A stretch of 64,000 nucleotides of DNA from an uncultured Actinomycetota bacterium. GTDB taxonomy: Bacteria > Actinomycetota > Actinomycetes > JACCUZ01. The translations under genes were made by a program, and so were the position numbers. Location: NCBI GenBank assembly GCA_963746175.1, contig CAVVAH010000008.1, positions 800,377-864,376 of the forward strand. The letters are read 5' to 3'. Of this stretch, positions 1-64,000 are shown piece by piece. Position 1 is the first letter of the stretch. Each line of letters begins with the position of its first letter. The notes beneath the pieces were generated by a model. That model was given only the letters and a program-made list of their open reading frames with translations. It made no database searches and was not told the origin of the DNA.

Positions 1-1161
1 CTGCGCGCCCGCCGGCCCGACCTCGACTGGCGCAGCCGCGAGCGGATGGAGGGCGACCAGCCGATGGGCGCGGGCGAGTCGACCAGCGCGCTGCAGGACC
101 TCGCCGACCTCGACGAGCTCGAGTCGACGCTCGGCCAGGACTACCCGGGCGCCAGCCTCGAGGACGTCGACGAGGAGGCCGTCCGGCGCGCCCTCGGGCG
201 GGGCGCCGCCGACGACCTGCGCGAGCTGCGGCGGCTGGAGCGCGAGCTCGAGGAGCAGGGCTACCTCAACCGCTCCGGCGACCGGCTCGACCTGACCGCG
301 AAGGCCGTGCGTCGACTCGGGCAGACGGCACTGCGGCACGTGTTCGCCGACCTGCGGTCGGCCGGTCGCGGCGGCCACGACGTGCCGGACGCGGGCCAGG
401 CCGGCGAGCTCACCGGCGCGAGCCGGCAGTGGCAGTTCGGCGACGAGCAGCCGCTCGACGTCGTGCGCACGCTGACCAATGCGGTGCGGTCCGGCCGGGT
501 GCTCCCCGGCGAGGGCGCGGGCATCCGGCTCTCGACCGAGGACTTCGAGGTCGCGGAGACCGACCGCCGTACGTCGGCTGCGGTCTGCCTGCTCGTCGAC
601 CTGTCGTACTCGATGGTGCTACGGGACACCTGGGGTGCGGCCAAGGCGACCGCGCTCGCCCTGCACGCGCTGGTGTCCGGCCAGTTCCCGCAGGACGCGC
701 TCACCATCATCGGGTTCTCGTCGTACGCCCGGACGCTGCAGGCCACCGAGCTGGCGGGCCTCGAGGCGGACTACGTGCAGGGCACCAACCTGCAGCACGC
801 GCTGATGCTGGCCGGGCAGTTCCTCGACGAGCACCCCGACCACGAGCCGGTCGTCCTGGTCGTCACCGACGGCGAGCCGACCGCGCACCTGCTGCCCGGC
901 GGCCAACCCTACTTCGCCTGGCCGCCGGAGCCGGAGACGCTCACCGCCACCGTGGTCGAGGTGGACCGGATGACCCGGCGCGGCGCGACCCTCAACGTCT
1001 TCCAGCTCGACGACGACCCGCGGCTGACGGCCTTCATGCAGGACCTCGCGCGACGAAACGGCGGTCGCGTGCTGCTGCCGGACCCGCAGCGGCTCGGGCA
1101 GTACGTCGTCAGCGACTACCTCTCCCGCCGCACGGGGCGCCGGTCGCGTCGCGCGGGCTGA
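1..1161 (+). CDS. von Willebrand factor A (VWA) domain protein; the 5' end probably lies upstream of the window
   Basis: MIDAS-like motif LVDLSYSM (D-x-S-x-S) and the TDGEPT motif typical of VWA domains. The frame stays open from base 1, so the first M at 46 may be internal. Confidence 0.6.
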   Translation: MRARRPDLDWRSRERMEGDQPMGAGESTSALQDLADLDELESTLGQDYPGASLEDVDEEAVRRALGRGAADDLRELRRLERELEEQGYLNRSGDRLDLTAKAVRRLGQTALRHVFADLRSAGRGGHDVPDAGQAGELTGASRQWQFGDEQPLDVVRTLTNAVRSGRVLPGEGAGIRLSTEDFEVAETDRRTSAAVCLLVDLSYSMVLRDTWGAAKATALALHALVSGQFPQDALTIIGFSSYARTLQATELAGLEADYVQGTNLQHALMLAGQFLDEHPDHEPVVLVVTDGEPTAHLLPGGQPYFAWPPEPETLTATVVEVDRMTRRGATLNVFQLDDDPRLTAFMQDLARRNGGRVLLPDPQRLGQYVVSDYLSRRTGRRSRRAG

Positions 1162-1168
1162 GCACGTC

Positions 1169-1978
1169 ATGACGGCGCCGCGGGTGTTCGGCATCCCCGC
1201 GCGGGACGCGCCGGTCGTCGCGGTGCTGCGGCGTGGTCCCAGCGACTGGTCGCACGTCGGCCGGTGGGACGTCGACGCCCTCACGTACGAGAGCGGCGCG
1301 TGGCTGCACGGCACGCTGTACCCGCAGCGCTGCGACCTCTCCCCCGACGGCCGGTGGCTCTGCTGCTTCGCACTGAAGGCCGGTGGACTCTGGTCGGCCG
1401 GGTCGACGTACGTGGCGGTGTCCCGGCTGCCGTGGCTGACCGCGCTCGCGGCGTGGGGCACGGACGGCACCTGGACCCGCGGGGTGCACTTCGTCGCCGA
1501 CCGGGACAGCTGGCCGCTCGAGGACCCCGACGAGGGGGACGTCGCGCCGCTGCGCGATTGGTACGGCCTGGCGTACACCCGGCCGGCGAGCTTCGCCGTC
1601 GAGCGGCGCAACGGGTGGGCCGAGACCGACGACACCCCGCCGCAGGGCGAGCACGACAGCTGGGACGAGAAGCGCGCCGAGCAGATCGTGCTCGCGCGGC
1701 CCAGCCCCCGTGACGGCCGGGTCCTCACGGTCCGCGGCGGCCAGGCGGCGTTCCGGTCCGGACCGGCCGGCTGGTGGCAGGCGCCGCTGTACGCCGTCGA
1801 CGACGAGGTGCTCGACGACGTGCAGTGGGCCGACTGGTCGGCGGACGGCCGGCTGCTGGTGGCGACCGTCGACGGCAGGCTGCAAGTGCGGGACGGGTCG
1901 ACGGTCGCGGGCGAGGTCGACCTGGCCGCACTGACCCCCGACCCGCAGCCGCCGCCGCCCCACGCCACCCACTGGTAG
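1169..1978 (+). CDS. hypothetical protein (Trp/Asp-rich, no recognisable motif)
   Basis: 269-aa intact ORF that starts 8 nt after the VWA gene stop, probably co-transcribed. No conserved motif recognised. Confidence 0.4.
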   Translation: MTAPRVFGIPARDAPVVAVLRRGPSDWSHVGRWDVDALTYESGAWLHGTLYPQRCDLSPDGRWLCCFALKAGGLWSAGSTYVAVSRLPWLTALAAWGTDGTWTRGVHFVADRDSWPLEDPDEGDVAPLRDWYGLAYTRPASFAVERRNGWAETDDTPPQGEHDSWDEKRAEQIVLARPSPRDGRVLTVRGGQAAFRSGPAGWWQAPLYAVDDEVLDDVQWADWSADGRLLVATVDGRLQVRDGSTVAGEVDLAALTPDPQPPPPHATHW

Positions 1979-1991
1979 CCGCCGCCCGCGG

Positions 1992-2200
1992 GATCGCTCG
2001 TGTGCGACATGAGTCCCCGACAGCCGAGGGGGCGTGTCGGGGAGCGAGGTCGCAAACGATCTTCCTGGCCACCCCGCGGCTGCGAGGTGTTCACCGAGCC
2101 GTCCACAGGGGGCCTCAAGTGCTCAGGGCGGATGTCCGATAGACTCATCGGCAGCAGCCCACCCAGAGGTTGCCCGGAGCGCTCGCAGTCGAGCGCCCGG
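1992..2200 (+). repeat. intergenic palindromic repeat element, copy 1 of the gatcg..tgcgac / gtcgcaaacgatc subfamily
   Basis: gatcgctcgtgtgcgac ... tccccgacagcc/ggcgtgtcgggga ... gtcgcaaacgatc. The string ggcgtgtcgggga(g/c)cga(g/c)gtcgcaaacgatc recurs at 22117-22147. It is followed by a tail resembling gctcag..gcggatg..cggcagcagcccaccc. Confidence 0.5.
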
Positions 2201-2353
2201 TCCCCCGCCCCGGAGGGGCGAGCGACTCCAGATCCGCGTGTTTTCTCGCGTGCACGGGTCGCCGTACCTCAGGGCAGGACACGCACCAGCCGCCGACGCG
2301 GACCCCGTAGAGAGATGCGGGTCGCCGGTGGCGCACCACGGAAGGAGACCATC

Positions 2354-2389
2354 ATGGTCGAGGACGACTTCGGTCCCTGGGACGACTGA
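2354..2389 (+). CDS. tiny ORF MVEDDFGPWDD (11 codons), candidate leader peptide or small protein
   Basis: Strong SD (GGAAGGAGA) 6 nt upstream of the ATG. The stop is followed 50 nt later by a 15-bp perfect hairpin. The gene downstream is an MFS transporter. Confidence 0.3.
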   Translation: MVEDDFGPWDD

Positions 2390-2439
2390 CCCAGGACCAC
2401 CCGAGCAGGGAGCCCCACGAGGGATCCCTCTGGTCAACC

Positions 2440-2483
2440 CGACGCCCCGACCGGCCCCGTGCCGGTCGGGGCGTCGTCGTTGC
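2440..2483 (+). terminator. stem-loop cgacgccccgaccgg-ccccgtg-ccggtcggggcgtcg followed by tcgttg
   Basis: 15-bp perfect inverted repeat visible directly. The U-tract is weak, which is typical of high-GC terminators, or it could be an attenuator. Confidence 0.45.
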
Positions 2484-2725
2484 CGAGGTCGTGGCTGATG
2501 GCGGGCCATCAGACGGGGCCCAGGGCAGGCTGACGGTCGGGAGCGGTCCGGGGATCGTCGGCAGGCCGGTGGCCGACAAGGTCGGCAACGGCACCGGCAG
2601 CCCCGAGGCGAGGTGACATGGTGTCCGTAGCCCGGAATCGGATCAAACCGGGGTGATCTAGACCACACAGTCTCCGCCAGTGACCGCCCGGGACGGGACC
2701 TGACCGCCCCGGCTACCGTCGCCGG

Positions 2726-3982
2726 GTGACGACTCGCGCCGACGGATCCCGCCGGTCGCGCAACCCGATGGCCGGCCTGCCACGCGAGGTGGCCGTCCTC
2801 ACCGCAGTCGCCTTCGCCGTCGCCGTCGGCTTCGGCGTCGTCGCCCCCGCGATCCCCGAGTACGCCCGCGACTTCGGCGTCGGGCGCACGGCCGCCGGCG
2901 CGGTGATCTCGGCGTTCGCGTTCATGCGGCTGGTGTCCGCCCTCGGCAGCGGCCGCCTGGTCAACCGGTTCGGCGAGCGACTGGTGCTCGCCACCGGCAT
3001 CGGGATCGTGGCGGTGAGCAGCGCCCTGGCCGGTCTGGCCCAGACGTACACCCAGCTCCTTCTGCTGCGCGGTGTCGGCGGCGTCGGGTCCGCGATGTTC
3101 ACCGTCTCGGCCATCTCGCTGCTGCTGCGCGTCGTCGACGCCGACCAGCGCGGCAAGGCCACCGGCATGTGGCAGTCCGGCTTCCTCGTCGGCGCGATCG
3201 CCGGCCCCGCGATCGGGGGGCCGCTCACGGCCATCTCGTTGCGCGCGCCGTTCTTCGTCTACGCCGGGACGCTCGCAGTCGCCGGCGGAATCGGGCTGCT
3301 CTTCCTCACCCGCGCAGCGCTGCACGAGGCCGAGACGTCGACCACCGACGCCCGGGCCGTGACTCTGCCGCAGGCCTTACGGGTGTCGGGCTACCGGGCG
3401 GCGCTGGTGTCCAACCTCGGCAACGGGTGGGCCCTGTTCGGCGTACGCAGCTCGCTGATCCCGCTGTTCGTCACCGAAGGCATCGGCGCATCGGCCACCT
3501 GGACCGGCATCGGGTTCTTCGTGTCCGCGGCGGCGCAGGGCGGACTGCTGCTCGTCGCCGGCTCGTTCACCGACCGCGTCGGCCGGCGACCGGCGCTGCT
3601 CATCGGCGGTGCGGCCGCCACCGCCGCCATGCTGCTCGTCGCTGTGAGCGACTCACTCGCCGTCTACACCGTGGCGATGGCGCTGTTCGGCGCCGGTTCG
3701 GCCTTCCTGTCCGTGGCGCCGAGCGCGATCGTCGGCGACGTCGTGCACGGCAAGGGCGGCACCGTCGTGGCGGCGTTCCAGATGTCGGCCGACCTGGGAG
3801 CCGTCGTGGGGCCGCTGGCGGCGGGCTGGCTGGCCGACGACTACTCCTTCGGAGCGGCCTTCGGGGTCACCGCGGCCGTCCTCGCCGCCGGTCTGGTCAC
3901 GGCGTTCTTCTCCGCCGAGACCCGGCACCGCACCGACCCCGCAGACCGCAACCCGGACCCGTCGCCCGGCACATCCGGCTGA
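2726..3982 (+). CDS. MFS transporter (12-TMS type)
   Basis: Hydrophobic helices throughout, and the MFS motif region GRLVNRFGERLVL. Alternative start at 2768 (MAGLP). Confidence 0.75.
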   Translation: MTTRADGSRRSRNPMAGLPREVAVLTAVAFAVAVGFGVVAPAIPEYARDFGVGRTAAGAVISAFAFMRLVSALGSGRLVNRFGERLVLATGIGIVAVSSALAGLAQTYTQLLLLRGVGGVGSAMFTVSAISLLLRVVDADQRGKATGMWQSGFLVGAIAGPAIGGPLTAISLRAPFFVYAGTLAVAGGIGLLFLTRAALHEAETSTTDARAVTLPQALRVSGYRAALVSNLGNGWALFGVRSSLIPLFVTEGIGASATWTGIGFFVSAAAQGGLLLVAGSFTDRVGRRPALLIGGAAATAAMLLVAVSDSLAVYTVAMALFGAGSAFLSVAPSAIVGDVVHGKGGTVVAAFQMSADLGAVVGPLAAGWLADDYSFGAAFGVTAAVLAAGLVTAFFSAETRHRTDPADRNPDPSPGTSG

Positions 3983-4005
3983 CCCCGCACCACCCGCACC
4001 CCTCC

Positions 4006-4068
4006 CGCGAGTGGTGGGTTCCGCATCCGTTTCGTCCGTTCCAGGCTGCCGAACCCACCACTCGGCGG
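4006..4068. terminator. bidirectional hairpin ccgcgagtggtgggttc...gaacccaccactcggcgg between convergent genes
   Basis: 17-bp perfect inverted repeat between the MFS stop (3982) and the TetR stop (4079). Confidence 0.5.
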
Positions 4069-4078
4069 GGAGTCGCGG

Positions 4079-4636
4079 TCAGCCGGCGGGGCGGAGCAGG
4101 CCGTCGGCGACGACCTCGAGCAGCGGGCGTACGGCGTCGTCGCCGAGACCGCCCTGGTCGGCGACGGTCGCGATACCACCCACCAGCCGGCAGACCTGCA
4201 CCGACTGGGTGCCGTCGCGCAGCGCACCGTGCTCCCGGAGCCGGGCCAGCACCTTGCCGTTGGCCGCGGTGAGGGCCTGGCACTTGCGGTGCATCGGCGA
4301 TGCCGAGTCCGCCATGGCCGAGGTGATCTTGGCCGGGCCGCCGCGGTGCGCGCTGATGTGGTGGACGTAGTCCGTGAACCAGCCGAGCAGCATCTCGCGG
4401 GGCGGCAGCTCGCTTGCCACGGCCTTGTCGGCGGAGGCGTGGACCCGGGCGACCCAGTCCTTCATCAGGGCGTCGTAGAGAGTGTCGCGGTTGGGGAAGT
4501 GCCGGTAGAGCGTCCCCGGGCCGACCTCGGCCCGTCGGGCGATCTCGTCCATCGAGGCGTCGGCTCCGCGCTCGGCGAACACCTGGCGCGCGACCTCGAG
4601 GATCCGGTCGTAGTTGCGCTGCGCGTCGGCCCGCAC
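4079..4636 (-). CDS. TetR family transcriptional regulator
   Basis: N-terminal HTH with MDEIARRAEVGPGTLYRHFPNRDTL. It is divergent from an MFS efflux gene. Confidence 0.85.
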   Translation of the reverse strand: MRADAQRNYDRILEVARQVFAERGADASMDEIARRAEVGPGTLYRHFPNRDTLYDALMKDWVARVHASADKAVASELPPREMLLGWFTDYVHHISAHRGGPAKITSAMADSASPMHRKCQALTAANGKVLARLREHGALRDGTQSVQVCRLVGGIATVADQGGLGDDAVRPLLEVVADGLLRPAG

Positions 4637-4655
4637 GGCGATTCCTCCTTGCTAA

Positions 4656-4672
4656 ACGGAGATAGTCTCCGT
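4656..4672. promoter_or_regulatory. palindromic operator ACGGAGA-tag-TCTCCGT in the TetR/MFS divergent intergenic region
   Basis: 7-bp perfect inverted-repeat arms with a 3-nt spacer. A second partial copy ctctccgt lies 40 nt downstream. It sits between the divergent starts at 4636 and 4747. Confidence 0.5.
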
Positions 4673-4746
4673 ATTGTCGCCGATGACAACCGGAGCCACT
4701 CTCCGTTCCAGTCTACGTCGGCTCCGCCGACAAGAACAGGACCCCC

Positions 4747-6228
4747 ATGTCATCCACCACCTCGACCTCGCGCGCCTCGCAGCGGACCCGCTCCGCGCTG
4801 CCGCAGGACCTGCCGGCGGACGCCGGCCGCGCAGCGGCGGGCGTCGCGCTCGTCCTCGTCGCCCAGCTCATGCTCATCCTGGACGCCACCGTCGTGAACG
4901 TCGCGCTGCCGCGCATCGACGCCGACCTGGGCTTCGGCCCGGCGGCGCTGTCCTGGGTGCTCAACGCCTACACGCTCGCCTTCGGCGGGCTGCTCCTCCT
5001 CGGCGGCCGCCTCGGCGACGTCTTCGGCCGCCGCCGGGTCTTCGAGATCGGCCTCGCCGTCTTCACCCTCGGCAGCGTCGTCGGCGGCCTCGCGCCGTCC
5101 CCCGCGTGGCTGCTTGCCGGCCGCGCGGCACAGGGCGTCGGCGCCGCGATGGCCGCGCCCGGTGTCCTCGCCCTGCTGACCACCAGCGCCCCGGACGAGG
5201 CGGCTCGCAACCGGGCACTGGCACTCTTCGGCGCGGTCACCTCCGGGGGCATGTCCCTGGGGCTGCTCCTGGGCGGGCTGCTCACGGACCTCGGCTCGTG
5301 GCGCTGGACGCTGTTCATCAACGTCCCGATCGGGATCGCCGTCCTCGCCCTGACCCGTCGCCTGCTCAGCGAGACCCCTCGCCGCCCCGGCCGGTTCGAC
5401 GTCGTCGGGGCCGTCACTGCCACCCTCGGCGCGGTCTCCGTCGTGTGGGCGCTCATCGGCGCCCCCGAGCACGGCTGGACCTCGGCCCGGACCGTCGGCG
5501 GGCTCGCGCTCGGTGTCGTGTCCCTGGTGACCCTGGCGGTCACCGAGCGCCGGGTGTCGCACCCGCTGCTGCGACCGGCCCTGCTCCGGGACCGGACCCG
5601 GGTGGGATCGCTGGCCGTCATGACGCTGATCGTCGGCGCGCAGTTCTCGATGTTCTTCCTGATCGTGCAGTTCCTCCAGCGCGAGCTCGAGCTCGGTCCC
5701 CTGGCCTCCGGGTTCGCCTTCCTCCCTCTGTCGGTCGGCATCTTCGCGATGTCGCGGGTCACCCCGCGGCTGGTCGCGAGGTTCGGCCAGGTGCCCTTGC
5801 TCATGGTCGGCACCGTCGGTATGTCGGCGAGCTTCGCCTGGCTCAGCCTGATGGCACCCGGCCAGGGCTACGCCACCGCGGTCCTCGCGCCGATGCTCCT
5901 CAACGGCATCTCCGCCGGCCTCACGTTCATGCCGGTCACGTCACTCGTCCTGGGCGGCGTGGAGCCAGAGCACGCCGGGTCGGCGTCGGGACTGCTCCAG
6001 ACCGCGCAGCAGCTGGGCGGTGCCGTCGGCCTCGCCGTCATCGTCTCGGTCTACGCCGCGAACGACCGGCCGGGCGAGTTCCTGCCGGGCACCACCGAGG
6101 CGTTCCTCACCTCGGCGTCGTTCGCGCTGGCGGCCTTCCTGATCGCCGTCACCGTCGTGCGCCGCCGGCGTCCGGCCGCCGAGCGGGAGTGCGCGGAGGT
6201 CGTCGAGCGACAGCTCGAGGCGGCATGA
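4747..6228 (+). CDS. MFS transporter, DHA2-like 14-TMS drug:H+ antiporter
   Basis: 493 aa. Motifs LDATVVNVALP and GGRLGDVFGRRRVF. The classic TetR-MFS divergent pair. Confidence 0.8.
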   Translation: MSSTTSTSRASQRTRSALPQDLPADAGRAAAGVALVLVAQLMLILDATVVNVALPRIDADLGFGPAALSWVLNAYTLAFGGLLLLGGRLGDVFGRRRVFEIGLAVFTLGSVVGGLAPSPAWLLAGRAAQGVGAAMAAPGVLALLTTSAPDEAARNRALALFGAVTSGGMSLGLLLGGLLTDLGSWRWTLFINVPIGIAVLALTRRLLSETPRRPGRFDVVGAVTATLGAVSVVWALIGAPEHGWTSARTVGGLALGVVSLVTLAVTERRVSHPLLRPALLRDRTRVGSLAVMTLIVGAQFSMFFLIVQFLQRELELGPLASGFAFLPLSVGIFAMSRVTPRLVARFGQVPLLMVGTVGMSASFAWLSLMAPGQGYATAVLAPMLLNGISAGLTFMPVTSLVLGGVEPEHAGSASGLLQTAQQLGGAVGLAVIVSVYAANDRPGEFLPGTTEAFLTSASFALAAFLIAVTVVRRRRPAAERECAEVVERQLEAA

Positions 6229-6235
6229 TCGGCCG

Positions 6236-6763
6236 GTGCCCGACGGCGTCGTGATCCGACCGGTCGTCACCTCGGACCTCGCCCGCTTGCAGGCGATCGA
6301 GGTGGCGGCCGGTGGCATGTTCCGTCCCCTCGGGATGGACCTCGTCGCCGACGACGACCCGTTCAGCGCCGACGTGCTCCAGTCGTACGCCGACGCGGGC
6401 CACGCCTGGGTCGCGGTGCCCTCCGACGGCGGGCAGGCCGACGGCTACCTGCTGCTGGACGTCGTCGACGGGGCCGCACACGTGGAGCAGGTCACCGTGC
6501 ACCCCGACGGCGCCCGGCGCGGCATCGGGCGGGCGCTCGTCGAGCACGTCGCGAGCTGGGCAGCGGGTGCCGGCTTCAGCGCGATGACGCTGACGACCTT
6601 CCGGGACGTGGCGTGGAACGGGCCCTACTACGAGCGGCTCGGTTTCCGGTACCTCGACCCGGACGACGAAGGTCCGGCACTGCGCCTGCTCCGGGACCAC
6701 GAGCGGGCGCACGGGCTGGATGCCTGGCCGCGGGCCAGCATGCGCCGGGACCTCGACCGGTGA
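6236..6763 (+). CDS. GNAT family N-acetyltransferase
   Basis: RRGIGRALVEH...YERLGF acetyl-CoA binding motif. Confidence 0.7.
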   Translation: MPDGVVIRPVVTSDLARLQAIEVAAGGMFRPLGMDLVADDDPFSADVLQSYADAGHAWVAVPSDGGQADGYLLLDVVDGAAHVEQVTVHPDGARRGIGRALVEHVASWAAGAGFSAMTLTTFRDVAWNGPYYERLGFRYLDPDDEGPALRLLRDHERAHGLDAWPRASMRRDLDR

Positions 6764-6784
6764 CGCTGCACCGACCGTCGACAG

Positions 6785-8107
6785 TCAGCCCCGGAGGCCG
6801 CTCCTGACGAGGTTCCCAGCGGCCTCCGGGTGCTGCTGTGCGAGCAGCCCCGCCGCGGCGAGCACGTACTGCGTGTCCACGACCGTGCGCGCCCGCTCCG
6901 GCACCGCCCACCCACCGGCGAGATCACCCGTCGCCGGCTCGAGCATGGCTGCGGCACGTCCCGCTGTCGCGTGCCGCAGCACCCCGCCCGAGCCGACGAC
7001 CAGCCCGACCTGGCGCAGGTCCTTGCCGCTGCCTCGGGCGTGCCGGCGCAGTGCCACGGTCACCGCGAGGCGCGCCAGCTCGGCGTCGTCGTCCCGTCCC
7101 TGCTCGTCGTCCGGCAGGTACGCCGGGTCCGCCACGCGCGCCGACGCGGCGGCCCGGAGCCGGTCGGCCGACGTGTCGTCGAGCAGCCGCTCGGCGACCG
7201 CCGCCTCGACGACCCCGACCGCGCCCCAGCGCATCCCGAGGTCGCCCTCGACCGTGCGGCTGCGCCAGAGCACCTCGACGACCTCCTTGCGCAGCACTGC
7301 GTCCTCGCCCTGCGGGGTCACCACCGAGTAGACGTCGGTCGTCGCGCCGCCGACGTCCACCACGAGCACGTCGCCGGCACCCTCGTGCGATCCGGCGCCG
7401 TCCGCGAGCACCTCGACACCGGCGAGCACCGCGTCGGGCGTCGCCGCGCGGACCATCGCCGGGAAGTCGGCGCGTGACGAGAGTCCCTTGCCGCCGATGA
7501 CGTGGCCGATGAACACCTCGCGGATCGCCAGCCGGGCCGGCATCGGGTCGAGCCGCCCGATCTCCGGCAGCACGTTCGCCGTCGCCGTCACCGGCACGCC
7601 GGCCGACGTCAGCTCGGCCAGCACGTCGTCGCGTGCGTCGACGTTGCCCGCCACGACCACGGGCACGACCAGCCGGCGCGCGGCCAACGCCGCAGCGTTG
7701 TGCCGGAGGATCTCGCTGTTGCCGCCGTCGGTGCCGCCGACCAGCAGCACCACGTCGGGCCGTGCCGCCAGCAGCGCGCCGAGGGCCGCGCCGTCCAGCG
7801 GGCCGGCCGCGACGTGCTCGACCCGCGCGCCGGCCGAGAGACCGACGCGGTGCCCTGCCTCGGCGGTGACCAGCTGCTCGTAGCCGACCACGGCAAGGCG
7901 CAGCCCGCCGCCGGCCGACGAGCAGGCGAGCGTCCCGACGTCCTTGCCGGCACCGAGCGAGGCGCGGACGGCGTCGACGCCGTCCATCACATCGGTCGCG
8001 ATCGTGGTCGGGTGCGACGCCGTGCCGAGCAGGGTGCCGTCGTCGACGTCGACCAGGGCAGCCTTGGTGAACGTCGACCCGACGTCGACGCAGACGACCG
8101 CCGGCAC
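6785..8107 (-). CDS. glutamate mutase GlmL/MutL-like ASKHA-fold ATPase (DUF/hydantoinase-like)
   Basis: N-terminal VVCVDVGSTFTKAALVD (actin-like ATPase phosphate-1 motif) and VLVVDVGGATTDV. No mutase subunits are nearby. Confidence 0.6.
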   Translation of the reverse strand: MPAVVCVDVGSTFTKAALVDVDDGTLLGTASHPTTIATDVMDGVDAVRASLGAGKDVGTLACSSAGGGLRLAVVGYEQLVTAEAGHRVGLSAGARVEHVAAGPLDGAALGALLAARPDVVLLVGGTDGGNSEILRHNAAALAARRLVVPVVVAGNVDARDDVLAELTSAGVPVTATANVLPEIGRLDPMPARLAIREVFIGHVIGGKGLSSRADFPAMVRAATPDAVLAGVEVLADGAGSHEGAGDVLVVDVGGATTDVYSVVTPQGEDAVLRKEVVEVLWRSRTVEGDLGMRWGAVGVVEAAVAERLLDDTSADRLRAAASARVADPAYLPDDEQGRDDDAELARLAVTVALRRHARGSGKDLRQVGLVVGSGGVLRHATAGRAAAMLEPATGDLAGGWAVPERARTVVDTQYVLAAAGLLAQQHPEAAGNLVRSGLRG

Positions 8108-8108
8108 G

Positions 8109-9251
8109 TCAGGCGAGCGCGCGGGTGAGGTCCTCGACCAGGTCCTCGACGTCCTCGATGCCCACCGAGAGCCGCACCAGGTCGGCCGGCACCTCGAGCG
8201 GCGAGCCCGCCGCGGACGCGTGCGTCATCCGACCAGGGTGCTCGATCAGCGACTCGACGCCGCCCAGCGACTCGCCGAGGGTGAACACCTCGGCGCGGTT
8301 GCACACCTCGACCGCCGCCTCCTCGCCGCCGACGACACGGAACGACACCATGCCGCCGTACGCCTTCATCTGCTTGACGGCGATGTCGTGGCCCGGGTGC
8401 TCGGGCAGACCGGGGTAGAACACCTCGGCGACCTTGGGGTGCGCGGTGAGCAGGTCGACGATCCGCTCGGCGTTGGAGCAGTGCCGGTCCATCCGGACGC
8501 CGAGCGTCTTGATGCCGCGCAGCACCAGCCACGAGTCGAACGGCCCGGCCACCGCGCCCATCGCGTTCTGGTGGTAGGTCACCTTCTCGGCCAGCTCGTC
8601 GTCGGCGAGCACCAGCGCGCCGCCGACCACGTCGGAGTGCCCGCCGAGGTACTTCGTCGTCGAGTGCACGACGGCGTCGGCGCCGAGCGGGATCGGCTGC
8701 TGCAGGTACGGCGAGGCGAACGTGTTGTCGACGACGAGGATCGCGCCGACCTCGTGGGTGACCTCGGCGATGGCGGCGATGTCGGCGATGCCGAGCAGCG
8801 GGTTGGTGGGCGTCTCGAGCCACACGACCTTGGTCTCCCCCGGCCGGATCGATGCCCGGACGGCGTCGACGTCGTGCCCACCGGCGGGGGTGTGCGACAG
8901 CCCCCACGCCTCCTGGACCTTCGCGAACAGCCGGTAGGTGCCGCCGTAGGCGTCACCCGGGATGACCGCGTGGTCGCCGGGGCGGCAGACGGTGCGCAGC
9001 AGGGTGTCCTCCGCCGCCAGCCCGGAGGCGAACGCCAGCCCGCGGCGGCCGGCCTCGATCGCGGCGAGGCAGTCCTCCAGCGCGGTCCGCGTGGGGTTGG
9101 CGCTGCGGCTGTACTCGTAGCCGCCGCGCAGCCCGCCGACGCCGTCCTGCTTGTAGGTCGAGGTCTGGTAGATCGGCGGGACCACCGCCCCGGTCAGCGG
9201 GTCGGGCTCCTGGCCGGCATGGATCGCGAGGGTCTCGAAGTGCATGGGCAC
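8109..9251 (-). CDS. metB: cystathionine gamma-synthase/gamma-lyase (PLP-dependent, Cys/Met metabolism family)
   Basis: 380 aa. YSRSANPTR and the PLP-lysine region HSTTKYLGGHSD. The canonical transsulfuration enzyme fold. Confidence 0.85.
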   Translation of the reverse strand: MPMHFETLAIHAGQEPDPLTGAVVPPIYQTSTYKQDGVGGLRGGYEYSRSANPTRTALEDCLAAIEAGRRGLAFASGLAAEDTLLRTVCRPGDHAVIPGDAYGGTYRLFAKVQEAWGLSHTPAGGHDVDAVRASIRPGETKVVWLETPTNPLLGIADIAAIAEVTHEVGAILVVDNTFASPYLQQPIPLGADAVVHSTTKYLGGHSDVVGGALVLADDELAEKVTYHQNAMGAVAGPFDSWLVLRGIKTLGVRMDRHCSNAERIVDLLTAHPKVAEVFYPGLPEHPGHDIAVKQMKAYGGMVSFRVVGGEEAAVEVCNRAEVFTLGESLGGVESLIEHPGRMTHASAAGSPLEVPADLVRLSVGIEDVEDLVEDLTRALA

Positions 9252-9880
9252 AGCGTATGGCGGTCGCGGACCGTCAGCGGCCTGGGCTACGGTCCGTGCC
9301 GTGCTGGAGCCGACGTACCCGCTCAGGACCGAGCGCCTCGACCTGCGGCCCTACCGGGACGACGACGGCGACTTCCTCTACGAGCTGCAGAAGGACCCCG
9401 ACACGACCAAGTACCTCTACTACGAGCCGCTCACTCCTGAGCGGGTCGACGCCGCGCTCGGCCCGAAGCTCGCGCGGCACGTCCTGCGCGGCGAGGGCGA
9501 AGCCCTGCAGCTGGTCGCCGTTCTGCGGGCGACCGGCGAGCGGGTCGGCGAGGCCACGCTGGGCTGGCCGTCGGAGGAGCACCGTGGCGGCGAGGTCGGC
9601 TACCTCGTCCACCCGGCGCACCGCGGTCGGGGCTACGCCACCGAGATGGCGGCGGAGATGCTCCGGCTGGCCTTCGACGACTTCGGCTGGCACCGCGTCA
9701 TCGGCCGGCTGGACGCCCGCAACGCGGCGTCGGCCGCCGTGCTGGAGCGGCTGGGGATGCGCAGGGAGGCGACGTTCTGGTCAGCAACGAGTTCGTGAAG
9801 GGCGAGTGGGGCGACGAGGTCGTCTACGCGCTGCTGGAGGACGAGTGGCCGACGTCACGGGCCAGCCGGTCCAGCGCCTG
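9244..9880 (+). CDS. GNAT acetyltransferase (RimJ/RimL-like) with an apparent -1 frameshift near 9775
   Basis: The frame reads ...RREATFW then stops. The +1 frame continues VSNEFVKGEWGDEVVYALLEDEW, the typical RimJ C-terminus. A single missing g in tgggtc would restore it. Confidence 0.65.
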
Positions 9881-10698
9881 ACGGACCGCGCCCGGCGCCT
9901 CGTACCAGGGCAGGTGACCGGCTCCGGGCACGACCTCGGTCCACGCGCCCGGGGATGCGGTCGGCGCTGTCACGTCCGGCGCTGTTCGGGATGCTGCTCT
10001 GCTCACCCACGACCACGCCGAGCGGCACGGCGATCCCCGGCAGTGACGCCTCCAGCTCGGGCAGCCGCTGCACCAGGTCGGTGAACAGCCCGGAGTACGC
10101 CGGGATCGACAGCCGCATCGGCCGGGGCATCGGTGGCGCGGCGGGCGGGTCGGCGAAGTATGCGGGCCAGAACAGCCGGAAGCTCTCCAGGGCGAGCTCC
10201 TCCGACGTGTCGCCCTCCTGAGCCAACCGGTCCAGCTCGACGGCGCGCTCACGGTCCGCCTCCGGTGTGCGCCGCTCCATCTCGGCCTCGAACTCGGCGT
10301 TGCCGCCGTCGCCGACCGCACCGAGCGGGTCGACCGCGAGGACACCGAGCAGTCGCTCGGGCAGCCGGCCGGCCACCCAGAACGCGAGGTGACCACCCCA
10401 GGAGCTGCCCACGACGTACGCCCGGTCCCAGCCCAGGTGGTCGAGCACCGCGGCGACGTCGGCGACCGCCTCGTCGATGGTGAAGGAACCGTGGGTCAGC
10501 GACAGCTCGATGCCCCGCTGCTGGTAGGTGGCGACCCGGTACGACGGCGCCAGGTCGGCGACGAGGCCGTCGACGATCGACACCGAGATGCCGGGTCCGC
10601 CGTGCAGCACCAGCACCGGCGGCCCGTCCCCCGTGACGGTGCCGGCGAGCACGCCGCCCTCGACCGTTGCCGCGAAGTCGTCGTACCCAGCCGTCATG
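9824..10698 (-). CDS. alpha/beta hydrolase (proline iminopeptidase-like) with an apparent frameshift near 9905
   Basis: Starts MTAGYDDFAAT. Carries LHGGPGIS and the GSSWGG nucleophile elbow. The C-terminal AWTEVVPGAGHLPWYE is in another frame. Confidence 0.7.
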
Positions 10699-10720
10699 GT
10701 CGCGATCCTGGCACGATGCG

Positions 10721-11589
10721 GCCATGACGACGTCCCGCAGCGACGGTCACGTACGGCGTCCGCTCGATGTCCGCGCCGCTGCAGCGCGTCCTCACGGTCC
10801 GGCCGACGACGACCGGGGACTTCGCCGCGCCGGTTGGCGCCTCCCGGACCCGACGAGCTGCTCCGCGAGCACGAGGCCTTCGTCGAGCTGCTCGAGTCGC
10901 TCGGGGTCGAGGTCGTGGCGCGGCCGACGCCCCGGACGGGATGGTCGACGCCTGCTTCGCGTACGACCCGGTGCTCGTGACCGGTGCCGGGGCGATCGAG
11001 CTGCGGATGGCCAAGCCGGCCCGGCAGGACGAGCCGGGCTTCCTCGTCGCCGAGGTCGAGAAGGCCGGTGTCCCGGTGCTCGGCCGGCTCACCGGCCCCG
11101 CCACCGCCGACGGCGGCGACATGTTCTGGCTGGACGAGTCGACCCTCGCCGTCGGCCGCGGGTACCGCACCAACGCCGAGGCGCACCGCCAGCTGGCCGA
11201 GCTGCTCGCGGCCCGAGGGCGTGACGGTCGAGCGCGCCGACCTGCCGCACCACCGGGGCGCCGCGCACGTCATGCACCTGATGTCCGTCGTGTCCCCGGT
11301 CGCGCCGGACCTGGCCGTGGTCTTCGAGCCGCTCGCCCCCGTGCCGCTGCTCGAGCTGCTCGCCGACCGCGGCTACCGGACGTTGCCCGCCGACCCCGAC
11401 GAGCTCGACGACCAGGGCTGCAACGTGCTCGCAGTACGCCCCGGGGTGGTCGTCATGGCCGACAGCGCCCCGCGCACCCGGGCCACGCTGGAGAAGGCCG
11501 GGGTCGAGGTGCACACCTACGCGGCGTCACAGGTGAACAAGGGTGACGGCGGACCCACCTGCCTCACCCGACCGCTGCTGCGCGCGTAA
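10721..11589 (+). pseudogene. amidinotransferase-superfamily enzyme (DDAH / arginine deiminase-like) broken by at least 4 frameshifts
   Basis: Conserved segments sit in three frames: VTYGVRSMSAPLQRVLTVRP, DELLREHEAFVELLESLGVEVV, DAPDGMVDACFAYDPVLV...GGDMFWLDESTLAVGRGYRTN and VTVERADLPHH...GGPTCLTRPL (catalytic Cys). Confidence 0.6.
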
Positions 11590-11674
11590 CGCCCGGCGGC
11601 CTTGCCGGACAGCAGCAGAGCCGGCCGGAACACCAGCAGCTCCGAACCTGTTGGGAACGGCAACAGGAGGTCAC

Positions 11675-12367
11675 ATGTTCTTCGGCAGGAAGCCCGTCAT
11701 GGTCACCCGGCAGGACGCCCTCCCGGGCCGACCCGACCGTCCGTTCCGCATCGCCCCCGACCACGTCGTCCTCGGCACCCCGATCGAGGCGCCGGCCGCG
11801 CCCGGCCACGAGGAGATCTTCTTCGGCATGGGCTGCTTCTGGGGGTCCGAGCGGATCTTCTGGCAGATCCCCGGCGTCGACGTCACCGCGGTCGGCTACC
11901 AGGGCGGATACACCCCGAACCCGACGTACGAGGAGACGACGACCGGCCTCACCGGCCATGCCGAGGTCGTCCGGGTCGTCTACGACCCCTCGAAGGCCGA
12001 GCTCGAGACCTTGCTCAAGGCGTTCTGGGAGAACCACGATCCGACGACGCCGAACCAGCAGGGCAACGACGTCGGCACGACCTACCGCTCGGCGATCTAC
12101 ACGACCAGCGACGCGCAGCAGGCGGCTGCCGAGGAGTCACGGTCCCGCTACCAGCAGGCGCTCAAGGAGGCCGGGTTCGGCGAGATCTCGACCGAGATCA
12201 AGCCGGCGTCCGAGGCCGGCACGTTCTGGTACGCCGAGGACTACCACCAGGGCTACCTGCACAAGAACCCGCGCGGCTACTGCAACCACGGGTTCTGCCA
12301 GGTGGCGTACGACGCCAAGGCACACGGTCAGGACGCCCCCACCAAGGTCGAGCTCCCCGAGTCCTGA
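11675..12367 (+). CDS. msrA: peptide methionine sulfoxide reductase MsrA
   Basis: GMGCFWG active-site motif. SD aggagg 6 nt before the ATG. Confidence 0.9.
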   Translation: MFFGRKPVMVTRQDALPGRPDRPFRIAPDHVVLGTPIEAPAAPGHEEIFFGMGCFWGSERIFWQIPGVDVTAVGYQGGYTPNPTYEETTTGLTGHAEVVRVVYDPSKAELETLLKAFWENHDPTTPNQQGNDVGTTYRSAIYTTSDAQQAAAEESRSRYQQALKEAGFGEISTEIKPASEAGTFWYAEDYHQGYLHKNPRGYCNHGFCQVAYDAKAHGQDAPTKVELPES

Positions 12368-12602
12368 GGCGAGCCTGCCGTGCACGCACGGTGACGACGG
12401 CACACGCTGCGTCGACCCGTTGGTGGCGATGCCCGAACTGCCCGGATAACTCCAACGAATCGCGCGAGGTCGCGCGACCGGACGCCTTGTGGTGGCGCTG
12501 CGGGCGGGAGTACGAACGAGTGGGCTCACCACGGCCACCAACGGGGCGACCAACGGGGGTCCTGCGGCGACGTCATCGCCGCCCGTAGGAGGGGGACTGC
12601 CT

Positions 12603-14210
12603 GTGAGACGCATCGTTGCCCTGGGAGCGGTCGGCGCGCTGGCCGCCAGCTCGTTCCTGGTCACACCGTCGGTCGACGCCACCACCCAGGCCCGCGTCGA
12701 GAAGTCCACCATCTCCTGGGGCCGCTGCGACGACCCCTTCCTGCGCGAGCTCGGCGCACAGTGCTCCACGCTCGAGGTCCCCGTCGCCTACGCCCGCCCC
12801 GAGCTCGGCACGCTGACCCTGGCCCTTTCCCGGCTGCGGCACACGGCGCCGAGGAAGGACTACAAGGGCGTCCTGCTGGCCAACCCGGGCGGGCCGGGCG
12901 GCTCCGGCCTGACGCTGGCCCCCGTCCTGGCGGTGTTCGCGATGCCGGACGACATCCGCGCGGCGTACGACTGGATCGGCTTCGACCCGCGCGGCGTGGG
13001 CTCCAGCGAGCCCCGGCTGTCCTGCGACCCCGACTACTTCGTCGGCCCGCGTCCCGACTACGACATCGGGCTGACGCCCTCGGCCGAGAGCGAGTGGGTT
13101 GCCCGGTCGCAGGGCTACGCCGCCGACTGCGCGGCCGCTGGAGGCGAGCTGCTCAATCACCTGCGCACCACCGACAACGTCCGCGACATGAACCTGATCC
13201 GGGCCGCGCTGGGCGCACCGAAGCTGAACTTCTACGGCTTCTCCTACGGCACCTACCTAGCGCAGGTCTACGCCACGAAGTTCCCGCGGCGGGTCGGCCG
13301 GATGGTTCTCGACGCCAACGTCAACCCGACAAGGGTCTGGTACGACGCGAACATCGACCAGGACCACGCGTTCGAGATCGTGATCGGCAGGTTCTTCGCC
13401 TGGGTCGCCGACCACGACGACATCTACGACCTGGGCACGTCGGCCGCCGAGGTCGAGGCGGCCTACTACGACGCGCGGGCAAAGCTGACCGCGAACCCGG
13501 AGGGCCCGCTCGGCCCGTCCGAGCTGACCGACGCCTTCCTGCCGGCCGGCTACGTCCAGGTCCTCTGGCCGGACGAGGCACAGGCGCTCTCAGACCTGGT
13601 GCATGGCGACCCGTCCGGCGCGACCGCGTTCTACGAGGCTTTCGACGGCCCAGGTGACGACAACGGGTTCGCGATGTACCTCGCCACCGTCTGCACCGAC
13701 GGCCGGTGGAAGCCCTATCCCGCCTTCCGCGCCGAGAACGTCGCGGTCGACGAGCAGGCGCCGTTCTTCTCGTGGGGCAACTTCTGGTTCAACGCCCCGT
13801 GCGTCTACTGGGCCGGTCGGTCGCACCACCCGGTGAACGTCAACGGGAGCGCCGCGCCGCCGCTGCTGCTCATCGGCGAGACCCTCGACGCCGCGACTCC
13901 GCTGCCGGGCAGCTTCGAGGTGCGGCGGCGGTTCCCACGGTCGGCGTTGGTCGAGGTGGACGGCGGGACCACCCACGCGAACTCGCTGTCGGGAAACCCG
14001 TGCGTCGACGAGCCGATCTTCACCTACCTGCGCACCGGGGTCGTCCCGCCGCGGGTGGCGGGCGACGGCCCGGACGTCCTCTGCCCGGCCCCGCCGCTGC
14101 CCGAGCCGGCGACGGCGACGGCGTCCTCGACCTCGGGGGGAGGCAACCAGCGCCACGGGCTGACTCCGATGTGGTCCACGCAGCTCTCAGCCGGCTTCAG
14201 CCGGCCCTGA
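12603..14210 (+). CDS. secreted S33-family tripeptidyl aminopeptidase-like alpha/beta hydrolase
   Basis: GTG start after SD AGGAGGGGGA. Signal peptide. GFSYGT nucleophile motif. About 535 aa. Confidence 0.7.
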   Translation: MRRIVALGAVGALAASSFLVTPSVDATTQARVEKSTISWGRCDDPFLRELGAQCSTLEVPVAYARPELGTLTLALSRLRHTAPRKDYKGVLLANPGGPGGSGLTLAPVLAVFAMPDDIRAAYDWIGFDPRGVGSSEPRLSCDPDYFVGPRPDYDIGLTPSAESEWVARSQGYAADCAAAGGELLNHLRTTDNVRDMNLIRAALGAPKLNFYGFSYGTYLAQVYATKFPRRVGRMVLDANVNPTRVWYDANIDQDHAFEIVIGRFFAWVADHDDIYDLGTSAAEVEAAYYDARAKLTANPEGPLGPSELTDAFLPAGYVQVLWPDEAQALSDLVHGDPSGATAFYEAFDGPGDDNGFAMYLATVCTDGRWKPYPAFRAENVAVDEQAPFFSWGNFWFNAPCVYWAGRSHHPVNVNGSAAPPLLLIGETLDAATPLPGSFEVRRRFPRSALVEVDGGTTHANSLSGNPCVDEPIFTYLRTGVVPPRVAGDGPDVLCPAPPLPEPATATASSTSGGGNQRHGLTPMWSTQLSAGFSRP

Positions 14211-14216
14211 CCGCCG

Positions 14217-14278
14217 GTACGGAGCTGCATGATCACCGCGACTCTGCTCGTCGGTGATCATGCAGCTCCGTACCCGTC
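14217..14278. terminator. perfect 24-bp palindrome cggtacggagctgcatgatcaccg-N13-cggtgatcatgcagctccgtaccg between convergent genes
   Basis: Seen directly. The core tgatcacc...ggtgatcatgcagc recurs at 29553-29590. Confidence 0.6.
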
Positions 14279-15110
14279 AGCCGACCTCGGTGACGTCCTC
14301 GACGGTGAACTCCGGCGGGTGCGACTCCCGGGTGGCGTGGCAGGTGAGCAGACCCGGCTCCGGCCGGGCACCGGCCCGGACCGTGACGATGAGGTTCCGC
14401 GGCTGCCGCCGCAGCCGCACCTGGAACCTGCCGTCACCGAGGTGCAGCGTGCCGGCCGGTGCGAGCGAGTCGACCGCGAGGTCGCCGAGCTCGCGCCGGA
14501 CGTGCGCGACCGCGGCCTGCGCGGCCGGTGCCGTCGTCGACCGGCCGCGCAGCAGGTCGGGCAGCACCTCGCCGCGCTCGTGCGCGGCCACCAGCTCGGG
14601 CACCCGGTCGGTGCCGACCCGCCCGTAGTAGAGGCCGTGCGGCATCGCCACGACGTTCGCCGCGAACCGGTCGCCTCCGACGTGCGAGCACTCCCAGGCC
14701 GCACCGGGCCGGTGCCGCGCGAGCGCCAGCGCCACCGGCCGGCCCTCGACCGCGCAGCAGGCGTCGTGCCGGCCGTGGGTGCAGACCAGGTAGAACGGCT
14801 CGTACGACACCGTGCCGGCGCTGCCGTCGAGCGGCAGCGTCCGCAGCTCCTCGTCCGCGCCGAACGTGCCCCACGACGACACCTCGCGCCCGGGCCGGGA
14901 GCTGACGACCGCCCAGCTGCGCCGCTCCGGCACCGGCTGCCGGCCGGGCCGACGGATCAGCAGGACCCGCAGACCCTGCCGGATCGCGCGGCGGGACACC
15001 TCCAGCCCGACCGCTGTGTCGAGCCGGGACGACGTGAGCGCCTGGCGGCCCCAGCCACCGGGCTGCTCGACGAGCAGGTACCCCGCTGCGGGTGCGGCGG
15101 TGCCGGCCAT
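14277..15110 (-). CDS. sucrase/ferredoxin-like (thioredoxin-like [2Fe-2S] ferredoxin family) protein
   Basis: CTHGRHDACCA cysteine motif characteristic of the Suc_Fer-like family. 277 aa, counted from the stop. Confidence 0.65.
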   Translation of the reverse strand: MAGTAAPAAGYLLVEQPGGWGRQALTSSRLDTAVGLEVSRRAIRQGLRVLLIRRPGRQPVPERRSWAVVSSRPGREVSSWGTFGADEELRTLPLDGSAGTVSYEPFYLVCTHGRHDACCAVEGRPVALALARHRPGAAWECSHVGGDRFAANVVAMPHGLYYGRVGTDRVPELVAAHERGEVLPDLLRGRSTTAPAAQAAVAHVRRELGDLAVDSLAPAGTLHLGDGRFQVRLRRQPRNLIVTVRAGARPEPGLLTCHATRESHPPEFTVEDVTEVG

Positions 15111-15169
15111 CGGGTCGCCGCGGAGGCGGGCAGCGACCGCGCACCGGGGCGCAGCGACGACCGGCTCGC

Positions 15170-16429
15170 TCAACGCTCCTCGACCAGCACGACGGCCTCG
15201 CGCACCAGGCGCCGGGCGAGCACCATGGCGTCGCCCGGGTCGAGGCCCGGCAGGTCCGCCACCCGCAGCGACTCGCCGTCGAGCAGCGAGCGGACGGCCT
15301 TCGCCGTCGCCGCGGGCAGCCGCAGCGTCCGGTCGTGCAGCCGCAGCACGATCTCGTCGCCGTCCATGGCCAGCGTGTGCCGGAGGTGGCGGCGGGCGCG
15401 GAGCACCGACTCGGCCGCGAGCGTCGACAGTGCCGCGGCCTGTGCCAACGGCGCGACCGGCTCCGGCCGGTTGCTGCCGACGAGCGAGCCACCCAGCCGC
15501 TCGGACACCTGGGCGGCGGTGACCGCCGGCAGCCGGTCCAGGAGCACGGCGAGGGTGGCCTCCACGTCGGCCTGCACCGCAGCGGGGTCGCCGAGGTCGA
15601 CACCCATCGGCAGCGACGTCCGCAGCGCCGGGTCGTCGGCCACCAGGTCGAGCAGCGCCTCGAGCACGTGGTGCCGGGTGACAGGGTGGACGCCGACGGT
15701 CAGGTGGCACGAGACGTCGCCGAGCGCCTCGGCGGCGTGCAGGTAGCCTCGCGGCAGGTAGAGGGCGTCGCCCGGCCGCAGCACGGTGTCGACGACCGGC
15801 TCCTCCGCGGCGCGCGCCTCGACCGCGGCGCGGCGCTGCTCCCACGGCTGGTCGCGCAGCGGCGCCGGCAGCACCGGTTCGTGGATCCGCCAGCGCTTCT
15901 CGCCCGCGACCTGCAGGACGAAGACGTCGTGCACGTCGTAGTGCGCCGAGAAGCCCTGTGACGAGCTCGGCGTGACGTAGGCGTTGACCTGCACCGGGTG
16001 GCCCAGCTCGGTCGCCAGCTCGCCGGCGAAGTCGGTGATCGGACCCCAGGTGCGGTGCAGACCCTGGAAGACGACGGTGTGCCCGTCGGCGAAGAGCTCC
16101 AGGACCCGGTCATCGGCCACCTGGTCGGCGACCTGCGCGCCGGTGCCGCCACCGCGGGTGTAGCGCGCGGCCGGCGTGACGACACCGTCCTTGGCGATCC
16201 GCAGGAACGGCGTACGCAGGCCGCGCCGCGACAGCAGCTCGTCGACGGCGGCCAGCGAGAAGAGGTCGTCGAAGCCGGCCGGTCCGTCGCCCGCCAGCTG
16301 CTCGCGCGTCGAGAGCAGCGGCTGCCGTGACCAGACGCGCGCGGCGAAGTCGTCGCGGTCGACGGCCGCGCAGCGCCGCAGGGCGGGCCAGGAGATGGAG
16401 TCTCCCGGCCCGCCCGCGGTGTCGCTCAT
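15170..16429 (-). CDS. JmjC / cupin-4 family Fe(II)-2OG oxygenase (ribosomal oxygenase RoxA/YcfD-like)
   Basis: HYDVHDVFVLQVAGEKRWRIH (HxD...H facial triad region). Start at MSDTAGG. The long upstream ORF extension overlaps a repeat and was rejected. Confidence 0.65.
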   Translation of the reverse strand: MSDTAGGPGDSISWPALRRCAAVDRDDFAARVWSRQPLLSTREQLAGDGPAGFDDLFSLAAVDELLSRRGLRTPFLRIAKDGVVTPAARYTRGGGTGAQVADQVADDRVLELFADGHTVVFQGLHRTWGPITDFAGELATELGHPVQVNAYVTPSSSQGFSAHYDVHDVFVLQVAGEKRWRIHEPVLPAPLRDQPWEQRRAAVEARAAEEPVVDTVLRPGDALYLPRGYLHAAEALGDVSCHLTVGVHPVTRHHVLEALLDLVADDPALRTSLPMGVDLGDPAAVQADVEATLAVLLDRLPAVTAAQVSERLGGSLVGSNRPEPVAPLAQAAALSTLAAESVLRARRHLRHTLAMDGDEIVLRLHDRTLRLPAATAKAVRSLLDGESLRVADLPGLDPGDAMVLARRLVREAVVLVEER

Positions 16430-16448
16430 GGTGCTCAGAGCAGGGACC

Positions 16449-16694
16449 TCAGGCGCCGCTGTCCGCGCCGCCGTCGCCACCACCGTCAGCGGCCCCGTCG
16501 GCACCGCCGTCGTGCTCACCGGGCGTGCCGGACGCGCCGCCGTCGGCCGGACCTTCGGCACCGCCGTCCGCGCCGCCGTCCGCGCCACCGTCGGCTCCGC
16601 CGTCCGCACCGCCGTCGCCGCCGCTGCCGGCTCCGCCGTCCGCGGGCCCGTGCTCCTGCGGGCTTGTGGTCATGTCGTCGTCGTCGAGCGCCAT
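16449..16694 (-). CDS. small (81 aa) acidic intrinsically disordered (DGGA)n-repeat protein
   Basis: Perfect SD GAGGGAGGA 5 nt before the ATG. Sequence MALDDDDMTTSPQEHGPADGG(A/S)G...(DGGA)x5... The stop lies 19 nt before the cupin start. The DNA is a tandem 12-nt repeat. Confidence 0.5.
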   Translation of the reverse strand: MALDDDDMTTSPQEHGPADGGAGSGGDGGADGGADGGADGGADGGAEGPADGGASGTPGEHDGGADGAADGGGDGGADSGA

Positions 16695-16797
16695 ACGTGT
16701 CCTCCCTCTCGGTCGAACTCCGGCGCCCGCTGTCCGGGGCGCCCGTCCCCGTCCTACCCGACGCGGGAAGCGGAAACCAGCGGCAGTCCGCCTCGCC

Positions 16798-18243
16798 TCA
16801 GCCGGCGGCGAGGTGCCCGAGCAGGTCCTGCCGGGTCAGGACACCGGCCGGCTTGCCGTCCTCGTGCACGAGCACCGCGTCGGACTTCGCGAGCGCAGCC
16901 GTCGCCGCCGACACCGGCTCCCCCGAGCCGACGATCGGCAGCGGCGCCGACATGTGCCGCTCCAGCGCGTCGGCGAGGTGCGCGTCACCGGAGAACAGCA
17001 GGTCGAGCAGCTCCTTCTCGCTGACCGAGCCGACGACCTCCCCCGCCGTCACCGGGGGCTCGGCCTTGACGACCGGCATCTGCGACACGCTGTACTCACG
17101 GAGGATGTCGATGGCCTCGCGGACCGTCTCGTACGGGTGCACGTGCACGAGCGTGGGCACCTCGGCGCCCTTGCTGGCGAGCACGTCGCCGACGGTGGTG
17201 CCCGAGGTGGAGTCGGCGTCGAGGAAGCCGTAGTCGGCCATCCAGTCGTCGTTGAAGATCTTGCCGAGGTAGCCGCGGCCGCTGTCCGGCAGCAGCACCA
17301 CCACCACGTCGTCCGCGGTGAGCCGTTCCGCGACCCGCAGCGCGGCGACGACCGCCATGCCGCAGGAGCCGCCGACGAGCAGACCCTCCTCGCGGGCCAG
17401 CCGCCGGGTCATGTGGAAGGAGTCGCGGTCGGACACGGCCACGATCTCGTCGGTCACGGTCCGGTCGTACGCCGACGGCCAGAAGTCCTCGCCGACTCCC
17501 TCGACGAGGTACGGCCGGCCGGTGCCGCCGGAGTAGACCGAGCCCTCCGGGTCGGCACCGACGATCTGCACCTTCCCGTCGCTGACCTCCTTGAGGTAGC
17601 GGCCGGTGCCACTGATGGTGCCGCCGGTGCCGACGCCGGTGACGAAGTGCGTGACGCGACCGTCGGTCTGCGTCCAGATCTCCGGCCCGGTCGTCTCGTA
17701 GTGCGACCGCGGGTTGTTCGGGTTGGAGTACTGGTCCGGCTTCCAGGCGCCGTCGATCTCGCGCACCAGCCGGTCGCTGACCGAGTAGTACGACCGCGGG
17801 TCCTCCGGCGACACGGCCGTGGGGCACACCTCGACGCGGGCGCCGTACGCCGTGAGCACGTTGATCTTGTCCTGGCTCACCTTGTCGGGCAGCACGAAGA
17901 CGCACTGGTAGCCGCGCTGCTGCGCGACCAGCGCGAGCCCGACGCCGGTGTTGCCGGAGGTCGGCTCGACGATGGTGCCGCCGGGCCGGAGCTCGCCGGA
18001 CTCCTCGGCGGCGTCGACCATCCGCACGGCGATCCGGTCCTTCACGGACCCGCCCGGGTTGAGGTACTCGACCTTCGCGAGCACGGTCGCCGGGACGTCC
18101 CGGGCGACGGACTTCAGCCTGACCAGCGGGGTGTTGCCGACCAGGTCGACCATGGACTCGTAGACCTGCATGGGCATGAGCGTAGAGCGCGGCTCGTGAC
18201 TCGCTCTCGAACGGGGAGCGTCGTGTGGCGCCCGATCCGTCAA
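16798..18243 (-). CDS. cbs: cystathionine beta-synthase (PLP cysteine-synthase fold plus tandem CBS domains)
   Basis: PLP-lysine motif SVKDR, GNTG, GTGGT, and C-terminal CBS pair. Alternative start at MPMQVY (18177). Confidence 0.85.
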   Translation of the reverse strand: MTDRAPHDAPRSRASHEPRSTLMPMQVYESMVDLVGNTPLVRLKSVARDVPATVLAKVEYLNPGGSVKDRIAVRMVDAAEESGELRPGGTIVEPTSGNTGVGLALVAQQRGYQCVFVLPDKVSQDKINVLTAYGARVEVCPTAVSPEDPRSYYSVSDRLVREIDGAWKPDQYSNPNNPRSHYETTGPEIWTQTDGRVTHFVTGVGTGGTISGTGRYLKEVSDGKVQIVGADPEGSVYSGGTGRPYLVEGVGEDFWPSAYDRTVTDEIVAVSDRDSFHMTRRLAREEGLLVGGSCGMAVVAALRVAERLTADDVVVVLLPDSGRGYLGKIFNDDWMADYGFLDADSTSGTTVGDVLASKGAEVPTLVHVHPYETVREAIDILREYSVSQMPVVKAEPPVTAGEVVGSVSEKELLDLLFSGDAHLADALERHMSAPLPIVGSGEPVSAATAALAKSDAVLVHEDGKPAGVLTRQDLLGHLAAG

Positions 18244-18482
18244 GGCGGAGGAGTTCCGCGTAGCGGTGTTCTACGCGGAACGACGAGAACACAGCCGGGC
18301 GGGATGCCACGCGGCGCGAGCCGAGATGGGGTCGCGAGCCTCGCTCTGAGGGCGTGACATCACGACGCCGGACCCGGCCGGGCCCGTCACGGGTCCGCTA
18401 GATTCGCGAGCGTGGCCCGCCCCCCTGCCGTGCAGCTCGCGCCGGGCGTCTGGCGTGTGCCCGGCCGGGCGGTGACGACCCG

Positions 18483-19514
18483 GTGGTGACGAAGGCGCGG
18501 GTCGCCCGGCGGATCGCGATGGCCGCGGCGTACGGCGGGGGCGGCCTCGGCCTGCTCTCCGCCGGGGCCTTCGGCCTGGTCCGGGCCGAGGCGGCGCTGG
18601 CCCGCCGGGCGATCGGGGAGCCCACCGGGTCGCCGCCGGACACCGACGGGCGGTACGGCGGCCACCACCGCGGCGAGCCGATCCGGATGGTGGTGCTCGG
18701 TGACTCCAGCGCCTGCGGGCTGGGTGTCGAGGCACCGCACCAGACCCCCGGCGCGATGCTCGCCGCCGGCATCGCCGAGTGCGCCGACCGGCCGGTCGAC
18801 GTCACGGTCGTCGCCGTCGTCGGTGCGCAGAGCAGCGACCTGTCCGGCCAGGTCGAGCAGGTCGCCGGCAGCGCCCCCGACGTCGCCATGATCATGATCG
18901 GCGCCAACGACGTGACCCACCGGGTCCGACCGCCCACCGCCGTACGCCACCTCGACCACGCCGTACGGCGGCTGCGCGAGCTCGGCGCCGAGGTCGTCGT
19001 CGGGACCTGCCCGGACCTCGGCACCGTCGAGCCGGTCCCCCAGCCCCTGCGCTGGATCGCCCGCCGCGCCAGCCGGCAGCTCGCCGCGGCGCAGACCATC
19101 GCGGTCGTCGAGGCGGGCGGCCGGACGGTGTCGCTGGGCGACGTCCTCGGGCCGGAGTTCGCCGCGTCGCCGTCGGAGATGTTCGGCCCGGACCGGTTCC
19201 ACCCGTCGGTCGCCGGCTACGCGAGCGCGGCCGCCGTCATGCTGCCGTCGATGTGCGCGGCGCTCGGTCTGTGGTTCGGGGCCGAGCGCGAGCTCGCGCC
19301 GGACCTCGCCCGCGGCGAGGGAGTCCGGCCGATCTCGCTGGCAGCCGTCGAGGCTGCCGACGAGCCCGGTACCGAGGTCGCCGGCGCCCAGGTCGGTGGC
19401 CGGGACCGCGGCCCGCGTGGGCGCTGGGCGCTGCTGCGGCACCGCGAGAGCACCGACGGACCGGACGCGAACCGGCTGCTGGCCGCCGCGGAGTCGGACG
19501 CCCCGCCGCGCTAG
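18483..19514 (+). CDS. SGNH/GDSL hydrolase family lipase/esterase
   Basis: VVLGDSSACG block I (GDS), GAND block, and DRFHP (catalytic His). Signal-anchor N-terminus. Confidence 0.7.
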   Translation: MVTKARVARRIAMAAAYGGGGLGLLSAGAFGLVRAEAALARRAIGEPTGSPPDTDGRYGGHHRGEPIRMVVLGDSSACGLGVEAPHQTPGAMLAAGIAECADRPVDVTVVAVVGAQSSDLSGQVEQVAGSAPDVAMIMIGANDVTHRVRPPTAVRHLDHAVRRLRELGAEVVVGTCPDLGTVEPVPQPLRWIARRASRQLAAAQTIAVVEAGGRTVSLGDVLGPEFAASPSEMFGPDRFHPSVAGYASAAAVMLPSMCAALGLWFGAERELAPDLARGEGVRPISLAAVEAADEPGTEVAGAQVGGRDRGPRGRWALLRHRESTDGPDANRLLAAAESDAPPR

Positions 19515-19566
19515 GCTCGTTGTTACTGGCCGGTAACTCCGGCCGTCAGGTCCCCAGGAGGTCCCC

Positions 19567-20790
19567 GTGCCCGAGGCAGTGATCGTCGCCACCGCGCGCA
19601 GCCCGATCGGCCGCGCGTTCAAGGGTTCGCTCATCGGCGTCCGGCCCGACGACCTGGCCGGTACGGTGATCCGCGCCGCCCTGGACAAGGTGCCCGGGCT
19701 CGACCCGGCCACGCTGGACGACCTCATGCTCGGCTGCGCCGAACCGGACGGCGAGCAGGGCGTCAACATGGCCCGCCGGATCGCCGTCGCGCTCGGTTTC
19801 GACAGCCTCCCCGGCACGACGGTCAACCGGTTCTGCGCCTCGTCGGTGCAGACCTCGCGGATGGCGTTCCACGCCATCAAGGCCGGCGAGGGCCACGCGT
19901 TCGTGTCCGCCGGCGTCGAGTGCGTGTCCCGCTACCCCGCGTTCAGCGGCGCCGGCGCGGGCAACGAGGAGTTCGTCAACCCGCTCTTCGACCAGGCCCG
20001 GGCCCGCACCGAGGCCACCGCGAAGACCAACGAGACCTGGCACGACCCGCGCGAGGACGGCCTGCTGCCCGACGTCTACATCTCGATGGGCCAGACCGCG
20101 GAGAACCTCGCCACCTCGCGCGGCATCACCCGCGCGGACCAGGACGAGTTCGGCGTCCGCTCGCAGAACCTCGCCGAGAAGGCCATCGCCGACGGCTTCT
20201 TCGAGCGCGAGATCGTGCCGATCACCACGCCGGACGGCTTCGTGGTCGCACGCGACGACGGCCCGCGGCCGGGCGTGACCATGGAGGGCGTGGCCGGGCT
20301 CAAGACGGTCTTCCGCGAGGACGGCACGATCACCGCCGGCAACTGCTGCCCGCTCAACGACGGAGCGGCAGCCGTCGTGATCATGTCCGACACCCGCGCC
20401 GCCGAGCTGGGCATCACCCCGCTCGCCCGGATCGTGTCGACCGGAGTCAGCGGCCTGTCCCCGGAGATCATGGGCCTCGGCCCGGTCGAGGCGTCCCGCC
20501 GGGCGCTCGCACTGGCCGGCCTGACCGTCGACGACATCGACCTGGTCGAGATCAACGAGGCGTTCGCCGCCCAGGTCATCCCGTCGTACCGCGAGCTGGG
20601 CATCGACATCGACCGGCTCAACGTGCATGGCGGGGCGATCGCCCTCGGGCACCCGTTCGGCTCCACCGGCGCCCGCATCACGACGACCCTGCTCAACGGG
20701 CTGCAGAGCCGCGACAAGGAGCTCGGTCTCGAGACGATGTGCGTCGGCGGCGGCCAGGGCATGGCGATGGTCGTCCAGCGCCTGGGCTGA
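19567..20790 (+). CDS. acetyl-CoA C-acyltransferase (thiolase)
   Basis: 407 aa. NRFCASS active-site Cys region, NVHGGAIALGHPFGSTG and CVGGGQG C-terminal signatures. Confidence 0.9.
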   Translation: MPEAVIVATARSPIGRAFKGSLIGVRPDDLAGTVIRAALDKVPGLDPATLDDLMLGCAEPDGEQGVNMARRIAVALGFDSLPGTTVNRFCASSVQTSRMAFHAIKAGEGHAFVSAGVECVSRYPAFSGAGAGNEEFVNPLFDQARARTEATAKTNETWHDPREDGLLPDVYISMGQTAENLATSRGITRADQDEFGVRSQNLAEKAIADGFFEREIVPITTPDGFVVARDDGPRPGVTMEGVAGLKTVFREDGTITAGNCCPLNDGAAAVVIMSDTRAAELGITPLARIVSTGVSGLSPEIMGLGPVEASRRALALAGLTVDDIDLVEINEAFAAQVIPSYRELGIDIDRLNVHGGAIALGHPFGSTGARITTTLLNGLQSRDKELGLETMCVGGGQGMAMVVQRLG

Positions 20791-20797
20791 GGTACCG

Positions 20798-21349
20798 CTA
20801 GAGCCGGCGGCGCAGGTCGGCGAGCAGCCTCGCGGCGAGCTCGATCCGCTCCCGCGCCGGCAGCCCGTCGTCCTGCCCCATCGGCACGACCGTCTGGGGG
20901 TCGACCAGGTGCATGGCCGCGAGCAGGTCGTTCCCGCCGACGGCGACCTGGTCGCCGGCGGCGAAGACGTTCAGCTCGGGCATCCCCCGGGGGCCGGGGT
21001 AGGGCCGTCCCTCCGCTGCCGCCTCGAACGCGACGGCCAGGTCCGACAGCCAGCTCCCCATCGCCTGACCGGCCTGCGCCCGGGTGCCCCAGTGCGGCAG
21101 CTGCTCTTCGCCGGGTGCCACCTGGCCGTCCAGGCGGGCGTGCGACATCGAACGCAGCCGGTCGGCCACCCGCCCGACGTCGGCGGCCAGCTCGGAGCGC
21201 AGCGGCTCCCAGCTGTCCACGTCGTGGTCCGGCACGCGCGTGACCCTAACCGGGGGTTGTGGCGAGCCCGGTCGTGAGGCAGTCTCGACCCCATGGTTCG
21301 CTGAGTCCCCCACTGGAGGCGCCGATGTCCCTGCACCACTCCGAGGCAA
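20798..21349 (-). CDS. hypothetical protein
   Basis: ORF with no recognised motif. The true start may be an internal GTG near 21241. Confidence 0.35.
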   Translation of the reverse strand: MPRSGAGTSAPPVGDSANHGVETASRPGSPQPPVRVTRVPDHDVDSWEPLRSELAADVGRVADRLRSMSHARLDGQVAPGEEQLPHWGTRAQAGQAMGSWLSDLAVAFEAAAEGRPYPGPRGMPELNVFAAGDQVAVGGNDLLAAMHLVDPQTVVPMGQDDGLPARERIELAARLLADLRRRL

Positions 21350-21555
21350 CCCACCAGCAGCTGATCGAGCGGGTGCCGCAGGTCACCGGACGCGACCTGC
21401 CCCAGTGGTTCGAGACCCTCGAGAACGGGCCCGGCCTCCTCCGCTTCGACGAGCGGGTCAACTGGCTGCGCGACGAGCACGGCATCTCGCACGGCCACGC
21501 CTCGGCGATCGTGCACGAGCACGACCTCCGGCGCGGGGCGCGGCGCCACTCCTGA
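21325..21555 (+). CDS. DUF4287 domain protein
   Basis: MSLHHSEATHQQLIERVPQVTGRDLPQWFETLE...ERVNWLRDEHGISHGHASAIV matches the DUF4287 consensus. SD ggagg before the ATG. Confidence 0.6.
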   Translation: MSLHHSEATHQQLIERVPQVTGRDLPQWFETLENGPGLLRFDERVNWLRDEHGISHGHASAIVHEHDLRRGARRHS

Positions 21556-21962
21556 CGGCCGACGAGGCGCGCGCCTTCGTCCGCGCCCACCACCTGGCTG
21601 TGCTCGCGACCTTCCGCCGCGACGGCCGGCCGCAGCTCTCGCCGGTCACGGCGGGCGTCGACGACGACGGCCGGATCGAGATCTCGACCCGCGAGCCGTC
21701 GATGAAGGTCAAGAACCTGCGCCGCGACCCGAGGGTCTCCCTCTGCCTGCTCAACCGGTCGTTCTTCGGCGAGTGGGGACAGGTCGAGGGCACCGCCGAG
21801 ATCGTCGAGCGACCGGCCGCGCTACCGCTGCTCGTCGACTACTACCGCCGGATCTCCGGCGAGCACCCGGACTGGGACGACTACCGCGCCGCCATGGAGC
21901 GCGAGCAGCGGGTGCTGGTCCGCTTCGAGATCGAGCGCGCCGGACCGACCGTCGAAGGTTGA
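21556..21962 (+). CDS. PPOX-class (pyridoxamine 5'-phosphate oxidase-like, probable F420-dependent) protein
   Basis: EARAFVRAHHLAVLATFRRDGRPQLSPV N-terminal signature. No canonical start, so it may be fused to DUF4287 by a frameshift. Confidence 0.55.
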
Positions 21963-22074
21963 CGAGTGCGTCCCGCCCGCCGGTGACCCGCCGTCGTGGT
22001 GGCGGTCAGAGCGCCAGGACCAGGACGTTGCGCCGTTGCTCCCACGGCGCCGTCGGTGCCTGTCCACCGTCCGC

Positions 22075-22230
22075 AAATGATCGTTTGCGACCTGGTTCAC
22101 CGGACACGCCGTGCCGAGCCCGGCGTGTCGGGGACCGACGTCGCAAACGATCACTCGCGGGGTGGAACGGTAGGCCGGCTCGCGGACGGCGGGCCGCCAC
22201 CTCCCGCCTCCGCCGTCCTGGCCGCTCTGA
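22075..22230 (+). repeat. intergenic palindromic repeat element, copy 2 of the gatcg..tgcgac subfamily, with the conserved gcggacggcg...cctccc tail
   Basis: gatcgtttgcgac-ctggttcaccggacacgcc-gtgccgagcccggc-gtgtcggggaccgac-gtcgcaaacgatc, then cggctcgcggacggcgggccgccacctcccgcctcc. Confidence 0.55.
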
Positions 22231-22329
22231 CGCGAGCAAGCGACGGCGGGACAGGTCGCCAGCCGACCCAGAACGCAGGACGGGCCGCACCCCGAGGGGT
22301 GCGGCCCGGCCGTGCGTCTTGGTCTGGGA

Positions 22330-23130
22330 CTAGTCGCCGCGCAGGATCGCGATCAGGCGCAGCATCTCGATGTACAGCCACACCAGCGTGACGACGAGGC
22401 CGAAGGCCGCGAGCCAGGCGTAGCGCTCGGGGATGCCGTTCTTGACGCCCTGGTCGGCGAAGTCGAAGTCCAGGATGAGCATCGCGGCAGCCAGGCCGAC
22501 CGCGAACAACCCGATCAAGAAGCCGAACGGACCCTGTCGGAGACCGAAGTCGCCACCGCCACCGAAGAGCATCACCACGAGATTGACCAGGCAGAAGACC
22601 AGGTAGCCGCCCATCCCGATGAGGACGGTGCGGCGGAACTTCGGGGTGGCCCGGACCTTGCCGCTCTTGTACGCCGCGAGTGCCACGGCGAACACCGCCA
22701 GGGTGCCGATGACGGCCTGGGCGACGACGCCCGGCCAGCGGTTCTCGAACGCCTGGCTGATGCCGCCGATGAAGAGGCCCTCGGCGGCGGCGTAGCCGAT
22801 GATGAGTGCGGGGCTGGTCGACTGCTTGAACGAGACGACGAGACCGAGCACCAGCCCGGCGATCGCACCGCCGATCGTGAGCAGCGGGCTGGCGAGCCAC
22901 CAGTTCACGGCGGCGGCCGGCACCAGCACCGCGAAGAGGATGCCGGTCCTGATGACGACGTCGTCCATCGTCATGCGGCCGGTGTCGACCCCGCTGGCGG
23001 GCGGCGCGTTGTACATGTCCTCGAGCTGGCCGGCGGTCGCGGTGGGCACGGCCGACTGCTCGTTGAACGTGGCGTACCCCTTCTGCGAGAACGCCTTGCT
23101 GTTGTTGAAGACCGGGTTGCGGCTCTCCAT
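22330..23130 (-). CDS. Bax inhibitor-1 / YccA (TMBIM) family membrane protein
   Basis: 266 aa, seven hydrophobic helices. N-terminal NPVFNN...KGY typical of the BI-1/YccA family. Confidence 0.75.
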   Translation of the reverse strand: MESRNPVFNNSKAFSQKGYATFNEQSAVPTATAGQLEDMYNAPPASGVDTGRMTMDDVVIRTGILFAVLVPAAAVNWWLASPLLTIGGAIAGLVLGLVVSFKQSTSPALIIGYAAAEGLFIGGISQAFENRWPGVVAQAVIGTLAVFAVALAAYKSGKVRATPKFRRTVLIGMGGYLVFCLVNLVVMLFGGGGDFGLRQGPFGFLIGLFAVGLAAAMLILDFDFADQGVKNGIPERYAWLAAFGLVVTLVWLYIEMLRLIAILRGD

Positions 23131-23230
23131 GACACTCCTCCGTGGGGTGCCCGCGGGAAGTCGCGGGACAGGATCCTGCCCAGAGTAACGACAAGGGCGG
23201 ATCCCGCGTTCCCCGAACGGGTGACGAACG

Positions 23231-23305
23231 TGCCCCCGGTGGGACTCGAACCCACACTGGACCCGCTTTTAAGGCGAGCGCCTCGACCAATTGGGCTACA
23301 GGGGC
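23231..23305 (-). tRNA. tRNA gene, class I (short variable loop), apparent anticodon UAA (would read UUA Leu), discriminator A
   Basis: Minus-strand sequence GCCCCTGTAGCCCAATTGGTCGAGGCGCTCGCCTTAAAAGCGGGTCCAGTGTGGGTTCGAGTCCCACCGGGGGCA. 7-bp acceptor stem, GGTTCGAGTCC T-loop, anticodon stem CTCGC/GCGGG with loop CTTAAAA. No CCA encoded. Confidence 0.8.
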
Positions 23306-23379
23306 GGCTGCGGCTCGCCCACCCGCTCTCGACGAGTGAGCGTGTCGAGGCGGACGCGTAGCGTTCTCGCGAGCGAACG

Positions 23380-23918
23380 AAACGACGGATGCATCGGCGG
23401 CGCGAGCGGCGGGGTGCAGGGCATCCGCCGGCCCGGTCGAGGAACAGCAGCCCGTCGAGGTGGTCGATCTCGTGCTGCAGGGCGCGGGCCTCGAAGCCGT
23501 CGGTCTCGATCTCGACCTCGGCGCCGGTCCCTGGCACCACCGCCAGGACCACCAGCCGGGTGGCTCGCTTGACGTCACCGGTGAGGTCGGGCACCGACAG
23601 ACAGCCCTCCCGGCCGCGCTCCCAGCGGCTCGCCGACGCCACCGCCGGGTTCGCCAGCACCAGCGCGCCGTGGCAGGCCTTGGTCCGCGGGTGATCGGAG
23701 ACGTCCAACGAGAGCACCCGGAGGGGCACCCCGACCTGCGGCGCTGCGAGCCCTACGCAGCCGGCCGCGGAACGCTGCGTCGCCAGCAGGTCGGCAGCCA
23801 GCGCCAGGACGTCCGGGTCGAGCGGGTCGACCTCCTCCGCTCGCGAGGACAGCACCCTCGCGGGCGCCAGCACCGACTGCCGCACCCGCCCGACAGGAAG
23901 GGGCGGGAGCAGGCTCAC
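23380..23918 (-). CDS. def: peptide deformylase (C-terminus uncertain; no in-frame stop before the tRNA)
   Basis: GLAAPQVG, EGCLSVP and QHEIDHLDG motifs. The ORF runs on without a stop to 22971, through the tRNA, so a frameshift or lost stop is inferred. Confidence 0.75.
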
Positions 23919-24433
23919 AGCACGTCGGGGTCGAGGACCCGCAGGGAGACGTCCACGCCGAGGTCGCTGCCGACCGCCGCGAGGTCCCGGCTCAGCTCCT
24001 CCGGGTCGACCGCTCCCGGCAGGTCGACCTCGGCGAGCAGGACGTAGAGGTCGCCCGAGAGCCGGGTCGACAGGTCGGTGACGTTGCCGCCGGCCTCCGC
24101 GACCAGCCCCGTGACGGTCGCGACGATCCCGGGCCGGTCGGCCCCGTGCACCGAGAGGAGGTACGTCGAGCCGAGCGCCGTCGCGGGGTCCTCGTACGGG
24201 ATCTCCCGCACCGACACCTGCAGCGTGCCGTCGGCGGAGAGCGAGCGCAGCGCGTCCTCGGCCTCGGCCGGCGTGACCTCGGCATGGGCGACCACCACCA
24301 TCGCGAAGTGACCCCGCAGGATGGTCATCGTCGAGTCCTCGAGGTTCGCCCCGAGCTCCGCGAGCACTCCGGTCGTCTCGGCGATGATGCCCGGCCGGTC
24401 ATGGCCGAGGACGGTGACCGCGAGCAGCGTCAC
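23915..24433 (-). CDS. tandem ACT-domain protein (GcvR-like regulator)
   Basis: Two VxVxGxDRPGIVA ACT signatures: VTVLGHDRPGIIAETTGVLA and LSVHGADRPGIVATVTGLVA. GTG start. Stop overlaps the def start. Confidence 0.65.
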   Translation of the reverse strand: MTLLAVTVLGHDRPGIIAETTGVLAELGANLEDSTMTILRGHFAMVVVAHAEVTPAEAEDALRSLSADGTLQVSVREIPYEDPATALGSTYLLSVHGADRPGIVATVTGLVAEAGGNVTDLSTRLSGDLYVLLAEVDLPGAVDPEELSRDLAAVGSDLGVDVSLRVLDPDVL

Positions 24434-25765
24434 CGGCTTGCCTCGCTGAACTCCTCGCGGGGTCGCTGCAGCGACCCGAGCGACACCACGTCCCGGCGGA
24501 AGAAGAGCGCCAGCGTCCAGTCGAGGACGACCCGGACCTTGCGGTTGAACGTCGGGACCCGGCTCACGTGGTAGGTCCGGTGCATGAACCAGGCCGGGAA
24601 GCCGCGCAGCTTGACGCCGTAGACCTGCGCGACCCCCTTGTGCAGGCCGAGCGAGGCCACCGACCCCACGTGCTTGTGCGCGTAGGCCCGCGGGTCGCGG
24701 CCGTTGAGCACCAGGGCGATGTTGTCGCCGAGGACCTTGGCCTGGCGTACGGCGTGCTGCGCGCTCGGGCTGGTCGCGGACTCCCGGGCCGGCCGTCAGG
24801 TCGGGGACCGACGCGCCGTCCCCGGCCGACCAGGCACCGTCGACGTCCTCCACCCGCAGGTCCGGCCGGCAGCGCAGCCGGCCCTTGTCGTCGAGCGGCA
24901 GGCCGGTCCTCGCGAGCACCGGGTTGGCCCTGACGCCGGCGGTCCAGACGATCGTGTCGGCGTCGAACGCCGTGCCGTCGGACAGCACGACGTGGCCGTC
25001 GACGCACGACTCGAGCCGGGTGTCCAGCCGGACGTCGATCTTGCGCTTCACCAGCTCGCGGACCGTGTACCGCCCGAGGTCCTCCCCGACCTCCGGGAGG
25101 ATCCGGCCGGTGGCCTCGACGAGCACGAAGCGGATGTCGCCCTTGGACAGCTCCGGGTAGTAGCGGGTCGCGTAGGTGGTCATGTCCTCCAGCTCGGCCA
25201 GCGCCTCGATCCCGGCGTAGCCACCACCGACGAACACGAACGTGAGCAGCTTGCGGCGCTCGGCGTGGTCGGTGACGCTCGTCGCGATGTCGAGCTTCTC
25301 GAGGACCTGGTTGCGCAGCGCGATGGCCTCCTCGACCTGCTTGAACCCGATGCCCTGCTCGGCCAGCCCCGGGATCGGCAGGGTGCGCGCGATGGACCCG
25401 GGCGCCAGCACCACCACCTCGTAGGACAGCTCGTACGCGTCCCCTCGGGGAGGCTGGATCACCGCGACCCGGCGCTCGTGGTCGAGCGAGACGAACCGGC
25501 CGGTGAGGACCTCGCACTTGTCGAGGACGCGGCGCAGCGGGACGACGACGTGCCGCGGCTCGACGCTGCCGGCAGCCGCCTCGGGCAGGAACGGCTGGTA
25601 GGTCATGTACGACCGGGGGTCGACGACGATGACCTCGACCCGCTTCGCCTTGATCTCGGACCGGAGCCGGCGCTGCAGCCGCAGTGCGGTGTACATCCCG
25701 ACGTAGCCGCCACCGACGATCAGGATGCGGGTCCGTCCGGGTGAGGCAGCGGGCGTGATCGCCAT
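24430..25765 (-). CDS. ndh: type II NADH dehydrogenase (NDH-2) with an apparent frameshift near 24790
   Basis: ILIVGGGYVGMYTA Rossmann motif, a second FVGGGYAG. The C-terminus (NGRDPRAYAHKH...WFMHRTYH) lies in a different frame (ORF 24430-24711). Confidence 0.7.
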
Positions 25766-25767
25766 GA

Positions 25768-26564
25768 TCAGACTGTATTCCGCAGCCCCGCGACGGTGGC
25801 CGCCCGGTCCAGGACCTGGTCGAGCATCTCCTCGGTCAGCCGGCCGGTGAAGGTGTTCTGCTGGCTCGGGTGGAACGAGCCGACAACGGTCACGGCACCG
25901 ATGACCGCCTCCGCGCCGTGACCGAAGCGCGGTCGTGGGCGGGGCTCTCCAGGCCGAGCCTGGACAGGCAGCCCGAACGTCGCCTGCCAGGCGAAGGCAC
26001 CGAGGGCGACGACGACCCGCAGCTGCGGCAGCAGCAGCGCGACCTCGGCGTCCATCCACGGCGCGCAGGTGTCCCGCTCGGCGGGCGTGGGCGCGTTGGC
26101 CGGCGGCGCGCAGCGCACCGGCGCCAGCATCCGCGTGCCGATCAGCCGCTGCCCGTCGCCGGCGCGCGTGCTGGTCGGCCGGGCGGCCAGCCCGACCCGG
26201 TGCAGCGCCGCGAACAACCAGTCGCCGCTGCGGTCACCGGTGAAGATCCGGCCGGTCCGGTTGCCGCCGTGGGCGGCCGGCGCGAGGCCGACCACGAGCG
26301 ACGGCGCCGCGGGTCGCCCCAGCCCGCGATCGGCCGACCCCAGTACTGCTCGGCGTCGAACGACCTCCGCCGGTCGACGGCGACCTGCTCGCGCCACTGC
26401 ACGAGCCGTGGGCAGGCACGGCACACCGAGACGGCTGCGTCGAGCTCGGGCAGCGTGACCGCGGCGCGCGGCCAGCCGGCGTACGTCGTCGGGCGACGAC
26501 GCGACCGGGGTGCGCCCGTCGGCGGGGTCGTCCGGCCACCCGGTGCCCGGCGGCACCGGACCAC
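25768..26564 (-). CDS. uracil-DNA glycosylase, family 4/5 (UdgB-like, GLAPA motif) with an apparent frameshift near 26290
   Basis: CRACPRL Fe-S motif in one frame. [26 protein letters not shown] and GAFAW...HPS motifs in another. Confidence 0.6.
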
Positions 26565-26573
26565 GCACCCCGC

Positions 26574-27278
26574 TCAGAGGCGGCTGCGGAGCAGGTCGAC
26601 CGTGCGGCGCCATGCAGCGTCCGAGTGCTCCTTGTCGTGGACCTCGGGACGGGTGTCGTTGAAGAACGCGTGCGACGACCCGGGGTAGTCGTAGACCTCG
26701 ACGTCTCCGCCGGCCTTCTCGATGCCGCGGACCGCGGCCTGGACGCCGTCGGCCTTGGAGGTGCCGTCCTCCTCGGAGGCGTGGATCATCGCGCTCTTGT
26801 TCGTGTAGTTGCCCCACGTCGGCGACATCGCGTCCCACGGCAGCGCGGGGTAGAAGCCGACCGCGACCTTGATCTCCTCGTCGATGGCGCCGCTCCAGAG
26901 CGCGAGCGAGCCACCCATGCAGAACCCGACCGCCCCCACACCGGTGCCCTCGGTCTCGGACCGCTCGGCGAGGTAGCGCGCCGCGCCCTGGATGTCCTTG
27001 GCGGCGCGGTCCATCTCCATCGACATGAGCAGCCGCTGCGCGTCGTCGGGCTCGGCGGTCTGCTGGCCGTGGAAGAAGTCAGGCGCCAGGGCCACGAAGC
27101 CGGCTTCGGCGAAGCGGTCGCTGACGTCCTTGATGTGGTCGACGAGGCCCCACCACTCCTGGACGACGATCACTCCGGGGTGCGCTCCGTCGGCGTCGGG
27201 CACGGCGAGGTAGGCCTCGCAGCTGTCGCCGTTGCTGGGGAAGCTGACCATCTCGCCCACGGGCGGGACCTCTTTCAC
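26574..27278 (-). CDS. dienelactone hydrolase family protein
   Basis: GVIVVQEWWGL and GAVGFCMGGSLA nucleophile elbow, and the HAF motif. Alternative start at MVSFP (27251). Confidence 0.75.
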   Translation of the reverse strand: MKEVPPVGEMVSFPSNGDSCEAYLAVPDADGAHPGVIVVQEWWGLVDHIKDVSDRFAEAGFVALAPDFFHGQQTAEPDDAQRLLMSMEMDRAAKDIQGAARYLAERSETEGTGVGAVGFCMGGSLALWSGAIDEEIKVAVGFYPALPWDAMSPTWGNYTNKSAMIHASEEDGTSKADGVQAAVRGIEKAGGDVEVYDYPGSSHAFFNDTRPEVHDKEHSDAAWRRTVDLLRSRL

Positions 27279-27479
27279 GCTCGGCGTGCGGCGCCGCGGT
27301 GGCGCCAGGTGCTGGCGTGGAGGACCTTTCCACTCCGGGGCCGCGCTACGCCAGGGTCCCCCGACCGATTCCCGTCACCGTTTCCGCGGTCGGGCTCGGG
27401 CTCGCGGTGCGGTGACGGCGCTGGCTCCAGGGGTGGGCGTGACCAGCGACCAGCGGCGGCGCGTCGACCGACGGGCCGG

Positions 27480-28347
27480 CGTCGGGTCCTGACGGTGCGT
27501 CGGACTCGACGTACGGTAGGGGAAGGCGTTGTCGATCACGCGGCCCTGGCTGTCGAAGACCGGCCGCGGGTGCACGTCCGGTGACAGGTCGAGCGAGAGC
27601 GGCGCGCCGTCTGGTCGTACAGGCGGACGTCGTGGAGCAGTGGCCCTGAGGCGTCGTAGGCGTACAGGTTCCACACCTGGTGCCGCGGCGTAGACGCCCT
27701 CGGGCGGCACCAGGTGTCGCTGGTGAGGAGTACAGCGCACCTTCCTGGATGTACACGACGTTGTTCGCCTGGTCGACGCAGGAGGGGCGAGCACGGGGAC
27801 GGCGGCCAGGGCCGCCACCAGGATAGAGGGCGAGCACGGCGCGACGCGGCAGCGGTCCATGCCCCGGCGGCCGAGCTGCACCGAGGCCCACACGGCGACG
27901 ACGAGGAGGAGCAGGCCCACCTCGGGCGACACGACCCGCGGCACGAAGGGCAGGTTGCCGGACCAGGTCCGGCGTGCTCTGGCCGGGCCACATCGCCACG
28001 AGCCCGACGAGGACCCAGGCGCGGGCCAGCCACCAGACCGGCCGCAACGAGGTGAGGTACGCCTGCGCCGCCGCGACCCGGCGGCCGCCGGCCGCAGCGC
28101 CAGCCGGGCCACGAGGCGTCCGCCGGCGCGACCCCGTGCCGCACCGGCGGCAGCCCGGCCGACGCGAGCTCGCGGCGACTGGTGGCGGCGAGCCGGGTCG
28201 CGAGCGGCGCGTCGCTCTCGGCGGCCAGCTCGTCGAGGTCGTCGCGAGCTCGTCGAGCAGGTCGGCGCGGTCCTCGACAGGCAGGTCGGCCAGCCGGGCC
28301 GCGACGCCGTCGAGGTAGTCCTGCGATTCACGACTGCGGGTCATCAT
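27480..28347 (-). pseudogene. membrane protein with a DUF1700-like N-terminus, fragmented across three frames
   Basis: MMTRSRESQDYLDGVAARLADLPVEDRADLLDEL, then TM segments (LRPVWWLARAWVLVGLVAMW; GLLLLVVAVWASVQL) and a conserved-looking VWNLYAYDASGPLLHDVRLYDQ stretch, spread over different frames. Confidence 0.35.
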
Positions 28348-28474
28348 GCTGGTCCCCGTGCCCGGTCCCGTGCTCATCGTCGCCCCTCTGCGTGCGTCGC
28401 GCCGGCCAGCAGGCCGCCCATGGTGTCGGCGAAGGCCAACCAGGAGGCGCATCGCCGACTGAAACGTTCGGCAG

Positions 28475-29536
28475 ATGGACCCGGACATATCGGATGCCGA
28501 ACGTCTCAGTCGCGGGAAAGGGGTCGCTGAGCGGGGGAGGCTGCCCCTACGGTCGTCCGCCGTGACGACCTCCAGCCGCCCCACGATCCGCCCGTTCGAC
28601 GCTGCCGACGTGCCTGCGGCGGGCCGGCTGCTGGCCGAGCGGCACGCCGCGCACCGCCGGGACGAGCCGCTGCTCGCCGCGCGGTTCGAGGACCCGGCGG
28701 TCGCTGCCACCGAGGTGGAGGCGCTGGTCGACGCCGGCGCCACCGGTGCGGTGGCCGAGGCCGACGGGGAGCTGGTCGGCTACCTGGTCGGCCGGCACAA
28801 GCCGGTCGCGACGTGGGGCGCCAACCGCTGGGTCGAGGACGCCGGCCACGCCGTCCGCGACGCCGAGCTGGCCCGCGACCTCTACGCGGTCGCGGCGACC
28901 GGCTGGGTCGCCGAGGGACACGACGTGCACTACGCGCTCGTCCCGGCGCACGACGCGGCGCTGGTCGACGCGTGGTTCCGGCTCGGGTTCGGGCAGCAGC
29001 ACGTCCACGCGCTGCGCGAGCTCCCGACCGAGCCCTCGACGACACCGGACGGGGTCACGGTGCGGGCCGCCGAGCGGAGCGACATCCCGGTGCTGGGCCG
29101 GCTCGACCTCGTGCTGCCGGAGCACCAGGGCCTCGCCCCGACGTTCTCCTCCGGCGAGGTCCCGTCGCTGGAGGAAGCGGTGGCGGAGTGGGAGGAGTCC
29201 TTCGACGACGACGGCTTCGGCTTCCTCGTCGCCGAGCACGGCGGCGAGGTCGTCGGCGCGGCGGTCGCGTGCGCGCTGGAGAAGTCGTCGAGCAACACCG
29301 CCCTGATGCGACCCGACCACGCGGGCTTCCTCGGCTTCGCCGCGGTGCTCCCCGAGGCGCGCGGGCTCGGCGCCGGCCGGGCGCTCGGCGAGGCGGTGCA
29401 CGACTGGTGCGTCGCCCAGGGGTTCACCAGCCTGGCGACCGACTGGCGCGCGACCAACCTGCTGTCGTCGCGCACCTGGACGCGGCTCGGCTACCGCCCG
29501 GCATTCCTGCGGCTGCACCGCCGGCTGGGCTACTGA
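28475..29536 (+). CDS. tandem-GNAT N-acetyltransferase (MshD-like architecture)
   Basis: Two acetyltransferase halves. The second has ARGLGAGRALGEAV...RLGYR. Probable GTG start near 28562. Confidence 0.6.
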   Translation: MDPDISDAERLSRGKGVAERGRLPLRSSAVTTSSRPTIRPFDAADVPAAGRLLAERHAAHRRDEPLLAARFEDPAVAATEVEALVDAGATGAVAEADGELVGYLVGRHKPVATWGANRWVEDAGHAVRDAELARDLYAVAATGWVAEGHDVHYALVPAHDAALVDAWFRLGFGQQHVHALRELPTEPSTTPDGVTVRAAERSDIPVLGRLDLVLPEHQGLAPTFSSGEVPSLEEAVAEWEESFDDDGFGFLVAEHGGEVVGAAVACALEKSSSNTALMRPDHAGFLGFAAVLPEARGLGAGRALGEAVHDWCVAQGFTSLATDWRATNLLSSRTWTRLGYRPAFLRLHRRLGY

Positions 29537-29659
29537 TCCTCCGGGCGCTGGATGATCACCAACAACCACGGTCCGGTGATCATGCAGCCGGGGACATGAC
29601 TGCAGGTGCGGTGTGGCCAGGTCAGAGCGGCTGCGGAAGCGTCTGCGCCCCTCGGCCGC

Positions 29660-29790
29660 CGTCCGCATCGTGGAATCGAGGAAAGTGGCCCCGCTGCGGG
29701 TGCGGATTCCGGGTCCCTGGCGGGGCCACTTGGCCGAGTCCCAGACTGCGCCCACGATGCGGACGGCGAGCAACCCTCGTCCTTCCTGGC
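29660..29790 (+). repeat. intergenic hairpin-plus-tail repeat element, copy A of the aagtggccccgc subfamily
   Basis: gaaagtggccccgctg ... ggcggggccactt ... gatgcggacggcgagcaaccctcgtccttcc. Aligns with the copies at 34750 and 43086. Confidence 0.6.
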
Positions 29791-29883
29791 CGCCTTTGAC
29801 CTGAGGGATCCTTCCGGCACTTCCGCCGCCGACGACAACGGACGCGAGCGCGAGCCACCCAGCCCATGACCTAGGTTGCGCGG

Positions 29884-30855
29884 ATGGTCGAGACCGCGCT
29901 GCCCGTCGCCGTCTCGGAACCGGACCGGCAGCGCAACCCCGCGCGCGGCTACGTCTACCTGGTGGTGGCGGCCGCTCTGTTCGCCCTCAACGGCACCGTG
30001 TCGAAGGTGATCCTCGCCAGCGGCATGACGGCGATGCGGCTCACCGAGCTGCGCTGCGCCGGCGCGGCCCTCGGCCTCGGGCTGGTCCTGCTCGTCGTCG
30101 CGCCCGGCAGGCTGCGGGTCTCCCGGTCCGAGCTCCCGCTGCTGGCGGCGTACGGCGTGGCAGGGGTGGCGCTGACCCAGTGCTTCTACTTCGTCGCCAT
30201 CGCACGGATGCCGGTGAGCATCGCGCTGCTGCTGGAGTACACCGCCGTCCTCATGGTCGCGTTGTGGGCGCGGTTCGTCATGCACCAGCCGGTCCGGAAC
30301 CGGGTCTGGGCCGCCCTCGCCCTGTCCCTCACCGGGCTGGCCTTCGTCGCGGAGATCTGGACCGGAGGTGGCCTGGACGGCTTCGGTGTGGCCGCTGCGC
30401 TCGGCGCCGCGGTCGCGCTGGCCGCCTACTACCTGCTCGGCGAGCACAGCGCGAACCACCGTGACCCCCTGTCGACGACGTTCTGGGCGTTCGTGTTCGC
30501 CACGTTGCTGTGGTCGGTCGTCCAGCCCTGGTGGGACTTCCCGGTCGACGCGACGAAGGGCAGCGCGTCGCTGCTCGGCAACCTCGACGACCGGACCCTC
30601 CCGGTCTGGGTGCTCATGACGTCGATGGTGGTGCTGGGCACGATCGTGCCGTTCGTGCTCGTGCTGTCGGGGCTTCACCACCTGCCGGCGACACGGGTCG
30701 GGATGGTGGGCATGCTGGAGCCGGTGCTCGCCGGTGTCATCGCGTGGGCCTGGCTGGCCGAGGCGCTCAGCCCGCTGCAGCTGGTCGGTGCCGTGGTCGT
30801 GCTGGTGGGCATCGTGCTCGCCCAGACGGCGCGCGCCGACCCGCCGCCGGCCTGA
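29884..30855 (+). CDS. EamA/DMT superfamily transporter
   Basis: Ten TM helices, two EamA repeats. Confidence 0.7.
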   Translation: MVETALPVAVSEPDRQRNPARGYVYLVVAAALFALNGTVSKVILASGMTAMRLTELRCAGAALGLGLVLLVVAPGRLRVSRSELPLLAAYGVAGVALTQCFYFVAIARMPVSIALLLEYTAVLMVALWARFVMHQPVRNRVWAALALSLTGLAFVAEIWTGGGLDGFGVAAALGAAVALAAYYLLGEHSANHRDPLSTTFWAFVFATLLWSVVQPWWDFPVDATKGSASLLGNLDDRTLPVWVLMTSMVVLGTIVPFVLVLSGLHHLPATRVGMVGMLEPVLAGVIAWAWLAEALSPLQLVGAVVVLVGIVLAQTARADPPPA

Positions 30856-30857
30856 CG

Positions 30858-31504
30858 TCAGCCGGGCAGGTCGAACAGCGGCAGCGCGGCGTCGAGGCCC
30901 TCGACGCGCACGTCCGGGCCACCGCCGGCAGCGACCCAGTCGGCCAGGGTCATCCGGAGGTGCAGGAGCGTGTCGACGCCGTCGGTGTCCTCGCGGGCCA
31001 TCAATGACTCGCCGTTGGGCCGGTAGCCGAGGGCTCGCGAGACACCGAGCGAGCCGTGGTTGTCGTGCCACGCCGACGTGATCGCGGCCTGCGCGCCGAG
31101 GTGGTCGAACGCCAGCGCCAGGACGGCTCGCCGCATGGCTTTCCCGACCCCGGTCCCGCGCACCTCGGGTGCCAGCCAGGACGACGTGTCGACCGTCCGC
31201 ACCGTGCGGAAGTCCGGCCCCTCGAGCCCCTGGAGGCCGAGCACCTGACCGTCGCGGCGGACCGTGAAGTAGACCTCCCAGTCGTCGGGCGACCAGCCGC
31301 CCATGGACTTCCAGTACTCCTGGTGCACGACGGCGCCGCGCCAGGTGCGGTCCGGCAGTCCCGGGTACCGGGTCGCCTTGGGGTTCAGCTCCAGGTCGTC
31401 CGGGACGACGGACGCGACCTCGTCGAGGTCGGCCTCGGTCATGGCGGTGAGGACCAGGTCCCCGGTCGTCAGGCGCAGCCCGTGCAACGGCCACCATCGT
31501 GAGC
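30858..31504 (-). CDS. GNAT family N-acetyltransferase
   Basis: RGTGVGKAMRRAVLALAF...ALGYR motif. The GTG start overlaps the ppx stop (GTGA). Confidence 0.65.
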
Positions 31505-32446
31505 TCACGACGCCGCACCGTCGGTCAGGGACCAGGCGATGCCGTCGAGGATGTCGTGCTCGGAGACGACGACGTCCTCGACCGGAACGTGCTCCAGCAG
31601 GACGGCCAGCACGAGGGCGCCGGCGCCGATCACGTCGACGCGGCCGGGGTGCATGAAGGGCAGCGCCGCCCGCTCCCCGTGGCTCATCGACAGCAGGCGG
31701 TCGGCGACCCGGTGGACGTCTGCTGACGCGATCCGGGCGTGATGGATGCGGTCCCGGTCGTACGTCGGGAGGTCCAGGGCCATCGCCGCGACCGTCGTGA
31801 CCGAGCCGGCGAGTCCGACGAGGGTGCGGGCGTCGGCGAGCGGCACCGTCTCGGCGGCCAGGCGGACGGCCGCCTCGATGTCGGCGCGGGTCGCGGCGAC
31901 CTGGGCCGGCGTCGGCGGGTCGTCGTGCAGGTGCCGCTCGGTCATCCGCACGCAGCCCACGTCGACCGACCGGGCCGCGGTGGGCGCCGCACCCGGCGTC
32001 CCGAGGACCAGCTCGGTCGAGCCGCCGCCGATGTCGGTGACGAGGAACGGCTCGGCCAACCCCGACCCGGTCAGCTCGCGCGTCGCGCCGGTGAAGGACA
32101 GCGTCGCCTCCTCGTCGCCGGTGACGACCTCGGGCTCGACGCCGAGACGCTCGCGGACCCCGGCGACGAACTCGTCGCGGTTCTCGACGTCGCGGGAGGC
32201 GGAGGTGGCGACGAACCGGAGCCGTTCCGCCCCGGCGTCGCGCACAGCCGCGGCATAGTCGTCGCAGGCGGCGAAGGTCCGCGCCAGCGCGTCGGGCGCG
32301 AGCCGGCGGGTGCGGTCGACGTCCTGGCCGAGCCGGACGATCGTCATCCGCCGGTCGACGTCGGTCAGGGTGGACGCGGCCGGGTCGAGGTCGGCGACGA
32401 GCAGCCGGATCGAGTTGGTGCCGCAGTCGACGGCCGCCACTCTCAT
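31505..32446 (-). CDS. ppx: Ppx/GppA family exopolyphosphatase
   Basis: MRVAAVDCGTNSIRLLV and DIGGGSTE actin-like ATPase motifs. The ATG overlaps the upstream stop (ATGA). Confidence 0.85.
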   Translation of the reverse strand: MRVAAVDCGTNSIRLLVADLDPAASTLTDVDRRMTIVRLGQDVDRTRRLAPDALARTFAACDDYAAAVRDAGAERLRFVATSASRDVENRDEFVAGVRERLGVEPEVVTGDEEATLSFTGATRELTGSGLAEPFLVTDIGGGSTELVLGTPGAAPTAARSVDVGCVRMTERHLHDDPPTPAQVAATRADIEAAVRLAAETVPLADARTLVGLAGSVTTVAAMALDLPTYDRDRIHHARIASADVHRVADRLLSMSHGERAALPFMHPGRVDVIGAGALVLAVLLEHVPVEDVVVSEHDILDGIAWSLTDGAAS

Positions 32447-32945
32447 GCGTCGTCCCCGGGCACCGAGACGCAGGGACCGTTGCGCCACCACTCGGGCAGG
32501 GCTGCGAGCGCCTCGTCGCCGAGCGGGTTGGCCCCCGGGCCTTCGGCCAGCGACTGGGCGACGAGCACGTGCAGGCACTTGACCCGGTCCGGCATGCCGC
32601 CGGCCGAGGTCCCGGCGATCTCCGGCACCGCCTCGACAGCGTCGCGCTGCGCCAGGTAGCGCTCGTGCGCTCCTCGGTAGGCCGCACGCAGGCCGTCGTC
32701 GACCGCGAGCCGATCGGTCATCTCGCGCATCGTGCCGTCGGCCTCGAGCGTGCCGACGGCCCCGGCCGCGCGTGGGCAGGTGAGGTACCAGAACGTCGGG
32801 AACGGCGTGCCGTCGGGCAGCCGCGGCGCGGTCTCGACGACGTCGGGGTTGCCGCACGGGCACCGGTGCGCCACCCGGACCACGCCACGCATCTCGCGGC
32901 CGAGCTGCGCGGCCATCGCGTCGAGGTCGCGACGGTCGGGCTCGG

Positions 32946-32949
<4 letters not shown>
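32443..32949 (-). CDS. DUF501 domain protein
   Basis: CPCGNP...FPTFWYLTCP motif. GTGA overlap with the ftsB-like stop. Conserved actinobacterial eno-ftsB-DUF501-ppx neighbourhood. Confidence 0.7.
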
Positions 32950-34684
<1,735 letters not shown>

Positions 34685-34749
34685 TCAGGCTACCGGCGGC
34701 GCGCCGTCCAGCCACTTGCCCCACGCGGCCCTTCCCGCCGTTCTCGAGC

Positions 34750-34860
34750 CGAGCGGCCCCGCCAGCAGCGTGGAATCCACGACTCCAGCGGGGCCACTTC
34801 GCTCGTTCCACGGACAGCGCTCAGCATGCGGACGGTCGGTCGCCGCATCCTCCTCCGGGC
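34750..34860 (+). repeat. intergenic hairpin-plus-tail repeat element, copy B
   Basis: gagcggccccgcc...cgtggaatccacgactccagcggggccacttcgctc...gctcagcatgcggacggtcggtcgccgcatcctcctcc. Confidence 0.6.
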
Positions 34861-34912
34861 GCTGTTGATCTGGCGGCCACCGCACATGGCCCCGAGGGCC
34901 CCCACCACCTGC

Positions 34913-36568
34913 CTACAAGTCCAGCAGCGTCCGCAGGTGGCGGGGTGCGGGCGAGCCGTGGGCGAGCATGGCGTCGTGCCGGCCCCGCACCGACAGCTCC
35001 GGCCGGGCGGTGGCCAGGTCGCGCGCCACGTCGGACACCTCGACGTAGCCGACGTAGTACGTCGACAGCTGGGCGCTGGAGAGCAGGGCGCGCCGCCACT
35101 TCCCGGCGGCCTCACCCTCCTCCTGGTGGCCACGCACCATCATCAGCCGCATCGCCTCGTCCTCGGTCATCCCATGGGCGTGGACCCGGGCGTCCAGGAT
35201 CGCGTTGATGGTCATCCGCAGCTGCATCTTGAGCTGCTGCATCCGCAACGCGTCGTTCAGGCCCTCCTCGGCGCGGTAGCCGGCGTCGACCATCAGCTCC
35301 TCGGCGTACACCGCCCAGCCCTCCACGAACGACCCGCTCCACAGCGCTTTGCGCACGGGAACCGGCGACTCGTAGCGCGCGTTGTGCGCGAGCTGCAGCA
35401 CGTGGCCGGGCATCGCCTCGTGGACCGTGAGGTTCTGCAGCATGTGCGCGTTGTACTCGCGGAAGAACGACGCCACCCGCTCCTCGGACCAGTCCGCGGG
35501 GGTCGGCGACACGGCGAAGTACGTCGGCAGCAGCGTCGTCTCTAGCGGCCCGGGCGGATCGCAGTAGGCGACCGCGACTCCCCGGTGGATCTCCGGCATC
35601 ACGATCACCTCGACGGGGTCGTCGTGGACCGTGACCAGGTCCTGGGCGCGCACGAACTCGGTGGCGTGCGCCATCGCGTCGACGCAGAGCCCGACGATGC
35701 TGGCGTCGTCGACGTGGCCCTCGGTGGCGAGCCGGTCGAGCACCCGGCGGACCCGGCCCTCGGCGTCGCCGGCGTCGAGCCGGGCCGCGGTCTCCTCGAT
35801 CTGCGCCTCGACCCTTTCGAGGTCGGCCTCGGCGCGTGCCAGGACTGCATCGGCGTCGCTGGCCGTGTCGAGGGTCAGTGCCAGCTTGCGGGAGAACAGG
35901 TCTGCGCCGAGTCGCGGGTCCCGGTCAGCGTTCTCGAGCCGGGCCTGCAGCCACTCGATGTGCTCGTCCAGCGCGGTCACGGCGGCGTCGCGGGCCGGCT
36001 CGACCTCGGCCCGCAGCGACGGCTCGTCGCCCAGTGCGCGTTCGAGCTCGGTCGCGATCAGGGTGCGAGTTCCGGTGAACTGGCCGATGGCGGTCTCGAC
36101 GTGCACCCTCGGCATCGCCCCGAGCGTGGCGCGTGCCTGACTGAGCCGCTCCGGCACCGCGGCCAGCCGGCCGGCGGCCGACCGCAGCCGGTCGCCGAGC
36201 GGCGCGAAGTCGCGCGTCAGCACGGTGTAGATCGCCGTGCCGGGGTTGGCGACGAGGGCGTCCCACTCGGTGTCGCGCAGTGACTCGAGGTCCAGCAGTC
36301 GGGAGCGCAGCGCGGTCCGCACGATCTCGACGTCGACCCGGTCGGCCACGGCGAGGGCGTCGTCGCCGACCGACTCCAGGTCTCCCAGTCGGCGACCGGC
36401 CCAGGCCAGCTCCTCCGCCCGGGCGCTCTCGCCCTGGTCGCCGAGCCGGTCGTCGAAGCGGTGGTCGCCCAGGATCGTGGCCCACTCGGGGTGCCGCTCG
36501 AGCAGCTCGTCCAGGACCGCCGAGGTCAGCCGGTGGACGTCGGTGGCGATGCGGGTCTGCTCTGTCAC
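34913..36568 (-). CDS. DUF885 family protein (HEXXH metallopeptidase-like)
   Basis: 551 aa. HEAMPGHVLQ zinc-binding motif. Confidence 0.7.
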   Translation of the reverse strand: MTEQTRIATDVHRLTSAVLDELLERHPEWATILGDHRFDDRLGDQGESARAEELAWAGRRLGDLESVGDDALAVADRVDVEIVRTALRSRLLDLESLRDTEWDALVANPGTAIYTVLTRDFAPLGDRLRSAAGRLAAVPERLSQARATLGAMPRVHVETAIGQFTGTRTLIATELERALGDEPSLRAEVEPARDAAVTALDEHIEWLQARLENADRDPRLGADLFSRKLALTLDTASDADAVLARAEADLERVEAQIEETAARLDAGDAEGRVRRVLDRLATEGHVDDASIVGLCVDAMAHATEFVRAQDLVTVHDDPVEVIVMPEIHRGVAVAYCDPPGPLETTLLPTYFAVSPTPADWSEERVASFFREYNAHMLQNLTVHEAMPGHVLQLAHNARYESPVPVRKALWSGSFVEGWAVYAEELMVDAGYRAEEGLNDALRMQQLKMQLRMTINAILDARVHAHGMTEDEAMRLMMVRGHQEEGEAAGKWRRALLSSAQLSTYYVGYVEVSDVARDLATARPELSVRGRHDAMLAHGSPAPRHLRTLLDL

Positions 36569-36665
36569 GGCGGCGACCCTAACCGGCGTCGGCGCCCTGT
36601 TCGGTCACCCTCCGGTCACGATGTCCCGGAGCCGGGTGGCCCGGCCGCCAGCTCTCGAGACGGGT

Positions 36666-37562
36666 TCAGGTCGGACCGTCAGCCGGCAAGTCCGCCACCC
36701 GGCCCAGCTCGTCCGGGAGAGGGCCGACCGACGACTCGCCGTGGCGGACGCTCGTGCGCCGGTGCACGCGGCGGAGATCCACGGTTCTGCTCCCGGGGTC
36801 CGGGTCGACCTGCTCTGCCGCCGCCCGCTCCGCCTCAGCGCGCTCGCGAGCCTCATGGGCCATCCAGGCCGCCTCGGCTCGCTGCGCCCTGGCCTCCCGT
36901 GCGGCCAGCCGCTCGGCCGCCAGTTCGGCCTCCGCCCTCGCCAGCGCCGAGCGATGCTCCGCCTCGGCAGCCAGCTCGTGGCGGGGGTCGCCTGGGCTCG
37001 AGGCCAGGTGCGCCCGGTCGACGTGCGCACGGGCCTCGGCGGCGGCCGCCACCTCGCGCTCGCGGGTCCGCTGCTGACGTTCCCGCGACCGGGCGTACGC
37101 CTGCTCACGCTCCTGGCGGCTGCGCTCGTCCTGGAGGAGCGCGGCGCGGACTGCAGCCTCCTCGTACGCCGCGGCCTCAGCGCGTTCCCGCGACGTCGGA
37201 CCACCGCCGAGCGCGCCGTCGAGATCCTCGATGGCCGCGATGCGACGCCGCCTGAGCTCGCGCTGGGGCATCCGACGGCGAGCAGACGGGGTCGCCAGCT
37301 CTCGCACCGGCAGCACCGAGAGGACGACGAGGTCGAGGACTGCCCGGCGCGCCTCGTCGCCACGCCTCCAGGCGAACGTCAGCGCCAGTCCGAACAGTGC
37401 CAGGCCGAGGAGGCCGATCATCAGCGCGAGGAGCAGCGTCCACGGCGTGGTCGCGCCGTCAGTCGAGGCGGACCGCAGCAGATCGGGCGATGCATGCGGC
37501 AGCACGAGGCCCGCGGACGCCATCGGCGCGGCCGCGCGTGCGGACGTACGACTTCTCGACAC
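36666..37562 (-). CDS. hypothetical membrane-anchored coiled-coil protein (Ala/Arg/Glu-rich)
   Basis: One TM helix (WTLLLALMIGLLGLALFGLALTFAW) then a long charged helical region. Confidence 0.4.
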   Translation of the reverse strand: MSRSRTSARAAAPMASAGLVLPHASPDLLRSASTDGATTPWTLLLALMIGLLGLALFGLALTFAWRRGDEARRAVLDLVVLSVLPVRELATPSARRRMPQRELRRRRIAAIEDLDGALGGGPTSRERAEAAAYEEAAVRAALLQDERSRQEREQAYARSRERQQRTREREVAAAAEARAHVDRAHLASSPGDPRHELAAEAEHRSALARAEAELAAERLAAREARAQRAEAAWMAHEARERAEAERAAAEQVDPDPGSRTVDLRRVHRRTSVRHGESSVGPLPDELGRVADLPADGPT

Positions 37563-37610
37563 ACGATCTCCCGTAGGCAGTCCCCTGCCCTGACCGTCAG
37601 GGTAAGGCTC

Positions 37611-38612
37611 TCAGGGCTCGCGTGGAGGGGAGTCACCCGATCGGCCCTTCAGCTCCGCCGTCCGTACGCGAGCGGCGAACCGGCGGGCCGCGGCGCGCAG
37701 CTCGGACTCCGGGTCCAGCCCGGCGGCCCGGGCCTCGACGGCCAGCAGCATCAGCCGGTCCCCCACGGTGTCGCCGTCGGACGGGTCGACGTGGACGCCG
37801 TTCTTCTCGGCCCGGTGCACCAGCTTGGTGGCGAGCGACAGGGCGGGCAACGCCATCGGCACGCCGTCCACCGCGGAGGCGCGGCCCTTCTCGGTCGCCT
37901 TCTGCCGCTCCCAGCCCGCCTCGACGTCGGCGGCGGTCTCGGCGGTGGTGGAGCCGAAGACGTGCGGGTGGCGGCGTACCAGCTTGTCGACGATGCCCTC
38001 GGCGACGTCGTCGACCGACCACGGGTCGTCCGCGTCCTCGCCGGCGATCCGCGCGTGGAAGACGACCTGCAGCAGCAGGTCACCGAGCTCCTCGCGCAGG
38101 TGCTCGCGGTCGCCGGTCTCGATCGCCTCGAGGGTCTCGTAGGTCTCCTCGACGAGGTACGTCGCCAGCGAGGCGTGAGTCTGCTCGGCATCCCACGGGC
38201 AGCCGCCGGGTGAGCGCAGCCGGTCCATCACGGCGACCAGGTCGAGCAGACGGGCCCCGGGCAGGTCGTAGGAGCCGGGCAGCACCTCGAGCTCGACCGC
38301 GGCGGCGCCGCCCTCGAGCAGCTCGCCGATCGCCAGGCCGAGCCGAGGGTCGCCGTCGGCCCCGACCAGCCACACGACGGTCCCGCCCGAGGCGCGGTCG
38401 AGCAGCTCGGCCGCGAGGGCACGGTCGTCGGAGGCGGACGGGGCGCCGACCTCGACACCCTCGGCCTCGACGTACGGCGTCAGCGGGTGGCCCGGCGCCG
38501 CCAGCACCAGGGCACCGGATCGCAGCACGTCCCAGGCGGCGGCGGCGAGCAGGCCGGGGGCGACCCGGGGCGACGTGGGGAGCAGGACCAGCCGGCCGGT
38601 CACGGCGGCCAC
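37611..38612 (-). CDS. mazG: MazG nucleoside triphosphate pyrophosphohydrolase
   Basis: EETYETLEAIE...LREELGDLLLQVVFHA MazG motif. Lies downstream of mfd, as is typical. Confidence 0.8.
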   Translation of the reverse strand: MAAVTGRLVLLPTSPRVAPGLLAAAAWDVLRSGALVLAAPGHPLTPYVEAEGVEVGAPSASDDRALAAELLDRASGGTVVWLVGADGDPRLGLAIGELLEGGAAAVELEVLPGSYDLPGARLLDLVAVMDRLRSPGGCPWDAEQTHASLATYLVEETYETLEAIETGDREHLREELGDLLLQVVFHARIAGEDADDPWSVDDVAEGIVDKLVRRHPHVFGSTTAETAADVEAGWERQKATEKGRASAVDGVPMALPALSLATKLVHRAEKNGVHVDPSDGDTVGDRLMLLAVEARAAGLDPESELRAAARRFAARVRTAELKGRSGDSPPREP

Positions 38613-38622
38613 CGCGGCGCCG

Positions 38623-39249
38623 TCAGCCCTGGTCGCGGAGCTGGTCGGCGGTCGAGGCCAGGCCGCCGCTGACCAGCGGCTGGATCCCGTTGCGCGTGCT
38701 CCAGGTGCCGTAGCGCGGGTTGACCCGGATGTCCATGGCGTGACCGGTCGCGATGAGCGCCTTCGTCGTCGCCGCGACGCTGGCCTGCGACTGGGGGTCG
38801 CCGCCGACCGCGAGCCTGGCCGCGATCCGGCGGTACAGCACCTGGTCCTTGAACCAGCGGTCGATGCCGGACGGGGCCAGGATCACCGGCGACTGGCCGG
38901 CGGCCAGCTGGCGGAGCAGGCCCGAACGGCCGCCGACGCTCGGCAGCAGGTCGTCGCGCTGCTTCGCCACGGCCGCGGGGCTGGCGTGCACGCCGACCTT
39001 GCGCGCCGCGGCCGAGATGATGCGGGACAGGATCTCCCGCTGCAGGAGCGCTCGCTGCACCTCCCCGGTGTCGGCACCCGGCACGGTCTTGACGTACGCC
39101 CGGGTGTCCGCCTGCAGGTCGTCGGTGGAGATCTGGTGACCGTCGATGACGGCGGCCGAGCCGAGCCGCTCCCCGGCGCCGCAGCCGGCGAGGCCGGTGA
39201 CGGCCATGCGTGGCGACGGCGATCGCGGCGGCGGTGCGGGTCAGGCGGC

Positions 39250-39259
<10 letters not shown>
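38623..39259 (-). CDS. lipoprotein (SurA N-terminal-like domain) with an apparent frameshift in the signal peptide
   Basis: Lipobox LAGC. The signal peptide MSRLTRTAAAIAVA is in an adjacent frame. Confidence 0.45.
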
Positions 39260-42831
<3,572 letters not shown>

Positions 42832-43085
42832 GGGTGTCGGTCTCCCAGGAGGTCGGAACAGCACAGCAGCCCCGATCCGCAGAGCGGCCGGGGGTCGCTC
42901 CCAGCGTACGTCGGCCCGGGGACAGCGCTCGACCTGCGAGTGAGTCCGTCTCCCGTCGTCGCCGGTGCGGGTCAGAGCGGCCAGGACGACGGGGGCAGGC
43001 GGGTGGCTGCTCGCCGCCCGCGGCTCGGCCGCCGTGCAGGCCTTGCCCGGAGCGGATCCCGTGATGCGGTCGGATGTGGCCCGCC

Positions 43086-43195
43086 TGCTGGTCAAGAGCG
43101 AAGTGGCCCCGCTCCCGTCGTGCATTCCACGACTCCAGCGGGGCCACTTCGCTCTGCCCGCGACGGTGGCTCGGCATGCGGACGGCGAGCAGCCC
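43086..43195 (+). repeat. intergenic hairpin-plus-tail repeat element, copy C, in the mfd/ppc divergent region
   Basis: gagcgaagtggccccgct-N23-agcggggccacttcgctc (18-bp perfect stem), then ggctcggcatgcggacggcgagcagccctcctccc. Confidence 0.65.
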
Positions 43196-43314
43196 TCCTC
43201 CCAAGCAGGTCTGACCCGCACCAACGACGGCGGAACAGGCGCCGACCCCATCCCGGGTCTCGGATCGCGGGCCGCGGCGTCTCGGATCGCGGGCGGCGAC
43301 CTATCGTCGTGCGC

Positions 43315-46066
43315 ATGTCCGAGTCGGCGGACGGCATCAGCAGCGACACCGCGCAGGCGGCGCTGCGTGCCGACGTACGCCGCCTCGGGAACCTGCTCGG
43401 CGAGTCGCTGGTCCGCCAGGAGGGGCCCGAGCTGCTCGCGCTGGTCGAGGAGGTCCGGCGGCGGAGTCGCGGGGACGACGCCGACGGCGCGGACGCCGGC
43501 GGCCTGGCAGCCCTGCTCGAGGACGTCGACCTCGACACGGCAGCACGGCTGGTGCGGGCCTTCGGCACCTACTTCCACCTCGCCAACGTCACCGAGCAGG
43601 TGCACCGGGCCCGCGAGATGCGCGCGGAGCGGGCCGGCAAGGGCGGCTGGCTGGCGCAGACGGCAGAGCGGATCCGGGCCGCCGGCCTGCCCGCGGCGGA
43701 CATCGCCGCGCTCGTCGACCGGCTCGCGGTCCGCCCGGTCTTCACCGCCCACCCGACCGAGGCGGCCCGCCGGTCGATCCTGTCCAAGCGCCGCCGGGTC
43801 GCCGACCTGCTCGACGCGGTCGACGACCCGCGGGCCGACCGCCGGATCGCCGAGGTCATCGACCTGCTGTGGCAGACCGCCGAGCTGCGCCAGGACCGGC
43901 CCGAGCCGGTCGACGAGGCACGCAACGCGGCGTACTACCTCGACGAGCTGATGCTGCACACGGTCGCCGACGTGCTCGAGGAGCTGGCCGACCAGCTGGC
44001 CTCGCTCGGGGTCGAGCTGCCGACCGAGGCTCGCACGCTGCGGTTCGGCAGCTGGATCGGCGGTGACCGCGACGGCAACCCGAACGTCACGCCGCAGGTC
44101 ACCCACGACGTCCTCGTGCTCCAGCACGGGCACGCGCTGCGCGACCTCACGATGCTGGTCGACGACCTGATGGAGGACCTGTCGACGCTCCGCGCAGCTG
44201 GTCGGCGCGAGCGGCGACCTGCTGGCGAGCATCGAGCGCGACCTCGCTGCCCTGCCCGACCTGCCGGCGCGGGTGCGCCGGATCAACGCCGACGAGCCCT
44301 ACCGGCTGAAGGGCCGGTGCGTGCAGCTCAAGCTGGCGCACACCCGCGACCGGATCGCCGCGGGTGCCGCGCACCGCCCGGGCCACGACTACCTCGGCTC
44401 GGGCGAGCTGCTCGCCGACCTCCGGCTGATGCGCGACTCGCTGGCGACGCACCGCGCTGCGCTCGCGGCACAGGGCCGGATGGACCGGCTGCTCCGCGTC
44501 GTCGCGACCTTCGGCCTGCACCTCGCGACCCTCGACGTGCGCGAGCACGCCGACTCGCACCACCACGCGCTGGCGCAGATGTTCGACCGGCTCGGCGAGC
44601 TGTCCTGGCGGTACGCCGACCTGCCGCGCCGCAACCGCCTGGAGCTGCTGCGCAAGGAGCTCGCGGGACGGCGGCCGCTCGGCGCGCAGCAGGCCACCCT
44701 CGACGAGGACGGCGCCCGCACCCTCGCCGTCTTCACCACGATCCGCGACGCGCTCGACACCCTCGGGCCGGAGGTGTGCGAGAGCTACATCGTGTCGATG
44801 ACCCGCGGCGCCGACGACCTGCTCGCCGCAGTGCTGCTCGCCCGCGAGGCGGGACTGGTCGACCTGCACGAGGACGTCGCGCGGATCGGATTCGTGCCGC
44901 TGCTGGAGACGGTCTCCGAGCTGCGCGAGGCCGGCCGGGTGCTCGACGAGCTGCTCGTCGACCCGTCGTACCGCCGGCTGGTGCAGCTGCGCGGTGACGT
45001 GCAGGAGGTGATGCTCGGCTACTCCGACTCCAACAAGGAAGCAGGCATCGCGACCTCGCAGTGGGAGATCCACCGGGCCCAGCGCCAGCTGCGCGACGTC
45101 GCGGTACGGCACGGCGTGCGGCTGCGGCTCTTCCACGGACGCGGCGGCACCATCGGCCGCGGCGGCGGCCCGACGCACGACGCGATCCTCGCCCAGCCGT
45201 GGGGCACCCTCGACGGCGAGATCAAGGTGACCGAGCAGGGCGAGGTCATCAGCGACAAGTACTCGCTGCCGGCACTCGCCCGGGAGAACCTCGAGCTCAC
45301 CCTCGCGGCGACGTTGGAGGCGACCGTCCTGCACCGCGAACCACGGACGTCATCGGCGCAGCTGGCCCGTTACGACGACGTCATGGACGTGCTGTCGGAC
45401 GCCGCGCAGACGGCGTACCGGGGCCTCGTCGAGCACCCGGACCTGCCGGCGTACTTCGTGCAGTCCACACCGGTCGAGCTGCTCACCGACCTCAACATCG
45501 GGTCGCGGCCCTCCCGCCGGCCCGACAGTGGTGCCGGCCTCTCCGGCCTGCGCGCCATCCCCTGGGTGTTCGGCTGGACCCAGTCCCGGCAGGTCGTGCC
45601 CGGCTGGTACGGCGTCGGCACCGGCCTCGCTGCGGTCCGCGAGGCCGGCCTGGGCGACGTGCTCGACGAGATGTACGACGGCTGGCACTTCTTCCGCACG
45701 TTCCTGTCCAACGTCTCCATGACGCTGGCCAAGACCGACCTGCGGATCGCGGCGCACTACGTCGACTCGTTGGTCGACCCCGACCTGCGGCACCTCTTCG
45801 ACGCCGTGCGCGCCGAGCACGACGTGACGGAGCGCGAGGTCCTCGCGGTGACCCGTGAGGCCTCGCTGCTGGGGTCGAACCCGATGCTGGCGCGGACGTT
45901 GCAGGTGCGCGACGCCTACCTCGACCCGATCAGCTACCTGCAGGTGTCGCTGCTGCGCCGGTCGCGCGCCGCCGTCGCGGCCGGCCAGGTCCCGGACCCG
46001 CGGCTGCGCGAGGCCCTCCTGCTCACGGTCAACGGTGTCGCGGCCGGCCTGCGCAACACCGGCTGA
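43315..46066 (+). CDS. ppc: phosphoenolpyruvate carboxylase with an apparent frameshift near 44195
   Basis: VFTAHPTE and GGDRDGNP motifs in the upstream frame. [14 protein letters not shown] and C-terminal LRNTG in the ORF 44273-46066 frame. Confidence 0.8.
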
Positions 46067-46193
46067 GCACCGACCGCGATGCTCCGGGCGTCGCCGGACT
46101 GCGTGCAACTGCACCGGGAATCGCCATGGCCACCGCAGCCGGCGGGTAGTTTGGTTCGATGATGACTCCTGACGCCGCGCACCACGGCTGACG

Positions 46194-46934
46194 ATGACCG
46201 AGCAGGCCGTCACGCCGCCCCGGGAGCGGGAGACCTTCGCCCAGGTGGCGGCACGGCTCGGTGCCGCGCAGAAGAGCACCGTCGGCGTCCCCGCGTACCT
46301 GAGGTTCGTGAACCGCAAGGCCGGCGGCCTGCTTGCCGTTGCCGCCCATCAGGCCGGGCTCTCCCCCGCCCAGGTGACAGCGATGAGTGCGTCGTGCGCG
46401 CTCGCCGGGATCGCCGGCCTCGTCCTCGTGGAGCCGTCGCTGTGGCTCGGCATCGCGGTTGCCGTCGCGCTGTGCCTGGGTTACGCCCTGGACTCCGCCG
46501 ACGGGCAGCTCGCCAGGCTGCAGAGGAGGCAGGGCCCCGCCGGCGAGTGGCTCGACCACGTGGTGGACTGCGCCAAGTCGCTGTTGCTGCACGGCGCCGT
46601 GCTCACCTCGATGTACCGATTCTTCGACCTGTCCCACGAGGCGCTCCTCCTGCTCCCGGTCGGCTTCTCGACAGTCGGCCTCACCTTCTACTTCGCCATG
46701 ATGCTGCGCGACCAGCTGCTGAAGGGGCTGGATGCCGGCGCGCGCACGGGGGACGGCTCGGTGGCCCGCTCCTTCCTGCTGCTTCCCGCCGACTACGGGA
46801 CTCTGTGCCTCTCCTTCTGCCTTCTGGGGGCCGAGAACCTCTTCCTGCTGGCTTACGGCTTCTTGTTCCTGAGCACTGCCCTGCTGGCGGCACGGGGGCT
46901 GCCCAAGGCCTACCGGTTGCTGTCGGCGGGCTGA
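46194..46934 (+). CDS. CDP-alcohol phosphatidyltransferase family membrane protein
   Basis: DSADGQLAR...GEWLDHVVD, the D-G-x2-A-R...G-x3-D-x3-D signature. Confidence 0.7.
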   Translation: MTEQAVTPPRERETFAQVAARLGAAQKSTVGVPAYLRFVNRKAGGLLAVAAHQAGLSPAQVTAMSASCALAGIAGLVLVEPSLWLGIAVAVALCLGYALDSADGQLARLQRRQGPAGEWLDHVVDCAKSLLLHGAVLTSMYRFFDLSHEALLLLPVGFSTVGLTFYFAMMLRDQLLKGLDAGARTGDGSVARSFLLLPADYGTLCLSFCLLGAENLFLLAYGFLFLSTALLAARGLPKAYRLLSAG

Positions 46935-47091
46935 GTCGGCCTCGCGTCACCTCGACCACCGGTTCATGGCAATCCGCCCGATGTGCAACGCGGCCGCCGC
47001 TACTCTGATGGACGCCCCTGTACCGGCTGTGGTCGACTCGTTCTGCGGTTCACCAGGGCCTCCTGTCCGCCCTGCGCCTGCAACACCGTGA

Positions 47092-48684
47092 GTGAGACGA
47101 CCGAGCATGCGGGATGACGACCGCTCCAGGGAGCCTGCGCACGGCGACCTGCCCGACCGCGAGCTCATGCTCACCTCCGTCGCGCGCGGTGGCAGCGCGG
47201 CGTTCGGCGGCACGTCGGCCGCCGCGGTCCTCGGGTTCGCTCTGACGGTCGTGGTCACCCGCGGCCTCAGCACCGGGACCGCAGGGGAGTTCTTCAGCGC
47301 TACGGCGCTCTTCCTCGTCTCCCAGACCGCACTCAGCTTCGGCGTCGCCGCAGGCGTCGTCCGCTTCGTCCCGCGGCTGCGGGCTCAGAGCCGCGAGGCG
47401 GACGTGCCGGCCATGCTCGTCATCGCCGTGGTACCGGTGGCACTCGCGGCCGTGCTCGGTGGTATCGCGATGTGGTTCGCGTCGCCGCTGCTGGCTGAGC
47501 ACTTCCACCACCAGGCATCGGTGTCCCCACCCGGCACGTTCCACCTGCTGGCGGTGTTCGTGCCCGTCGGGGTGCTCGAGGTGGTGGCGGTGGAGTCCAC
47601 GCGGGCGTTCGGAAGCATCGGACGCTACGTGCTGATCCAGCAGATCCTGCTGCCGCTGGCGCGGCCGGTGCTCGTGCTCGTAGCGCTCACCGTCGACGCC
47701 CCGCTGTGGGGCGTGGTACTTGCCTGGCTGCTGCCCTTGGTGGTGGCGCTGACACTTGCCGCCTTGGTCGTGACCGCGGCGTTGACGGCGACCTGCGGCC
47801 GTCCCTTCCCGTGGCCGCAGCGCACCGTCCCGCTGCCCACGCTTGCGCGCGAGTACTGGTCCTTCACCGGGGCCCGAGGCGTTGCCAGCGTCATCGACAT
47901 CCTGCTGACCTGGTTGGACGTCCTCCTCGTGGCGGCCATCGTGTCTCCGAGGGATGCGGCGATCTACGCCGCGGCCAGCCGCTTCATCACCTCGGGCACG
48001 CTGGTCATGCAGGCGCTGCGCCTGGCGATCTCCCCGGATCTCAGCGCCGCTCTGGCCCGCAACGACCTCATGAGGGCAGCGGAGATGTACCGCGTCTCCA
48101 CCCAGTGGATCCTGCTCTCCTCGTGGCCCCTGTACCTGACGATGGGTGTCTTCGCGCCCACCGTGCTCGGTGTCTTCGGGCCGACGTACTCCGAGGGCGC
48201 GACAGCGATGTCGGTCCTGTGCGCCGCCATGCTCGTCGCCCTCGCCGCCGGCAACGTGGGGTCGGTGCTGCTGATGGGCGGGCGCAGCACCTGGGTCCTG
48301 GGCGACAAGGTCGTCGCCCTGAGCGTGAACGTGACGGCGAACCTGCTCCTCGTGCCTCGCTACGGACTCACGGGGGCCGCCGTCGCGTGGGCGCTCACCA
48401 TCGTGGTCGACAACGCCATGGGCTTCGCCCAGGTCCGCTGGGGCATGCACATCTCCGCGCGCAGCCGCGGTATCGGGCTCGCGGCCGGGGCCTCGCTGCT
48501 CCTGTACGGCGTAGGCCTGCTCGGTGTCCGGTGGATCTGGGGCTCGACCCCGACGTCGCTGTTCGTGGGCGCGACCCTGGCATCTGCGATCTATGTCGGA
48601 TTTGCCTGGCGGCAGCGCGCCGTGCTGGATCTCCCCCTCCTGGTCGCGGCCTTGCGACGGCGCACCGGATCGCCGATCGAGTGA
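47092..48684 (+). CDS. wzx: polysaccharide biosynthesis protein / Wzx-type flippase (PST family)
   Basis: 530 aa, about 14 TM helices, typical PST N-terminal topology. Confidence 0.65.
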   Translation: MRRPSMRDDDRSREPAHGDLPDRELMLTSVARGGSAAFGGTSAAAVLGFALTVVVTRGLSTGTAGEFFSATALFLVSQTALSFGVAAGVVRFVPRLRAQSREADVPAMLVIAVVPVALAAVLGGIAMWFASPLLAEHFHHQASVSPPGTFHLLAVFVPVGVLEVVAVESTRAFGSIGRYVLIQQILLPLARPVLVLVALTVDAPLWGVVLAWLLPLVVALTLAALVVTAALTATCGRPFPWPQRTVPLPTLAREYWSFTGARGVASVIDILLTWLDVLLVAAIVSPRDAAIYAAASRFITSGTLVMQALRLAISPDLSAALARNDLMRAAEMYRVSTQWILLSSWPLYLTMGVFAPTVLGVFGPTYSEGATAMSVLCAAMLVALAAGNVGSVLLMGGRSTWVLGDKVVALSVNVTANLLLVPRYGLTGAAVAWALTIVVDNAMGFAQVRWGMHISARSRGIGLAAGASLLLYGVGLLGVRWIWGSTPTSLFVGATLASAIYVGFAWRQRAVLDLPLLVAALRRRTGSPIE

Positions 48685-48824
48685 CGGTGCCCGAACTGCG
48701 GGCGACCAGCCGTGTTCTGGCCTATCCTGGCGAGCAAGGGCTGACCTGACGGGGCCGGCGGTTTGCGCCTGCCGCGGGACCGTCCTGTCGGCATCGATGC
48801 TTCATCCACTGTGGGGGGAACCGC

Positions 48825-49256
48825 ATGGGACGCAGAGTTGGCTATGCCCCGGGCGTCTACGACCTGTTCCACGTCGGGCACCTCAACATCCTGCGCGAGG
48901 CGCGCAAGGCGTGCGACTTCCTCGTCGCGGGCGTGGTCTCCGACGAGATGGCGGTCCGGGCCAAGGGCCGGCCGCCGGTCATCCCGCTGCACGAGCGCCT
49001 CGAGATCGTCCAGAGCATCACCTACGTGGACCAGGCCTACGCGGAGACGGTGCCCGACAAGCTGACGGTCTGGGAGGAGCTCCGCTTCGACGTGATCTTC
49101 AAGGGGGACGACTGGCGCGGCACCGAGAAGGGCGACAAGCTCGAGCGCGACTTCGCCAGCGTGGGCGTCGAGGTCGTCTACTTCGCCTACACCGTGGAGA
49201 CATCGAGCGCGAAGCTTCGCGACGTCCTTGACGTACTGCTCGAGCCGGCCTCGTGA
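48825..49256 (+). CDS. tagD: glycerol-3-phosphate cytidylyltransferase (CDP-glycerol synthesis)
   Basis: GVYDLFHVGHLNIL (HxGH) and the RTEGISTS-like TEKGDKL region. 143 aa, the typical TagD size. Confidence 0.85.
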   Translation: MGRRVGYAPGVYDLFHVGHLNILREARKACDFLVAGVVSDEMAVRAKGRPPVIPLHERLEIVQSITYVDQAYAETVPDKLTVWEELRFDVIFKGDDWRGTEKGDKLERDFASVGVEVVYFAYTVETSSAKLRDVLDVLLEPAS

Positions 49257-49342
49257 ACGGGTGCCGCCCCGTATGACCGACCGACCTCGACGGACCTCGA
49301 CCTGGAGCTCCTGCTGCCCCGGCTGCAGGGAGGAAGCACTCC

Positions 49343-51000
49343 GTGGCTGACGTCGACCGGACCGTCGCCAGCAGCGTCACGATCTCGCAGTTCGTGGCCG
49401 TGCTCCGTCAGAGGTGGCACGTCATCGCGGCGATCGTGGCACTGTGCCTGCTTGCCGCCGGGGGCTTGCTCTCCTCCACTCCCCCGACCTACAGCGCTCG
49501 CGCCGTGGTACGGGTGACCCCGCTGACCGGCACGGCCGACAAGGACATCAGCACCATCACCGAGTCCAGGATCGCCACCTCGACCTCGGTCGCCCGGCGG
49601 GTCCGCACGCTGCTCAAGACCGACCGGACACCCGCGCAGCTCGTGTCGCACGTCGCCGTCAGCTCGCCGCTCGACAGCCAGGTGCTGGCGTTCGAGTACT
49701 CCGCCAGCTCCGCGCGCAAGGCCGCGGCCGGGGCCAACGCGTTCGCGGAGGCCTACCTGGCCTACCGCCGTGACACCAAGCAGGGCGAGCTGGACAAGCA
49801 GGACGCCCGGATCTCCCAGCAGATCGGCGAGGCAGCGGTCTGCTCACGGAGCTCGACCAGAAGCTGCGCGCGGCGGGCCTCGACGCGGACCAGCGGGCCG
49901 CAGACGGAGACGAGCGCACCGCCGCGCAGCTGCAGCTGCGCAACCTGCGTGCCGAGCAGTCCAGCCTGCGGTCCTTGACGCTGACCCCCGGTCAGCTCGC
50001 CGGCCGGGCCCTGGAGCCCACCGGTCCCGACTCACCGCGTCCGGTCATCTATCTCGCGGGCGGGCTGTTGTTCGGCTTCCTGCTGGGGTCGGTCGCGGCC
50101 GTCGCCCTGGATCGCCGCGATGACGGGATCCACGGTGTCGACGACCTCGAGCGCAGCGCAGGCGTGCCGGTCCTCGCAACCCTGCAGGGCGACTCGTTCC
50201 GCCGCGGATCCGCGACCCGAGGCTTCGCGGCCGTCGACGACGTCTACGGGACCGAGGCAGACGCGTTCCGGACCCTGGCTGCGAAGCTCAGGGGACCAGC
50301 AACGGGACGCGGTGCCCGGAGCATCGTGCTGGTGTGCCCTGGCGGCCGCAACGCCCGTCTTGCGCCGGCGAACCTCGCCGTGACGTTGGCCCGGCAGGGT
50401 CTCGACGTGGCGCTGATCGCCGCCGATGGGGCCATGGCCCGGACGACCGAACTGCTCGCGGCGCTGGCCAGGGCGGGGGCCGAGTCCGAGCTCCGCCACA
50501 GGGACGGCTCGCGGCGCGTTCCCGCCGTCGACCGGGTGCACCTGCTGTCCCTGGGCGACGAGCTCCTGCTGGACGCGACGCTGCGCGATCCCGATGCCCT
50601 CGGGCTCGACGCCGTCATGGAGAAGGCCGACATCATGGTCGTCGACGCGGTCAACCTGCAGCTGCCGTCCAGCACGTTGACGTTGGGACGGTTGGCGGAC
50701 GCAGCCCTGGTGCTCGGCGAGGAGCGGAAGAGCCGGCACACCGACGTCCGCAGAGCCGTGCGTGATCTCGCACAGGTGGGCACGCCCGTGGTGGGCGCGA
50801 CCTACGTCCGTCGTCGCCGCCGGTTTCCGGTCCGCTGGTCCGTCCGCCGCCCGAAGCCGGTGAGCCAGCCCACGCACGCCGCAGCAAGGCCCAGACCCGC
50901 ACTCGTCCGCACGCCCAAGGCTCCGGTGGCGCGCGCCCTCCGGCCCGGGCCCGACGAGCCGGACGACGACTCGCAGACGCACCAGACCGCCAGCCGCTGA
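49343..51000 (+). CDS. polysaccharide co-polymerase (Wzz/PCP-like) with a C-terminal BY-kinase-like ATPase domain carrying a degenerate Walker A; apparent frameshift near 49843
   Basis: N-terminal TM plus the Wzz region (SARAVVRVTPL). The coiled-coil LLTELDQKLRAAGLD continues in another frame. The second TM (VIYLAGGLLFGFLLG), then SIVLVCPGGRNARLAPANLA where the GKS/T is expected. Confidence 0.6.
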
Positions 51001-51010
51001 CGGTCGTTGC

Positions 51011-52315
51011 TCACGCCCGGTTGGCGACGGGGGCGCGCTGCGGCTCGCGCACAGTCGCGGGTGTCTCCGTATCCTCGACGCCCCGCATCGCCACTCCCGC
51101 GGCAGCCATGGCGACCGCGAGCTGCATGCCGTCGTATCCGTAGAAGAACACCGTCAGCAGTACGACGACGAGCGTGACATGGACGAACAGGCTGGCCTGT
51201 GTCGGCAGTGCGCGGGTGCACCACGCCGCCACGATGAACCAGGCCAGGAAGAAGAACAGCGCAGGGAAGCCGTAGCTGAACATCACGTTCCAGACCTGGC
51301 CCTGGGTGCCGATGGAGATGTCCAACGTCTCGGAGGGCTTCGGGGAGCCGTTGCCGAAGACGGGGGATGCCACGGCACCGTCGTACGCCTCGCGATAGAT
51401 CGTCTGGCGCCCCACGTTGGTCTGGCTGTAGTGCAGACGTTCGGACAGCGAGGACGTCACTCCGGTCGCCACGGCGATGACCACGCCCGACAAGGCGGAG
51501 ATGAGGATCGCCACGAGCGGCACCAGCCGTCCCCGCAGAGCGAGCCGGATCGAGGCGTACGCGAGGCCGAACCCGACGGCGAGGAACATGCCACGGTTCA
51601 ACGTGGCGAATGCCGGGACGGTCGCAGCGGCCAGCGTTCCGATCAGCAGCAACCGCACGCGGCCGCGTCCGACCATGCTGACGGTGGCGAGGACGAGGGG
51701 CACGAGCAGCGCGACGTTGCAGCCCCAGCTGTTCGTGTACGGGAACGGCGCGCTGGGACGGTAGAACGTGCGGGGTGAACCGTAGGGCTGCTGGACCTCG
51801 GCGAAGGTGGGGTTCACGAGCGCGTGGACGTACTCGTTCTGCGCGATCGCGGCAGGCAGGACCTGGGCGACGGGGGTCGACAAGGTCACCCGCGGCAGGA
51901 GGAGACCGAGGTACCCACCGATGACGACGAACCCGAAGAAGGCGGCCAGACCCAGCAGGACGCGCCTGGTCGGGAGTGACCTCTGCGTGCTGTTGTAGAT
52001 GTAGAGGAAGACCAGCGTCGCGCCGGCGTACGTGCTCAGCCGTACGGCGAAGCCGATCAGACGCAGTGAGCCCTGGACCTCCACGGCGGCGAAGCAGGCC
52101 CAGAGGACGAACAGCAGCCACAGCACGAATCCTCGTGGCATCCGGACGTTCCGGCGGACGCACAGCAGCACGGCCATGGGGACGGCGGTCAACGCCAGGG
52201 CGAAGCCGCCCAGGCCGAGCACCCACCAGACGGGGTAGCCGACGAACAGGACGTAGAACGGCCACGCCGGGAGGTCCGGTCCGGTCCCCGCCTCCGCTGA
52301 CCGGGTCGTCCTCAC
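51011..52315 (-). CDS. O-antigen ligase/polymerase-like (Wzy/WaaL family) membrane protein
   Basis: 434 aa, about 11 TM helices with a large periplasmic loop. GC content noticeably lower than the flanks. Confidence 0.6.
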   Translation of the reverse strand: MRTTRSAEAGTGPDLPAWPFYVLFVGYPVWWVLGLGGFALALTAVPMAVLLCVRRNVRMPRGFVLWLLFVLWACFAAVEVQGSLRLIGFAVRLSTYAGATLVFLYIYNSTQRSLPTRRVLLGLAAFFGFVVIGGYLGLLLPRVTLSTPVAQVLPAAIAQNEYVHALVNPTFAEVQQPYGSPRTFYRPSAPFPYTNSWGCNVALLVPLVLATVSMVGRGRVRLLLIGTLAAATVPAFATLNRGMFLAVGFGLAYASIRLALRGRLVPLVAILISALSGVVIAVATGVTSSLSERLHYSQTNVGRQTIYREAYDGAVASPVFGNGSPKPSETLDISIGTQGQVWNVMFSYGFPALFFFLAWFIVAAWCTRALPTQASLFVHVTLVVVLLTVFFYGYDGMQLAVAMAAAGVAMRGVEDTETPATVREPQRAPVANRA

Positions 52316-52316
52316 C

Positions 52317-53279
52317 TCAGAAGCCTCGCCCGACGCGCCGTCCGGCTGCGATCACCCTGTCGGCACTCATCAGGCCACTCGCCACGAGCAGTGCCGCGTA
52401 GCTGTGCCGAACACGCCTCGACCTGCGCAGCGACCGACCGGCATAACGAACCGCTCGCCGCCGTCGGCCCATGGCCGCGTTCGCGAACGCGATCTGGCCT
52501 TCTATCCGGGCCAGCCCACGCGGCTGACGCGAGAACTCGGGAACCCGAGCGAGCAGGTAGGTCAGGGCCTCGTCGATCATCGTCCAGCGACTGACGAAGA
52601 ACGACGAGTCGTGCCAGTAGATGCGGGTCAACGGCTCCTGCACGCAGAGGATCGGTCCGGTGCGGGCGGCCCGAAGCAACCACTCGTAGTCCTCGGCGTA
52701 ACCGCCCGGGAGGTCCTCGTCCACCAGACCCACCGGCCCGAGCAGGCCGGCCTTGCGGGCCATGAACGAGGAGGAGTTCGCCTCGATGTGGCGGCTCCGC
52801 AGCAGGTCGTCGAACGACAGCTCCGCGTGGTCGGCCGGCCGTTCGAGATCGCGGCCTCGATGATTGATCAGGATTCCGGTTCCGCAGGCGCTGGCGTCCG
52901 GGCGGCTCCGGAGCAGCTCGACCTGCGCCGAGACCTTTCCCGGGAGCCACTCGTCGTCGTCGTCACACCCGCAGATGAGCTCGCCGGCTGCTTGCAGGTA
53001 GCCGGTGTTGCGCGTGCCTGCCAGACCGGGCGACCGGGAGTTCGTCACGACCCTCAGCGTCCGGTGGGCCGACTCTGCCACGTCGGGTCGGACCGGCTCG
53101 GTCCGGTCGAAGACCACGATGCACTCGATGTGTCCGGGATAGTCCTGACCGAGGATCGACGTCACCGTGCGGCGGAGCAGCTCCGGCCGGTCGCGCGTCG
53201 GGACGACGGCGGTCACCTGCGGCCACTCGGACACGTCGGCCCGCGCAGGCAGCGCCGTGGGGTCGACCTCCAAGTCCAT
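52317..53279 (-). CDS. family 2 glycosyltransferase
   Basis: VVPTRDRPELL and the DxD motif CDDDDEW. Confidence 0.75.
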   Translation of the reverse strand: MDLEVDPTALPARADVSEWPQVTAVVPTRDRPELLRRTVTSILGQDYPGHIECIVVFDRTEPVRPDVAESAHRTLRVVTNSRSPGLAGTRNTGYLQAAGELICGCDDDDEWLPGKVSAQVELLRSRPDASACGTGILINHRGRDLERPADHAELSFDDLLRSRHIEANSSSFMARKAGLLGPVGLVDEDLPGGYAEDYEWLLRAARTGPILCVQEPLTRIYWHDSSFFVSRWTMIDEALTYLLARVPEFSRQPRGLARIEGQIAFANAAMGRRRRAVRYAGRSLRRSRRVRHSYAALLVASGLMSADRVIAAGRRVGRGF

Positions 53280-53392
53280 GCAAGGCTCCCCTGGCGCTGA
53301 GCGCCGGCTCTCGATCAGGTCCGCGGTGTCGCCCGTTCGCCATCCATGATGTCAGTACCGCCCGCTGAGTGGAGGCCGGATGACCAAGCTGG

Positions 53393-54342
53393 TCACCGCC
53401 ACTGGTACACGCGGACGTAGTCGATCGCATAGTCAGCAGGGAACGCGGTCGCCGCATCCGGTTCGCCCGGCCACGATCCACCGACTGCGAGGTTCAGGCG
53501 CAGGAAGAACGGTCGGTTGAACGCATCGTCGAGCCACGGTGTGCTGACCCTGCTCCGCATATACGTGAGCTTCCGGTCGACGTACCACCGGATGCTGCCT
53601 CGCTGCCACTTCACGACGTAGGTGTGGAAGCCGTCCGACGGAGAGCCGGACGGGAACTCCACGCTGGTCGACTCCTGAGGGAAGCTGCTGTCGTAGTCGA
53701 ACCAGATGGTGTGGTGAACCTGGTTCCACTCTGACGATGAGGCATCGCCACCTATCGCCTCGAGAGCGTCCAGCTCCCCCGCACCGCCGTCCGTCGGTCG
53801 AAGCCAGAACGCCGGCCAGAGGCCCTTCGACGTGGCGCGTTGCGTCGGCAAGCGTGCCCGGATCTCGAAGCGCCCGTAGGTCCAGGCAGCCTTGCCCTTC
53901 GTGGAGATCATGGCGGAGCTGTACTCGCGCCCCTGCGGGAACCGAGGATCCTGTGAGCCGCACGGGAGCGGGACACTCTCGCGCTGGGCTCGCAGGGACA
54001 GGACACCGTCCCGCAGAGCGACGTTCTCGGGCCGGTCCATCAGGCAGGCGAGCTCGCCGTTGCCCTCTCCGAAGGTGGACCTGTCCTCGACCAGCCACTT
54101 GCGCGGCGCGAGGGCTCGGCCGGAGAACTCGTCGTGCCACACCAGCTTCCATCCGGGGACGTGCTGCGGGCCGGCGGAAAAGGCACCCGTGGACAGCAGG
54201 ACGGCACCGATGGCGGTGACGACGACGAGCACGCCCGCAACCGCCGCAGCGCCGGGCGACAGCCCCGATGATCCGACGAGTCGACTGCGGTAGCCCCCCA
54301 CACCCTCACGGTAGGCCACCGCGACGAGGCCCGAGCGGACAT
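53393..54342 (-). CDS. GH16 family glycoside hydrolase (beta-1,3-glucanase/laminarinase-like), membrane-anchored
   Basis: Catalytic GELDALE (ExDxxE). Signal-anchor AAAVAGVLVVVTAIGAVLL. Start uncertain: the ATG at 54342 is in a neighbouring frame across a gggggg run, and an in-frame GTG lies near 54313. Confidence 0.7.
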
Positions 54343-54366
54343 CGCTCCACTCGGGCCTCGGTCGGG

Positions 54367-55989
54367 CTATCGCTGGTAGACGCGGACCCAGTCGACCTGG
54401 TAGTCCGCCGGGAACTGGGTCGACGAGGTCGGGGTTCCTGGCCACGACCCGCCGACCTGCATGTTCAGCCTGATGTTGAAGTTCCGGCCGAACGACTTGT
54501 CGATCCACGGGATGTCGCTGCGGCTCCGGGTGTAGGTGACCGTGTCGTCGACCAGGAACCGGATGACACCCGGCTCCCACTCCACGGCATAGGTGTGGAA
54601 CTTCTCCGACATCGTGTCGCCACCCGCGAAGGTGACCCCGTGCGCCTGCCTCGGGTAGGTGTTGTTGTAGTCCGCCCACAACGTCTGACTCACCGAGTTG
54701 TAGTTCCGCTCCCCCGCACCGGAACCGATCGCCTCCATGATGTCGATCTCGCCGTCACCACCGTCGTCGGGACGCAACCAGAACGCAGGCCACAGACCCT
54801 TGGACGTGTCAGCCTGCGTCGGCAGCTTCGCCCGCATCTCGAACCGCCCGTACGTGCGAGACATCTTGCCGATGGTGTCCAGGTAACCGGAGGTCCAGCT
54901 GCTGCTGTAGCCACCGCAGGTGTACTGCTCACGCTGCGCGACGATGTGCAGGACGCCGCCGCTGACCGCCACGTTCTGCGGCCGGCTCGTCAAGCAGGAC
55001 AGCTCGTTGGAGTTGTGGTCCCCGTTACGGACCCGCCACTTCGAACCGTCCACCGCGGAACCGTTGAACTCGTCCGACCAGGCCAACCGCCAGTTCGCCG
55101 GAGCTGGCGTCGTCGGAGCCGGCGGCGGCGGCGACGTGCTCGGGGCCGACGTGGTCGGTGCCGGTGCCGGCGCAGGCGTGGTCGGTGCCGACGTGGTCGG
55201 TGCCGGTGCCGGCGCAGGCGTGGTCGGTGCCGACGTGGTCGGTGCCGGTGCCGGTGCTGGCGAGGTCGCGCTCGGCGCCGACGAGGTCTTGCTCGGTGCC
55301 GGTGCCGGGGGGGTCGTCGTGACCGGTGCCGGCGCGTGGGTCTGTGCCGGCGCCGGCGCCGGTGCAGGTGTCGGTTTCGACGTGGTGGTGCTCGGTACGG
55401 GCGCCGACGTGGCCGTCCACAGCGTCACGTCGTCGATGTCCAGCGACGCCGACGATGGAAGCTGCCACGCGAGAGCATTCAGGTCGAGAGTCGCTCCGTC
55501 GCTCGCGGCCACATAGCTGAGGTTGACCTGCTGCCACCCCGTGGTCCTCAACCACACGCTCGCAACCTTCTGGCCGAGAAGGGTGGAACCGCGGTACTCC
55601 ATGACGCGCAGTGCAGCCGTGGTCCCCGGTGCCGTCGTGCGCAGCCATGCCGATGCGCTGTACACCACTCCTCGCTTGGTCTGCGACACCGTGTTGGCCG
55701 AATCGTTCAGCACGGATGTCAGGGGACCGGCCGACGTGTTCGTCACGTGACCCGCGAACGACCCACTGTGCCCCGCCGAACGTGTCAGGGTCGCGCCTGC
55801 CTTGGTCACCCAGCCTGTCGTGCTCGACTCGAAGGTCGGGTTCACGACGAGGTTCTCCTGGGCCGCCGAGGCCGAGAGGGCGAAGAAAGCGACGACGAGG
55901 GAGGCGGCGGAGACGATGGCGACTGGCGGGCCCAAAGTCTTTCCGGCCCTTTTCGCTGGGTGGGGGCGAGGGATCCGGTGACGGGACAT
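54367..55989 (-). CDS. secreted GH16 beta-glucanase with an N-terminal CBM-like domain and Pro/Thr-rich linker
   Basis: Signal peptide. PAPAPTTSAPTT x3 linker. Catalytic GEIDIMEAIG. The C-terminal about 265 aa are nearly identical to the next gene. Confidence 0.8.
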   Translation of the reverse strand: MSRHRIPRPHPAKRAGKTLGPPVAIVSAASLVVAFFALSASAAQENLVVNPTFESSTTGWVTKAGATLTRSAGHSGSFAGHVTNTSAGPLTSVLNDSANTVSQTKRGVVYSASAWLRTTAPGTTAALRVMEYRGSTLLGQKVASVWLRTTGWQQVNLSYVAASDGATLDLNALAWQLPSSASLDIDDVTLWTATSAPVPSTTTSKPTPAPAPAPAQTHAPAPVTTTPPAPAPSKTSSAPSATSPAPAPAPTTSAPTTPAPAPAPTTSAPTTPAPAPAPTTSAPSTSPPPPAPTTPAPANWRLAWSDEFNGSAVDGSKWRVRNGDHNSNELSCLTSRPQNVAVSGGVLHIVAQREQYTCGGYSSSWTSGYLDTIGKMSRTYGRFEMRAKLPTQADTSKGLWPAFWLRPDDGGDGEIDIMEAIGSGAGERNYNSVSQTLWADYNNTYPRQAHGVTFAGGDTMSEKFHTYAVEWEPGVIRFLVDDTVTYTRSRSDIPWIDKSFGRNFNIRLNMQVGGSWPGTPTSSTQFPADYQVDWVRVYQR

Positions 55990-56130
55990 GGGAAGCTCCG
56001 AGATGGTGGATGGAACAGCGATAGCGCGCGAACCTGACCGGGAGTACGACTGGTGGGTCGACCTTTCGTTGGGGGCGCTTGAGGTGGTTCACCCGTACGC
56101 AGGCGGCAAACGAGACGATCCTTACCAAGT

Positions 56131-56925
56131 CATGGCGCGGGCTATCGCTGGTAGACGCGGACCCAGTCGACCTGGTAGTCCGCCGGGAACTGGGTCGACG
56201 AGGTCGGGGTTCCTGGCCACGACCCGCCGACCTGCATGTTCAGCCTGATGTTGAAGTTCCGGCCGAACGACTTGTCGATCCACGGGATGTCGCTGCGGCT
56301 CCGGGTGTAGGTGACCGTGTCGTCGACCAGGAACCGGATGACACCCGGCTCCCACTCCACGGCATAGGTGTGGAACTTCTCCGACATCGTGTCGCCACCC
56401 GCGAAGGTGACCCCGTGCGCCTGCCTCGGGTAGGTGTTGTTGTAGTCCGCCCACAACGTCTGACTCACCGAGTTGTAGTTCCGCTCCCCCGCACCGGAAC
56501 CGATCGCCTCCATGATGTCGATCTCGCCGTCACCACCGTCGTCGGGACGCAACCAGAACGCAGGCCACAGACCCTTGGACGTGTCAGCCTGCGTCGGCAG
56601 CTTCGCCCGCATCTCGAACCGCCCGTACGTGCGAGACATCGTGCCGATGGTGTCCAGGTAACCGGAGGTCCAGCTGCTGCTGTAGCCACCGCAGGTGTAC
56701 TGCTCACGCTGCGCGACGATGTGCAGGACGCCGCCGCTGACCGCCACGTTCTGCGGCCGGCTCGTCAAGCAGGACAGCTCGTTGGAGTTGTGGTCCCCGT
56801 TACGGACCCGCCACTTCGAACCGTCCACCGCGGAACCGTTGAACTCGTCCGACCAGGCCAACCGCCAGTTCGCCGGAGCTGGCGTCGTCGGAGCCGGCGG
56901 CGGCGGCGACGTGCTCGGGGCCGGC
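56131..56925. repeat. about 0.8-kb near-perfect direct repeat (tandem duplication) of 54356-55150
   Basis: Identical runs, including cgggctatcgctggtagacgcggacccagtcgacctggtagtccgcc at both 54361 and 56136. Identical spurious antisense ORFs. Confidence 0.85.
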
Positions 56926-57596
56926 GGGGTCGTGGCCGCGGGCGTCGTCCCGGCCGCCTTCACCCGTGGAGACGCGCTGGGCGGCAGGCGCACGACGCGG
57001 ACCTTGTCGACATCGAACGCCTTGGCGACCGGCAGGGCCCAGGCGATGGCGACGACCCTGAGCGCGTCACCACGGGTCTTGGCCTTGTACCGCACCGTGA
57101 CCTTGTGCCACGCCCGGTCCGCGAGAACGACCCTGGACAGCACTCGACCGTCGACGCGATCGCCCGCTCGCTCCGTCAGGCGCAGCGCGACCTTCGTCCC
57201 GGGCGCCGTCGTGCGCAGCCGCGCGGTGGCCCGGTAGACCACGCCCTTGCGGGTCTCCGGCACGGCACCGGTGGGCGCGCGCAGCACAGCCTTCCGCGGC
57301 ACGGACAGGCTGTGGATCCGTGCAGCGCTCTCCGACTCGTATCCCGGTGCACTGCTCAGCCTCAGGCCCGGATCGACGTGCCATCCGCCGGTCGTGCGCT
57401 CGAAGTCTGCCCGCTGGACCAGAGCCGGCTGCGGCTGCGCGCCCGATGGGCTCTGCGCGCCCGATGCCATCTGGGCGCCCGCACCGCTCAGCGATCCGAC
57501 CATGGCGGCGATGGCGACGACAGGGACGGCGGCCGTTCTCCACCTGCCCCGAGGGCCGCGACGCTGCGCGCGTCCCGGTGCTCTGTGCTTCGGCAT
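56142..57596 (-). CDS. secreted GH16 beta-glucanase paralog with a different N-terminal beta-sandwich domain
   Basis: Same catalytic domain (GEIDIMEAIG) as 54367-55989, with one K/T difference. Distinct N-terminus. Confidence 0.8.
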   Translation of the reverse strand: MPKHRAPGRAQRRGPRGRWRTAAVPVVAIAAMVGSLSGAGAQMASGAQSPSGAQPQPALVQRADFERTTGGWHVDPGLRLSSAPGYESESAARIHSLSVPRKAVLRAPTGAVPETRKGVVYRATARLRTTAPGTKVALRLTERAGDRVDGRVLSRVVLADRAWHKVTVRYKAKTRGDALRVVAIAWALPVAKAFDVDKVRVVRLPPSASPRVKAAGTTPAATTPPAPSTSPPPPAPTTPAPANWRLAWSDEFNGSAVDGSKWRVRNGDHNSNELSCLTSRPQNVAVSGGVLHIVAQREQYTCGGYSSSWTSGYLDTIGTMSRTYGRFEMRAKLPTQADTSKGLWPAFWLRPDDGGDGEIDIMEAIGSGAGERNYNSVSQTLWADYNNTYPRQAHGVTFAGGDTMSEKFHTYAVEWEPGVIRFLVDDTVTYTRSRSDIPWIDKSFGRNFNIRLNMQVGGSWPGTPTSSTQFPADYQVDWVRVYQR

Positions 57597-58082
57597 CTGG
57601 CGTCGCCTTCCGTCTACCACGAGCTGCCCCGGGGGACACTGGTGCTCCTGGCGGTCGTCGGACCGAACGCTGCGGCGCTTGAGCGGCTTTGCCAAACCTG
57701 GGAGGAAGTGCGGCTCGTTCGTGGCGGGAGTGGCCGTGCGTAGGACGGCTCGGAGCGGTACACGTGATGTGGGCGAAGCATCTGTCTCCCGCGTCAGCGG
57801 GCTCCACCGGTGAGTGGAGCGAGGGGGGCGAGGAAGCACGCAAGACGTAGTGCCTCACGCACCGCCAGTCAGGTGGCTTCCCCCCACCGAGACGGCTCGG
57901 ACGAGCTGTTCCGTCATGCAGCCGGTGGTCATCCGTTAGGCCGCTTGACGACTCATGGATAGCCGATGTGGCAAGGAGATCGCAACTCGATCATCGATCG
58001 GCGCGCCACAGGCGTTCGCATGGTTACTGCGAGTACTTCTCTCGCTGCGCACACGTATCCGAGGCACCGTCCGGACGGCGAA

Positions 58083-58116
58083 CGGCCCGGCCGCAGCAGG
58101 GGCTGCGGCCGGGCCG
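58083..58116 (-). terminator. hairpin ggcccggccgcagc-agggg-ctgcggccgggcc downstream of the large secreted protein gene
   Basis: 14-bp perfect inverted repeat 20 nt after the stop at 58136. Confidence 0.5.
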
Positions 58117-58135
58117 GCGGAGCTGCCCGGCTCGC

Positions 58136-61100
58136 CTAGTTCGCCGCCTCGCGCAGGGCGAGATCATCGATGGCGACGGCCTTGGCGCCGACGTTCGTTC
58201 CCCCGCGCACCAACGACAGGTGCAGCTGCCCCGCCGCCGACACGCTGGAGTCGGTCTCCACCGCCGACCAGGTGGACGGCTCGACCTGGCCGTCCCGCCA
58301 GATGCGGAAGCTGATGGAGCTGCCGACGACGCGCAGCCGGAGCCACTGCTTGTCGGTCGTGACCGCCTGACCCCCAGTGACGTTGCGTAGGTTCGTCGTC
58401 ACACCGTTGACGTTCTTCTGGACGGTCACCGTGCCAGAGCTCGGGGAGAGCTGCAGGCCGTAGCCGTTGCGCGGCCGGTAGCCGTTCTGCCACCCGCCGG
58501 ATCCGCGGAGGTAGACGCTGAACGCCGCATTGGCAGTGAGCTGCTTCCAGCGGTACGAGAACAGGATCTCGGAGTCGGCGGTCGCGGCGACACCGGTCAG
58601 CTGTGCCCTGCTGTAGGCGTTCGTCACGTCCGTGAAGGACAGCTCTCCTTCGCCACCTTGGGTGAGCACGGCGCCACTGGCCGTGCCAGCAGACCAGCTG
58701 CTTCCCCAGGGAGAGCCGTCAGCCGCGGACCAGGTGTCTGCGAAGAGCAGCTGGGCACCGGCCGGCGTCGTCACATCAGCACCCGGGCTGTCACCACTCA
58801 CGTTCCCGGCGGCATCGACGGCGCGGACGGTCCAGTGATAGCTGGTGCCACCGGTCAGGCCCACATCGGTGAACGTCAGCCCGGAGACGGTGCCCGGCAG
58901 CGTCACGCCGTTGCGGACCACCTGGTAACCGACCACCCCGCGGTCGTCCGACGCTGCGGGCCACGTCAGGTCGGCCTGCGTCGCCGTCACATTGGTCGCC
59001 GTCAGTGCCGCGGGTGCGTTCGGCGCCGTCGTGTCCGAAGGCACGGTGACTGTGACGAGTGCGGAGCTCGCCTGGTTGCCGGAGGTGTCCGTGGCGACGA
59101 CCCGGAGCGTGTGCGAACCGACCGCGGTGGCGCTCCACGAGAACTCGTAGGGCAGGGCGTCATCCGTCGCGACCAGAGTGCCGTCGACCTCCAGGCCGAC
59201 CGAGGCGACCGCACGGTCGTCCGACGCCGTCGCCGTGACGGCGGTGTCGCCGTAGAGGACGGCCCCGTCCGACGGCGAGGTCAGAGAGGCGGTCGGCTTG
59301 GTGGTGTCAGGCGTGAGCACCGCGGCACCGACCGTTGTGGCGGAACGGTTCCCCTCGTCGTCGATCGCCCGGACGAAGTACGTCGCCGGCAGCGACGCCG
59401 TGGTGTCCGTGTAGTTCAAGGTCGTCGCAGACGTCGTCGCGATGACGCGGTCGTTGCGCAGGACCTCGTACGTCGGGCTGCCACTGGCGTCGGTCGAGGC
59501 GGACCAGGTCACCTTGATGCCTGTGTCGGTGGGGACCGCCTTCAGGTTCGTCGGGACGGTCGGGGCCGTGGTGTCACGCGGGCAGAACTTTCCGAACCCC
59601 CCGAGCCACTGGTAGGCGGTGCCCGTCCACGAGCCCTTCGTCATGTCGCCGCCGAACCAGAGGCAGCTGTTGGAGTCCTTCGTCAGCTCCCATGGTCCGA
59701 TGCCACCACGCGTGTCGAGCGAAGCCGGGTAGAAGTCCGGCAGGTACTCACCCGTGGTCGCGTCCCACGCGCCGATCAGGCTGATGGTGTTGACGTCCGT
59801 CGCCGACGGGATCGGGTCGTTGTAGCTCCGAGTGCCCGAGTAGTTCCAGTTGCCGCAGTGACAGGAACCGTAGACGACACCGTCGACGGCCCCGAGCGCC
59901 TGGAAGTCGCCCCCGGCCTTCGTCATGTTGGTGCTGACGAACGAGAAGTCGGCCCGGCGGTACTGGCTCATGATGTGCTCGGACCCGCCGACCCAGACGT
60001 AGTCGCCGACCTCCTTGATGGTCTGCTGGTAGGTCTTCGTCGTGCCCGTCGACGGCAGCCACGGCTGCAGTCCCGGCACGTTGGCGGCGCCCGCCGCCGT
60101 GCTGACCACACCGACCCGCGGTGAGGAGATGTGGTTGACCTCGTCGAAGTAGCCCGCGAAGTACACGCGGTCGCCACGGTCGCTGGCATCGACCTCGGCA
60201 GGCGTGCCGTCGAAGTTGGGCTTCCAGGTGCCGTCCGGCTTGCCGTCGCTCACGCGCAGCCGGGCGGCCCGGCCGATCGTCACCGGTCCCACACTCGGGA
60301 CACCGCCGGTGATCCGGTTGATGCGACCGACGACGTAGACGTAGCCGTCCTGGTAGTCCAGGGCCCTGACCTGGGGCGTGAGCCCTGTCGTGTTGACGTA
60401 GTCGACGCTGGCACGCCAACCCGGGTCGACCGCACCGGTCACCGGGTCGAGCGCGGCGAGGCCGGTGGTGCCCGGCTCACCGTTGACGCTGGTGAACTCG
60501 CCGGCGATGATCAACGTCCCCTGGGGTGTCGCCTGCAGGTCCCAGACCTCGCCGTTGACGACCGGCCTGAACGTGCTCAGCCACTCCCCCGTGTTCACGT
60601 CGAAGCCTGCGACGTAGGACTGGTGGATCTTCTCGGCGGGCGAGGGATTGGCTCCCTTCTGTACCCACTCGAAGGTGCCGCCCACGTACATGACATCGCC
60701 GACCTGGGCGAAGGACTCCACCTCGAGCGTCAGCTCACCCTTGTATCCCCCGACGATGCCTGTCACGCCCCACGGGGTCGTGTTGGACGTCTGGGACGAC
60801 ATCAGCGGGCGAAGCGTGCTCGCGGGAAGACCGGCGGCGGGGATGGTGGGGTAGGTCACCGAGGTGAGCTTCGGGCGGATGAAGACCTGCGAGAACGGCA
60901 GTGCCGACTTCTCGGCCGCGTACTGCCACAGGTAGTTGTTCGGGTCGTTGGCGCCGGAGATCTTGTTGCCGTAGGCGAAGCCCTGCTTGTAGTTGTGCGC
61001 CGCAGCGTCGTTGGTCGTCATCCGCAGCAGGTTCTGGTCACCGTTGACCGCCCACGACTGGGTGTTACCGCCGGAGTAGGTGGTCCCGTTGATGATCACG

Positions 61101-61646
61101 TTGGACATCAGCTCGCCGCCACCGATCGCCCAGGACCAGGTCGACCGGTTGGACATCTTCAGGCGCATCTCCTGCCACGCCGTACCGGTGGAGTTCGTGG
61201 CGCGGCGCACCCGGACGCCGTCAGGCAGGGCATCGACGCGGCCCCCGCCGAGCAGGCCCTGGACGGTCTGGGTCGGGTAGGTGGCCGGGGCGAAGGCAGC
61301 CGGCCCGGTGACCGTGGTGCGGAGTGCCGGTAGACCGCCCTGACCGGCCGGGCTCCACGTCCAGCCCTCCCTGCCGCGGCCGATGAGCACCCAGCCGCCG
61401 CCGTCGGTCGTCATGTCGCAGTAGAACTGACGCGGCGTGACGAGCTGCGGGGTCTGCAGCCAGTAGATCCCGTTGGCGCTCGACGGCTGGCTCTGCTTGA
61501 TCGCCCAGCACGACGGAGCCGCCGTGGCGGAGCTCACGCCGTCCGCCACCGACACCGCCGCCGTGGCGGGAGCGGGTGGCAGCGCGACCATGGTGGCGAT
61601 CAGCGTTGTGATGGTCGCGGCGAACCCCGCCCAACGGACCTGCTTC
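58136..61646 (-). CDS. large secreted multidomain protein: N-terminal fibrinogen-related domain, Ig-like/FN3 repeats, C-terminal concanavalin/LamG-like domain
   Basis: Signal peptide MKQVRWAGFAATITTLIATMVALPPAPATAA. FReD signature C..NGIYWLQTPQLVTPRQFYCDMTTDGGGWVLIGRG. FN3-like PNAPAALTATNVTATQADLTWPAASDDRGVVGYQVVRNG. The C-terminal about 200 aa are shared with the next protein. Confidence 0.75.
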
Positions 61647-61899
61647 ATCGAATTCCCCTTGTTGCGCATGGTGGGCGCCCCCCAGGGGCGGTGTTGAGAA
61701 GGCAACCTGACGCTGGTGCGATGGTGCGAGGTTGTCCCGGGTGTTGCCAGCCGGTCGGTGATGCTGCGTCCGCCGGCTGGCTGAATCGTTGACTCTCCGT
61801 ATCGGTCGGGTTCCGTGCTGTTCGTCTTGCCATTCCTCCCGTGGCCGTGACTCCCCTGGCGGGCCGGGACGACGGTGCTCGCCGTCCCGGCCCCCGTCC

Positions 61900-64000
61900 C
61901 TAGTTCAGGACCAGGTCGTCCAGCGCCACGAACTTGGCGCCGACGTTGCTCGCTGCCCGGTTGAGCGACAGGAACGTCTGCCCGTTGCCGGTCACGCTCG
62001 AGTCGGTCACCGTGGCCGCCCACGTGCCCGGCTCCGGGCTGCCGTCCAGCCAGGTACGGAACTGGATGGTCGAGCCCGTCGCCCGCAGCCGCAGCCAGTG
62101 CTTGGCGGTGCTGACTGTCTGCGCACCGGCAACGTTCTGGATGGTGGTGCGGGTCCCGGCGACGTTCTTCTCCAGCGTGATCGTCCCCGAGTTCGGCGTG
62201 ATCTGCAGGCCGTAGCCGTTGACCGGGCGGTAGCCGTTCTGCCAACCGCCGGAGCCTCGGACGTAGACGCTGAAGTACGAGCCCGCCGTCGTCGAGCTGA
62301 ACTGGTACGACGTCAGCAGGTCGGCGTCCGGACGAGCGGTCACCACGGTGAGCTGCGCCCGGGCGAACGCGCTGGCCACGTCGTTGAACGTGAGCCGGCC
62401 CTCGTTCGACTGGATGCTCGCGGCGCCGTTGGTGCCGCCCGTCGCCCAGGCCGCCGGCCACCCCGAACCGTTGGCTCCCGTCCACGTCTCCGTGTACAGC
62501 GAGCTGGACTCGGGGAGGGTCGTGATCCCGACCACGTTGCTGTCATCGCTGACGTTGCCGGCTGCGTCCACCGCGCGCACGGTGTACGAGTACGCCGTGC
62601 CCGGGGTGAGCCCGGTGTCGGTGAACGTCCGCACGCTCAGCGTGCCCGGCAGCACCGTCCCGTTCCGCACCACCCGGTAACCCGTGACACCACGGTCGTC
62701 CGTCGACGCGTTCCAGGCCAGGTCCACCGACGTCTTGGTGACGTTGCTGGCCGCGAGCCCGGTCGGTGCCGACGGGTCCTCCGTGTCCGGTGGGACGGTC
62801 ACGTGCACGACGGTCGACGAACCGGTGTTCCCGGCCGCGTCCTGAGCCACCGCCTGCAGCGTGTGGGCGCCTTCGTCCACGGCGTTCCAGCTGAAGCTGT
62901 ACGGCGCCGACGTGTCGTTGCCCACGGCACTGCCGTCCACGAGGAACTGGACCGCGGTCACGCCCCGGTTGTCGCTCGCCGTGGCCGTCACGTTCGTCGG
63001 CCCGAAGACGTTGCTGCCCTCGGACGGCGCCGTGATGCTGGCCGTCGGGTCCTCCGTGTCGGGACCGATCACGGTCACGTGCACCGCGTCGGACGTCCCG
63101 TCGTTGCCGGCTGCGTCGTGCGCGACCGTGCGCAGCGTGTAGTCACCTTCGGTGGCGTTCCAGGTGAAGGTGTACGGCGCCGTGCTGTCGGTGTCGACCG
63201 TCGAGCCGTCCACCTGCAGGTCGACCGAGGTCACGCCGACGTTGTCCGAGGCGTTCGCCTCGACGGAGGTGGCTCCGGCCTCGATGGTGTCACCCTCGAT
63301 CGGCGACGTGATCGCCGTGTCCGGCGCCAGGAGGTCCGGACCGCTACGACCGGAGGCGTGGTAGTGGTTGTCGACCTGGATGGCCGTCAGCGCGTTCGCG
63401 TAGATGGCGACCTCGTCGATCGTCCCGTTGAACCAGTCGCTGGACGGCCGGTCCGGCCAGAAGCCGAGGTTGTCGCCACCCACCCGCCAGTAGCCGCCGT
63501 AGCCCTGGTTCGTGGTGACGCCGTTCGAGTCGACCAGGGCGTCGTCCAGGTAGAGCTTCATCCCGGACGAGTCCTGCATCGCGACGACGTGGTGCCAGTT
63601 GCCGTCGTTCTGACCTGCTGCCGACCGCACGATGTCGAAGCTGCCGTTGTACACACCGAACTCGAGTCGGCCGTTGTCGGTCATCCAGACGTGCTTGTCG
63701 TAGGCGCCGCTGTTGCCGGTCTGGCTGTTGCCGAAGCCGATCAGCTTGCCGCCCTGGTTGGTGGTCGTCTTGAACCACAGCTCGGTCGAGAACGTCGAGG
63801 GTCCGCCGGTCGCGTTCGTGCTGGCGACGTTGCCCGTCGACCCGTTGAACGTCGCCGCGTTGCCGACGCCGCCGCTCAGCGCACCCGCCGCACCTTGCGT
63901 CACACCGCCGATGTACTGGCCGGTGTTGCCGCTGTCCGACGTGTCGGCAGCCGTCGTGCCGGACGTCTCGTCGAGGCGCCAGTAGGCGACCGGCGAGTCG
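61900..64000 (-). CDS. large secreted LamG/Ig-like/FN3 multidomain protein (paralog; N-terminus beyond the window)
   Basis: LamG-like LWFKTTTNQGGKLIGFGN...HHVVAMQD. Repeated Ig-like TAPYTFTWNA / SAPYSFSWNA modules. FN3. The same C-terminal domain as the 58136-61646 protein. No signal peptide at the first M, so the gene extends past 64000. Confidence 0.7.
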   Translation of the reverse strand, partial: DSPVAYWRLDETSGTTAADTSDSGNTGQYIGGVTQGAAGALSGGVGNAATFNGSTGNVASTNATGGPSTFSTELWFKTTTNQGGKLIGFGNSQTGNSGAYDKHVWMTDNGRLEFGVYNGSFDIVRSAAGQNDGNWHHVVAMQDSSGMKLYLDDALVDSNGVTTNQGYGGYWRVGGDNLGFWPDRPSSDWFNGTIDEVAIYANALTAIQVDNHYHASGRSGPDLLAPDTAITSPIEGDTIEAGATSVEANASDNVGVTSVDLQVDGSTVDTDSTAPYTFTWNATEGDYTLRTVAHDAAGNDGTSDAVHVTVIGPDTEDPTASITAPSEGSNVFGPTNVTATASDNRGVTAVQFLVDGSAVGNDTSAPYSFSWNAVDEGAHTLQAVAQDAAGNTGSSTVVHVTVPPDTEDPSAPTGLAASNVTKTSVDLAWNASTDDRGVTGYRVVRNGTVLPGTLSVRTFTDTGLTPGTAYSYTVRAVDAAGNVSDDSNVVGITTLPESSSLYTETWTGANGSGWPAAWATGGTNGAASIQSNEGRLTFNDVASAFARAQLTVVTARPDADLLTSYQFSSTTAGSYFSVYVRGSGGWQNGYRPVNGYGLQITPNSGTITLEKNVAGTRTTIQNVAGAQTVSTAKHWLRLRATGSTIQFRTWLDGSPEPGTWAATVTDSSVTGNGQTFLSLNRAASNVGAKFVALDDLVLN

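Follow-up and report, generated by a model that had tools for sequence, protein, structure and literature searches.

We propose that positions ~2114-2480 of the window, as we call the whole 64,000-nt stretch of DNA analyzed here, constitute an autonomous micro-gene, possibly a dual-function small RNA, whose main product would be a peptide acting in trans. Our rough probability for this reading is 0.55. Comparison with related loci shows that the parts of the element are conserved across lineages and that the unit, as judged from its genomic settings, is independent of the MFS transporter gene downstream.

In the proposed mechanism, the promoter (-10 box TAGACT) would start an RNA at ~2151 that begins with three adjoining hairpins, P1-P3, followed by a fourth, P4. 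A strong, unpaired Shine-Dalgarno (SD) sequence would then be exposed, leading to translation of the acidic undecapeptide MVEDDFGPWDD, and the transcript of roughly 330 bases would end at a very stable GC hairpin. The peptide would act in trans on some cellular partner through the seven invariant residues at its C-terminus, D-[FY]-G-P-W-D-D, and the structured leader would stabilize the short mRNA or regulate its translation. The conserved C-rich loop of P1 may add a base-pairing function, which would make the transcript a dual-function small RNA. The features of the element and its context are as follows.

2114-2119, + strand: conserved promoter block CTCAAG, ~20 nt before the -10 box (alignments A1 and A2 and upstream-region table)
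2140-2145, + strand: predicted -10 box TAGACT (TANNNT type); predicted transcript start at ~2151-2153
2154-2173, + strand: P1 hairpin, GCAGCC / loop CACCCAGA / GGTTGC (match to model R1 at 2151-2205, 72 bits)
2174-2200, + strand: P2 hairpin, CCGG(A)GCGCUCG-CAGU-CGAGCGCCCGG; 7 pairs, 96% paired, 5 changed on both sides
2201-2280, + strand: P3 hairpin, variable in length (folds of the window and of the related locus L004; alignment A2)
2289-2332, + strand: P4 hairpin, immediately 5' of the SD (fold; outer stem in 33-40 of 42 distinct sequences)
2340-2348, + strand: SD GGAAGGAGA, 5 nt upstream of the ATG and unpaired in predicted folds
2354-2389, + strand: micro-ORF read from the window sequence, ATG at 2354, 11 codons and TGA (2387-2389), product MVEDDFGPWDD; 10-12 codons in 67 loci
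2404-2432, + strand: small, lineage-specific hairpin holding a 12-bp palindrome (fold)
2440-2476, + strand: GC-rich 16-bp hairpin with 5-nt loop and U-poor tail; predicted 3' end/terminator of the small transcript
2523-2620, - strand: what remains of the LP-repeat C-terminal tail of a convergent gene (L035 protein as tblastn query on the window, E = 1e-11); context
2714-2728, + strand: MFS -10 box TACCGT (2714-2719), 6 nt, and probably leaderless GTG start at 2726; context, outside the element

Conserved parts of the proposed transcription unit

The ORF was carried by 67 related loci, every one a MAG or metagenome sequence; this count overstates the number of independent events since many loci are closely related. 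A scan of 185,579 species genomes anchored on the ORF, whose pattern imposed most of the peptide but left the stop at codon 12 free, yielded 32 loci. Adding the window and five syntenic loci brought the total to 38, each with an SD and with precisely 11 codons before a stop at codon 12. An RNA-anchored scan of metagenomes, based on the P1/P2 motif only, gave 31 matches, 30 of which had a 10-12-codon ORF 126-201 nt downstream that ended in [FY]GPWDD and a stop; the 31st was a chance match within a coding region. There was one copy of the element in the window and one in every related locus. The carriers are uncultured soil actinomycetes, a clade known only from metagenomes.

A TANNNT hexamer ended 5-7 nt before P1 in 53/53 distinct P1-bearing upstream regions, and the actinobacterial -10 motif is (T)ANNNT at -6 to -13 (PMC6448022). 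The promoter block read CTCAAG, CTAAGG, or TCAAGG in the relatives and may be a -35-like element or a factor site. Scanning with an E. coli-type consensus, which was uninformative for this organism, detected 0 promoters and 0 terminators. The reading made from the sequence alone (hereafter the sequence-only reading) had described 2062-2340 as structured-looking and untranslated. The segment 2152-2482 folded at z = -4.6 (the whole unit of L004 at z = -4.1), and a GC3 coding signal was absent throughout 1979-2725. Conservation, however, began only at ~2114 with the promoter block and at 2151 with the RNA, whereas 2062-2113 was not conserved.

P1 and P2 of the 5' RNA domain showed covariation. 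Six pairs of P1 were 100% paired, with one pair occurring as GC 22, AU 21, or GU 6 times, and its loop followed the C-rich consensus CC[AG]CCNAG. P1 and P2 together were 97.9% paired, with both-side changes in 8/13 pairs; 0/500 shuffles reached the observed values, and slid controls were 25-45% paired. P3 kept its base (GUCC...GGAC) and a 3' GCAGGA, and its apical part was ~50 nt longer in a "long form", which is the form of the window. The outer stem of P4 also covaried (GC 15, UA 13, and CG 4 at one pair). The C-rich P1 loop and the covarying stems are indirect hints that the RNA may also regulate targets by base pairing. Pairing of the P1 loop (CCCAG) with the ORF (CUGGG) in a pseudoknot was rejected by inspection, as the loop variant CCAAG was independent of the CCT Pro codon. 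Rfam scanning of the whole window gave no family at gathering score in this region and nothing relevant in 1900-2850 at E up to 10.

Downstream of the ORF, the hairpin at 2440-2476 was present as the sequence-only reading had claimed, but with a 16-bp rather than a 15-bp stem (arms 2440-2455 and 2461-2476, 5-nt loop); the window copy has a folding energy of about -38 kcal/mol. In nearly all loci, a similar hairpin of about -30 to -41 kcal/mol stood 6-90 nt past the stop, with stem sequences that differed among lineages. Its tail contained 2 U in 10 nt in the window, equal to the median over loci; U-poor terminators have been reported in actinobacteria, though their efficiency is debated. We infer that the transcript terminates at this hairpin. 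The 12-bp palindrome GAGGGATCCCTC (2419-2430), also pointed out earlier, does exist but is common only to the closest relatives, L049 and L063, and lies within the small lineage-specific hairpin.

The -10 box in 53/53 upstream regions, the stable hairpin after the stop in nearly all loci, and the varied genomic contexts thus indicate, at the level of sequence, that the element is transcribed independently, from a promoter of its own to a 3' end of its own. In L011, L012, and L034, the SD, ORF, and hairpin were kept whereas P1/P2 were absent, which suggests that the unit has the ORF as its core.

Constraint on the peptide and on the RNA

The 11-codon ORF with a strong SD, which had been noticed in the window, was retained across the 67 loci, with one correction: the spacer between SD and ATG is CCATC, 5 nt instead of the 6 given earlier. 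An SD-like tetramer was found within 18 nt of the start in 58/58 distinct loci, even where its sequence differed (GGAGA, GAGGU, AGGAC). The ORF was always 10-12 codons long, and all 67 loci shared the C-terminal core D-[FY]-G-P-W-D-D followed directly by a stop, so the peptide passed the conservation check in related loci that had been suggested for it. The N-terminus was variable, with V, I, H, Y, N, or D at residue 2 and then E, D, and K. Substitutions within the core were synonymous or F/Y exchanges, with Gly and Pro retained via GGT, GGC, GGA, and GGG and via CCC, CCT, and CCG. The stop stayed at a fixed position while its identity changed (TGA 33, TAG 29, TAA 5). Indels within the ORF were whole codons only, giving 10, 11, or 12 residues, whereas those in the untranslated regions were of any length. 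The degenerate peptide pattern had 0 expected matches in the shuffled window, which together with the recurrence in 67 loci and the fold z of -4.6 places the observation beyond chance. The pattern of conservation suggests that the small ORF is under peptide-level selection and is translated.

No longer reading frame was conserved across the loci. A 129-aa in-frame ORF (2000-2389) was rejected, having no GC3 signal and, in relatives, a nearest upstream in-frame stop 6 to 395 codons off. Sequestration of the start codon in GACCAnnAUGGUC was likewise discarded, being lost in lineages with a different second codon. The peptide strings had no match in a literature search, and the core gave 0 matches in viral contigs. 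A free peptide of 11 residues may be unstable in the cell.

The same conservation might instead reflect a cis-acting sensor, in which the nascent peptide, acting in the exit tunnel in a TnaC-like manner, would let a metabolite stall termination; the stall would govern what becomes of the peptide's own transcript, how stable it is, or whether it is read through. We regard this as unlikely. It fits the conserved amino-acid identity, the invariance of the residues adjoining the stop next to a variable N-terminus, and a peptide short enough to lie wholly inside the tunnel; moreover, acidic penultimate and last residues form a poor termination context in E. coli. On the other hand, there was no conserved downstream gene to regulate, the distance from stop to hairpin ranged from 6 to 90 nt, and the peptide resembles no arrest motif known to us. 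Codons 7-9 of the ORF formed a hairpin with the sequence past the stop in 39/53 loci (74%), but shuffling the downstream part still gave such a hairpin in 64% of folds, and it was rejected. A combined version, in which the growing peptide would detect a metabolite on reaching its stop codon and this event would flip a trans-acting small RNA from a coding to a regulatory state or back, seems to us quite unlikely.

We also considered a purely non-coding small RNA, whose ORF would be untranslated and conserved as RNA sequence or structure, for instance as a seed or as a protein-binding site like the palindrome GUCCCUGGGAC. The ORF stretch was the best-conserved part of the RNA in the alignments, and codons G7 and P8 were GGT in 88% and CCC in 86% of loci, compared with 11% and 27.5% in the genes of the window. 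This codon bias implies that part of the ORF conservation acts at the nucleotide level. The structured 5' domain with its C-rich loop, similar to the target-pairing loops of 6C sRNA (PMC6486639), would also suit a non-coding RNA. The interchange of three stop codons at one position, the whole-codon indels, the survival of the SD through sequence change, the use of four Gly and three Pro codons, and the persistence of the ORF in the three loci without the 5' domain all speak for coding, and we hold this alternative to be very unlikely. The preferred reading, an autonomous micro-gene with a peptide product, agrees with the stand-alone micro-protein gene already named as a possibility in the sequence-only reading. 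Conservation of the promoter, the SD, the length of the ORF, the peptide, and the predicted terminator supports it.

The MFS gene and other neighbors

In most main-clade loci, the ORF was upstream of the MFS gene on the same strand, and the MFS start lay about where it had been placed in the window (GTG at 2726, 250 nt past the hairpin). The start must be this GTG, because L002 has no internal ATG. The sequence-only reading had compared this layout to a leader-peptide attenuator. In such a scheme, stalling of a ribosome within the 11-codon ORF, for instance with a drug bound, would remodel the downstream RNA and turn on the MFS gene. The arrangement on one strand, the hairpin standing between ORF and MFS gene, and an ORF length similar to that of the erm, cat, and cmlA leader ORFs agree with such a scheme.

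Four features of the loci contradict it. First, the ORF-to-MFS spacer was unconserved, ranging from about 110 to 1800 nt, rather than a short conserved linker. Second, a conserved opposite-strand, convergent gene occupied this gap in many relatives; its homologues are intact there, whereas the window has only a remnant, with stop codons further upstream in the tblastn alignment. In relatives, the 3' hairpin also stands at the end of this convergent gene. Third, the MFS gene had no SD and instead carried its own TANNNT box, with a GTG or ATG in frame 5-9 nt further on, in 34/40 distinct MFS-linked loci, which is a leaderless layout. Alternative pairing between the ORF and an MFS SD therefore has nothing to sequester, and a single transcript from ORF to MFS gene is disfavored, as the -10 box would place the MFS start downstream of the ORF. 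Fourth, at least 14 ORF-bearing loci had no MFS or VWA gene nearby, with entirely different neighbors. The variable stop-to-hairpin distance also implies no fixed ribosome-terminator geometry. We consider an attenuator of the MFS gene highly implausible. The MFS gene is probably a separate, leaderless gene, and on the evidence of these gene orders its link to the ORF is one of synteny, not regulation.

Overall, the neighbors of the ORF were either a VWA gene, a hypothetical gene, and an MFS gene, or unrelated genes. Neighbors in the divergent loci, which included a GT39 gene, alpha-galactosidase, NuoH, HAD, MMPL, ALDH, ADA, SecDF, Ffh, a GAF-domain kinase, and HrpA, shared no functional theme. 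An amino-acid operon leader of the trpL type was rejected, with a single Trp codon in the ORF and no biosynthetic operon downstream. That the ORF encodes a precursor for a RiPP (ribosomally synthesized, post-translationally modified peptide) or a cofactor, for instance one with an [FY]6-W9 aromatic cross-link as in biarylitides, is scarcely credible: it is very short with conserved aromatics, and the biarylitide precursor BytA has just 5 aa, but neighbors vary by lineage with no modifying enzyme gene co-located, a predicted terminator hairpin instead of an enzyme gene lies 3' of the ORF, and the F/Y exchange disfavors chemistry that needs the tyrosine hydroxyl.

Significance and comparison with known systems

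A peptide of 10-12 residues with an invariant D-[FY]-G-P-W-D-D end would rank among the shortest conserved stand-alone gene products of bacteria. ORFs this small are ignored by genome annotation, and few conserved bacterial peptides of <15 residues have been described. The comparative evidence is unusually clean, since promoter, covarying 5' RNA domain, SD, heptapeptide, and predicted terminator travel together across the clade. Researchers on small proteins and small RNAs thus have a defined family open to synthesis, with a cheap peptide and an RNA of ~330 nt. The drug-sensing attenuator is removed as a false lead, and the neighboring MFS transporter is highly conserved and separate.

Short leader ORFs such as those of ermCL, ermBL, cat86, and cmlA have ~5-19 codons and a strong SD and are located upstream of a resistance gene. 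The micro-ORF shares a short, strong-SD ORF upstream of a resistance-type gene. Those leaders, however, are contiguous with their target and form alternative pairings, whereas here a predicted terminator and variable DNA, often with a convergent gene as well, separate the ORF from the MFS gene, which is probably leaderless. In TnaC-type stalling peptides, the conserved residues adjoin the stop codon and include Trp and Asp. In our peptide, too, the amino acids beside the stop codon are conserved, Trp and Asp among them, but it is much shorter, has no motif similarity, and lacks a conserved downstream target or Rho-site logic.

Another comparison is with Spot 42/SpfP, SgrS/SgrT, and AzuCR, which, as proposed for the present element, are short, independent, structured transcripts with their own promoter and terminator and a very small ORF. 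SpfP and peTrpL are precedents for small regulatory RNAs that encode peptides of 14-15 aa, SpfP of Spot 42 having 15 aa (PMC12612679). The element has no sequence or Rfam relationship to Spot 42, SgrS, or AzuCR, its peptide is shorter (10-12 aa), and base pairing is putative. To our knowledge, actinomycetes, the host group here, are generally considered to lack Hfq.

In Sinorhizobium meliloti, rnTrpL encodes the 14-aa, trans-acting peTrpL on a small RNA tied to control of multidrug efflux (PMC12612679; PMC6614838). The present element likewise encodes a tiny peptide on what would be a small RNA; rnTrpL is a trp operon attenuator with tandem Trp codons, whereas the present peptide has a single Trp, its gene is not followed by a biosynthetic operon, and the link to efflux is one of synteny only. 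Finally, the 6C (B11) sRNA of Actinobacteria pairs with its targets through C-rich hairpin loops without a chaperone (PMC6486639). The element resembles it in being actinobacterial and in having a conserved C-rich hairpin loop, but 6C is non-coding and has another fold, and the element gave no RF01066 match even at E up to 10.

The micro-ORF and its surroundings

The window consists of actinobacterial-type DNA (72% GC), in which 750 nt without third-position GC signal separate a 269-aa ORF (end 1978) from an MFS transporter gene. The sequence-only reading had described here a tiny ORF with a strong SD, a palindrome, a downstream hairpin and the MFS start; every one of these features was found, and the SD-ATG spacer, given as 6 nt, is 5 nt. 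A degenerate peptide pattern has a single match in the window; the number expected by chance is zero.

Features of the element and of the MFS start (P1-P4, predicted RNA hairpins)
about 20 nt further upstream of the first -10 box: CTCAAG or CTAAGG block
2140-2145, +: predicted -10 box TAGACT (TACACT in most other loci)
2154-2173: hairpin P1, with conserved, C-rich loop CC[AG]CCNAG
2174-2200: hairpin P2
P3: hairpin with conserved base, differing in length (long and short forms)
2289-2332: hairpin P4, with a G-C to U-A exchange in the outer stem
2340-2348, +: SD GGAAGGAGA, 5-nt spacer to ATG 2354
2354-2389, +: micro-ORF MVEDDFGPWDD, 11 codons (ATG 2354, TGA 2387-2389)
2419-2430: palindrome GAGGGATCCCTC
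2440-2476: 16-bp hairpin
2714-2719, +: predicted -10 box TACCGT of the MFS gene, 6 nt before the GTG
2726, +: GTG start of the MFS ORF

The 269-aa ORF (1169-1978) has a strong coding signal and no Pfam match, and only some syntenic loci have it between the VWA gene and the element (58-90% identity). Further downstream, a divergent TetR-family regulator (4079-4636, -) and a second MFS gene of the 14-TMS type (4747-6228) form a classical regulator and efflux pair with no relation to the element. The sole Rfam or ARAGORN match in the 64-kb window is a tRNA-Leu(TAA) at 23230-23305 (-).

Relation to the MFS gene

The proposal that the ORF is a leader-peptide attenuator of the MFS gene was rejected on four counts. 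First, the sequence from the hairpin to the MFS gene is unconserved in alignments, and 110 to 1802 nt separate the ORF stop codon from LPREV, a conserved motif of the MFS N-terminus. Second, many relatives carry a conserved opposite-strand gene inside this spacer. Third, the MFS gene has no SD, and 34 of 40 distinct loci show a TANNNT box with a gap of 5-9 nt to an in-frame GTG or ATG, a layout by which the gene appears to have a promoter of its own and a leaderless mRNA. The upstream GTG was confirmed as the start because the MFS gene of the related locus L002 has no internal ATG; ATG 2768 in the window is not the conserved start. Fourth, the ORF unit occurs in unrelated contexts, with no MFS or VWA gene, in at least 14 loci. 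The neighbourhood of element and MFS gene is thus a matter of synteny in a single clade, whose gene order is MoxR-type ATPase, Rv0959-like VWA protein, optional 269-aa gene, element and MFS.

The spacer gene encodes a protein whose N-terminus is Arg-rich (VSRARRxPRHRRPxRLARTAAP); a transmembrane segment follows, and then a repeat tail that is rich in Pro, Thr and Leu and ends in LP. No Pfam domain was found in the protein. The gene is intact in three related loci (oriented coordinates: L002, 3278-3871; L003, 3220-3789; L035, 5930-6496). Since its stop adjoins the GC hairpin, this hairpin lies between two convergent genes. In the window, about 30 codons of the C-terminal tail are left (2523-2620, -), interrupted by stop codons. 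In L063, the closest relative, the loss of the gene is complete.

Conservation of peptide and RNA

Metagenomes frequently contain homologues of the MFS protein (76-93% identity), and the ORF was present in all five syntenic contigs examined. A scan of 185,579 species, each represented by one genome, with the degenerate pattern gave 32 loci. They come from MAGs whose labels are Actinomycetes, Sporichthyaceae, Frankiaceae, Frankiales or Jiangellales, and from one contig that is evidently mis-binned. L015 (JAJAYQ010000087.1) is labelled a Spirochaetaceae MAG yet carries actinobacterial VWA and MFS genes (85-86% identity) beside the element, and is probably mis-binned. Every locus had the 11-codon frame, an upstream SD and an immediate stop, which the pattern did not demand. 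As the pattern had fixed much of the peptide beforehand, metagenome contigs were scanned independently, with the 5' RNA hairpins about 130-200 nt upstream of the ORF as the only anchor. The ORF was found in 30 of 31 matches, the remaining one being a chance match within a gene. This set added the variants MNEKDYGPWDD, MYEKDYGPWDD, MNEKDYYGPWDD (12 aa), and MDDDFGPWDD and MNDDFGPWDD (10 aa).

The invariant core in 67 loci, many of them closely related to one another, is D-[FY]-G-P-W-D-D plus stop. Stop codons interchange (TGA 33, TAG 29, TAA 5), length varies by whole codons only, Gly and Pro are retained through several synonymous codons, and no longer conserved reading frame surrounds the ORF. 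Judged from sequence comparison, these features are the marks of a translated ORF whose peptide is under selection. The loci recovered included no cultured carrier; the phylogenetic range is probably broader than they show, because the genome-wide scan demanded a near-exact peptide.

Gly7 is GGT in 51 of 58 and Pro8 is CCC in 50 of 58 distinct loci (about 87%); in the genes of the window, GGT makes up 11% of Gly codons and CCC 27.5% of Pro codons. GGUCCC is therefore constrained at the nucleotide level as well. It belongs to the palindrome GUCCCUGGGAC; the sequence GTCCCTGGGAC (window 2372-2383) forms an 11-nt palindrome. Pairing of GGUCCC with post-stop sequence is unsupported, because shuffled controls showed it too (64%, against 74% of loci). 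Repeats occur after the ORF in a few loci: in L065, a unit of about 26 nt that begins with the ORF end (GACGACTAG...) stands three times in tandem just after the stop, L015 has the ORF end duplicated after the stop, and L026 has direct repeats AAGGACCGCGGACCCAGTCC downstream.

The conserved block spans about 2114-2480, with no conservation past either edge in the alignments. All 53 distinct sequences have a TANNNT hexamer whose end lies 5-7 nt upstream of the first hairpin, the spacing of actinobacterial -10 boxes to transcript starts (PMC6448022). The SD is unpaired in predicted folds. A very stable GC hairpin follows the ORF, and some lineages have an extra small hairpin in between. No Rfam family matches the region.

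A covariance model built on P1 and P2 gave exactly one match per ORF locus, three loci excepted, and one in the window (2151-2205, 72 bits). In its alignment, 97.9% of cells are paired and both sides change at 8 of 13 pairs, values somewhat favoured by the fitting of the alignment to the model. None of 500 shuffles matched them, slid partners pair at 25-45%, and an independent MAFFT/RNAalifold alignment returned identical pairs. Three divergent loci (ORF ATG in oriented coordinates: L011, 3516; L012, 2209; L034, 1643) lack P1 and P2 and keep the SD, ORF and hairpin, which suggests that the ORF is what the unit cannot do without. The L012 ORF has a divergent HAD gene only about 54 nt away, and a gene for an MMPL transporter lies about 150 nt downstream.

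Nature of the unit

The conserved promoter, SD, peptide and 3' hairpin, found in varied contexts, support the other possibility raised at the outset, a stand-alone micro-protein gene, and the unit is most likely an autonomous micro-gene. A live alternative is a cis-acting sensor working through the nascent peptide; it is opposed by the lack of a conserved downstream target and of a fixed geometry, the stop-to-hairpin distance ranging from 6 to 90 nt. A function of the RNA only is unlikely because of the coding signatures of the ORF.

In the favoured reading, the unit would produce a peptide acting in trans, with the invariant acidic-aromatic C-terminus as its business end, and the structured leader may serve stability or translational control. 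Its interest lies in the extreme shortness, the invariant peptide and the clean architecture. On comparative grounds, the unit represents a new family among small RNAs that code for a small protein or have a dual function. The C-rich P1 loop may have a second role in base pairing, for which the 6C sRNA (PMC6486639) is a precedent, and Spot 42/SpfP (15 aa) and rnTrpL/peTrpL (14 aa) are precedents for a dual-function RNA (PMC12612679).

Follow-up and report, generated by a model that had tools for sequence, protein, structure and literature searches.

The window, that is, the whole 64,000-nucleotide stretch of DNA that was analysed, has the composition of an actinobacterium (73% GC), and it comes from an uncultured soil actinobacterium of high GC content. 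Several of its genes are spread over more than one reading frame: a RimJ-like GNAT acetyltransferase, an α/β hydrolase, a DDAH-like amidinotransferase, a peptide deformylase (def), a type-2 NADH dehydrogenase (NDH-2), a uracil-DNA glycosylase family gene (UDG), a HAAS-domain membrane protein, a lipoprotein, ppc and wzz. The original prediction had listed apparent frameshifts in these genes and at two other places. Most were confirmed and more were added, while DUF4287/PPOX and the start of a GH16 gene proved to contain no frameshift.

Events were detected by frameshift-aware alignment to intact homologues together with nucleotide alignment to other assemblies. The closest relatives of the window are Microflora Danica Nanopore metagenome-assembled genomes (MAGs). 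The same-species comparison set comprised assemblies L164, L167, L081 and L168-L171, from four ENA samples, whose aligned bases match those of the window at about 98.2-99.4%; the public assemblies of the species other than the window are Flye-style 'contig_N' records. A second set (L082, L083, L165 and L166) consisted of more distant MEGAHIT/JGI-style, that is, short-read-style, contigs. The nearest GTDB relative, L001, was unsuitable as a sole reference because it is itself frameshifted in the gene at window positions 8115-9347, in the GNAT gene and in the DDAH gene. Mapping blastx coverage in all frames gave no information, as every frame finds matches in syntenic high-GC DNA. Three-way parsimony, used alone, wrongly labelled some indels common to L164 and L167 as private to the window. 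By homology the window is intact at these sites, which suggests miscalls in both assemblies, shared or systematic. Since some sites, such as 28239 and 49834-49840, are miscalled in several assemblies, the agreement of two such assemblies is no proof of correctness.

The first cluster of events begins in the GNAT gene (PF13302; 9300 to 9882, plus strand, ends approximate), recognised by Pfam and by frameshift-aware alignment to L001 and L083. A break had been placed near 9775, and alignment with L164 and L167 resolves it as two extra nucleotides at 9779-9781 (+2 at 9780), leaving the final ~30 conserved residues in another frame; both assemblies agree against the window and carry a 192-aa gene. 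The α/β hydrolase (PF00561; 9823 to 10697, minus strand, ends approximate), identified from translations and from L164 and L167, had rightly been held to be frameshifted, although the single extra G (+1) lies at 9947 and not at about 9905. It leaves the C-terminal catalytic-His motif (VVPGAGHLPWYE) in another frame, whereas in L164 and L167 the gene lacks the extra G and is whole, at 290 aa. The hydrolase gene is missing from L001, L004 and L083. The DDAH-like gene (PF02274/PF19420; 10724 to 11589, plus strand) had been credited with at least four events and contains five frame-breaking indels: +1 at 10745, -1 at 10828, -1 at 10849, +2 at 10917-10921 and +1 at 11212. At these sites, L164, L167, L082 and L083 have one and the same reading, which differs from that of the window. 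After correction, the protein has 96-97% identity to intact 287-aa proteins and, at 0.37, a nonsynonymous/synonymous ratio of codon changes like that of intact neighbours. In addition, substitution divergence within this indel cluster is the lowest of the neighbourhood (4.5% versus 6.5-8.3% in the flanks).

The clustering that had been noticed is real. Between positions 736 and 21461, all indels shown to break the frame of the window fall within 9780-11212, so that 8 events occupy 1.43 kb out of 20.7 kb, with a probability of about 6e-8 by n(w/L)^(n-1). No supported frame-breaking indel was found between 11.3 and 23.3 kb. Both clusters of the window lie at or adjoin structurally variable segments: for the first this is the α/β hydrolase insertion (9.8-10.7 kb), for the second the PadR–HAAS locus (27.3-28.5 kb).

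An indel-rich stretch is seen at 20.8-21.3 kb. The frameshift proposed near 21550 in DUF4287/PPOX was rejected, as the region is an ordinary junction of two genes, with an upstream in-frame stop 4 nt from the GC3 phase switch. The DUF4287 gene (21313 to 21555, plus strand) occurs as a separate ORF of 76-84 aa in L001, L002, L004 and L165. In L008, L004 and L165, the homologues of the PNPOx-like gene that abuts or overlaps it (PF01243; 21516 to 21962, plus strand) are 136-147 aa long and match in a single frame.

Frame-breaking changes resume in def (23387 to 23918, minus strand), whose catalytic domain is intact and whose 3′ end, already under suspicion, is corrupted at 23387-23429. Compared with L081, the window lacks 5+46+14+24+16 nt, of which the 5 and 46 nt, stop codon included, are missing at 23387-23429 and the further gaps reach 23317; in L165 and L166 the product has 176 aa. 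Because the stop codon is lost, the ORF (22971 to 23918) reads on through a tRNA-Leu(UAA) gene (23230 to 23305, minus strand), which was found by ARAGORN and is conserved in L001, L002 and L004. In NDH-2 (24430 to 25765, minus strand), the event expected at about 24790 is one extra G (+1) at 24775, which L081, L168 and L165 do not have. Homologue alignments give 93% identity on either side of it, and the corrected protein is 99.8% identical to the intact 444-aa protein P0001, with a nonsynonymous/synonymous ratio of 0.13, like intact neighbours. The UDG gene (PF03167; 25768 to 26615, minus strand, ends approximate), predicted as UdgB with a single break near 26290, is indeed broken, at four sites rather than one. 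These form two compensating pairs, +1 at 26469 with -1 at 26311 and +1 at 25975 with -1 at 25942, of which the former shifts the conserved CRACPRL segment into a wrong frame but introduces no stop codon. Here too, L081, L168 and L165 are unanimous against the window; where the gene is intact its product has 266-281 aa, and the ratio (0.63) is like that of intact neighbours.

The broken membrane protein reported at 27.5-28.3 kb is a HAAS-domain protein (PF22564; 27365 to 28376, minus strand) with about 12 frame changes from 28239 to 27435, called against an 85%-identical reference, so that their number and positions are approximate. The change at 28239 was verified against L081, and the others are alignment estimates (~28144, 28100, 27969, 27866, 27822, 27785, 27711, 27680, 27613, 27515 and 27435). 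Next to this gene lies a PadR remnant (28377 to 28445, minus strand), which retains only the final 22 codons and lacks the first ~90 as well as the promoter region. The truncated junction is common to the window and L168, while PadR is intact, with 112 aa, in L165 and L166. The 800-nt core of HAAS (27393-28192) is deleted between short direct repeats in L081 and L168 and has no same-species witness; the whole PadR–HAAS locus is absent from L001 and L002. A search for a near-identical intact HAAS protein found none, the best matches being 70-72% identical. Compared with L165, HAAS has 72% nucleotide identity and a nonsynonymous/synonymous ratio of 2.0, in a family whose orthologues are themselves only 70-74% identical; because of this, the 66-72% of the window's copy need not be an excess divergence.

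Further along, the three predicted events were found. In the SurA-N-like lipoprotein gene (38623 to 39256, minus strand), an extra G (+1) at ~39211 parts the n-region of the signal peptide (MSRLTRTAAAIAVAT) from its LAGC lipobox. The phosphoenolpyruvate carboxylase gene, ppc (43315 to 46066, plus strand), has one extra nucleotide (+1) at 44188 and is whole in L168, L169 and L170, where it encodes 916 aa. The Wzz-domain chain-length determinant gene, wzz (49343 to 51000, plus strand), lacks one nucleotide at ~49834-49840, where four assemblies show four different lengths; a Pfam search with its second frame gave no match. The possible event at the GH16 start was rejected, since the 279-aa product called in L171 has exactly the sequence of the window protein, whose frame also stays open upstream. 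A second GH16 gene shows a phase anomaly at 55095-55420.

Comparison with close relatives, which had been recommended as a check, returned intact genes at every covered site of the window. The window's indel is absent from the same-species assemblies at 9780, 9947, 10745, 10828, 10849, 10917-21 and 11212, and likewise from those covering 24775, 25942, 25975, 26311, 26469, 28239, ~39211 and 44188. The more distant L082, L083, L165 and L166 side with them against the window, their genes being intact. None of the single-base frameshifts of the window is reproduced in other assemblies at covered sites, and the only lesions shared between assemblies are the truncated PadR of the window and L168 and the 800-nt deletion in the HAAS gene of L081 and L168. 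The comparison assemblies are in fact noisier than the window, at different places. Between the window and L164 there are 90 indels whose length is not a multiple of three, 55 of which break the coding phase of L164 and about 10 that of the window. Private changes amount to 65 indels versus 152 substitutions in L164 and 96 versus 286 in L167; in both, more than 90% of the private indels shift the frame of coding sequence, and they occur in patches. These assemblies have split copies of CBS, thiolase, metB, ppc, NDH-2 and def, although the first three are whole in the window, as had been stated. Moreover, some events are small complexes of an indel and an adjacent substitution, and at certain sites three or four assemblies each have their own length. 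This is the behaviour of a miscalled consensus.

Nearly all the frameshifts are thus very probably indel errors of the consensus (assembly or polishing) in a noisy long-read metagenome contig, because other same-species assemblies are intact at those spots. The window itself would appear to come from noisy long-read sequencing. Errors would gather in patches of poorly supported consensus, likely through low local coverage, the collapse of strains that occur together or an assembly path that follows a minor structural variant, and such patches would account for the two clusters. [quoted passage not shown] Residual indel errors of Nanopore-only metagenome assemblies and MAGs (PMC12313526; see also PMC9262707) resemble the events described here, which are single-base indels that split conserved genes, are absent from other same-species assemblies and are patchy, with some contigs worse than others. 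Nevertheless, the short-homopolymer signature of the original prediction did not hold. At the sites of the first cluster and at 24775, 25942, 25975, 26311, 26469, 28239 and 44188, run lengths are of 1-3 bases, except for one run of 4 (25942), and no association of indels with homopolymers was found at the sites checked. Long homopolymers are the classical error context of Nanopore and 454 sequencing; they are typical, yet not defining, for low-coverage consensus error. Unlike classical Nanopore error, then, all but one of the checked sites are in runs of 1-3 bases, some with an adjacent substitution, and this position outside long homopolymers would count against consensus error. At the PadR–HAAS locus, the divergence of HAAS from L165, its ratio of 2.0 and the truncation of PadR in two assemblies would do the same.

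These last observations also belong to the case for real frameshifts, that is, for a strain with many recent pseudogenes in which accessory genes decay along with some core genes. As in genuine bacterial pseudogenes, ORFs are broken, some of them beside variable or accessory DNA, and the PadR–HAAS lesions are shared. Together with the patchy presence of the hydrolase, these shared lesions mean that both clusters touch genuinely variable DNA, and the absence of the PadR–HAAS locus and of the hydrolase from some relatives fits this picture. Nevertheless, strains ~99% identical to the window lack its indels at every covered site, and the affected genes include essential or core ones (ppc, NDH-2, def and UDG). 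Corrected genes are under purifying selection, as indicated by the ratios of DDAH, NDH-2 and UDG, none of which shows relaxed selection, and they carry no excess substitutions; for HAAS, the mutual distance of the orthologues may explain the apparent excess. In addition, the same damage occurs elsewhere in the comparison assemblies (for instance, in CBS, thiolase and ppc), and it cannot all be real. Widespread pseudogene formation is therefore unlikely. Between sequencing error and decaying accessory genes, both of which had been put forward, error is favoured because of the intact same-species assemblies, the purifying selection and the core genes involved.

The frameshifts might also have been misread, as adjacent or overlapping genes and open frames in 73% GC DNA, with its many spurious long ORFs in all frames, can mimic one gene that switches frame. 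This holds for DUF4287/PNPOx and the GH16 start. Elsewhere, alignments with single intact homologues run colinearly through the frame change with 85-100% identity on both sides, and the exact extra or missing bases are visible in nucleotide alignments. On these alignments, misreading is refuted for most sites, and as a general account it is very improbable. Programmed recoding, in which ribosomal frameshifting or transcriptional slippage would restore the proteins, has nothing specific in its favour beyond the compensation within the two UDG pairs. Against it, relatives that include ~99% identical strains have one continuous ORF for each of these proteins, the sites lack both conservation and slippery runs (runs are of 1-3 bases), no conserved slippery motif shared with relatives was seen at these positions, and a single gene can carry as many as 5-12 events. 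Its probability is negligible.

Consensus error is the favoured reading for the loci, with one possible exception. Among the affected loci, genuine decay is possible at PadR–HAAS only, because the truncation and the 800-nt deletion are shared between assemblies. That this module is genuinely dying in the soil actinobacterial population, with some of the ~12 HAAS frameshifts being real, is a tentative suggestion with the odds clearly against it. The full-length HAAS allele may also be a minor variant in its own sample, which would account for this being the noisiest stretch of the window.

The frameshifts are, in conclusion, very probably patchy consensus error and not a biological feature, with PadR–HAAS as the possible exception, and their significance is for annotation rather than biology. 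Wrong gene calls are to be expected: ppc, NDH-2 and DDAH truncated or split, UDG with an out-of-frame stretch of 52 residues, and def as an ORF running through a tRNA gene. The listed sites can be corrected by homology or re-polishing. Indel noise in patches affects the long-read assemblies publicly available for this species, and counts of pseudogenes and inferences of missing pathways made from this contig would be inflated.

Nearly all apparent frameshifts in the window are very probably patchy consensus errors of a long-read metagenome assembly. The window's DNA is GC-rich (68-76% GC along its full length), with an actinobacterial gene set that includes mfd, eno, ppc, CBS, thiolase, def and NDH-2. 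Since all six frames are open in such DNA, three independent tests were used: a GC3 phase plot with a seven-state Viterbi segmentation, a measure of how far each same-strand phase switch lies from the stop codon of the upstream frame, and a frameshift-tolerant protein-to-DNA aligner, written for this analysis and run against intact homologues. The stop-to-switch distance is ~20-40 nt or less at ordinary gene junctions and 136-843 nt at the suspect sites 11207, 24760, 26302, 27955, 28078, 44190 and 49840. Homologue alignment places breaks at ~9778 in the RimJ-like GNAT gene, at four to five sites in the DDAH-like gene, at ~24778 in NDH-2, at ~26466 and ~26310 in UDG (plus a short compensated pair, ~25974/25949), at about 12 sites in the HAAS-domain membrane protein, and at 44188 in ppc. 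In the α/β hydrolase, the catalytic-His segment (VVPGAGHLPWYE) lies in another frame than the remainder of the protein. In total, about 26 frame-disrupting events fall in 9.7-28.4 kb and three more outside it, so the predicted clustering in conserved genes is largely borne out and is denser than claimed; none is supported in 11.3-23.3 kb.

Two of the predicted frameshifts disappear. All relatives have DUF4287 and PNPOx as two distinct genes, and the stop lies 4 nt from the phase switch. The G-run near 54330, listed as a possible disruption of the GH16 start, is upstream of the gene; the GH16 protein is identical to a 279-aa one called in a sister assembly, and its frame is still open on the upstream side. 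A second GH16 gene (CBM_4_9 plus GH16; 54367-55989, minus strand) is a 540-aa ORF where GC3 phase prefers another frame in the linker (55095-55420), and two overlapping ORFs are called there in L169-L171, loci of same-species assemblies. This anomaly could reflect a low-complexity linker or a compensated indel pair.

In a CBS-protein scan of species-representative genomes, no genome identical to the window was found; the nearest loci belong to three MAGs of uncultured Actinomycetota with names of the form "MFD…bin" (L001, L002, L004), with CBS identity of 84-90%. L001 and L002 show ~81% nucleotide identity and synteny with the window over w6.8 to w27.3 kb (w, window position). The MFD long-read MAGs rest on Nanopore data only; assembly was by Flye (meta, nano-hq), one Medaka round served for polishing, and the authors tested them for Nanopore-associated errors at low coverage (PMC12313526). 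L001, the nearest GTDB species representative, is not clean as a reference because it too has frameshifts, in a 410-aa gene, GNAT and DDAH (equivalents of w8232, w8852, ~w9540 and ~w11080). Searching with the frameshift-corrected NDH-2 found a same-species contig, L081 (ENA ERZ25039516, contig_77064). Three others, from other ENA samples, were reached via members of the DDAH-match cluster and exact look-ups of the window's enolase and a 143-aa cytidylyltransferase: contig_3986 (3.77 Mb; L164, L171), contig_13518 (409 kb; L167, L169) and contig_23914 (108 kb; L168, L170), together spanning w0.7-21.5 kb and w23.3-55.3 kb. More distant are contigs with short-read-style names, namely L082 (k141, 93% identical), L083, L165 (JGI) and L166 (about 85% identical). 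In this set all genes are whole: GNAT, DDAH (285-287 aa), PadR (112), HAAS (337), DLH, UDG (266), NDH-2 (444), ACT (172), def (176) and BaxI (268).

The proposed comparison with close relatives gave a uniform answer: in nucleotide alignments, same-species and distant sequences are unanimous against the window at every window site covered. The corrected NDH-2 differs by one residue from an intact 444-aa protein encoded on L081 (P0001), and single-base differences in L081 coincide with the inferred sites 26469, 26311, 25975, 25942, 24775 and 28239. Over w21888-27392, L081 shows 49 mismatches, but 18 indel events; it has damage of its own, with def broken at w23600 and DLH shortened at w27240.

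DDAH, NDH-2, UDG and def show no signature of decay. Against L082, the DDAH indel cluster has 4.5% substitutions, below its flanks (6.5-8.3%). For DDAH, the nonsynonymous/synonymous ratio of codon changes is 0.37, within or below that of intact neighbours (0.56-0.85); five independent indels in 470 nt without relaxed selection are unlike a pseudogene. Ratios against L165 are 0.13 for NDH-2, 0.63 for UDG and 0.77 for def, with intact genes at 0.15 to 0.88. Some window indels adjoin a private substitution (CAGCGACGGTCACG vs CAGCAAC-GCCACG; TTCTGGTCAGC vs TTCCG--CAGC), which a local miscall fits better than separate mutations. Thus, of the original prediction's choice between error and decay, error stands, on intact relatives and the lack of a decay signature. 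The homopolymers invoked for it were the wrong reason, as runs are only 1-3 bases long (4 at 25942) at the sites of cluster 1 (9780-11212) and seven further frame-breaking sites.

Decay is more plausible at the PadR–HAAS locus (27393-28192 and 28445-28511; L081:240-260; L168:16120-16640). Only the last 22 codons of PadR remain in the window, with an identical junction in L168, and an 800-nt deletion within HAAS, bounded by short direct repeats (GACCCGG / GACCGCGG), is common to L081 and L168, which come from different samples; the L081 contig ends exactly at w28445. Such structural lesions, shared between assemblies, genuinely belong to the species, so the operon is probably no longer functional. 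The full-length HAAS copy of the window changes frame about 12 times; its nucleotide identity to L165 is 72%, and the nonsynonymous/synonymous ratio is 2.0, although the codon comparison is unreliable around so many gaps. Nevertheless, identity among HAAS orthologues is itself only 70-74%, so the 66-72% identity of the window's corrected protein to them is no excess divergence. That some of the HAAS frameshifts are real is possible, though less likely than not.

At the def 3′ end, the catalytic domain is whole, and 5 and 46 nt are missing relative to L081 at 23429/23412, the 46 nt including the stop codon (…TACCTCTGA); more gaps continue to 23317. The resulting stop-less ORF of 315 codons, certainly not a real protein, runs through tRNA-Leu(UAA) (23230-23305, minus strand), which lies between def and a BaxI-like gene and is kept in L001, L002 and L004. 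This tRNA decodes the rare TTA codon. As the intergenic stretch differs in length among relatives, these deletions may be either error or real.

Indel noise is heavier in the other assemblies than in the window and falls elsewhere. Window and L164 differ by 93 indels in 20.8 kb; of the 90 whose length is not divisible by three, 55 disrupt the coding phase of L164 and about 10 that of the window, eight of the latter in 9780-11212. A three-way comparison gives L164 65 private indels vs 152 private substitutions and L167 96 vs 286, with >90% of these indels out of frame within coding sequence. Indels form blocks in each assembly (w9.7-11.2 kb in the window, w14.2-17.2 kb in L164, w3.7-6.7 and w18.7-21.7 kb in L167), with surplus private substitutions in the same blocks. 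CBS, thiolase, metB, ppc, NDH-2 and def are in pieces in gene calls of other assemblies; they cannot all be broken in a living cell. Three assemblies show three states at w28239, and four show four at w49834-49840; the window state at two wzz hot spots combined with the L170 state at a third gives a single ORF of ~553 aa.

Miscalls at the same site, some differing in length, occur in several independent long-read assemblies at ~28239, ~49617, ~49640, 49834-49840, 14730, 14993, 17987, 18099 and 18107, which suggests error hot spots depending on sequence or base modification. Extra bases in CBS and JmjC are common to L164 and L167, and the window is whole there. At ~39250-39260 of the window, the stop of mfd and the start of the lipoprotein gene overlap (ATGA); L168 lacks one C (L168:5390-5400), which fuses both into a 1409-aa ORF, and ORFs of 1410 and 1409 aa in L169 and L170 are possibly the same fusion. 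The stretches 20800-21320 (minus strand) and 21890-22310, without a Pfam match or non-coding, carry many 1-5 nt indels relative to L164, L167 and L081.

The frameshift clusters are very probably not a biological feature. Both lie at or beside structurally variable DNA: the α/β hydrolase (9823-10697) occurs in the window, L164, L167 and L082 but not in L001, L004 or L083, and w27.3-28.5 kb is missing from L001 and L002, its 800-nt core being deleted in L081 and L168. A remnant of the hydrolase 3′ end (w9859-9895) is retained in L001. Perhaps the contig path ran through a minority variant or collapsed strains, which would leave little read support and hence poor polishing; the block-like noise of L164 and L167 lends support to such a regional cause. 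The value of the result lies in a list of sites needing correction before annotation.

Follow-up and report, generated by a model that had tools for sequence, protein, structure and literature searches.

Genetic organization of the locus

Inspection of the window, i.e. the whole 64-kb stretch of DNA that was analysed, confirmed that three genes on the minus strand are real and form a conserved operon encoding (i) a small acidic protein, (ii) a JmjC oxygenase (cupin) and (iii) a Suc_Fer-like protein. The genes and accompanying signals are listed below (positions are those of the window).

16754-16777, minus strand: SigB/SigF-type promoter-like site (-35 GTTTCC at 16772-16777, 12-nt spacer, -10 GGGTAG at 16754-16759)
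16700-16708, minus strand: Shine-Dalgarno (SD) sequence GAGGGAGGA, read from the sequence, 5 nt ahead of the ATG of the small ORF
16449-16694, minus strand: small acidic repeat protein gene (81-aa ORF)
16452-16644, minus strand: imperfect period-12 DNA repeat encoding (DGGA)n, within the small ORF (Tandem Repeats Finder)
16436-16451, minus strand: coupling junction (stop codon TGA at 16449-16451 overlapping GAGG at 16447-16450; in-frame CTG at 16436-16438)
15170-16429, minus strand: JmjC (cupin-4/ribosomal-oxygenase type) Fe(II)/2-oxoglutarate (2OG) oxygenase, 419 aa from ATG
14277-15173, minus strand: Suc_Fer-like (thioredoxin-like ferredoxin family) protein, 298 aa, TTG start
14216-14274, unstranded: perfect inverted repeat (23-bp arms at 14216-14238 and 14252-14274, 13-nt loop)
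ending at 14210, strand opposite to the Suc_Fer-like gene: convergent alpha/beta-hydrolase gene, beyond the inverted repeat

The small acidic repeat protein

The initial annotation described an 81-aa, strongly acidic product preceded by a perfect SD sequence, and this description was confirmed. The protein (6.8 kDa; 37% Gly, 16 Asp, no Lys or Arg) has a net charge of about -19. It begins with MALDDDDMTT, followed in order by EHGPADGGAG, (DGGA)n, EGPADGGASGTPGEHDGGADG and a DGGA tail. The family signature consists of an N-terminal M-A/S-L-(D/N)-D-D-D-M/I-T-T and then EGPADxGA…PGx(H/Q/S)DGGADGGA units, and DGGADG was found in all 75 small proteins of the related loci. The DGGA motif is expanded in the clade of the window; comparison of the relatives indicates that (DGGA)n is a lineage-specific expansion and that the ancestral unit of about 22 aa is older.

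Tandem Repeats Finder resolved the period-12 repeat into 16 copies with 66% matches. The nine DGGA units of the window are written by five different 12-mers, differing at third codon positions, and the 766 units found across relatives by 60 different synonymous 12-mers, which places the constraint on the amino acids and not, as had been proposed, on the nucleotide sequence. In 22 aligned codons of the small ORF, the minimum numbers of changes at codon positions 1, 2 and 3 were 4, 4 and 29, respectively. An SD-like purine run precedes the ORF in nearly all related loci, and the amino acid motifs are kept from Sporichthyaceae-like MAGs to Streptomyces, Salinispora and Amycolatopsis; a profile search with the small protein yielded 102 clusters at 50% identity. 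Since the changes are distributed in this way over the codon positions, the repeat units are synonymous and the SD is conserved, comparative evidence argues that the small ORF is a real protein under protein-level purifying selection. The concern that the repeat might be length-variable junk was justified with respect to length (the copy number differs among relatives, whose small ORFs encode 56-155 aa), but the codon-position pattern speaks against junk. Likewise, the PPSA run noted on the opposite strand does lie in an open frame, but it is not conserved as a protein, and neither is an extension of the cupin frame to GTG 16609; both frames stay open solely because stop codons are absent from the repeat.

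AlphaFold2 predicted the small protein to be disordered (pLDDT 54, pTM 0.14; secondary structure confined to residues 5-8), which would suit its threading into an active site as a substrate. The protein was matched by no Pfam, NCBIfam or PADLOC family, and a literature search found no paper on it, in agreement with the earlier view that the module is undescribed. Three further identities were considered and rejected. The RTX motif is a nonapeptide, GGxGxDxUx, with a hydrophobic position; the repeats found here have a period of 4 aa (DGGA) or about 22 aa, lack such a position and are predicted by AlphaFold2 to form no beta structure. Hydrophilins are defined by more than 6% Gly and a mean hydropathy (GRAVY) below -1; the small protein of the window contains 37% Gly, but its GRAVY is -0.81 (family median -0.72, minimum -0.94), so that a hydrophilin or LEA-like assignment was not retained. 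A regulatory upstream ORF or leader peptide is contradicted by the conservation of amino acid motifs across families and by the concentration of substitutions at third codon positions.

The JmjC oxygenase

The product of the second gene (pI 5.5) matched the Pfam families JmjC_2 (4.9e-29) and Cupin_8 (1.7e-09), and its sequence matches in the PDB were NO66 (1e-21), MINA53 (5e-19) and YcfD (1e-7). Its AlphaFold2 model (pLDDT 78.5) aligns over the full length, about 420-475 columns, with NO66, MINA53 and YcfD (E 1e-25 to 1e-17); the TM-score against these ribosomal oxygenases is only about 0.46, probably on account of domain orientation. The model matches their three-domain architecture, with predicted JmjC, helical dimerisation and C-terminal winged-helix domains.

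Four residues, H163, D165, K178 and H231, are invariant in 16 oxygenase homologues and align with H340, D342, K355 and H405 of NO66. The three residues other than K178 correspond to the HxD...H triad that binds Fe(II) in the double-stranded beta-helix. K178, the putative 2OG-binding Lys, is located in GEKRW and aligns with the Lys of the NO66 sequence GRKLW, 15 residues past the first His in both proteins; in NO66, K355 is the basic residue that binds the C5 carboxylate of 2OG. H242-L-T244 and R227 (LPRGY), which align with H417-L-T419 and PRG of NO66, are also invariant; among bacterial versions, those most similar to the eukaryotic enzymes are distinguished by the HxT motif and an Arg that lies between strands 6 and 7 (PMC2938197). 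The pocket for the substrate His is formed by Tyr328/Tyr167 and Ser421/Ser257 in NO66/MINA53 (PMC9994133). The former position is kept as the invariant Y151, and G246 is an invariant Gly where NO66 has Ser421. The protein is a full-length enzyme of the NO66/MINA53/YcfD type with an intact Fe/2OG site. The characterised enzymes among the matches are all protein-residue hydroxylases, i.e. NO66 and MINA53 (His), YcfD (Arg), JMJD5 (Arg) and FIH (PMC9994133; PMC5862942). Since the cupin is acidic as well, no overall charge complementarity with its strongly negative partner is evident.

The Suc_Fer-like protein

The third gene encodes a protein (pI 9.3) assigned to the Suc_Fer-like family (PF06999; 9e-20, 72 bits against a gathering cut-off of 34.9), for which sequence searching detected no solved structure. 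Its start had been placed at an ATG 59 nt downstream of the cupin gene; most likely it is instead TTG 15173, which overlaps the cupin stop codon TGA as TTGA. This 4-nt overlap occurs in 59 of the 75 related loci, and residues R10, C11, R18 and D20, located upstream of the later ATG, are at least 90% conserved.

Conservation is at least 97% for residues C11, C131, H133, H136, C139, C140, H164, D168 and C278 and 87% for C162. Proteins of the Apd1/Aim32 type bind their cluster through a CX8C-Xn-HX3H motif with bis-histidinyl ligation (PMC8482512). In 75 Suc_Fer-like sequences C131-X8-C140 is conserved and the second half reads H164-X3-D168 with an invariant Asp; the presence of Asp at the second cluster-binding His indicates that the protein is not of the Apd1 bis-His type.

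Transcriptional and translational signals

The small ORF is preceded, at a distance of about 60 nt, by a promoter-like site, GTTTCC-N12-GGGTAG. The pattern GTTT-N13-18-GGGTA has this single match on both strands of the window, against 0.13 expected. Among 78 upstream regions, GGGTA was present in 48 (compared with 2.7% of background windows) and G[GT]TT-N13-18-GGGTA in 27 (background about 0); within the promoter region, GGTAGGACG is invariant among 13 relatives. Other -10-like motifs, e.g. TAGGGT or TAGCGT, are carried by about 40% of the surveyed loci. The site of the window (GTTT-N14-GGGTA, 16755-16777) fits the SigF consensus of M. smegmatis, GTTT-N14-19-GGGTA (PMC4694148), as well as the form GTTTnn-N12-15-GGGTAn of B. 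subtilis and of S. coelicolor with its SigB homologues, and resembles S. coelicolor promoters mapped by experiment, e.g. SCO1089p, GTTTCC-N13-GGGTAT (PMC8346170). The paper on the M. smegmatis SigF regulon mentions no JmjC or cupin gene (PMC4694148). It is probable that the operon is transcribed from a SigB/SigF-type general-stress promoter.

The cupin ATG is situated 19 nt past the stop codon of the small ORF, as originally noted, and in the relatives this stop overlaps the cupin start or sits within about 20 nt of it. The true distance may be shorter, since a conserved in-frame CTG (16436-16438) is placed 8 nt after the GAGG and three codons ahead of the ATG. TGAGG followed by an in-frame CTG 7-16 nt further on is recurrent in the clade of the window, and most of 21 relatives have no ATG, GTG or TTG between the small-ORF stop and the conserved PALRRC motif. 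The CTG may thus be the cupin start codon, giving a product of 422 aa.

At the distal end of the operon, the predicted perfect 24-bp palindromic terminator proved to be a perfect inverted repeat, but with arms of 23 bp and without a T-tract, for which reason the terminator scan made no call. The RNA fold of the repeat has an energy of -61.5 kcal/mol (z = -9.4). Lying between the stop codons of the Suc_Fer-like gene and the convergent hydrolase gene, the repeat is common to both, and it is probably a bidirectional terminator hairpin lacking a U-tract. Sub-threshold matches to Rfam mir-228 on both strands were dismissed as hairpin artefacts.

Conservation of the gene linkage

The search for conserved gene neighbourhoods suggested in the initial annotation gave a strongly positive result. 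All 75 related loci with enough upstream DNA (cupin identity 54-100%, several families) carry an equivalent of the small ORF immediately ahead of the JmjC gene. In the reverse direction, the JmjC gene is directly downstream in all seven genomic contexts reached from small-protein homologues, which include Streptomyces, Salinispora, Amycolatopsis and Aeromicrobium. Among the hits of the profile search are also seven gene calls with frameshifts that read on from the small protein into the cupin; no fusion of the two proteins was found.

A Suc_Fer-like gene follows the cupin gene in 76 of the 77 close loci with enough downstream DNA. It is adjacent in just four of the seven distant contexts, being absent beside the pair in Salinispora and two other lineages. 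The operon of three genes is therefore conserved as proposed, but its conserved core comprises two of them, and the expectation that homologous loci keep their partners holds for the small ORF and fails for the Suc_Fer-like gene in these three contexts.

Any other gene family is common to at most 21 of 80 loci, and the flanking genes differ between lineages, which indicates that the unit moves as a block. The neighbours include Zn-free ribosomal-protein paralogues and CobW in Streptomyces, a DksA/TraR-type protein in Salinispora and a divergent catalase in Amycolatopsis; MsrA is encoded near the locus of the window.

Possible function of the module

The operon of the small protein and the JmjC enzyme looks like an undescribed protein-modification module. 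We tentatively favour a reading in which its core, in actinobacteria, is an NO66/MINA53-type JmjC Fe(II)/2OG protein hydroxylase together with a dedicated small, disordered, polyanionic partner, encoded in a translationally coupled operon that is probably under a SigB/SigF-type stress promoter. The small protein would be the dedicated substrate or partner of the hydroxylase, and the ferredoxin-like protein a redox helper.

The following course of events, up to any physiological output, may be envisaged: (i) under stress, the sigma factor would drive the three genes as a single mRNA, (ii) coupled translation would ensure that the small protein and the oxygenase are made together, (iii) the oxygenase would recognise the small protein, perhaps by its conserved N-terminal L-D-D-D-D-M-T-T motif, (iv) with O2 and 2OG, it would hydroxylate side chains in the invariant DGGADG units, most likely at Asp C3, or at the His of PGxHDGGADG where present, and (v) the Suc_Fer-like protein, with its CX8C...HX3D motif, would most likely supply the electrons that keep or restore the Fe(II) of the oxygenase. 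Hydroxylation of His, which is what the closest relatives carry out, cannot be the universal reaction, since His is missing from 25 of the 75 small proteins and the residue ahead of DGGADG varies (H, Q, S, T, R or G). We know of no Asp hydroxylation in the NO66/MINA53/YcfD clade. A precedent is offered by CzlI, encoded beside czlA (PMC11575548), and by BipG (PMC12707348), two JmjC enzymes whose hydroxylation target is a small peptide encoded with them. The substitution of Gly for Ser421, the acidity of the cupin, the lack of an adjacent Suc_Fer-like gene in three of the seven distant contexts, the Asp at the second cluster-binding His of the Suc_Fer-like protein, the ribosomal substrates of the characterised clade members and the lack of fusions count against the favoured reading.

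It is also possible, though less likely, that the small protein is a partner without being a substrate, either a stress-induced disordered polyanion (a protectant, divalent-metal buffer or Fe(II) donor) or a pseudosubstrate, regulator or adaptor, and that the oxygenase targets a ribosomal or other cellular protein. The SigB/SigF-type promoter would fit a general-stress protein, and sigma-B-dependent repeat proteins such as GsiB of B. subtilis belong to this class. The disordered, Gly- and Asp-rich character of the protein, the lack of a universally conserved His and the stress- or ribosome-related neighbours in some lineages (Streptomyces, Salinispora, Amycolatopsis and the locus of the window) point the same way. 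Every member of the NO66/MINA53/YcfD clade that has been characterised modifies ribosomal proteins (PMC9994133), so that the true substrate could be ribosomal. Strict adjacency and coupling to one enzyme amid changing neighbours would, however, be expected of an enzyme and its substrate or of an obligate complex more than of a free-standing protectant; specific recognition is suggested by the invariant DGGADG together with the conserved motif at the N-terminus, and the protectant variant is weakened by the GRAVY values given above.

Less probable still is a minimal RiPP-type cluster. Its precursor would be the small ORF product, and hydroxylation of the repeated cores, their cleavage and their release would yield a metal chelator or signalling peptide rich in beta-hydroxy-Asp. 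The conserved, leader-like N-terminus ahead of repeated core-like units, and the invariable position of an ORF of this size directly upstream of the JmjC gene, are compatible with such a cluster, and siderophores are known to bind Fe(III) through beta-hydroxy-Asp. JmjC hydroxylases also adjoin the precursor gene in actinobacterial RiPP clusters (PMC11575548, PMC12707348). Against this, no protease, transporter or tailoring gene is conserved with the module, the small protein lacks a signal peptide, no cleavage motif can be recognised between its units, the number and spacing of the units vary freely, and the enzyme is of the full three-domain ribosomal-oxygenase type and not YxbC-like. It is highly improbable that the small ORF encodes no functional protein and instead represents junk made of repeats, an upstream ORF with a regulatory role, or part of the cupin through an N-terminal extension or a frameshift fusion. 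Points in favour of this view are that GC3 alone cannot separate the frames inside the repeat (0.90 for the cupin frame, open to GTG 16609, and 0.83 for the small ORF), that the cupin of a relative was extended to 476 aa by one gene caller, that the repeat copy number is variable, and that the repeats of two relatives (L011 and L043) contain apparent frameshifts. The alternative frame, on the other hand, would translate the DGGA units into 61 different, unconserved peptides, and the offset between the small ORF and the cupin frame is 0, 1 or 2 among relatives, which precludes a fixed frameshift or fusion. Together with the third-position substitutions in the small-ORF frame, the amino acid motifs persisting across families and the strong, conserved SD, these data largely refute the non-functional ORF already.

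Comparison with known systems

Among systems in which a JmjC enzyme is encoded beside a small ribosomal peptide, CzlI (curacozole; PMC11575548) and BipG (biphenomycin; PMC12707348) offer an analogy for the hydroxylation proposed here. In contrast to the module of the window, their clusters further encode heterocyclases, radical SAM or MNIO enzymes, proteases and transporters; CzlI is YxbC-like and not NO66-like, and the precursors of both systems are not acidic repeat proteins.

The third protein shares with the Apd1/Aim32 TLF proteins the Pfam Suc_Fer-like family and the CX8C half of their cluster-binding motif (PMC8482512). Unlike them, it has H164-X3-D168 and the extra conserved cysteines C11, C139, C162 and C278, and it comes from bacteria, where its translation is coupled to that of a JmjC oxygenase. 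XylT of the xyl operon of the TOL plasmid is a small [2Fe-2S] ferredoxin that reduces the Fe(III) of a co-encoded mononuclear, non-haem Fe(II) oxygenase to Fe(II) after inactivation and so reactivates it. The Suc_Fer-like protein is proposed to play a corresponding role; the analogy does not extend beyond function, since XylT is a plant-type and not a thioredoxin-like ferredoxin, and its partner is an extradiol dioxygenase and not a JmjC enzyme.

FIH, a JmjC hydroxylase of Asn, Asp and His residues, provides a precedent for hydroxylation of Asp at C3 by an enzyme of this kind. The residue classes of JmjC hydroxylation are given in PMC11575548. FIH is a JmjC-only hydroxylase, and it is among the fold matches, but as a much weaker one than NO66/MINA53 (E about 1e-9 versus 1e-25), and it has neither the dimerisation nor the winged-helix domain.

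The best full-length matches, in both sequence and fold, are NO66 (RIOX1), MINA53 (RIOX2) and YcfD (RoxA), with which the oxygenase shares the HxD...H triad, the 2OG-binding Lys, HxT with its Arg and the Tyr328 position of NO66; the Ser421 position of NO66 is an invariant Gly in the clade of the window. None of these enzymes is encoded with a small partner of its own, and their substrates are basic ribosomal proteins, whereas in the clade of the window a polyanionic repeat protein always accompanies the oxygenase, usually together with a ferredoxin-like protein.

Organization of the locus

Three genes are located on the minus strand of the window (G+C content of 72%), between positions 14277 and 16797. 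Together with their immediate surroundings, they are listed below.

Features of the locus
16798-18243, cystathionine-beta-synthase-type gene with PALP and CBS domains, flanking the trio
16449-16694, minus strand, small ORF encoding an acidic repeat protein of 81 aa, MALDDDDMTTSPQEHGPADGGAGSGGDGGADGGADGGADGGADGGAEGPADGGASGTPGEHDGGADGAADGGGDGGADSGA
15170-16429, minus strand, JmjC_2/Cupin_8 gene (cupin; Pfam 4.9e-29), with its ATG 19 nt after the stop codon of the small ORF
14277-15173, minus strand, Suc_Fer-like gene (PF06999, 72 bits), directly after the cupin gene
14216-14238 / 14252-14274, perfect 23-bp inverted repeat between the Suc_Fer-like and hydrolase genes (-61.5 kcal/mol, z = -9.4)
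12489-14210, TAP-like alpha/beta-hydrolase gene, convergent with the trio, on the other flank

The 23-bp inverted repeat has no U-tract. Rfam matches to mir-228, an animal microRNA family, were obtained on both strands at 14205-14286 (32.5 and 29 bits); they are below the gathering score of 45 and are an artefact of the long perfect hairpin. A MsrA (PMSR) gene lies approximately 2 kb from the trio. A public soil-metagenome contig encodes a cupin (P0001) and a small protein identical to those of the window, and the nearest relatives are uncultured Actinomycetota MAGs, some of which are labelled Sporichthyaceae.

Conservation of the gene cluster

A genome scan seeded with the cupin alignment yielded at least 599 matched stretches, the best 80 of which (54-81% identity) were compared. 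They originate from MAGs labelled Sporichthyaceae, Jatrophihabitans, Geodermatophilaceae and Motilibacteraceae, and from the cultured genera Cryptosporangium, Actinomycetospora, Actinokineospora and Umezawaea. A small acidic ORF is located directly 5' of the cupin gene in all 75 loci with at least 300 nt of upstream sequence, one of which is a duplicate and another the contig of the window itself. Such ORFs are preceded by a Shine-Dalgarno (SD) sequence and encode proteins of 56-155 aa, each containing the motif DGGADG (75 of 75). The Suc_Fer-like gene follows the cupin gene in 76 of the 80 loci; of the other four, three lie at a contig end and a single one (L071) genuinely lacks the gene. In 59 of 75 loci, the Suc_Fer-like start codon and the cupin stop overlap by 4 nt. 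The upstream neighbor varies (among others, a CBS gene or a UbiE/MenG-like methyltransferase, the latter read from the translated ORF and not from a domain search), and no further ORF family is common to more than 21 of the 80 loci, which indicates that the unit moves as a block.

The linkage was also approached from the side of the small protein, for which a database search returned 54 homologues and a profile search 102 clusters at 50% identity. A JmjC gene was located directly 3' in all seven genomic contexts read.

Genomic contexts of small-protein homologues
Streptomyces: JmjC gene downstream, Suc_Fer-like gene adjacent
Aeromicrobium: JmjC gene downstream, Suc_Fer-like gene adjacent
Amycolatopsis: JmjC gene downstream, Suc_Fer-like gene adjacent
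MAG contig L092: JmjC gene downstream, Suc_Fer-like gene adjacent
Salinispora: JmjC gene downstream, Suc_Fer-like gene not adjacent
Metagenome contig L087 (small protein resembling Ornithinibacter homologues): JmjC gene downstream, Suc_Fer-like gene not adjacent
MAG contig L093: JmjC gene downstream, Suc_Fer-like gene not adjacent

Seven more gene calls begin in the small protein and, through a frameshift, continue in the cupin. These contexts and gene calls identify the pair as the conserved core and the Suc_Fer-like gene as a frequent third member. Thus, of the three-component module proposed in the initial annotation, the pair was upheld from both sides, and the Suc_Fer-like protein, not adjacent in three of the seven contexts, was not retained as a fixed component. 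Judged by homology, the pair consists of a putative JmjC protein hydroxylase and a co-encoded partner, and it is widespread in Actinomycetota.

Coding capacity of the small ORF

The predicted small protein (6.8 kDa) contains 30 Gly, 16 Asp and 15 Ala residues, lacks Lys and Arg, and has a net charge of approximately -19. The sequence GAGGGAGGA is located 5 nt upstream of its ATG. The DNA of the ORF is an imperfect period-12 repeat (GAC-GGC-GGC-GCG), which is open and GC-rich in every frame of both strands. The cupin frame is itself open back to a GTG at 16609, with GC3 of 0.90 vs 0.83 for the small ORF, and a GC3 frame plot did not discriminate the coding frame within the repeat. Since all frames are open and GC-rich, composition is indecisive, and the coding frame is decided by comparison with relatives.

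When 17 distinct orthologues are compared over the 22 N-terminal codons that can be aligned, at least 4, 4 and 29 changes are required at codon positions 1, 2 and 3. The 766 DGGA units of all loci are encoded by 60 different 12-mers, using GAC/GAT, GGC/GGT/GGG/GGA and GCC/GCG/GCT/GCA, while the +1 frame of the same DNA would give 61 different peptides. The excess of third-position changes, the synonymous 12-mers and the varied +1 peptides place the constraint on the protein encoded in the small-ORF frame. It had been proposed that the repeat is constrained at the nucleotide level, with a PPSA run on the opposite strand; these data reverse that view, the PPSA run being a by-product. A non-functional ORF has become very improbable in the light of the codon-position changes, the family motifs, the frame offsets and the usage of DGGA 12-mers.

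The small ORF was also considered as an N-terminal extension of the cupin or as part of a frameshift fusion. Both were rejected: the frame offset between the two genes is 0, 1 or 2 among relatives, which is incompatible with a conserved frameshift fusion, and the peptides of the alternative frame show no conservation. Among 120 homologues of the cupin and 102 clusters of the small protein, no natural fusion of the two was found. One gene caller lengthened the cupin of a relative; such longer calls are alternative-frame or frameshift artefacts. In two MAGs (L011:3730-4191 and L043:3543-3953) the small ORF is seemingly frameshifted within the repeat, into a 'TAAR/VPMV' frame, which could reflect long-read assembly errors in the period-12 repeat or genuine pseudogenization. 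Frameshift read-throughs of this kind also account for several database 'proteins' of 240-765 aa.

Architecture of the small-protein family

Alignment of distant members gives an ancestral form consisting of the N-terminus M-(A/S)-L-(N/D)-D-D-D-(M/I)-T-T and at least two units of approximately 22 aa (E-G-P-A-D-x-G-A, 2-4 residues, P-G-x-(H/Q/S/T)-D-G-G-A-D-G-G-A). The clade of the window has retained one HGPADGGAG and one EGPADGGA…PGEHDGGADG unit, with DGGA expanded in between. The AlphaFold2 model of the small protein, built with a 36-sequence alignment (pLDDT 54, pTM 0.14), has a helical turn only at residues 5-8, and the protein is predicted to be disordered.

His is frequent before DGGADG, yet 25 of the 75 small proteins contain none, and 14 lack both His and an aromatic residue. 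His was therefore rejected as a universal modification target. A modification common to the whole family and confined to a single residue type would have to be on Asp, or on the backbone, with His serving at most as an addition in particular lineages. Some homologues (P0132 and P0143) bear the name 'BatC protein' in UniRef/NCBI records, which probably spread through low-complexity similarity and is functionally uninformative. No model covering the small protein was found in Pfam, NCBIfam or PADLOC.

Expression signals

A scan with consensus promoters and terminators gave no match, and the promoter was recognized only by comparing upstream regions across loci, which revealed GTTTCC-N12-GGGTAG at 16754-16777. 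GTTT-N13-18-GGGTA occurs once in the whole 64-kb window (0.13 expected). GGGTA is found 48-110 nt 5' of the start codon in 48 of 78 loci vs 2.7% of control windows, and G[GT]TT-N13-18-GGGTA in 27 of 78 vs approximately none of the controls; the remaining loci have TAGGGT- or TAGCGT-type -10 elements. The element of the window matches both the SigF consensus of M. smegmatis, GTTT-N14-19-GGGTA (PMC4694148), and mapped promoters of SigB homologues of S. coelicolor, e.g. GTTTCC-N13-GGGTAT (PMC8346170). We infer that the operon may be under stress-sigma control.

In one MAG (L026), a tandem repeat of CCGCACCATTTCGAT (about 4 copies) occupies the place of the usual promoter-like region, approximately 20-95 nt 5' of the small ORF (start at 3764). 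Many loci carry a GC-rich hairpin between GGGTAG and the SD (GGCGCCC…GGGCGCC at 16715-16750 in the window), whose stems differ among relatives. RNAalifold analysis of 13 sequences, in a possibly poor alignment, gave -2.2 kcal/mol, no covariation and no supported consensus structure of the 5'-UTR.

At the junction of the pair (16436-16451), the stop codon of the small ORF sits within TGAGG. A conserved CTGA, with CTG in the cupin frame, occurs 7-16 nt after TGAGG in the window and in related loci L002-L029, and in most close relatives the conserved PALRRC motif of the cupin is not preceded by an ATG, GTG or TTG. This arrangement suggests that translation of the cupin is coupled to that of the small ORF by termination-reinitiation, possibly at CTG. 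In 12 of 21 close relatives the two genes share a frame and are separated by a single stop, and occasional read-through fusion is possible.

The cupin and the Suc_Fer-like protein

The cupin has more than 6,000 homologues at E ≤ 1e-10; a family for it was not found in NCBIfam or PADLOC. Its best PDB sequence matches are NO66 (1e-21) and MINA53 (5e-19), which are ribosomal histidyl C3-hydroxylases, followed by YcfD (1e-7), an arginyl hydroxylase. Human ribosomal oxygenases have numerous relatives in bacteria; to our knowledge, a substrate has been assigned only to the YcfD-type enzymes among them. The AlphaFold2 model of the cupin (pLDDT 78.5) gives full-length alignments with NO66, MINA53 and YcfD, and fits an architecture of JmjC, dimerisation and winged-helix domains. 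Residues H163, D165, H231 and K178 are invariant and align with H340, D342, H405 and K355 of NO66. Two marks of the bacterial versions nearest to eukaryotic MINA/NO66 (PMC2938197), the HxT motif and an Arg located between strands 6 and 7, are likewise found in the cupin. In NO66 the substrate His is held by two residues, Tyr and Ser (PMC9994133); the Tyr is retained in the cupin as Y151, whereas the Ser is replaced by an invariant Gly (G246).

We know of no characterized bacterial member of the Suc_Fer-like (thioredoxin-like ferredoxin, TLF) family. The protein encoded in the window is basic (pI 9.3); it gave only one non-significant ferredoxin match in NCBIfam/PADLOC and none in a PDB sequence search. 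It retains C131-X8-C140 of the TLF cluster motif CX8C-Xn-HX3H (PMC8482512), but in the cupin-linked proteins an invariant Asp replaces the second cluster-ligating His of Apd1/Aim32 (H164-X3-D168, HX3D in place of HX3H). Further conserved Cys residues are C11, C139, C162 and C278, the first and last of them near the termini. These features suggest a different cluster ligation or an extra redox-active disulfide; the protein is a member of the family, but not an Apd1-type bis-His protein.

Possible function

The best-supported reading, plausible while falling somewhat short of probable, is that the cupin is an enzyme with the small protein as its dedicated substrate or partner. This is suggested by (i) the strict adjacency and coupling of the two genes, (ii) the predicted disorder of the partner and its invariant short motif, (iii) the hydroxylation of protein side chains by all characterized members of the enzyme family and (iv) actinobacterial JmjC precedents, CzlI of curacozole (PMC11575548) and BipG of biphenomycin (PMC12707348), which modify a small peptide encoded nearby. 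On the other side, the cupin is also acidic, a His shared by all small proteins is lacking, Asp hydroxylation is not known in the clade, and the known relatives target ribosomal proteins. The last point, together with the stress promoter, fits a rival explanation that we regard as rather unlikely, namely that the small protein is a non-substrate stress partner or regulator and that the true target is ribosomal or other. The precedents CzlI and BipG belong to RiPP clusters, and the pair or trio might accordingly encode a secreted RiPP; this is improbable, as no protease or transporter is conserved in the 80 loci.

Some lineages have distinctive neighbors. In Streptomyces sp. GCA_053612185.1 (L085:1042-6305), the trio lies directly 3', on the same strand, of paralogues of S14, L28, L33, L31 and S18 and a CobW_C GTPase. 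The layout is that of Zur-controlled clusters of zinc-independent ribosomal-protein paralogues. The homologue of the ribosomal oxygenases might thereby be connected with zinc limitation or with alternative ribosomes, or the proximity could be a coincidence; no AT-rich, Zur-box-like palindrome was obvious on reading the 345-nt gap. A DksA/TraR zinc-finger protein is encoded just 5' of the pair in Salinispora (L086:3157-5526), where the Suc_Fer-like gene is missing, and a large catalase gene is divergent from the trio in Amycolatopsis (L090:1759-6388); both of these lineage-specific neighbors are stress related, as is the MsrA (PMSR) gene near the trio of the window.

XylT-type ferredoxins reactivate an iron oxygenase. 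By analogy, the Suc_Fer-like protein might keep the iron center of the cupin reduced, a role that we propose tentatively. Combined with the substrate reading, this gives a more speculative scheme: an unrecognized actinobacterial post-translational system under general-stress control, in which a NO66-like, O2/Fe(II)/2-oxoglutarate-dependent hydroxylase would multiply hydroxylate a ribosomally synthesized, disordered, polyanionic repeat protein to give beta-hydroxy-Asp in the DGGADG units, while the reduced state of the enzyme would be maintained by a dedicated thioredoxin-like iron-sulfur protein with non-canonical (Cys/His/Asp) ligands. The modified repeat protein would then represent a new kind of intracellular protein that binds metal or senses oxygen or a metabolite.

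With a small partner gene invariably alongside, this cupin clade presents a candidate enzyme-substrate pair that lends itself to direct testing, and defining the small-protein family would improve annotation, as gene finders often miss or mis-call its members. Were the small protein confirmed as the substrate, the range of JmjC protein hydroxylation would come to include a disordered, acidic protein built of repeats, bacterial Suc_Fer-like proteins would be given a functional setting, and SigB/SigF-type stress responses of actinobacteria would gain a new member. Full-text literature searches turned up no account of either the pair or the trio, and the passages searched in the survey of bacterial JmjC neighborhoods by Iyer et al. 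(2010) give other contexts for MINA/NO66-like genes, not this one. Should the complete scheme prove correct, the cupin would be the first bacterial homologue of the ribosomal oxygenases with a co-encoded, non-ribosomal substrate.

Follow-up and report, generated by a model that had tools for sequence, protein, structure and literature searches.

The tRNA gene in the window, by which we mean the whole 64-kb stretch of DNA analyzed here, is very probably the normal tRNA-Leu(UAA) of its genome, with a predicted function and with the short-loop type I architecture that is common in Actinomycetota. Type I actinobacterial tRNA-Leu(UAA) as such is already known. The only tRNA that ARAGORN found in the window lies on the minus strand at 23230-23305 and was typed as tRNA-Leu with the anticodon taa. 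The Rfam tRNA model RF00005 matched 23231-23305 (minus strand) from end to end and in the same register with 57.5 bits (E = 4e-11; the gathering score of the model is 29). Neither program proposed another register. The initial annotation had described a class I tRNA with the anticodon UAA, which would read UUA (Leu), and both assignments are correct; the coordinates and features it gave for 23231-23305 are all present in the sequence as described. The gene and its two diagnostic parts are as follows.

23231..23305, minus strand: tRNA-Leu(UAA), type I (short variable loop), 75 nt, no CCA (ARAGORN; Rfam RF00005, 57.5 bits)
23269..23271, minus strand: anticodon UAA in the 7-nt loop CUUAAAA (23267-23273), its register set by the 5-bp anticodon stem
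23256..23261, minus strand: variable region UCCAGU, 6 nt, stemless, the last base of which (U48) can pair with A15 (structural parse)

Counted to the discriminator A73, the gene forms a 75-nt cloverleaf without an encoded CCA, which reads in full GCCCCUG-UA-GCCC-AAUUGGUCG-AGGC-G-CUCGC-CUUAAAA-GCGGG-UCCAGU-GUGGG-UUCGAGU-CCCAC-CGGGGGC-A. The acceptor stem (GCCCCUG/CGGGGGC) is followed by U8 and A9, the D stem consists of GCC/GGC and a C13.A22 mismatch around the D loop AAUUGGUCG, the anticodon stem is CUCGC/GCGGG with the loop CUUAAAA and UAA at 23269-23271, and the T arm is GUGGG-UUCGAGU-CCCAC. All four stems pair perfectly. No stem is possible in the variable region, and its 6 nt place the tRNA outside class II, which has a variable arm of more than 10 nt with a stem. 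A promoter scan found no promoter-like site around the gene, and a terminator scan of the same surroundings returned two weak terminator-like matches, the meaning of which is not obvious.

To define the family of this tRNA, one genome per GTDB species was scanned with the pattern CTTAAAA, N12-18, GGTTCRARTCC, that is, with a UAA anticodon loop too near the T arm to fit a long variable arm. The scan gave at least 120 matches, and ARAGORN called a tRNA-Leu(taa) of 73-78 nt at no fewer than about 100 of these loci. Among the matches listed, most belong to Actinomycetota of many orders, including Nocardioides, Mycobacterium, Mycolicibacterium, Nocardia, Gordonia, Rhodococcus, Tsukamurella, Dietzia, Williamsia, Corynebacterium, Arthrobacter, Pseudarthrobacter, Microbacterium, Leucobacter, Herbiconiux, Rothia, Citricoccus, Intrasporangium, Actinomyces, Arcanobacterium, Bifidobacteriaceae, Nonomuraea, Streptosporangium, Kibdelosporangium, Nakamurella and Acidimicrobiia; a few of those listed come from Planctomycetota, Rokubacteria and other groups. 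The equivalent CAA scan of metagenomes also yielded at least 120 matches and at least 74 tRNA-Leu(caa) genes, 27 of which carry the D arm CCCAA..GGYMGAGG; the D arm of these type I genes is as in the window tRNA. Short-loop tRNA-Leu that read UUR thus form a widespread and previously described family. The premise of the initial annotation that bacterial tRNA-Leu are class II fails for the UUR-reading isoacceptors of Actinomycetota, where short-loop Leu(UAA) and Leu(CAA) are common, M. tuberculosis H37Rv and M. smegmatis included.

The family consensus is GCCCCCGUAGCCCAAUnGGCAGAGGCAG-...-CUUAAAA-...-nCAGU-GUGGGUUCGAGUCCCAC-CGGGGGCA, and the window tRNA plainly belongs to it. The variable region of 113 taa tRNAs (the matches listed, the window and its relatives) measures 5 nt in 96, 6 nt in eight, 7 nt in five and 8 nt in one; for the 98 unique short-loop sequences from the same sources the corresponding numbers are 87, 7, 3 and 1. 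With 6 nt, the window tRNA lies at the long edge of the family range, one nucleotide over the typical 5. The CUUAAAA loop is identical in 98 of 98 unique sequences, as the search pattern required. Covariation was assessed in an alignment of 70 distinct family sequences, using the majority register for the pair count. Cloverleaf pairs were formed in 99.0% of cells versus 75.1% in shuffles, both sides had changed in 17 of the 20 pairs, and the covariation score was 0.620 versus 0.154 after shuffling; none of 500 shuffles reached the observed values. Pairing fell to 33-55% once the 3' partners were slid by 1-3 columns. Both-side changes occur in all five pairs of the anticodon stem, and the register of the loop, hence the anticodon, is therefore fixed. 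MAFFT placed the extra variable-loop base in anticodon-stem columns; positions in the 98 sequences were parsed structurally instead.

The nucleotides that specify leucine are also in place. The identity set of E. coli LeuRS comprises A73, A14 (U8-A14), A15-U48, G18G19/U55C56 and U54-A58, and nucleotide 48 has to be present (PMC6614811). Every one of these elements, nucleotide 48 included, is found in the window tRNA. In the structural parse of the 98 unique sequences (matches listed), A73 is present in 96, A14A15 in 95 and U48 in 95, and the C13.A22 mismatch recurs in 93; in the 70-sequence alignment, G18, G19, U54, U55, C56 and A58 are invariant. The family D loop, AAYYGGYMG, is similar to the D loop of E. 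coli class II tRNA-Leu, with which the window tRNA shares the layout of this loop. When compared with 40 tRNAs of M. tuberculosis, the window tRNA is nearest to Leu-TAA (81%, 61/75 positions), followed by Leu-CAA (76%), with Lys-TTT at 68%.

Known members of the family include genes of mycobacteria. The Leu-TAA gene of M. tuberculosis H37Rv (chr.trna12, 1177396-1177469) is 74 nt long, reads GCCCCCATAGCCCAATTGGCAGAGGCAGCGGACTTAAAATCCGTCAAGTGTCGGTTCGAGTCCGACTGGGGGCA and has a tRNAscan-SE score of 63.13, and that of M. smegmatis mc2 155 is 74 nt long with a score of 63.84 (PMC11541572, supplementary file 5). Both are clear members of the window tRNA's family. Leu-CAA is short in both species as well, and long variable loops are confined in M. 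tuberculosis to tRNA-Leu-2, -3 and -5 (PMC11541572). Mycobacterial Leu-TAA shares with the window tRNA its isotype, anticodon, short-loop architecture, D arm (GCCC-AAUUGG..GAGGC), CUUAAAA loop, the ..AGU end of the variable region, the T loop UUCGAGU and A73. The M. tuberculosis gene differs in a variable loop of 5 nt (CAAGU, compared with UCCAGU in the window), in the D loop (...GGCAG versus ...GGUCG) and in the sequence of the anticodon stem.

How LeuRS handles such tRNAs is known from Streptomyces coelicolor. Its natural tRNA-Leu(CAA) is of type I, with the 5-nt loop ACAGC, and the single LeuRS of this organism leucylates it (Fan et al. 2019, PMC6614811), about half as efficiently as the class II UAA isoacceptor (PMC6614811). 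Removing all five base pairs from the long arm of S. coelicolor tRNA-Leu(UAA) left acceptance intact, the minimum variable loop for the enzyme is 5 nt including N48, and earlier work cited there had shown that the type I tRNA takes the place of bldA in vivo once its anticodon is UAA (PMC6614811). To recognize type I tRNA, ScoLeuRS needs its residues 730-733 (Fan et al. 2019, PMC6614811). Compared by published features rather than by full sequence, the S. coelicolor type I tRNA and the window tRNA have in common a short loop and a UUR codon, while the former has the anticodon CAA and C48 and the latter UAA and U48; moreover, the UAA isoacceptor of S. coelicolor is class II, whereas that of the window is type I. 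Class II tRNA-Leu(UAA) of the bldA (Streptomyces) and leuZ (E. coli) type correspond to the window tRNA in anticodon and codon, UUA being rare in a high-GC actinobacterium, but their acceptor and D-stem sequences are unlike those of the window tRNA. Human mitochondrial tRNA-Leu(UUR) is likewise a class I tRNA with anticodon UAA and A73; unlike the window tRNA, it is organellar, AT-rich and structurally fragile. It is not charged by S. coelicolor LeuRS (PMC6614811) and therefore has a different recognition set; no evidence supports a relationship between it and the window tRNA.

The position of the gene in the chromosome is conserved as well. Its neighbors, all on the same strand, are listed below together with the class II genes that occupy the corresponding slot in three related loci.

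22330..23130, minus strand: gene for a Bax-inhibitor-1-like (BaxI) membrane protein, the conserved downstream neighbor of the tRNA (Pfam BaxI_1, E = 3.5e-85)
23316..23433, minus strand: damaged 3' end of def and def-tRNA spacer (alignment with L001)
23434..23918, minus strand: conserved part of a def paralog with intact GLAAPQ, EGCLSVP and QHEIDH motifs (Pfam PF01327 Pep_deformylase, E = 4e-37)
23915..24433, minus strand: gene for an ACT-domain protein, the conserved upstream neighbor of def (Pfam ACT_6/ACT), equivalent to a 172-aa gene in L001
about 24430-25765, minus strand: gene for NDH-2 (type II NADH dehydrogenase), with a frameshift at 24775
L003 3823-3906, L004 3817-3900 and L132 1325-1409: class II tRNA-Leu(UAA) in the def-tRNA-BaxI slot

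The gene order DLH-UDG-NDH2-ACT-def-[tRNA]-BaxI-PNPOx is kept in all 13 related loci that we fetched via BaxI homologs, and ARAGORN places a tRNA-Leu(taa) in the def-BaxI slot of each of the 13. Parts of this arrangement are seen much farther afield: NDH2-ACT-def-tRNA-BaxI in Nonomuraea, ACT-def-tRNA in several Nocardioides, NDH2-tRNA-BaxI in Rothia and some uncultured lineages, and NDH2-tRNA in many Micrococcales. The shared tRNA sequence family and the shared neighborhood show that the window gene is the ortholog of a tRNA gene long resident at this locus in Actinomycetota. It is an ordinary ortholog, in the same slot and of the same family, and not the unusual tRNA suggested initially. A close relative, L001, is an independent ENA metagenome contig that is 99% identical to the window; its tRNA is identical, including the CTTAAAA loop, and its BaxI-like protein has the same sequence as that encoded at 22330-23130. 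The tRNA of the JGI contig L133 is also identical to that of the window, though its BaxI is only 84% identical, and the tRNAs of L129 (BaxI 95% identical) and of L130 and L131 (86%) differ from it in the D loop alone.

Within this clade the variable region changes in length. It has 6 nt in the window, L001, L129-L131 and L133, 8 nt in L005 (whose NDH-2 protein has its nearest counterparts, with about 68% identity, in Propionibacteriales-like MAGs), and 7 nt in L006-L008, where a compensatory change from C31-G39 to U31-A39 keeps the anticodon stem. The same slot in L003, L004 and L132 holds a different tRNA body, a class II gene with a 13-nt arm (3 bp and a GCGA loop), the acceptor GCCCGGG and the D arm GUGGAA, both of which are like those of E. 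coli tRNA-Leu(UAA). The long arm of tRNA-Leu(UAA) spans 13 nt in L003 and 17 nt in S. coelicolor (PMC6614811), as opposed to 6 nt in the window. The BaxI proteins of L003, L004 and L132 are 85-86% identical to that of the window, which nests this lineage among those with short-loop tRNAs. We also considered that the class II gene of L003 had simply lost its long arm, and ruled this out, as the two tRNAs differ in every stem; therefore, one tRNA body was exchanged for the other within the slot. A class II gene fills this slot in a sister lineage, so the type I form can be dispensed with or replaced. We would suggest only tentatively that this clade of uncultured soil Actinomycetota, with a 6-, 7- or 8-nt type I or a 13-nt class II tRNA-Leu(UAA) in one slot where most other Actinomycetota have a 5-nt loop, treats these forms as interchangeable. 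The 6-8-nt loops and the class II replacement might offer a natural series for studying the tolerance of LeuRS to loop length.

Putting these features together, the window tRNA would be transcribed from the minus strand downstream of def and then processed, and its CCA would be added post-transcriptionally, because it is not encoded in the gene. LeuRS would then attach leucine without reading the anticodon or a long arm, as may be extrapolated from the work on E. coli and S. coelicolor. For this the enzyme would depend on A73, the pairs U8-A14 and A15-U48 (the latter being the Levitt pair), the elbow formed by G18G19/U55C56 and a variable loop no shorter than 5 nt, nucleotide 48 included, all of which the gene has. 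By analogy with these systems, we infer that the tRNA is leucylated by the organism's own LeuRS. It would decode UUA and probably, by wobble, UUG. A separate class II tRNA-Leu(UAA) gene may exist elsewhere in the genome, outside the 64-kb window. The genome has a GC content of roughly 72%, and UUA is indeed very rare: in a crude ORF set from the 64-kb window only, the high-GC3 ORFs contain one TTA in 16,724 codons, which is codon 232 of the ORF for an MFS transporter (2684-3982, plus strand).

Several other readings of the gene were weighed against that of a normal tRNA-Leu(UAA). One is that a tRNA of another identity (Lys-, Phe- or Thr-like) acquired a UAA anticodon and mistranslates UUA; the initial annotation had proposed a mutated tRNA-Lys-like gene. 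The acceptor GCCCCUG...CGGGGGCA does resemble that of mycobacterial tRNA-Lys(UUU), GCCCCUA...GGGGGCA, and deliberately mistranslating tRNAs, built on tRNA-Pro bodies with other anticodons, exist in Streptomyces. However, the D arm GCCC-AAUUGGUCG-AGGC, with A15 and C13.A22, and U48 are of the Leu type, whereas M. tuberculosis tRNA-Lys(UUU) has the D arm AGCUCAGUUGGUAGAGC and G at position 15. Neither this D arm nor the UUU or CUU anticodon of tRNA-Lys is found here, the anticodon being UAA in all orthologs. One tRNA body with one anticodon has also been kept at one locus across orders, as for an ordinary decoder. A tRNA-Lys-like origin is ruled out by the D arm, by U48 and by the comparison with the 40 M. 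tuberculosis tRNAs, and we regard a mistranslating tRNA of any such identity as highly improbable. Less credible still, to the point of being negligible, is the idea that the anticodon loop was misassembled or miscalled and truly reads CTTTTAA or something else. It had been raised at the outset, and probable indel errors do lie near the tRNA, namely at 24775, where NDH-2 is frameshifted, and between 23410 and 23433, where a cluster of C is missing. Against it, CTTAAAA is identical in independent assemblies of other samples (L001, L129-L131 and L133), which rules out an error at the anticodon; every ortholog compared has this loop and none has CTTTTAA. The loop is present in finished genomes, e.g., in tRNA-Leu(UAA) of M. 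tuberculosis H37Rv, and it recurs in the tRNA-Leu(UAA) genes from the genome scan, the pattern of which itself required it. A change from T4A2 to T2A4 would, moreover, take two substitutions, which is atypical of indel errors.

The remaining alternatives concern function. The gene could be a decaying or non-functional remnant that persists as UUA is almost unused, the 6-8-nt loops reflecting relaxed constraint. The drift of the variable loop to 6, 7 and 8 nt in this clade, compared with 5 nt elsewhere, the decay of the adjoining def and the class II replacement in a sister lineage would all fit. Yet the four stems pair perfectly and the identity nucleotides are all intact, the tRNA is constant outside the D loop across genomes in which BaxI has diverged to 84% identity, and even in the more distant L006-L008 the anticodon stem still pairs, a C-G pair having become U-A by compensation. 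With such conservation the remnant reading, also voiced initially, becomes very unlikely. A further possibility refines the main explanation and does not replace it: a functional tRNA-Leu(UAA) could in addition act as a bldA-like regulatory bottleneck, the amount or the maturation of the tRNA setting a limit to translation of the few UUA-containing genes. The extreme rarity of UUA (one TTA in about 16,700 high-GC3 codons of the window) speaks for it, and bldA, the Streptomyces tRNA-Leu(UAA) gene, has such a role (PMC6614811). On the other hand, codon rarity can be explained by GC content alone, the sequence bears no sign of regulated expression (no promoter-like site in the scan), and the bldA paradigm belongs to developmental streptomycetes and is not known to extend to mycobacteria, in which this type I tRNA is found as well. 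A bldA-like role is therefore conceivable from the rarity of the codon, which is the one observation pointing to it, and we rate it as rather unlikely. The normal tRNA-Leu(UAA) remains the preferred reading: a short-loop UAA tRNA in a high-GC actinobacterium is best taken for this normal gene, rather than for an error, an anomaly or something odd and suppressor-like.

The initial annotation had also noted that the def reading frame overlaps the tRNA. The open frame is real: the deformylase-like ORF that begins at 23918 on the minus strand has no in-frame stop until 22971 and crosses the tRNA into the BaxI gene. It stems, however, from damage to the 3' end of def and does not reflect an arrangement of overlapping genes. 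The window def aligns to 176-aa orthologs as far as ...LDGLLFLDR; the orthologs end in ...LFLDRVAGAHA(L/V)(H/Y)PRQ(T/V)YL*, with the stop 13-42 nt upstream of the tRNA. Against L001, six single bases, C or TC in every case, are missing from the CG-rich stretch 23410-23433 of the window, together with about 98 nt of the spacer that follows, the TGA stop included. The frame reads through the tRNA because these 3'-end deletions took its stop, and the shifted frame stays open into BaxI because roughly 70% GC leaves few chance stops. Whether the differences are true deletions or assembly errors, the def-tRNA overlap is without functional meaning, and the locus illustrates how a small 3'-end lesion can make a long GC-rich ORF appear to cross a neighboring gene.

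In the sublineage of the window, def looks dispensable or decaying. The L001 copy (L001 2110-2640) is frameshifted and has Gly in place of Glu in its catalytic EGCLS motif, L129 has lost def save for about 45 nt (L129 1253-1327), and more distant relatives have an intact 176-aa gene. The different lesions in the window, L001 and L129 suggest that loss of def is ongoing in the sublineage, and errors of consensus or assembly may account for some of the single-base differences. The window NDH-2 gene has one extra G at 24775 compared with the intact 444-aa gene of L001, and this frameshift produces an artificial 714-aa NDH2-ACT fusion ORF at 23915-26059. The NDH-2 genes of L003 and L004, from the same ENA assembly series, are split; given the split and frameshifted NDH-2 genes, this series seems to be indel-prone.

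Some minor observations concern repeats and mobile elements. The def-tRNA spacer of L001 contains (at L001 2660-2794) an element of about 135 nt between the inverted repeats GGGCGTGTCC and GGACACGCCC, a copy of which, 85% identical, lies at 18199-18332 of the window. The element, of which the def-tRNA spacer of the window retains only a part, is possibly a small dispersed palindromic repeat. We looked in the 64-kb window for a partial duplicate of the tRNA 3' half, a sign of integrative elements, and found none, so an integrative element beside the window tRNA was rejected. Among other scan loci, L042 (in two copies), L050, L063, L068 and L100 have only the 3' half of a type I tRNA-Leu(UAA), from the anticodon loop on, joined to unrelated upstream sequence; these half-tRNAs look like att-type duplicates left by integrative elements that target tRNA-Leu(UAA). 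Three non-actinobacterial scan matches, L107, L115 and L056, lie in dense arrays of 10-20 compact tRNA genes, in which several tRNA-Leu isoacceptors (UAA, CAA, CAG and UAG) are all short-loop; the arrays resemble the mobile or phage-like tRNA clusters of some mycobacteria (PMC6582537).
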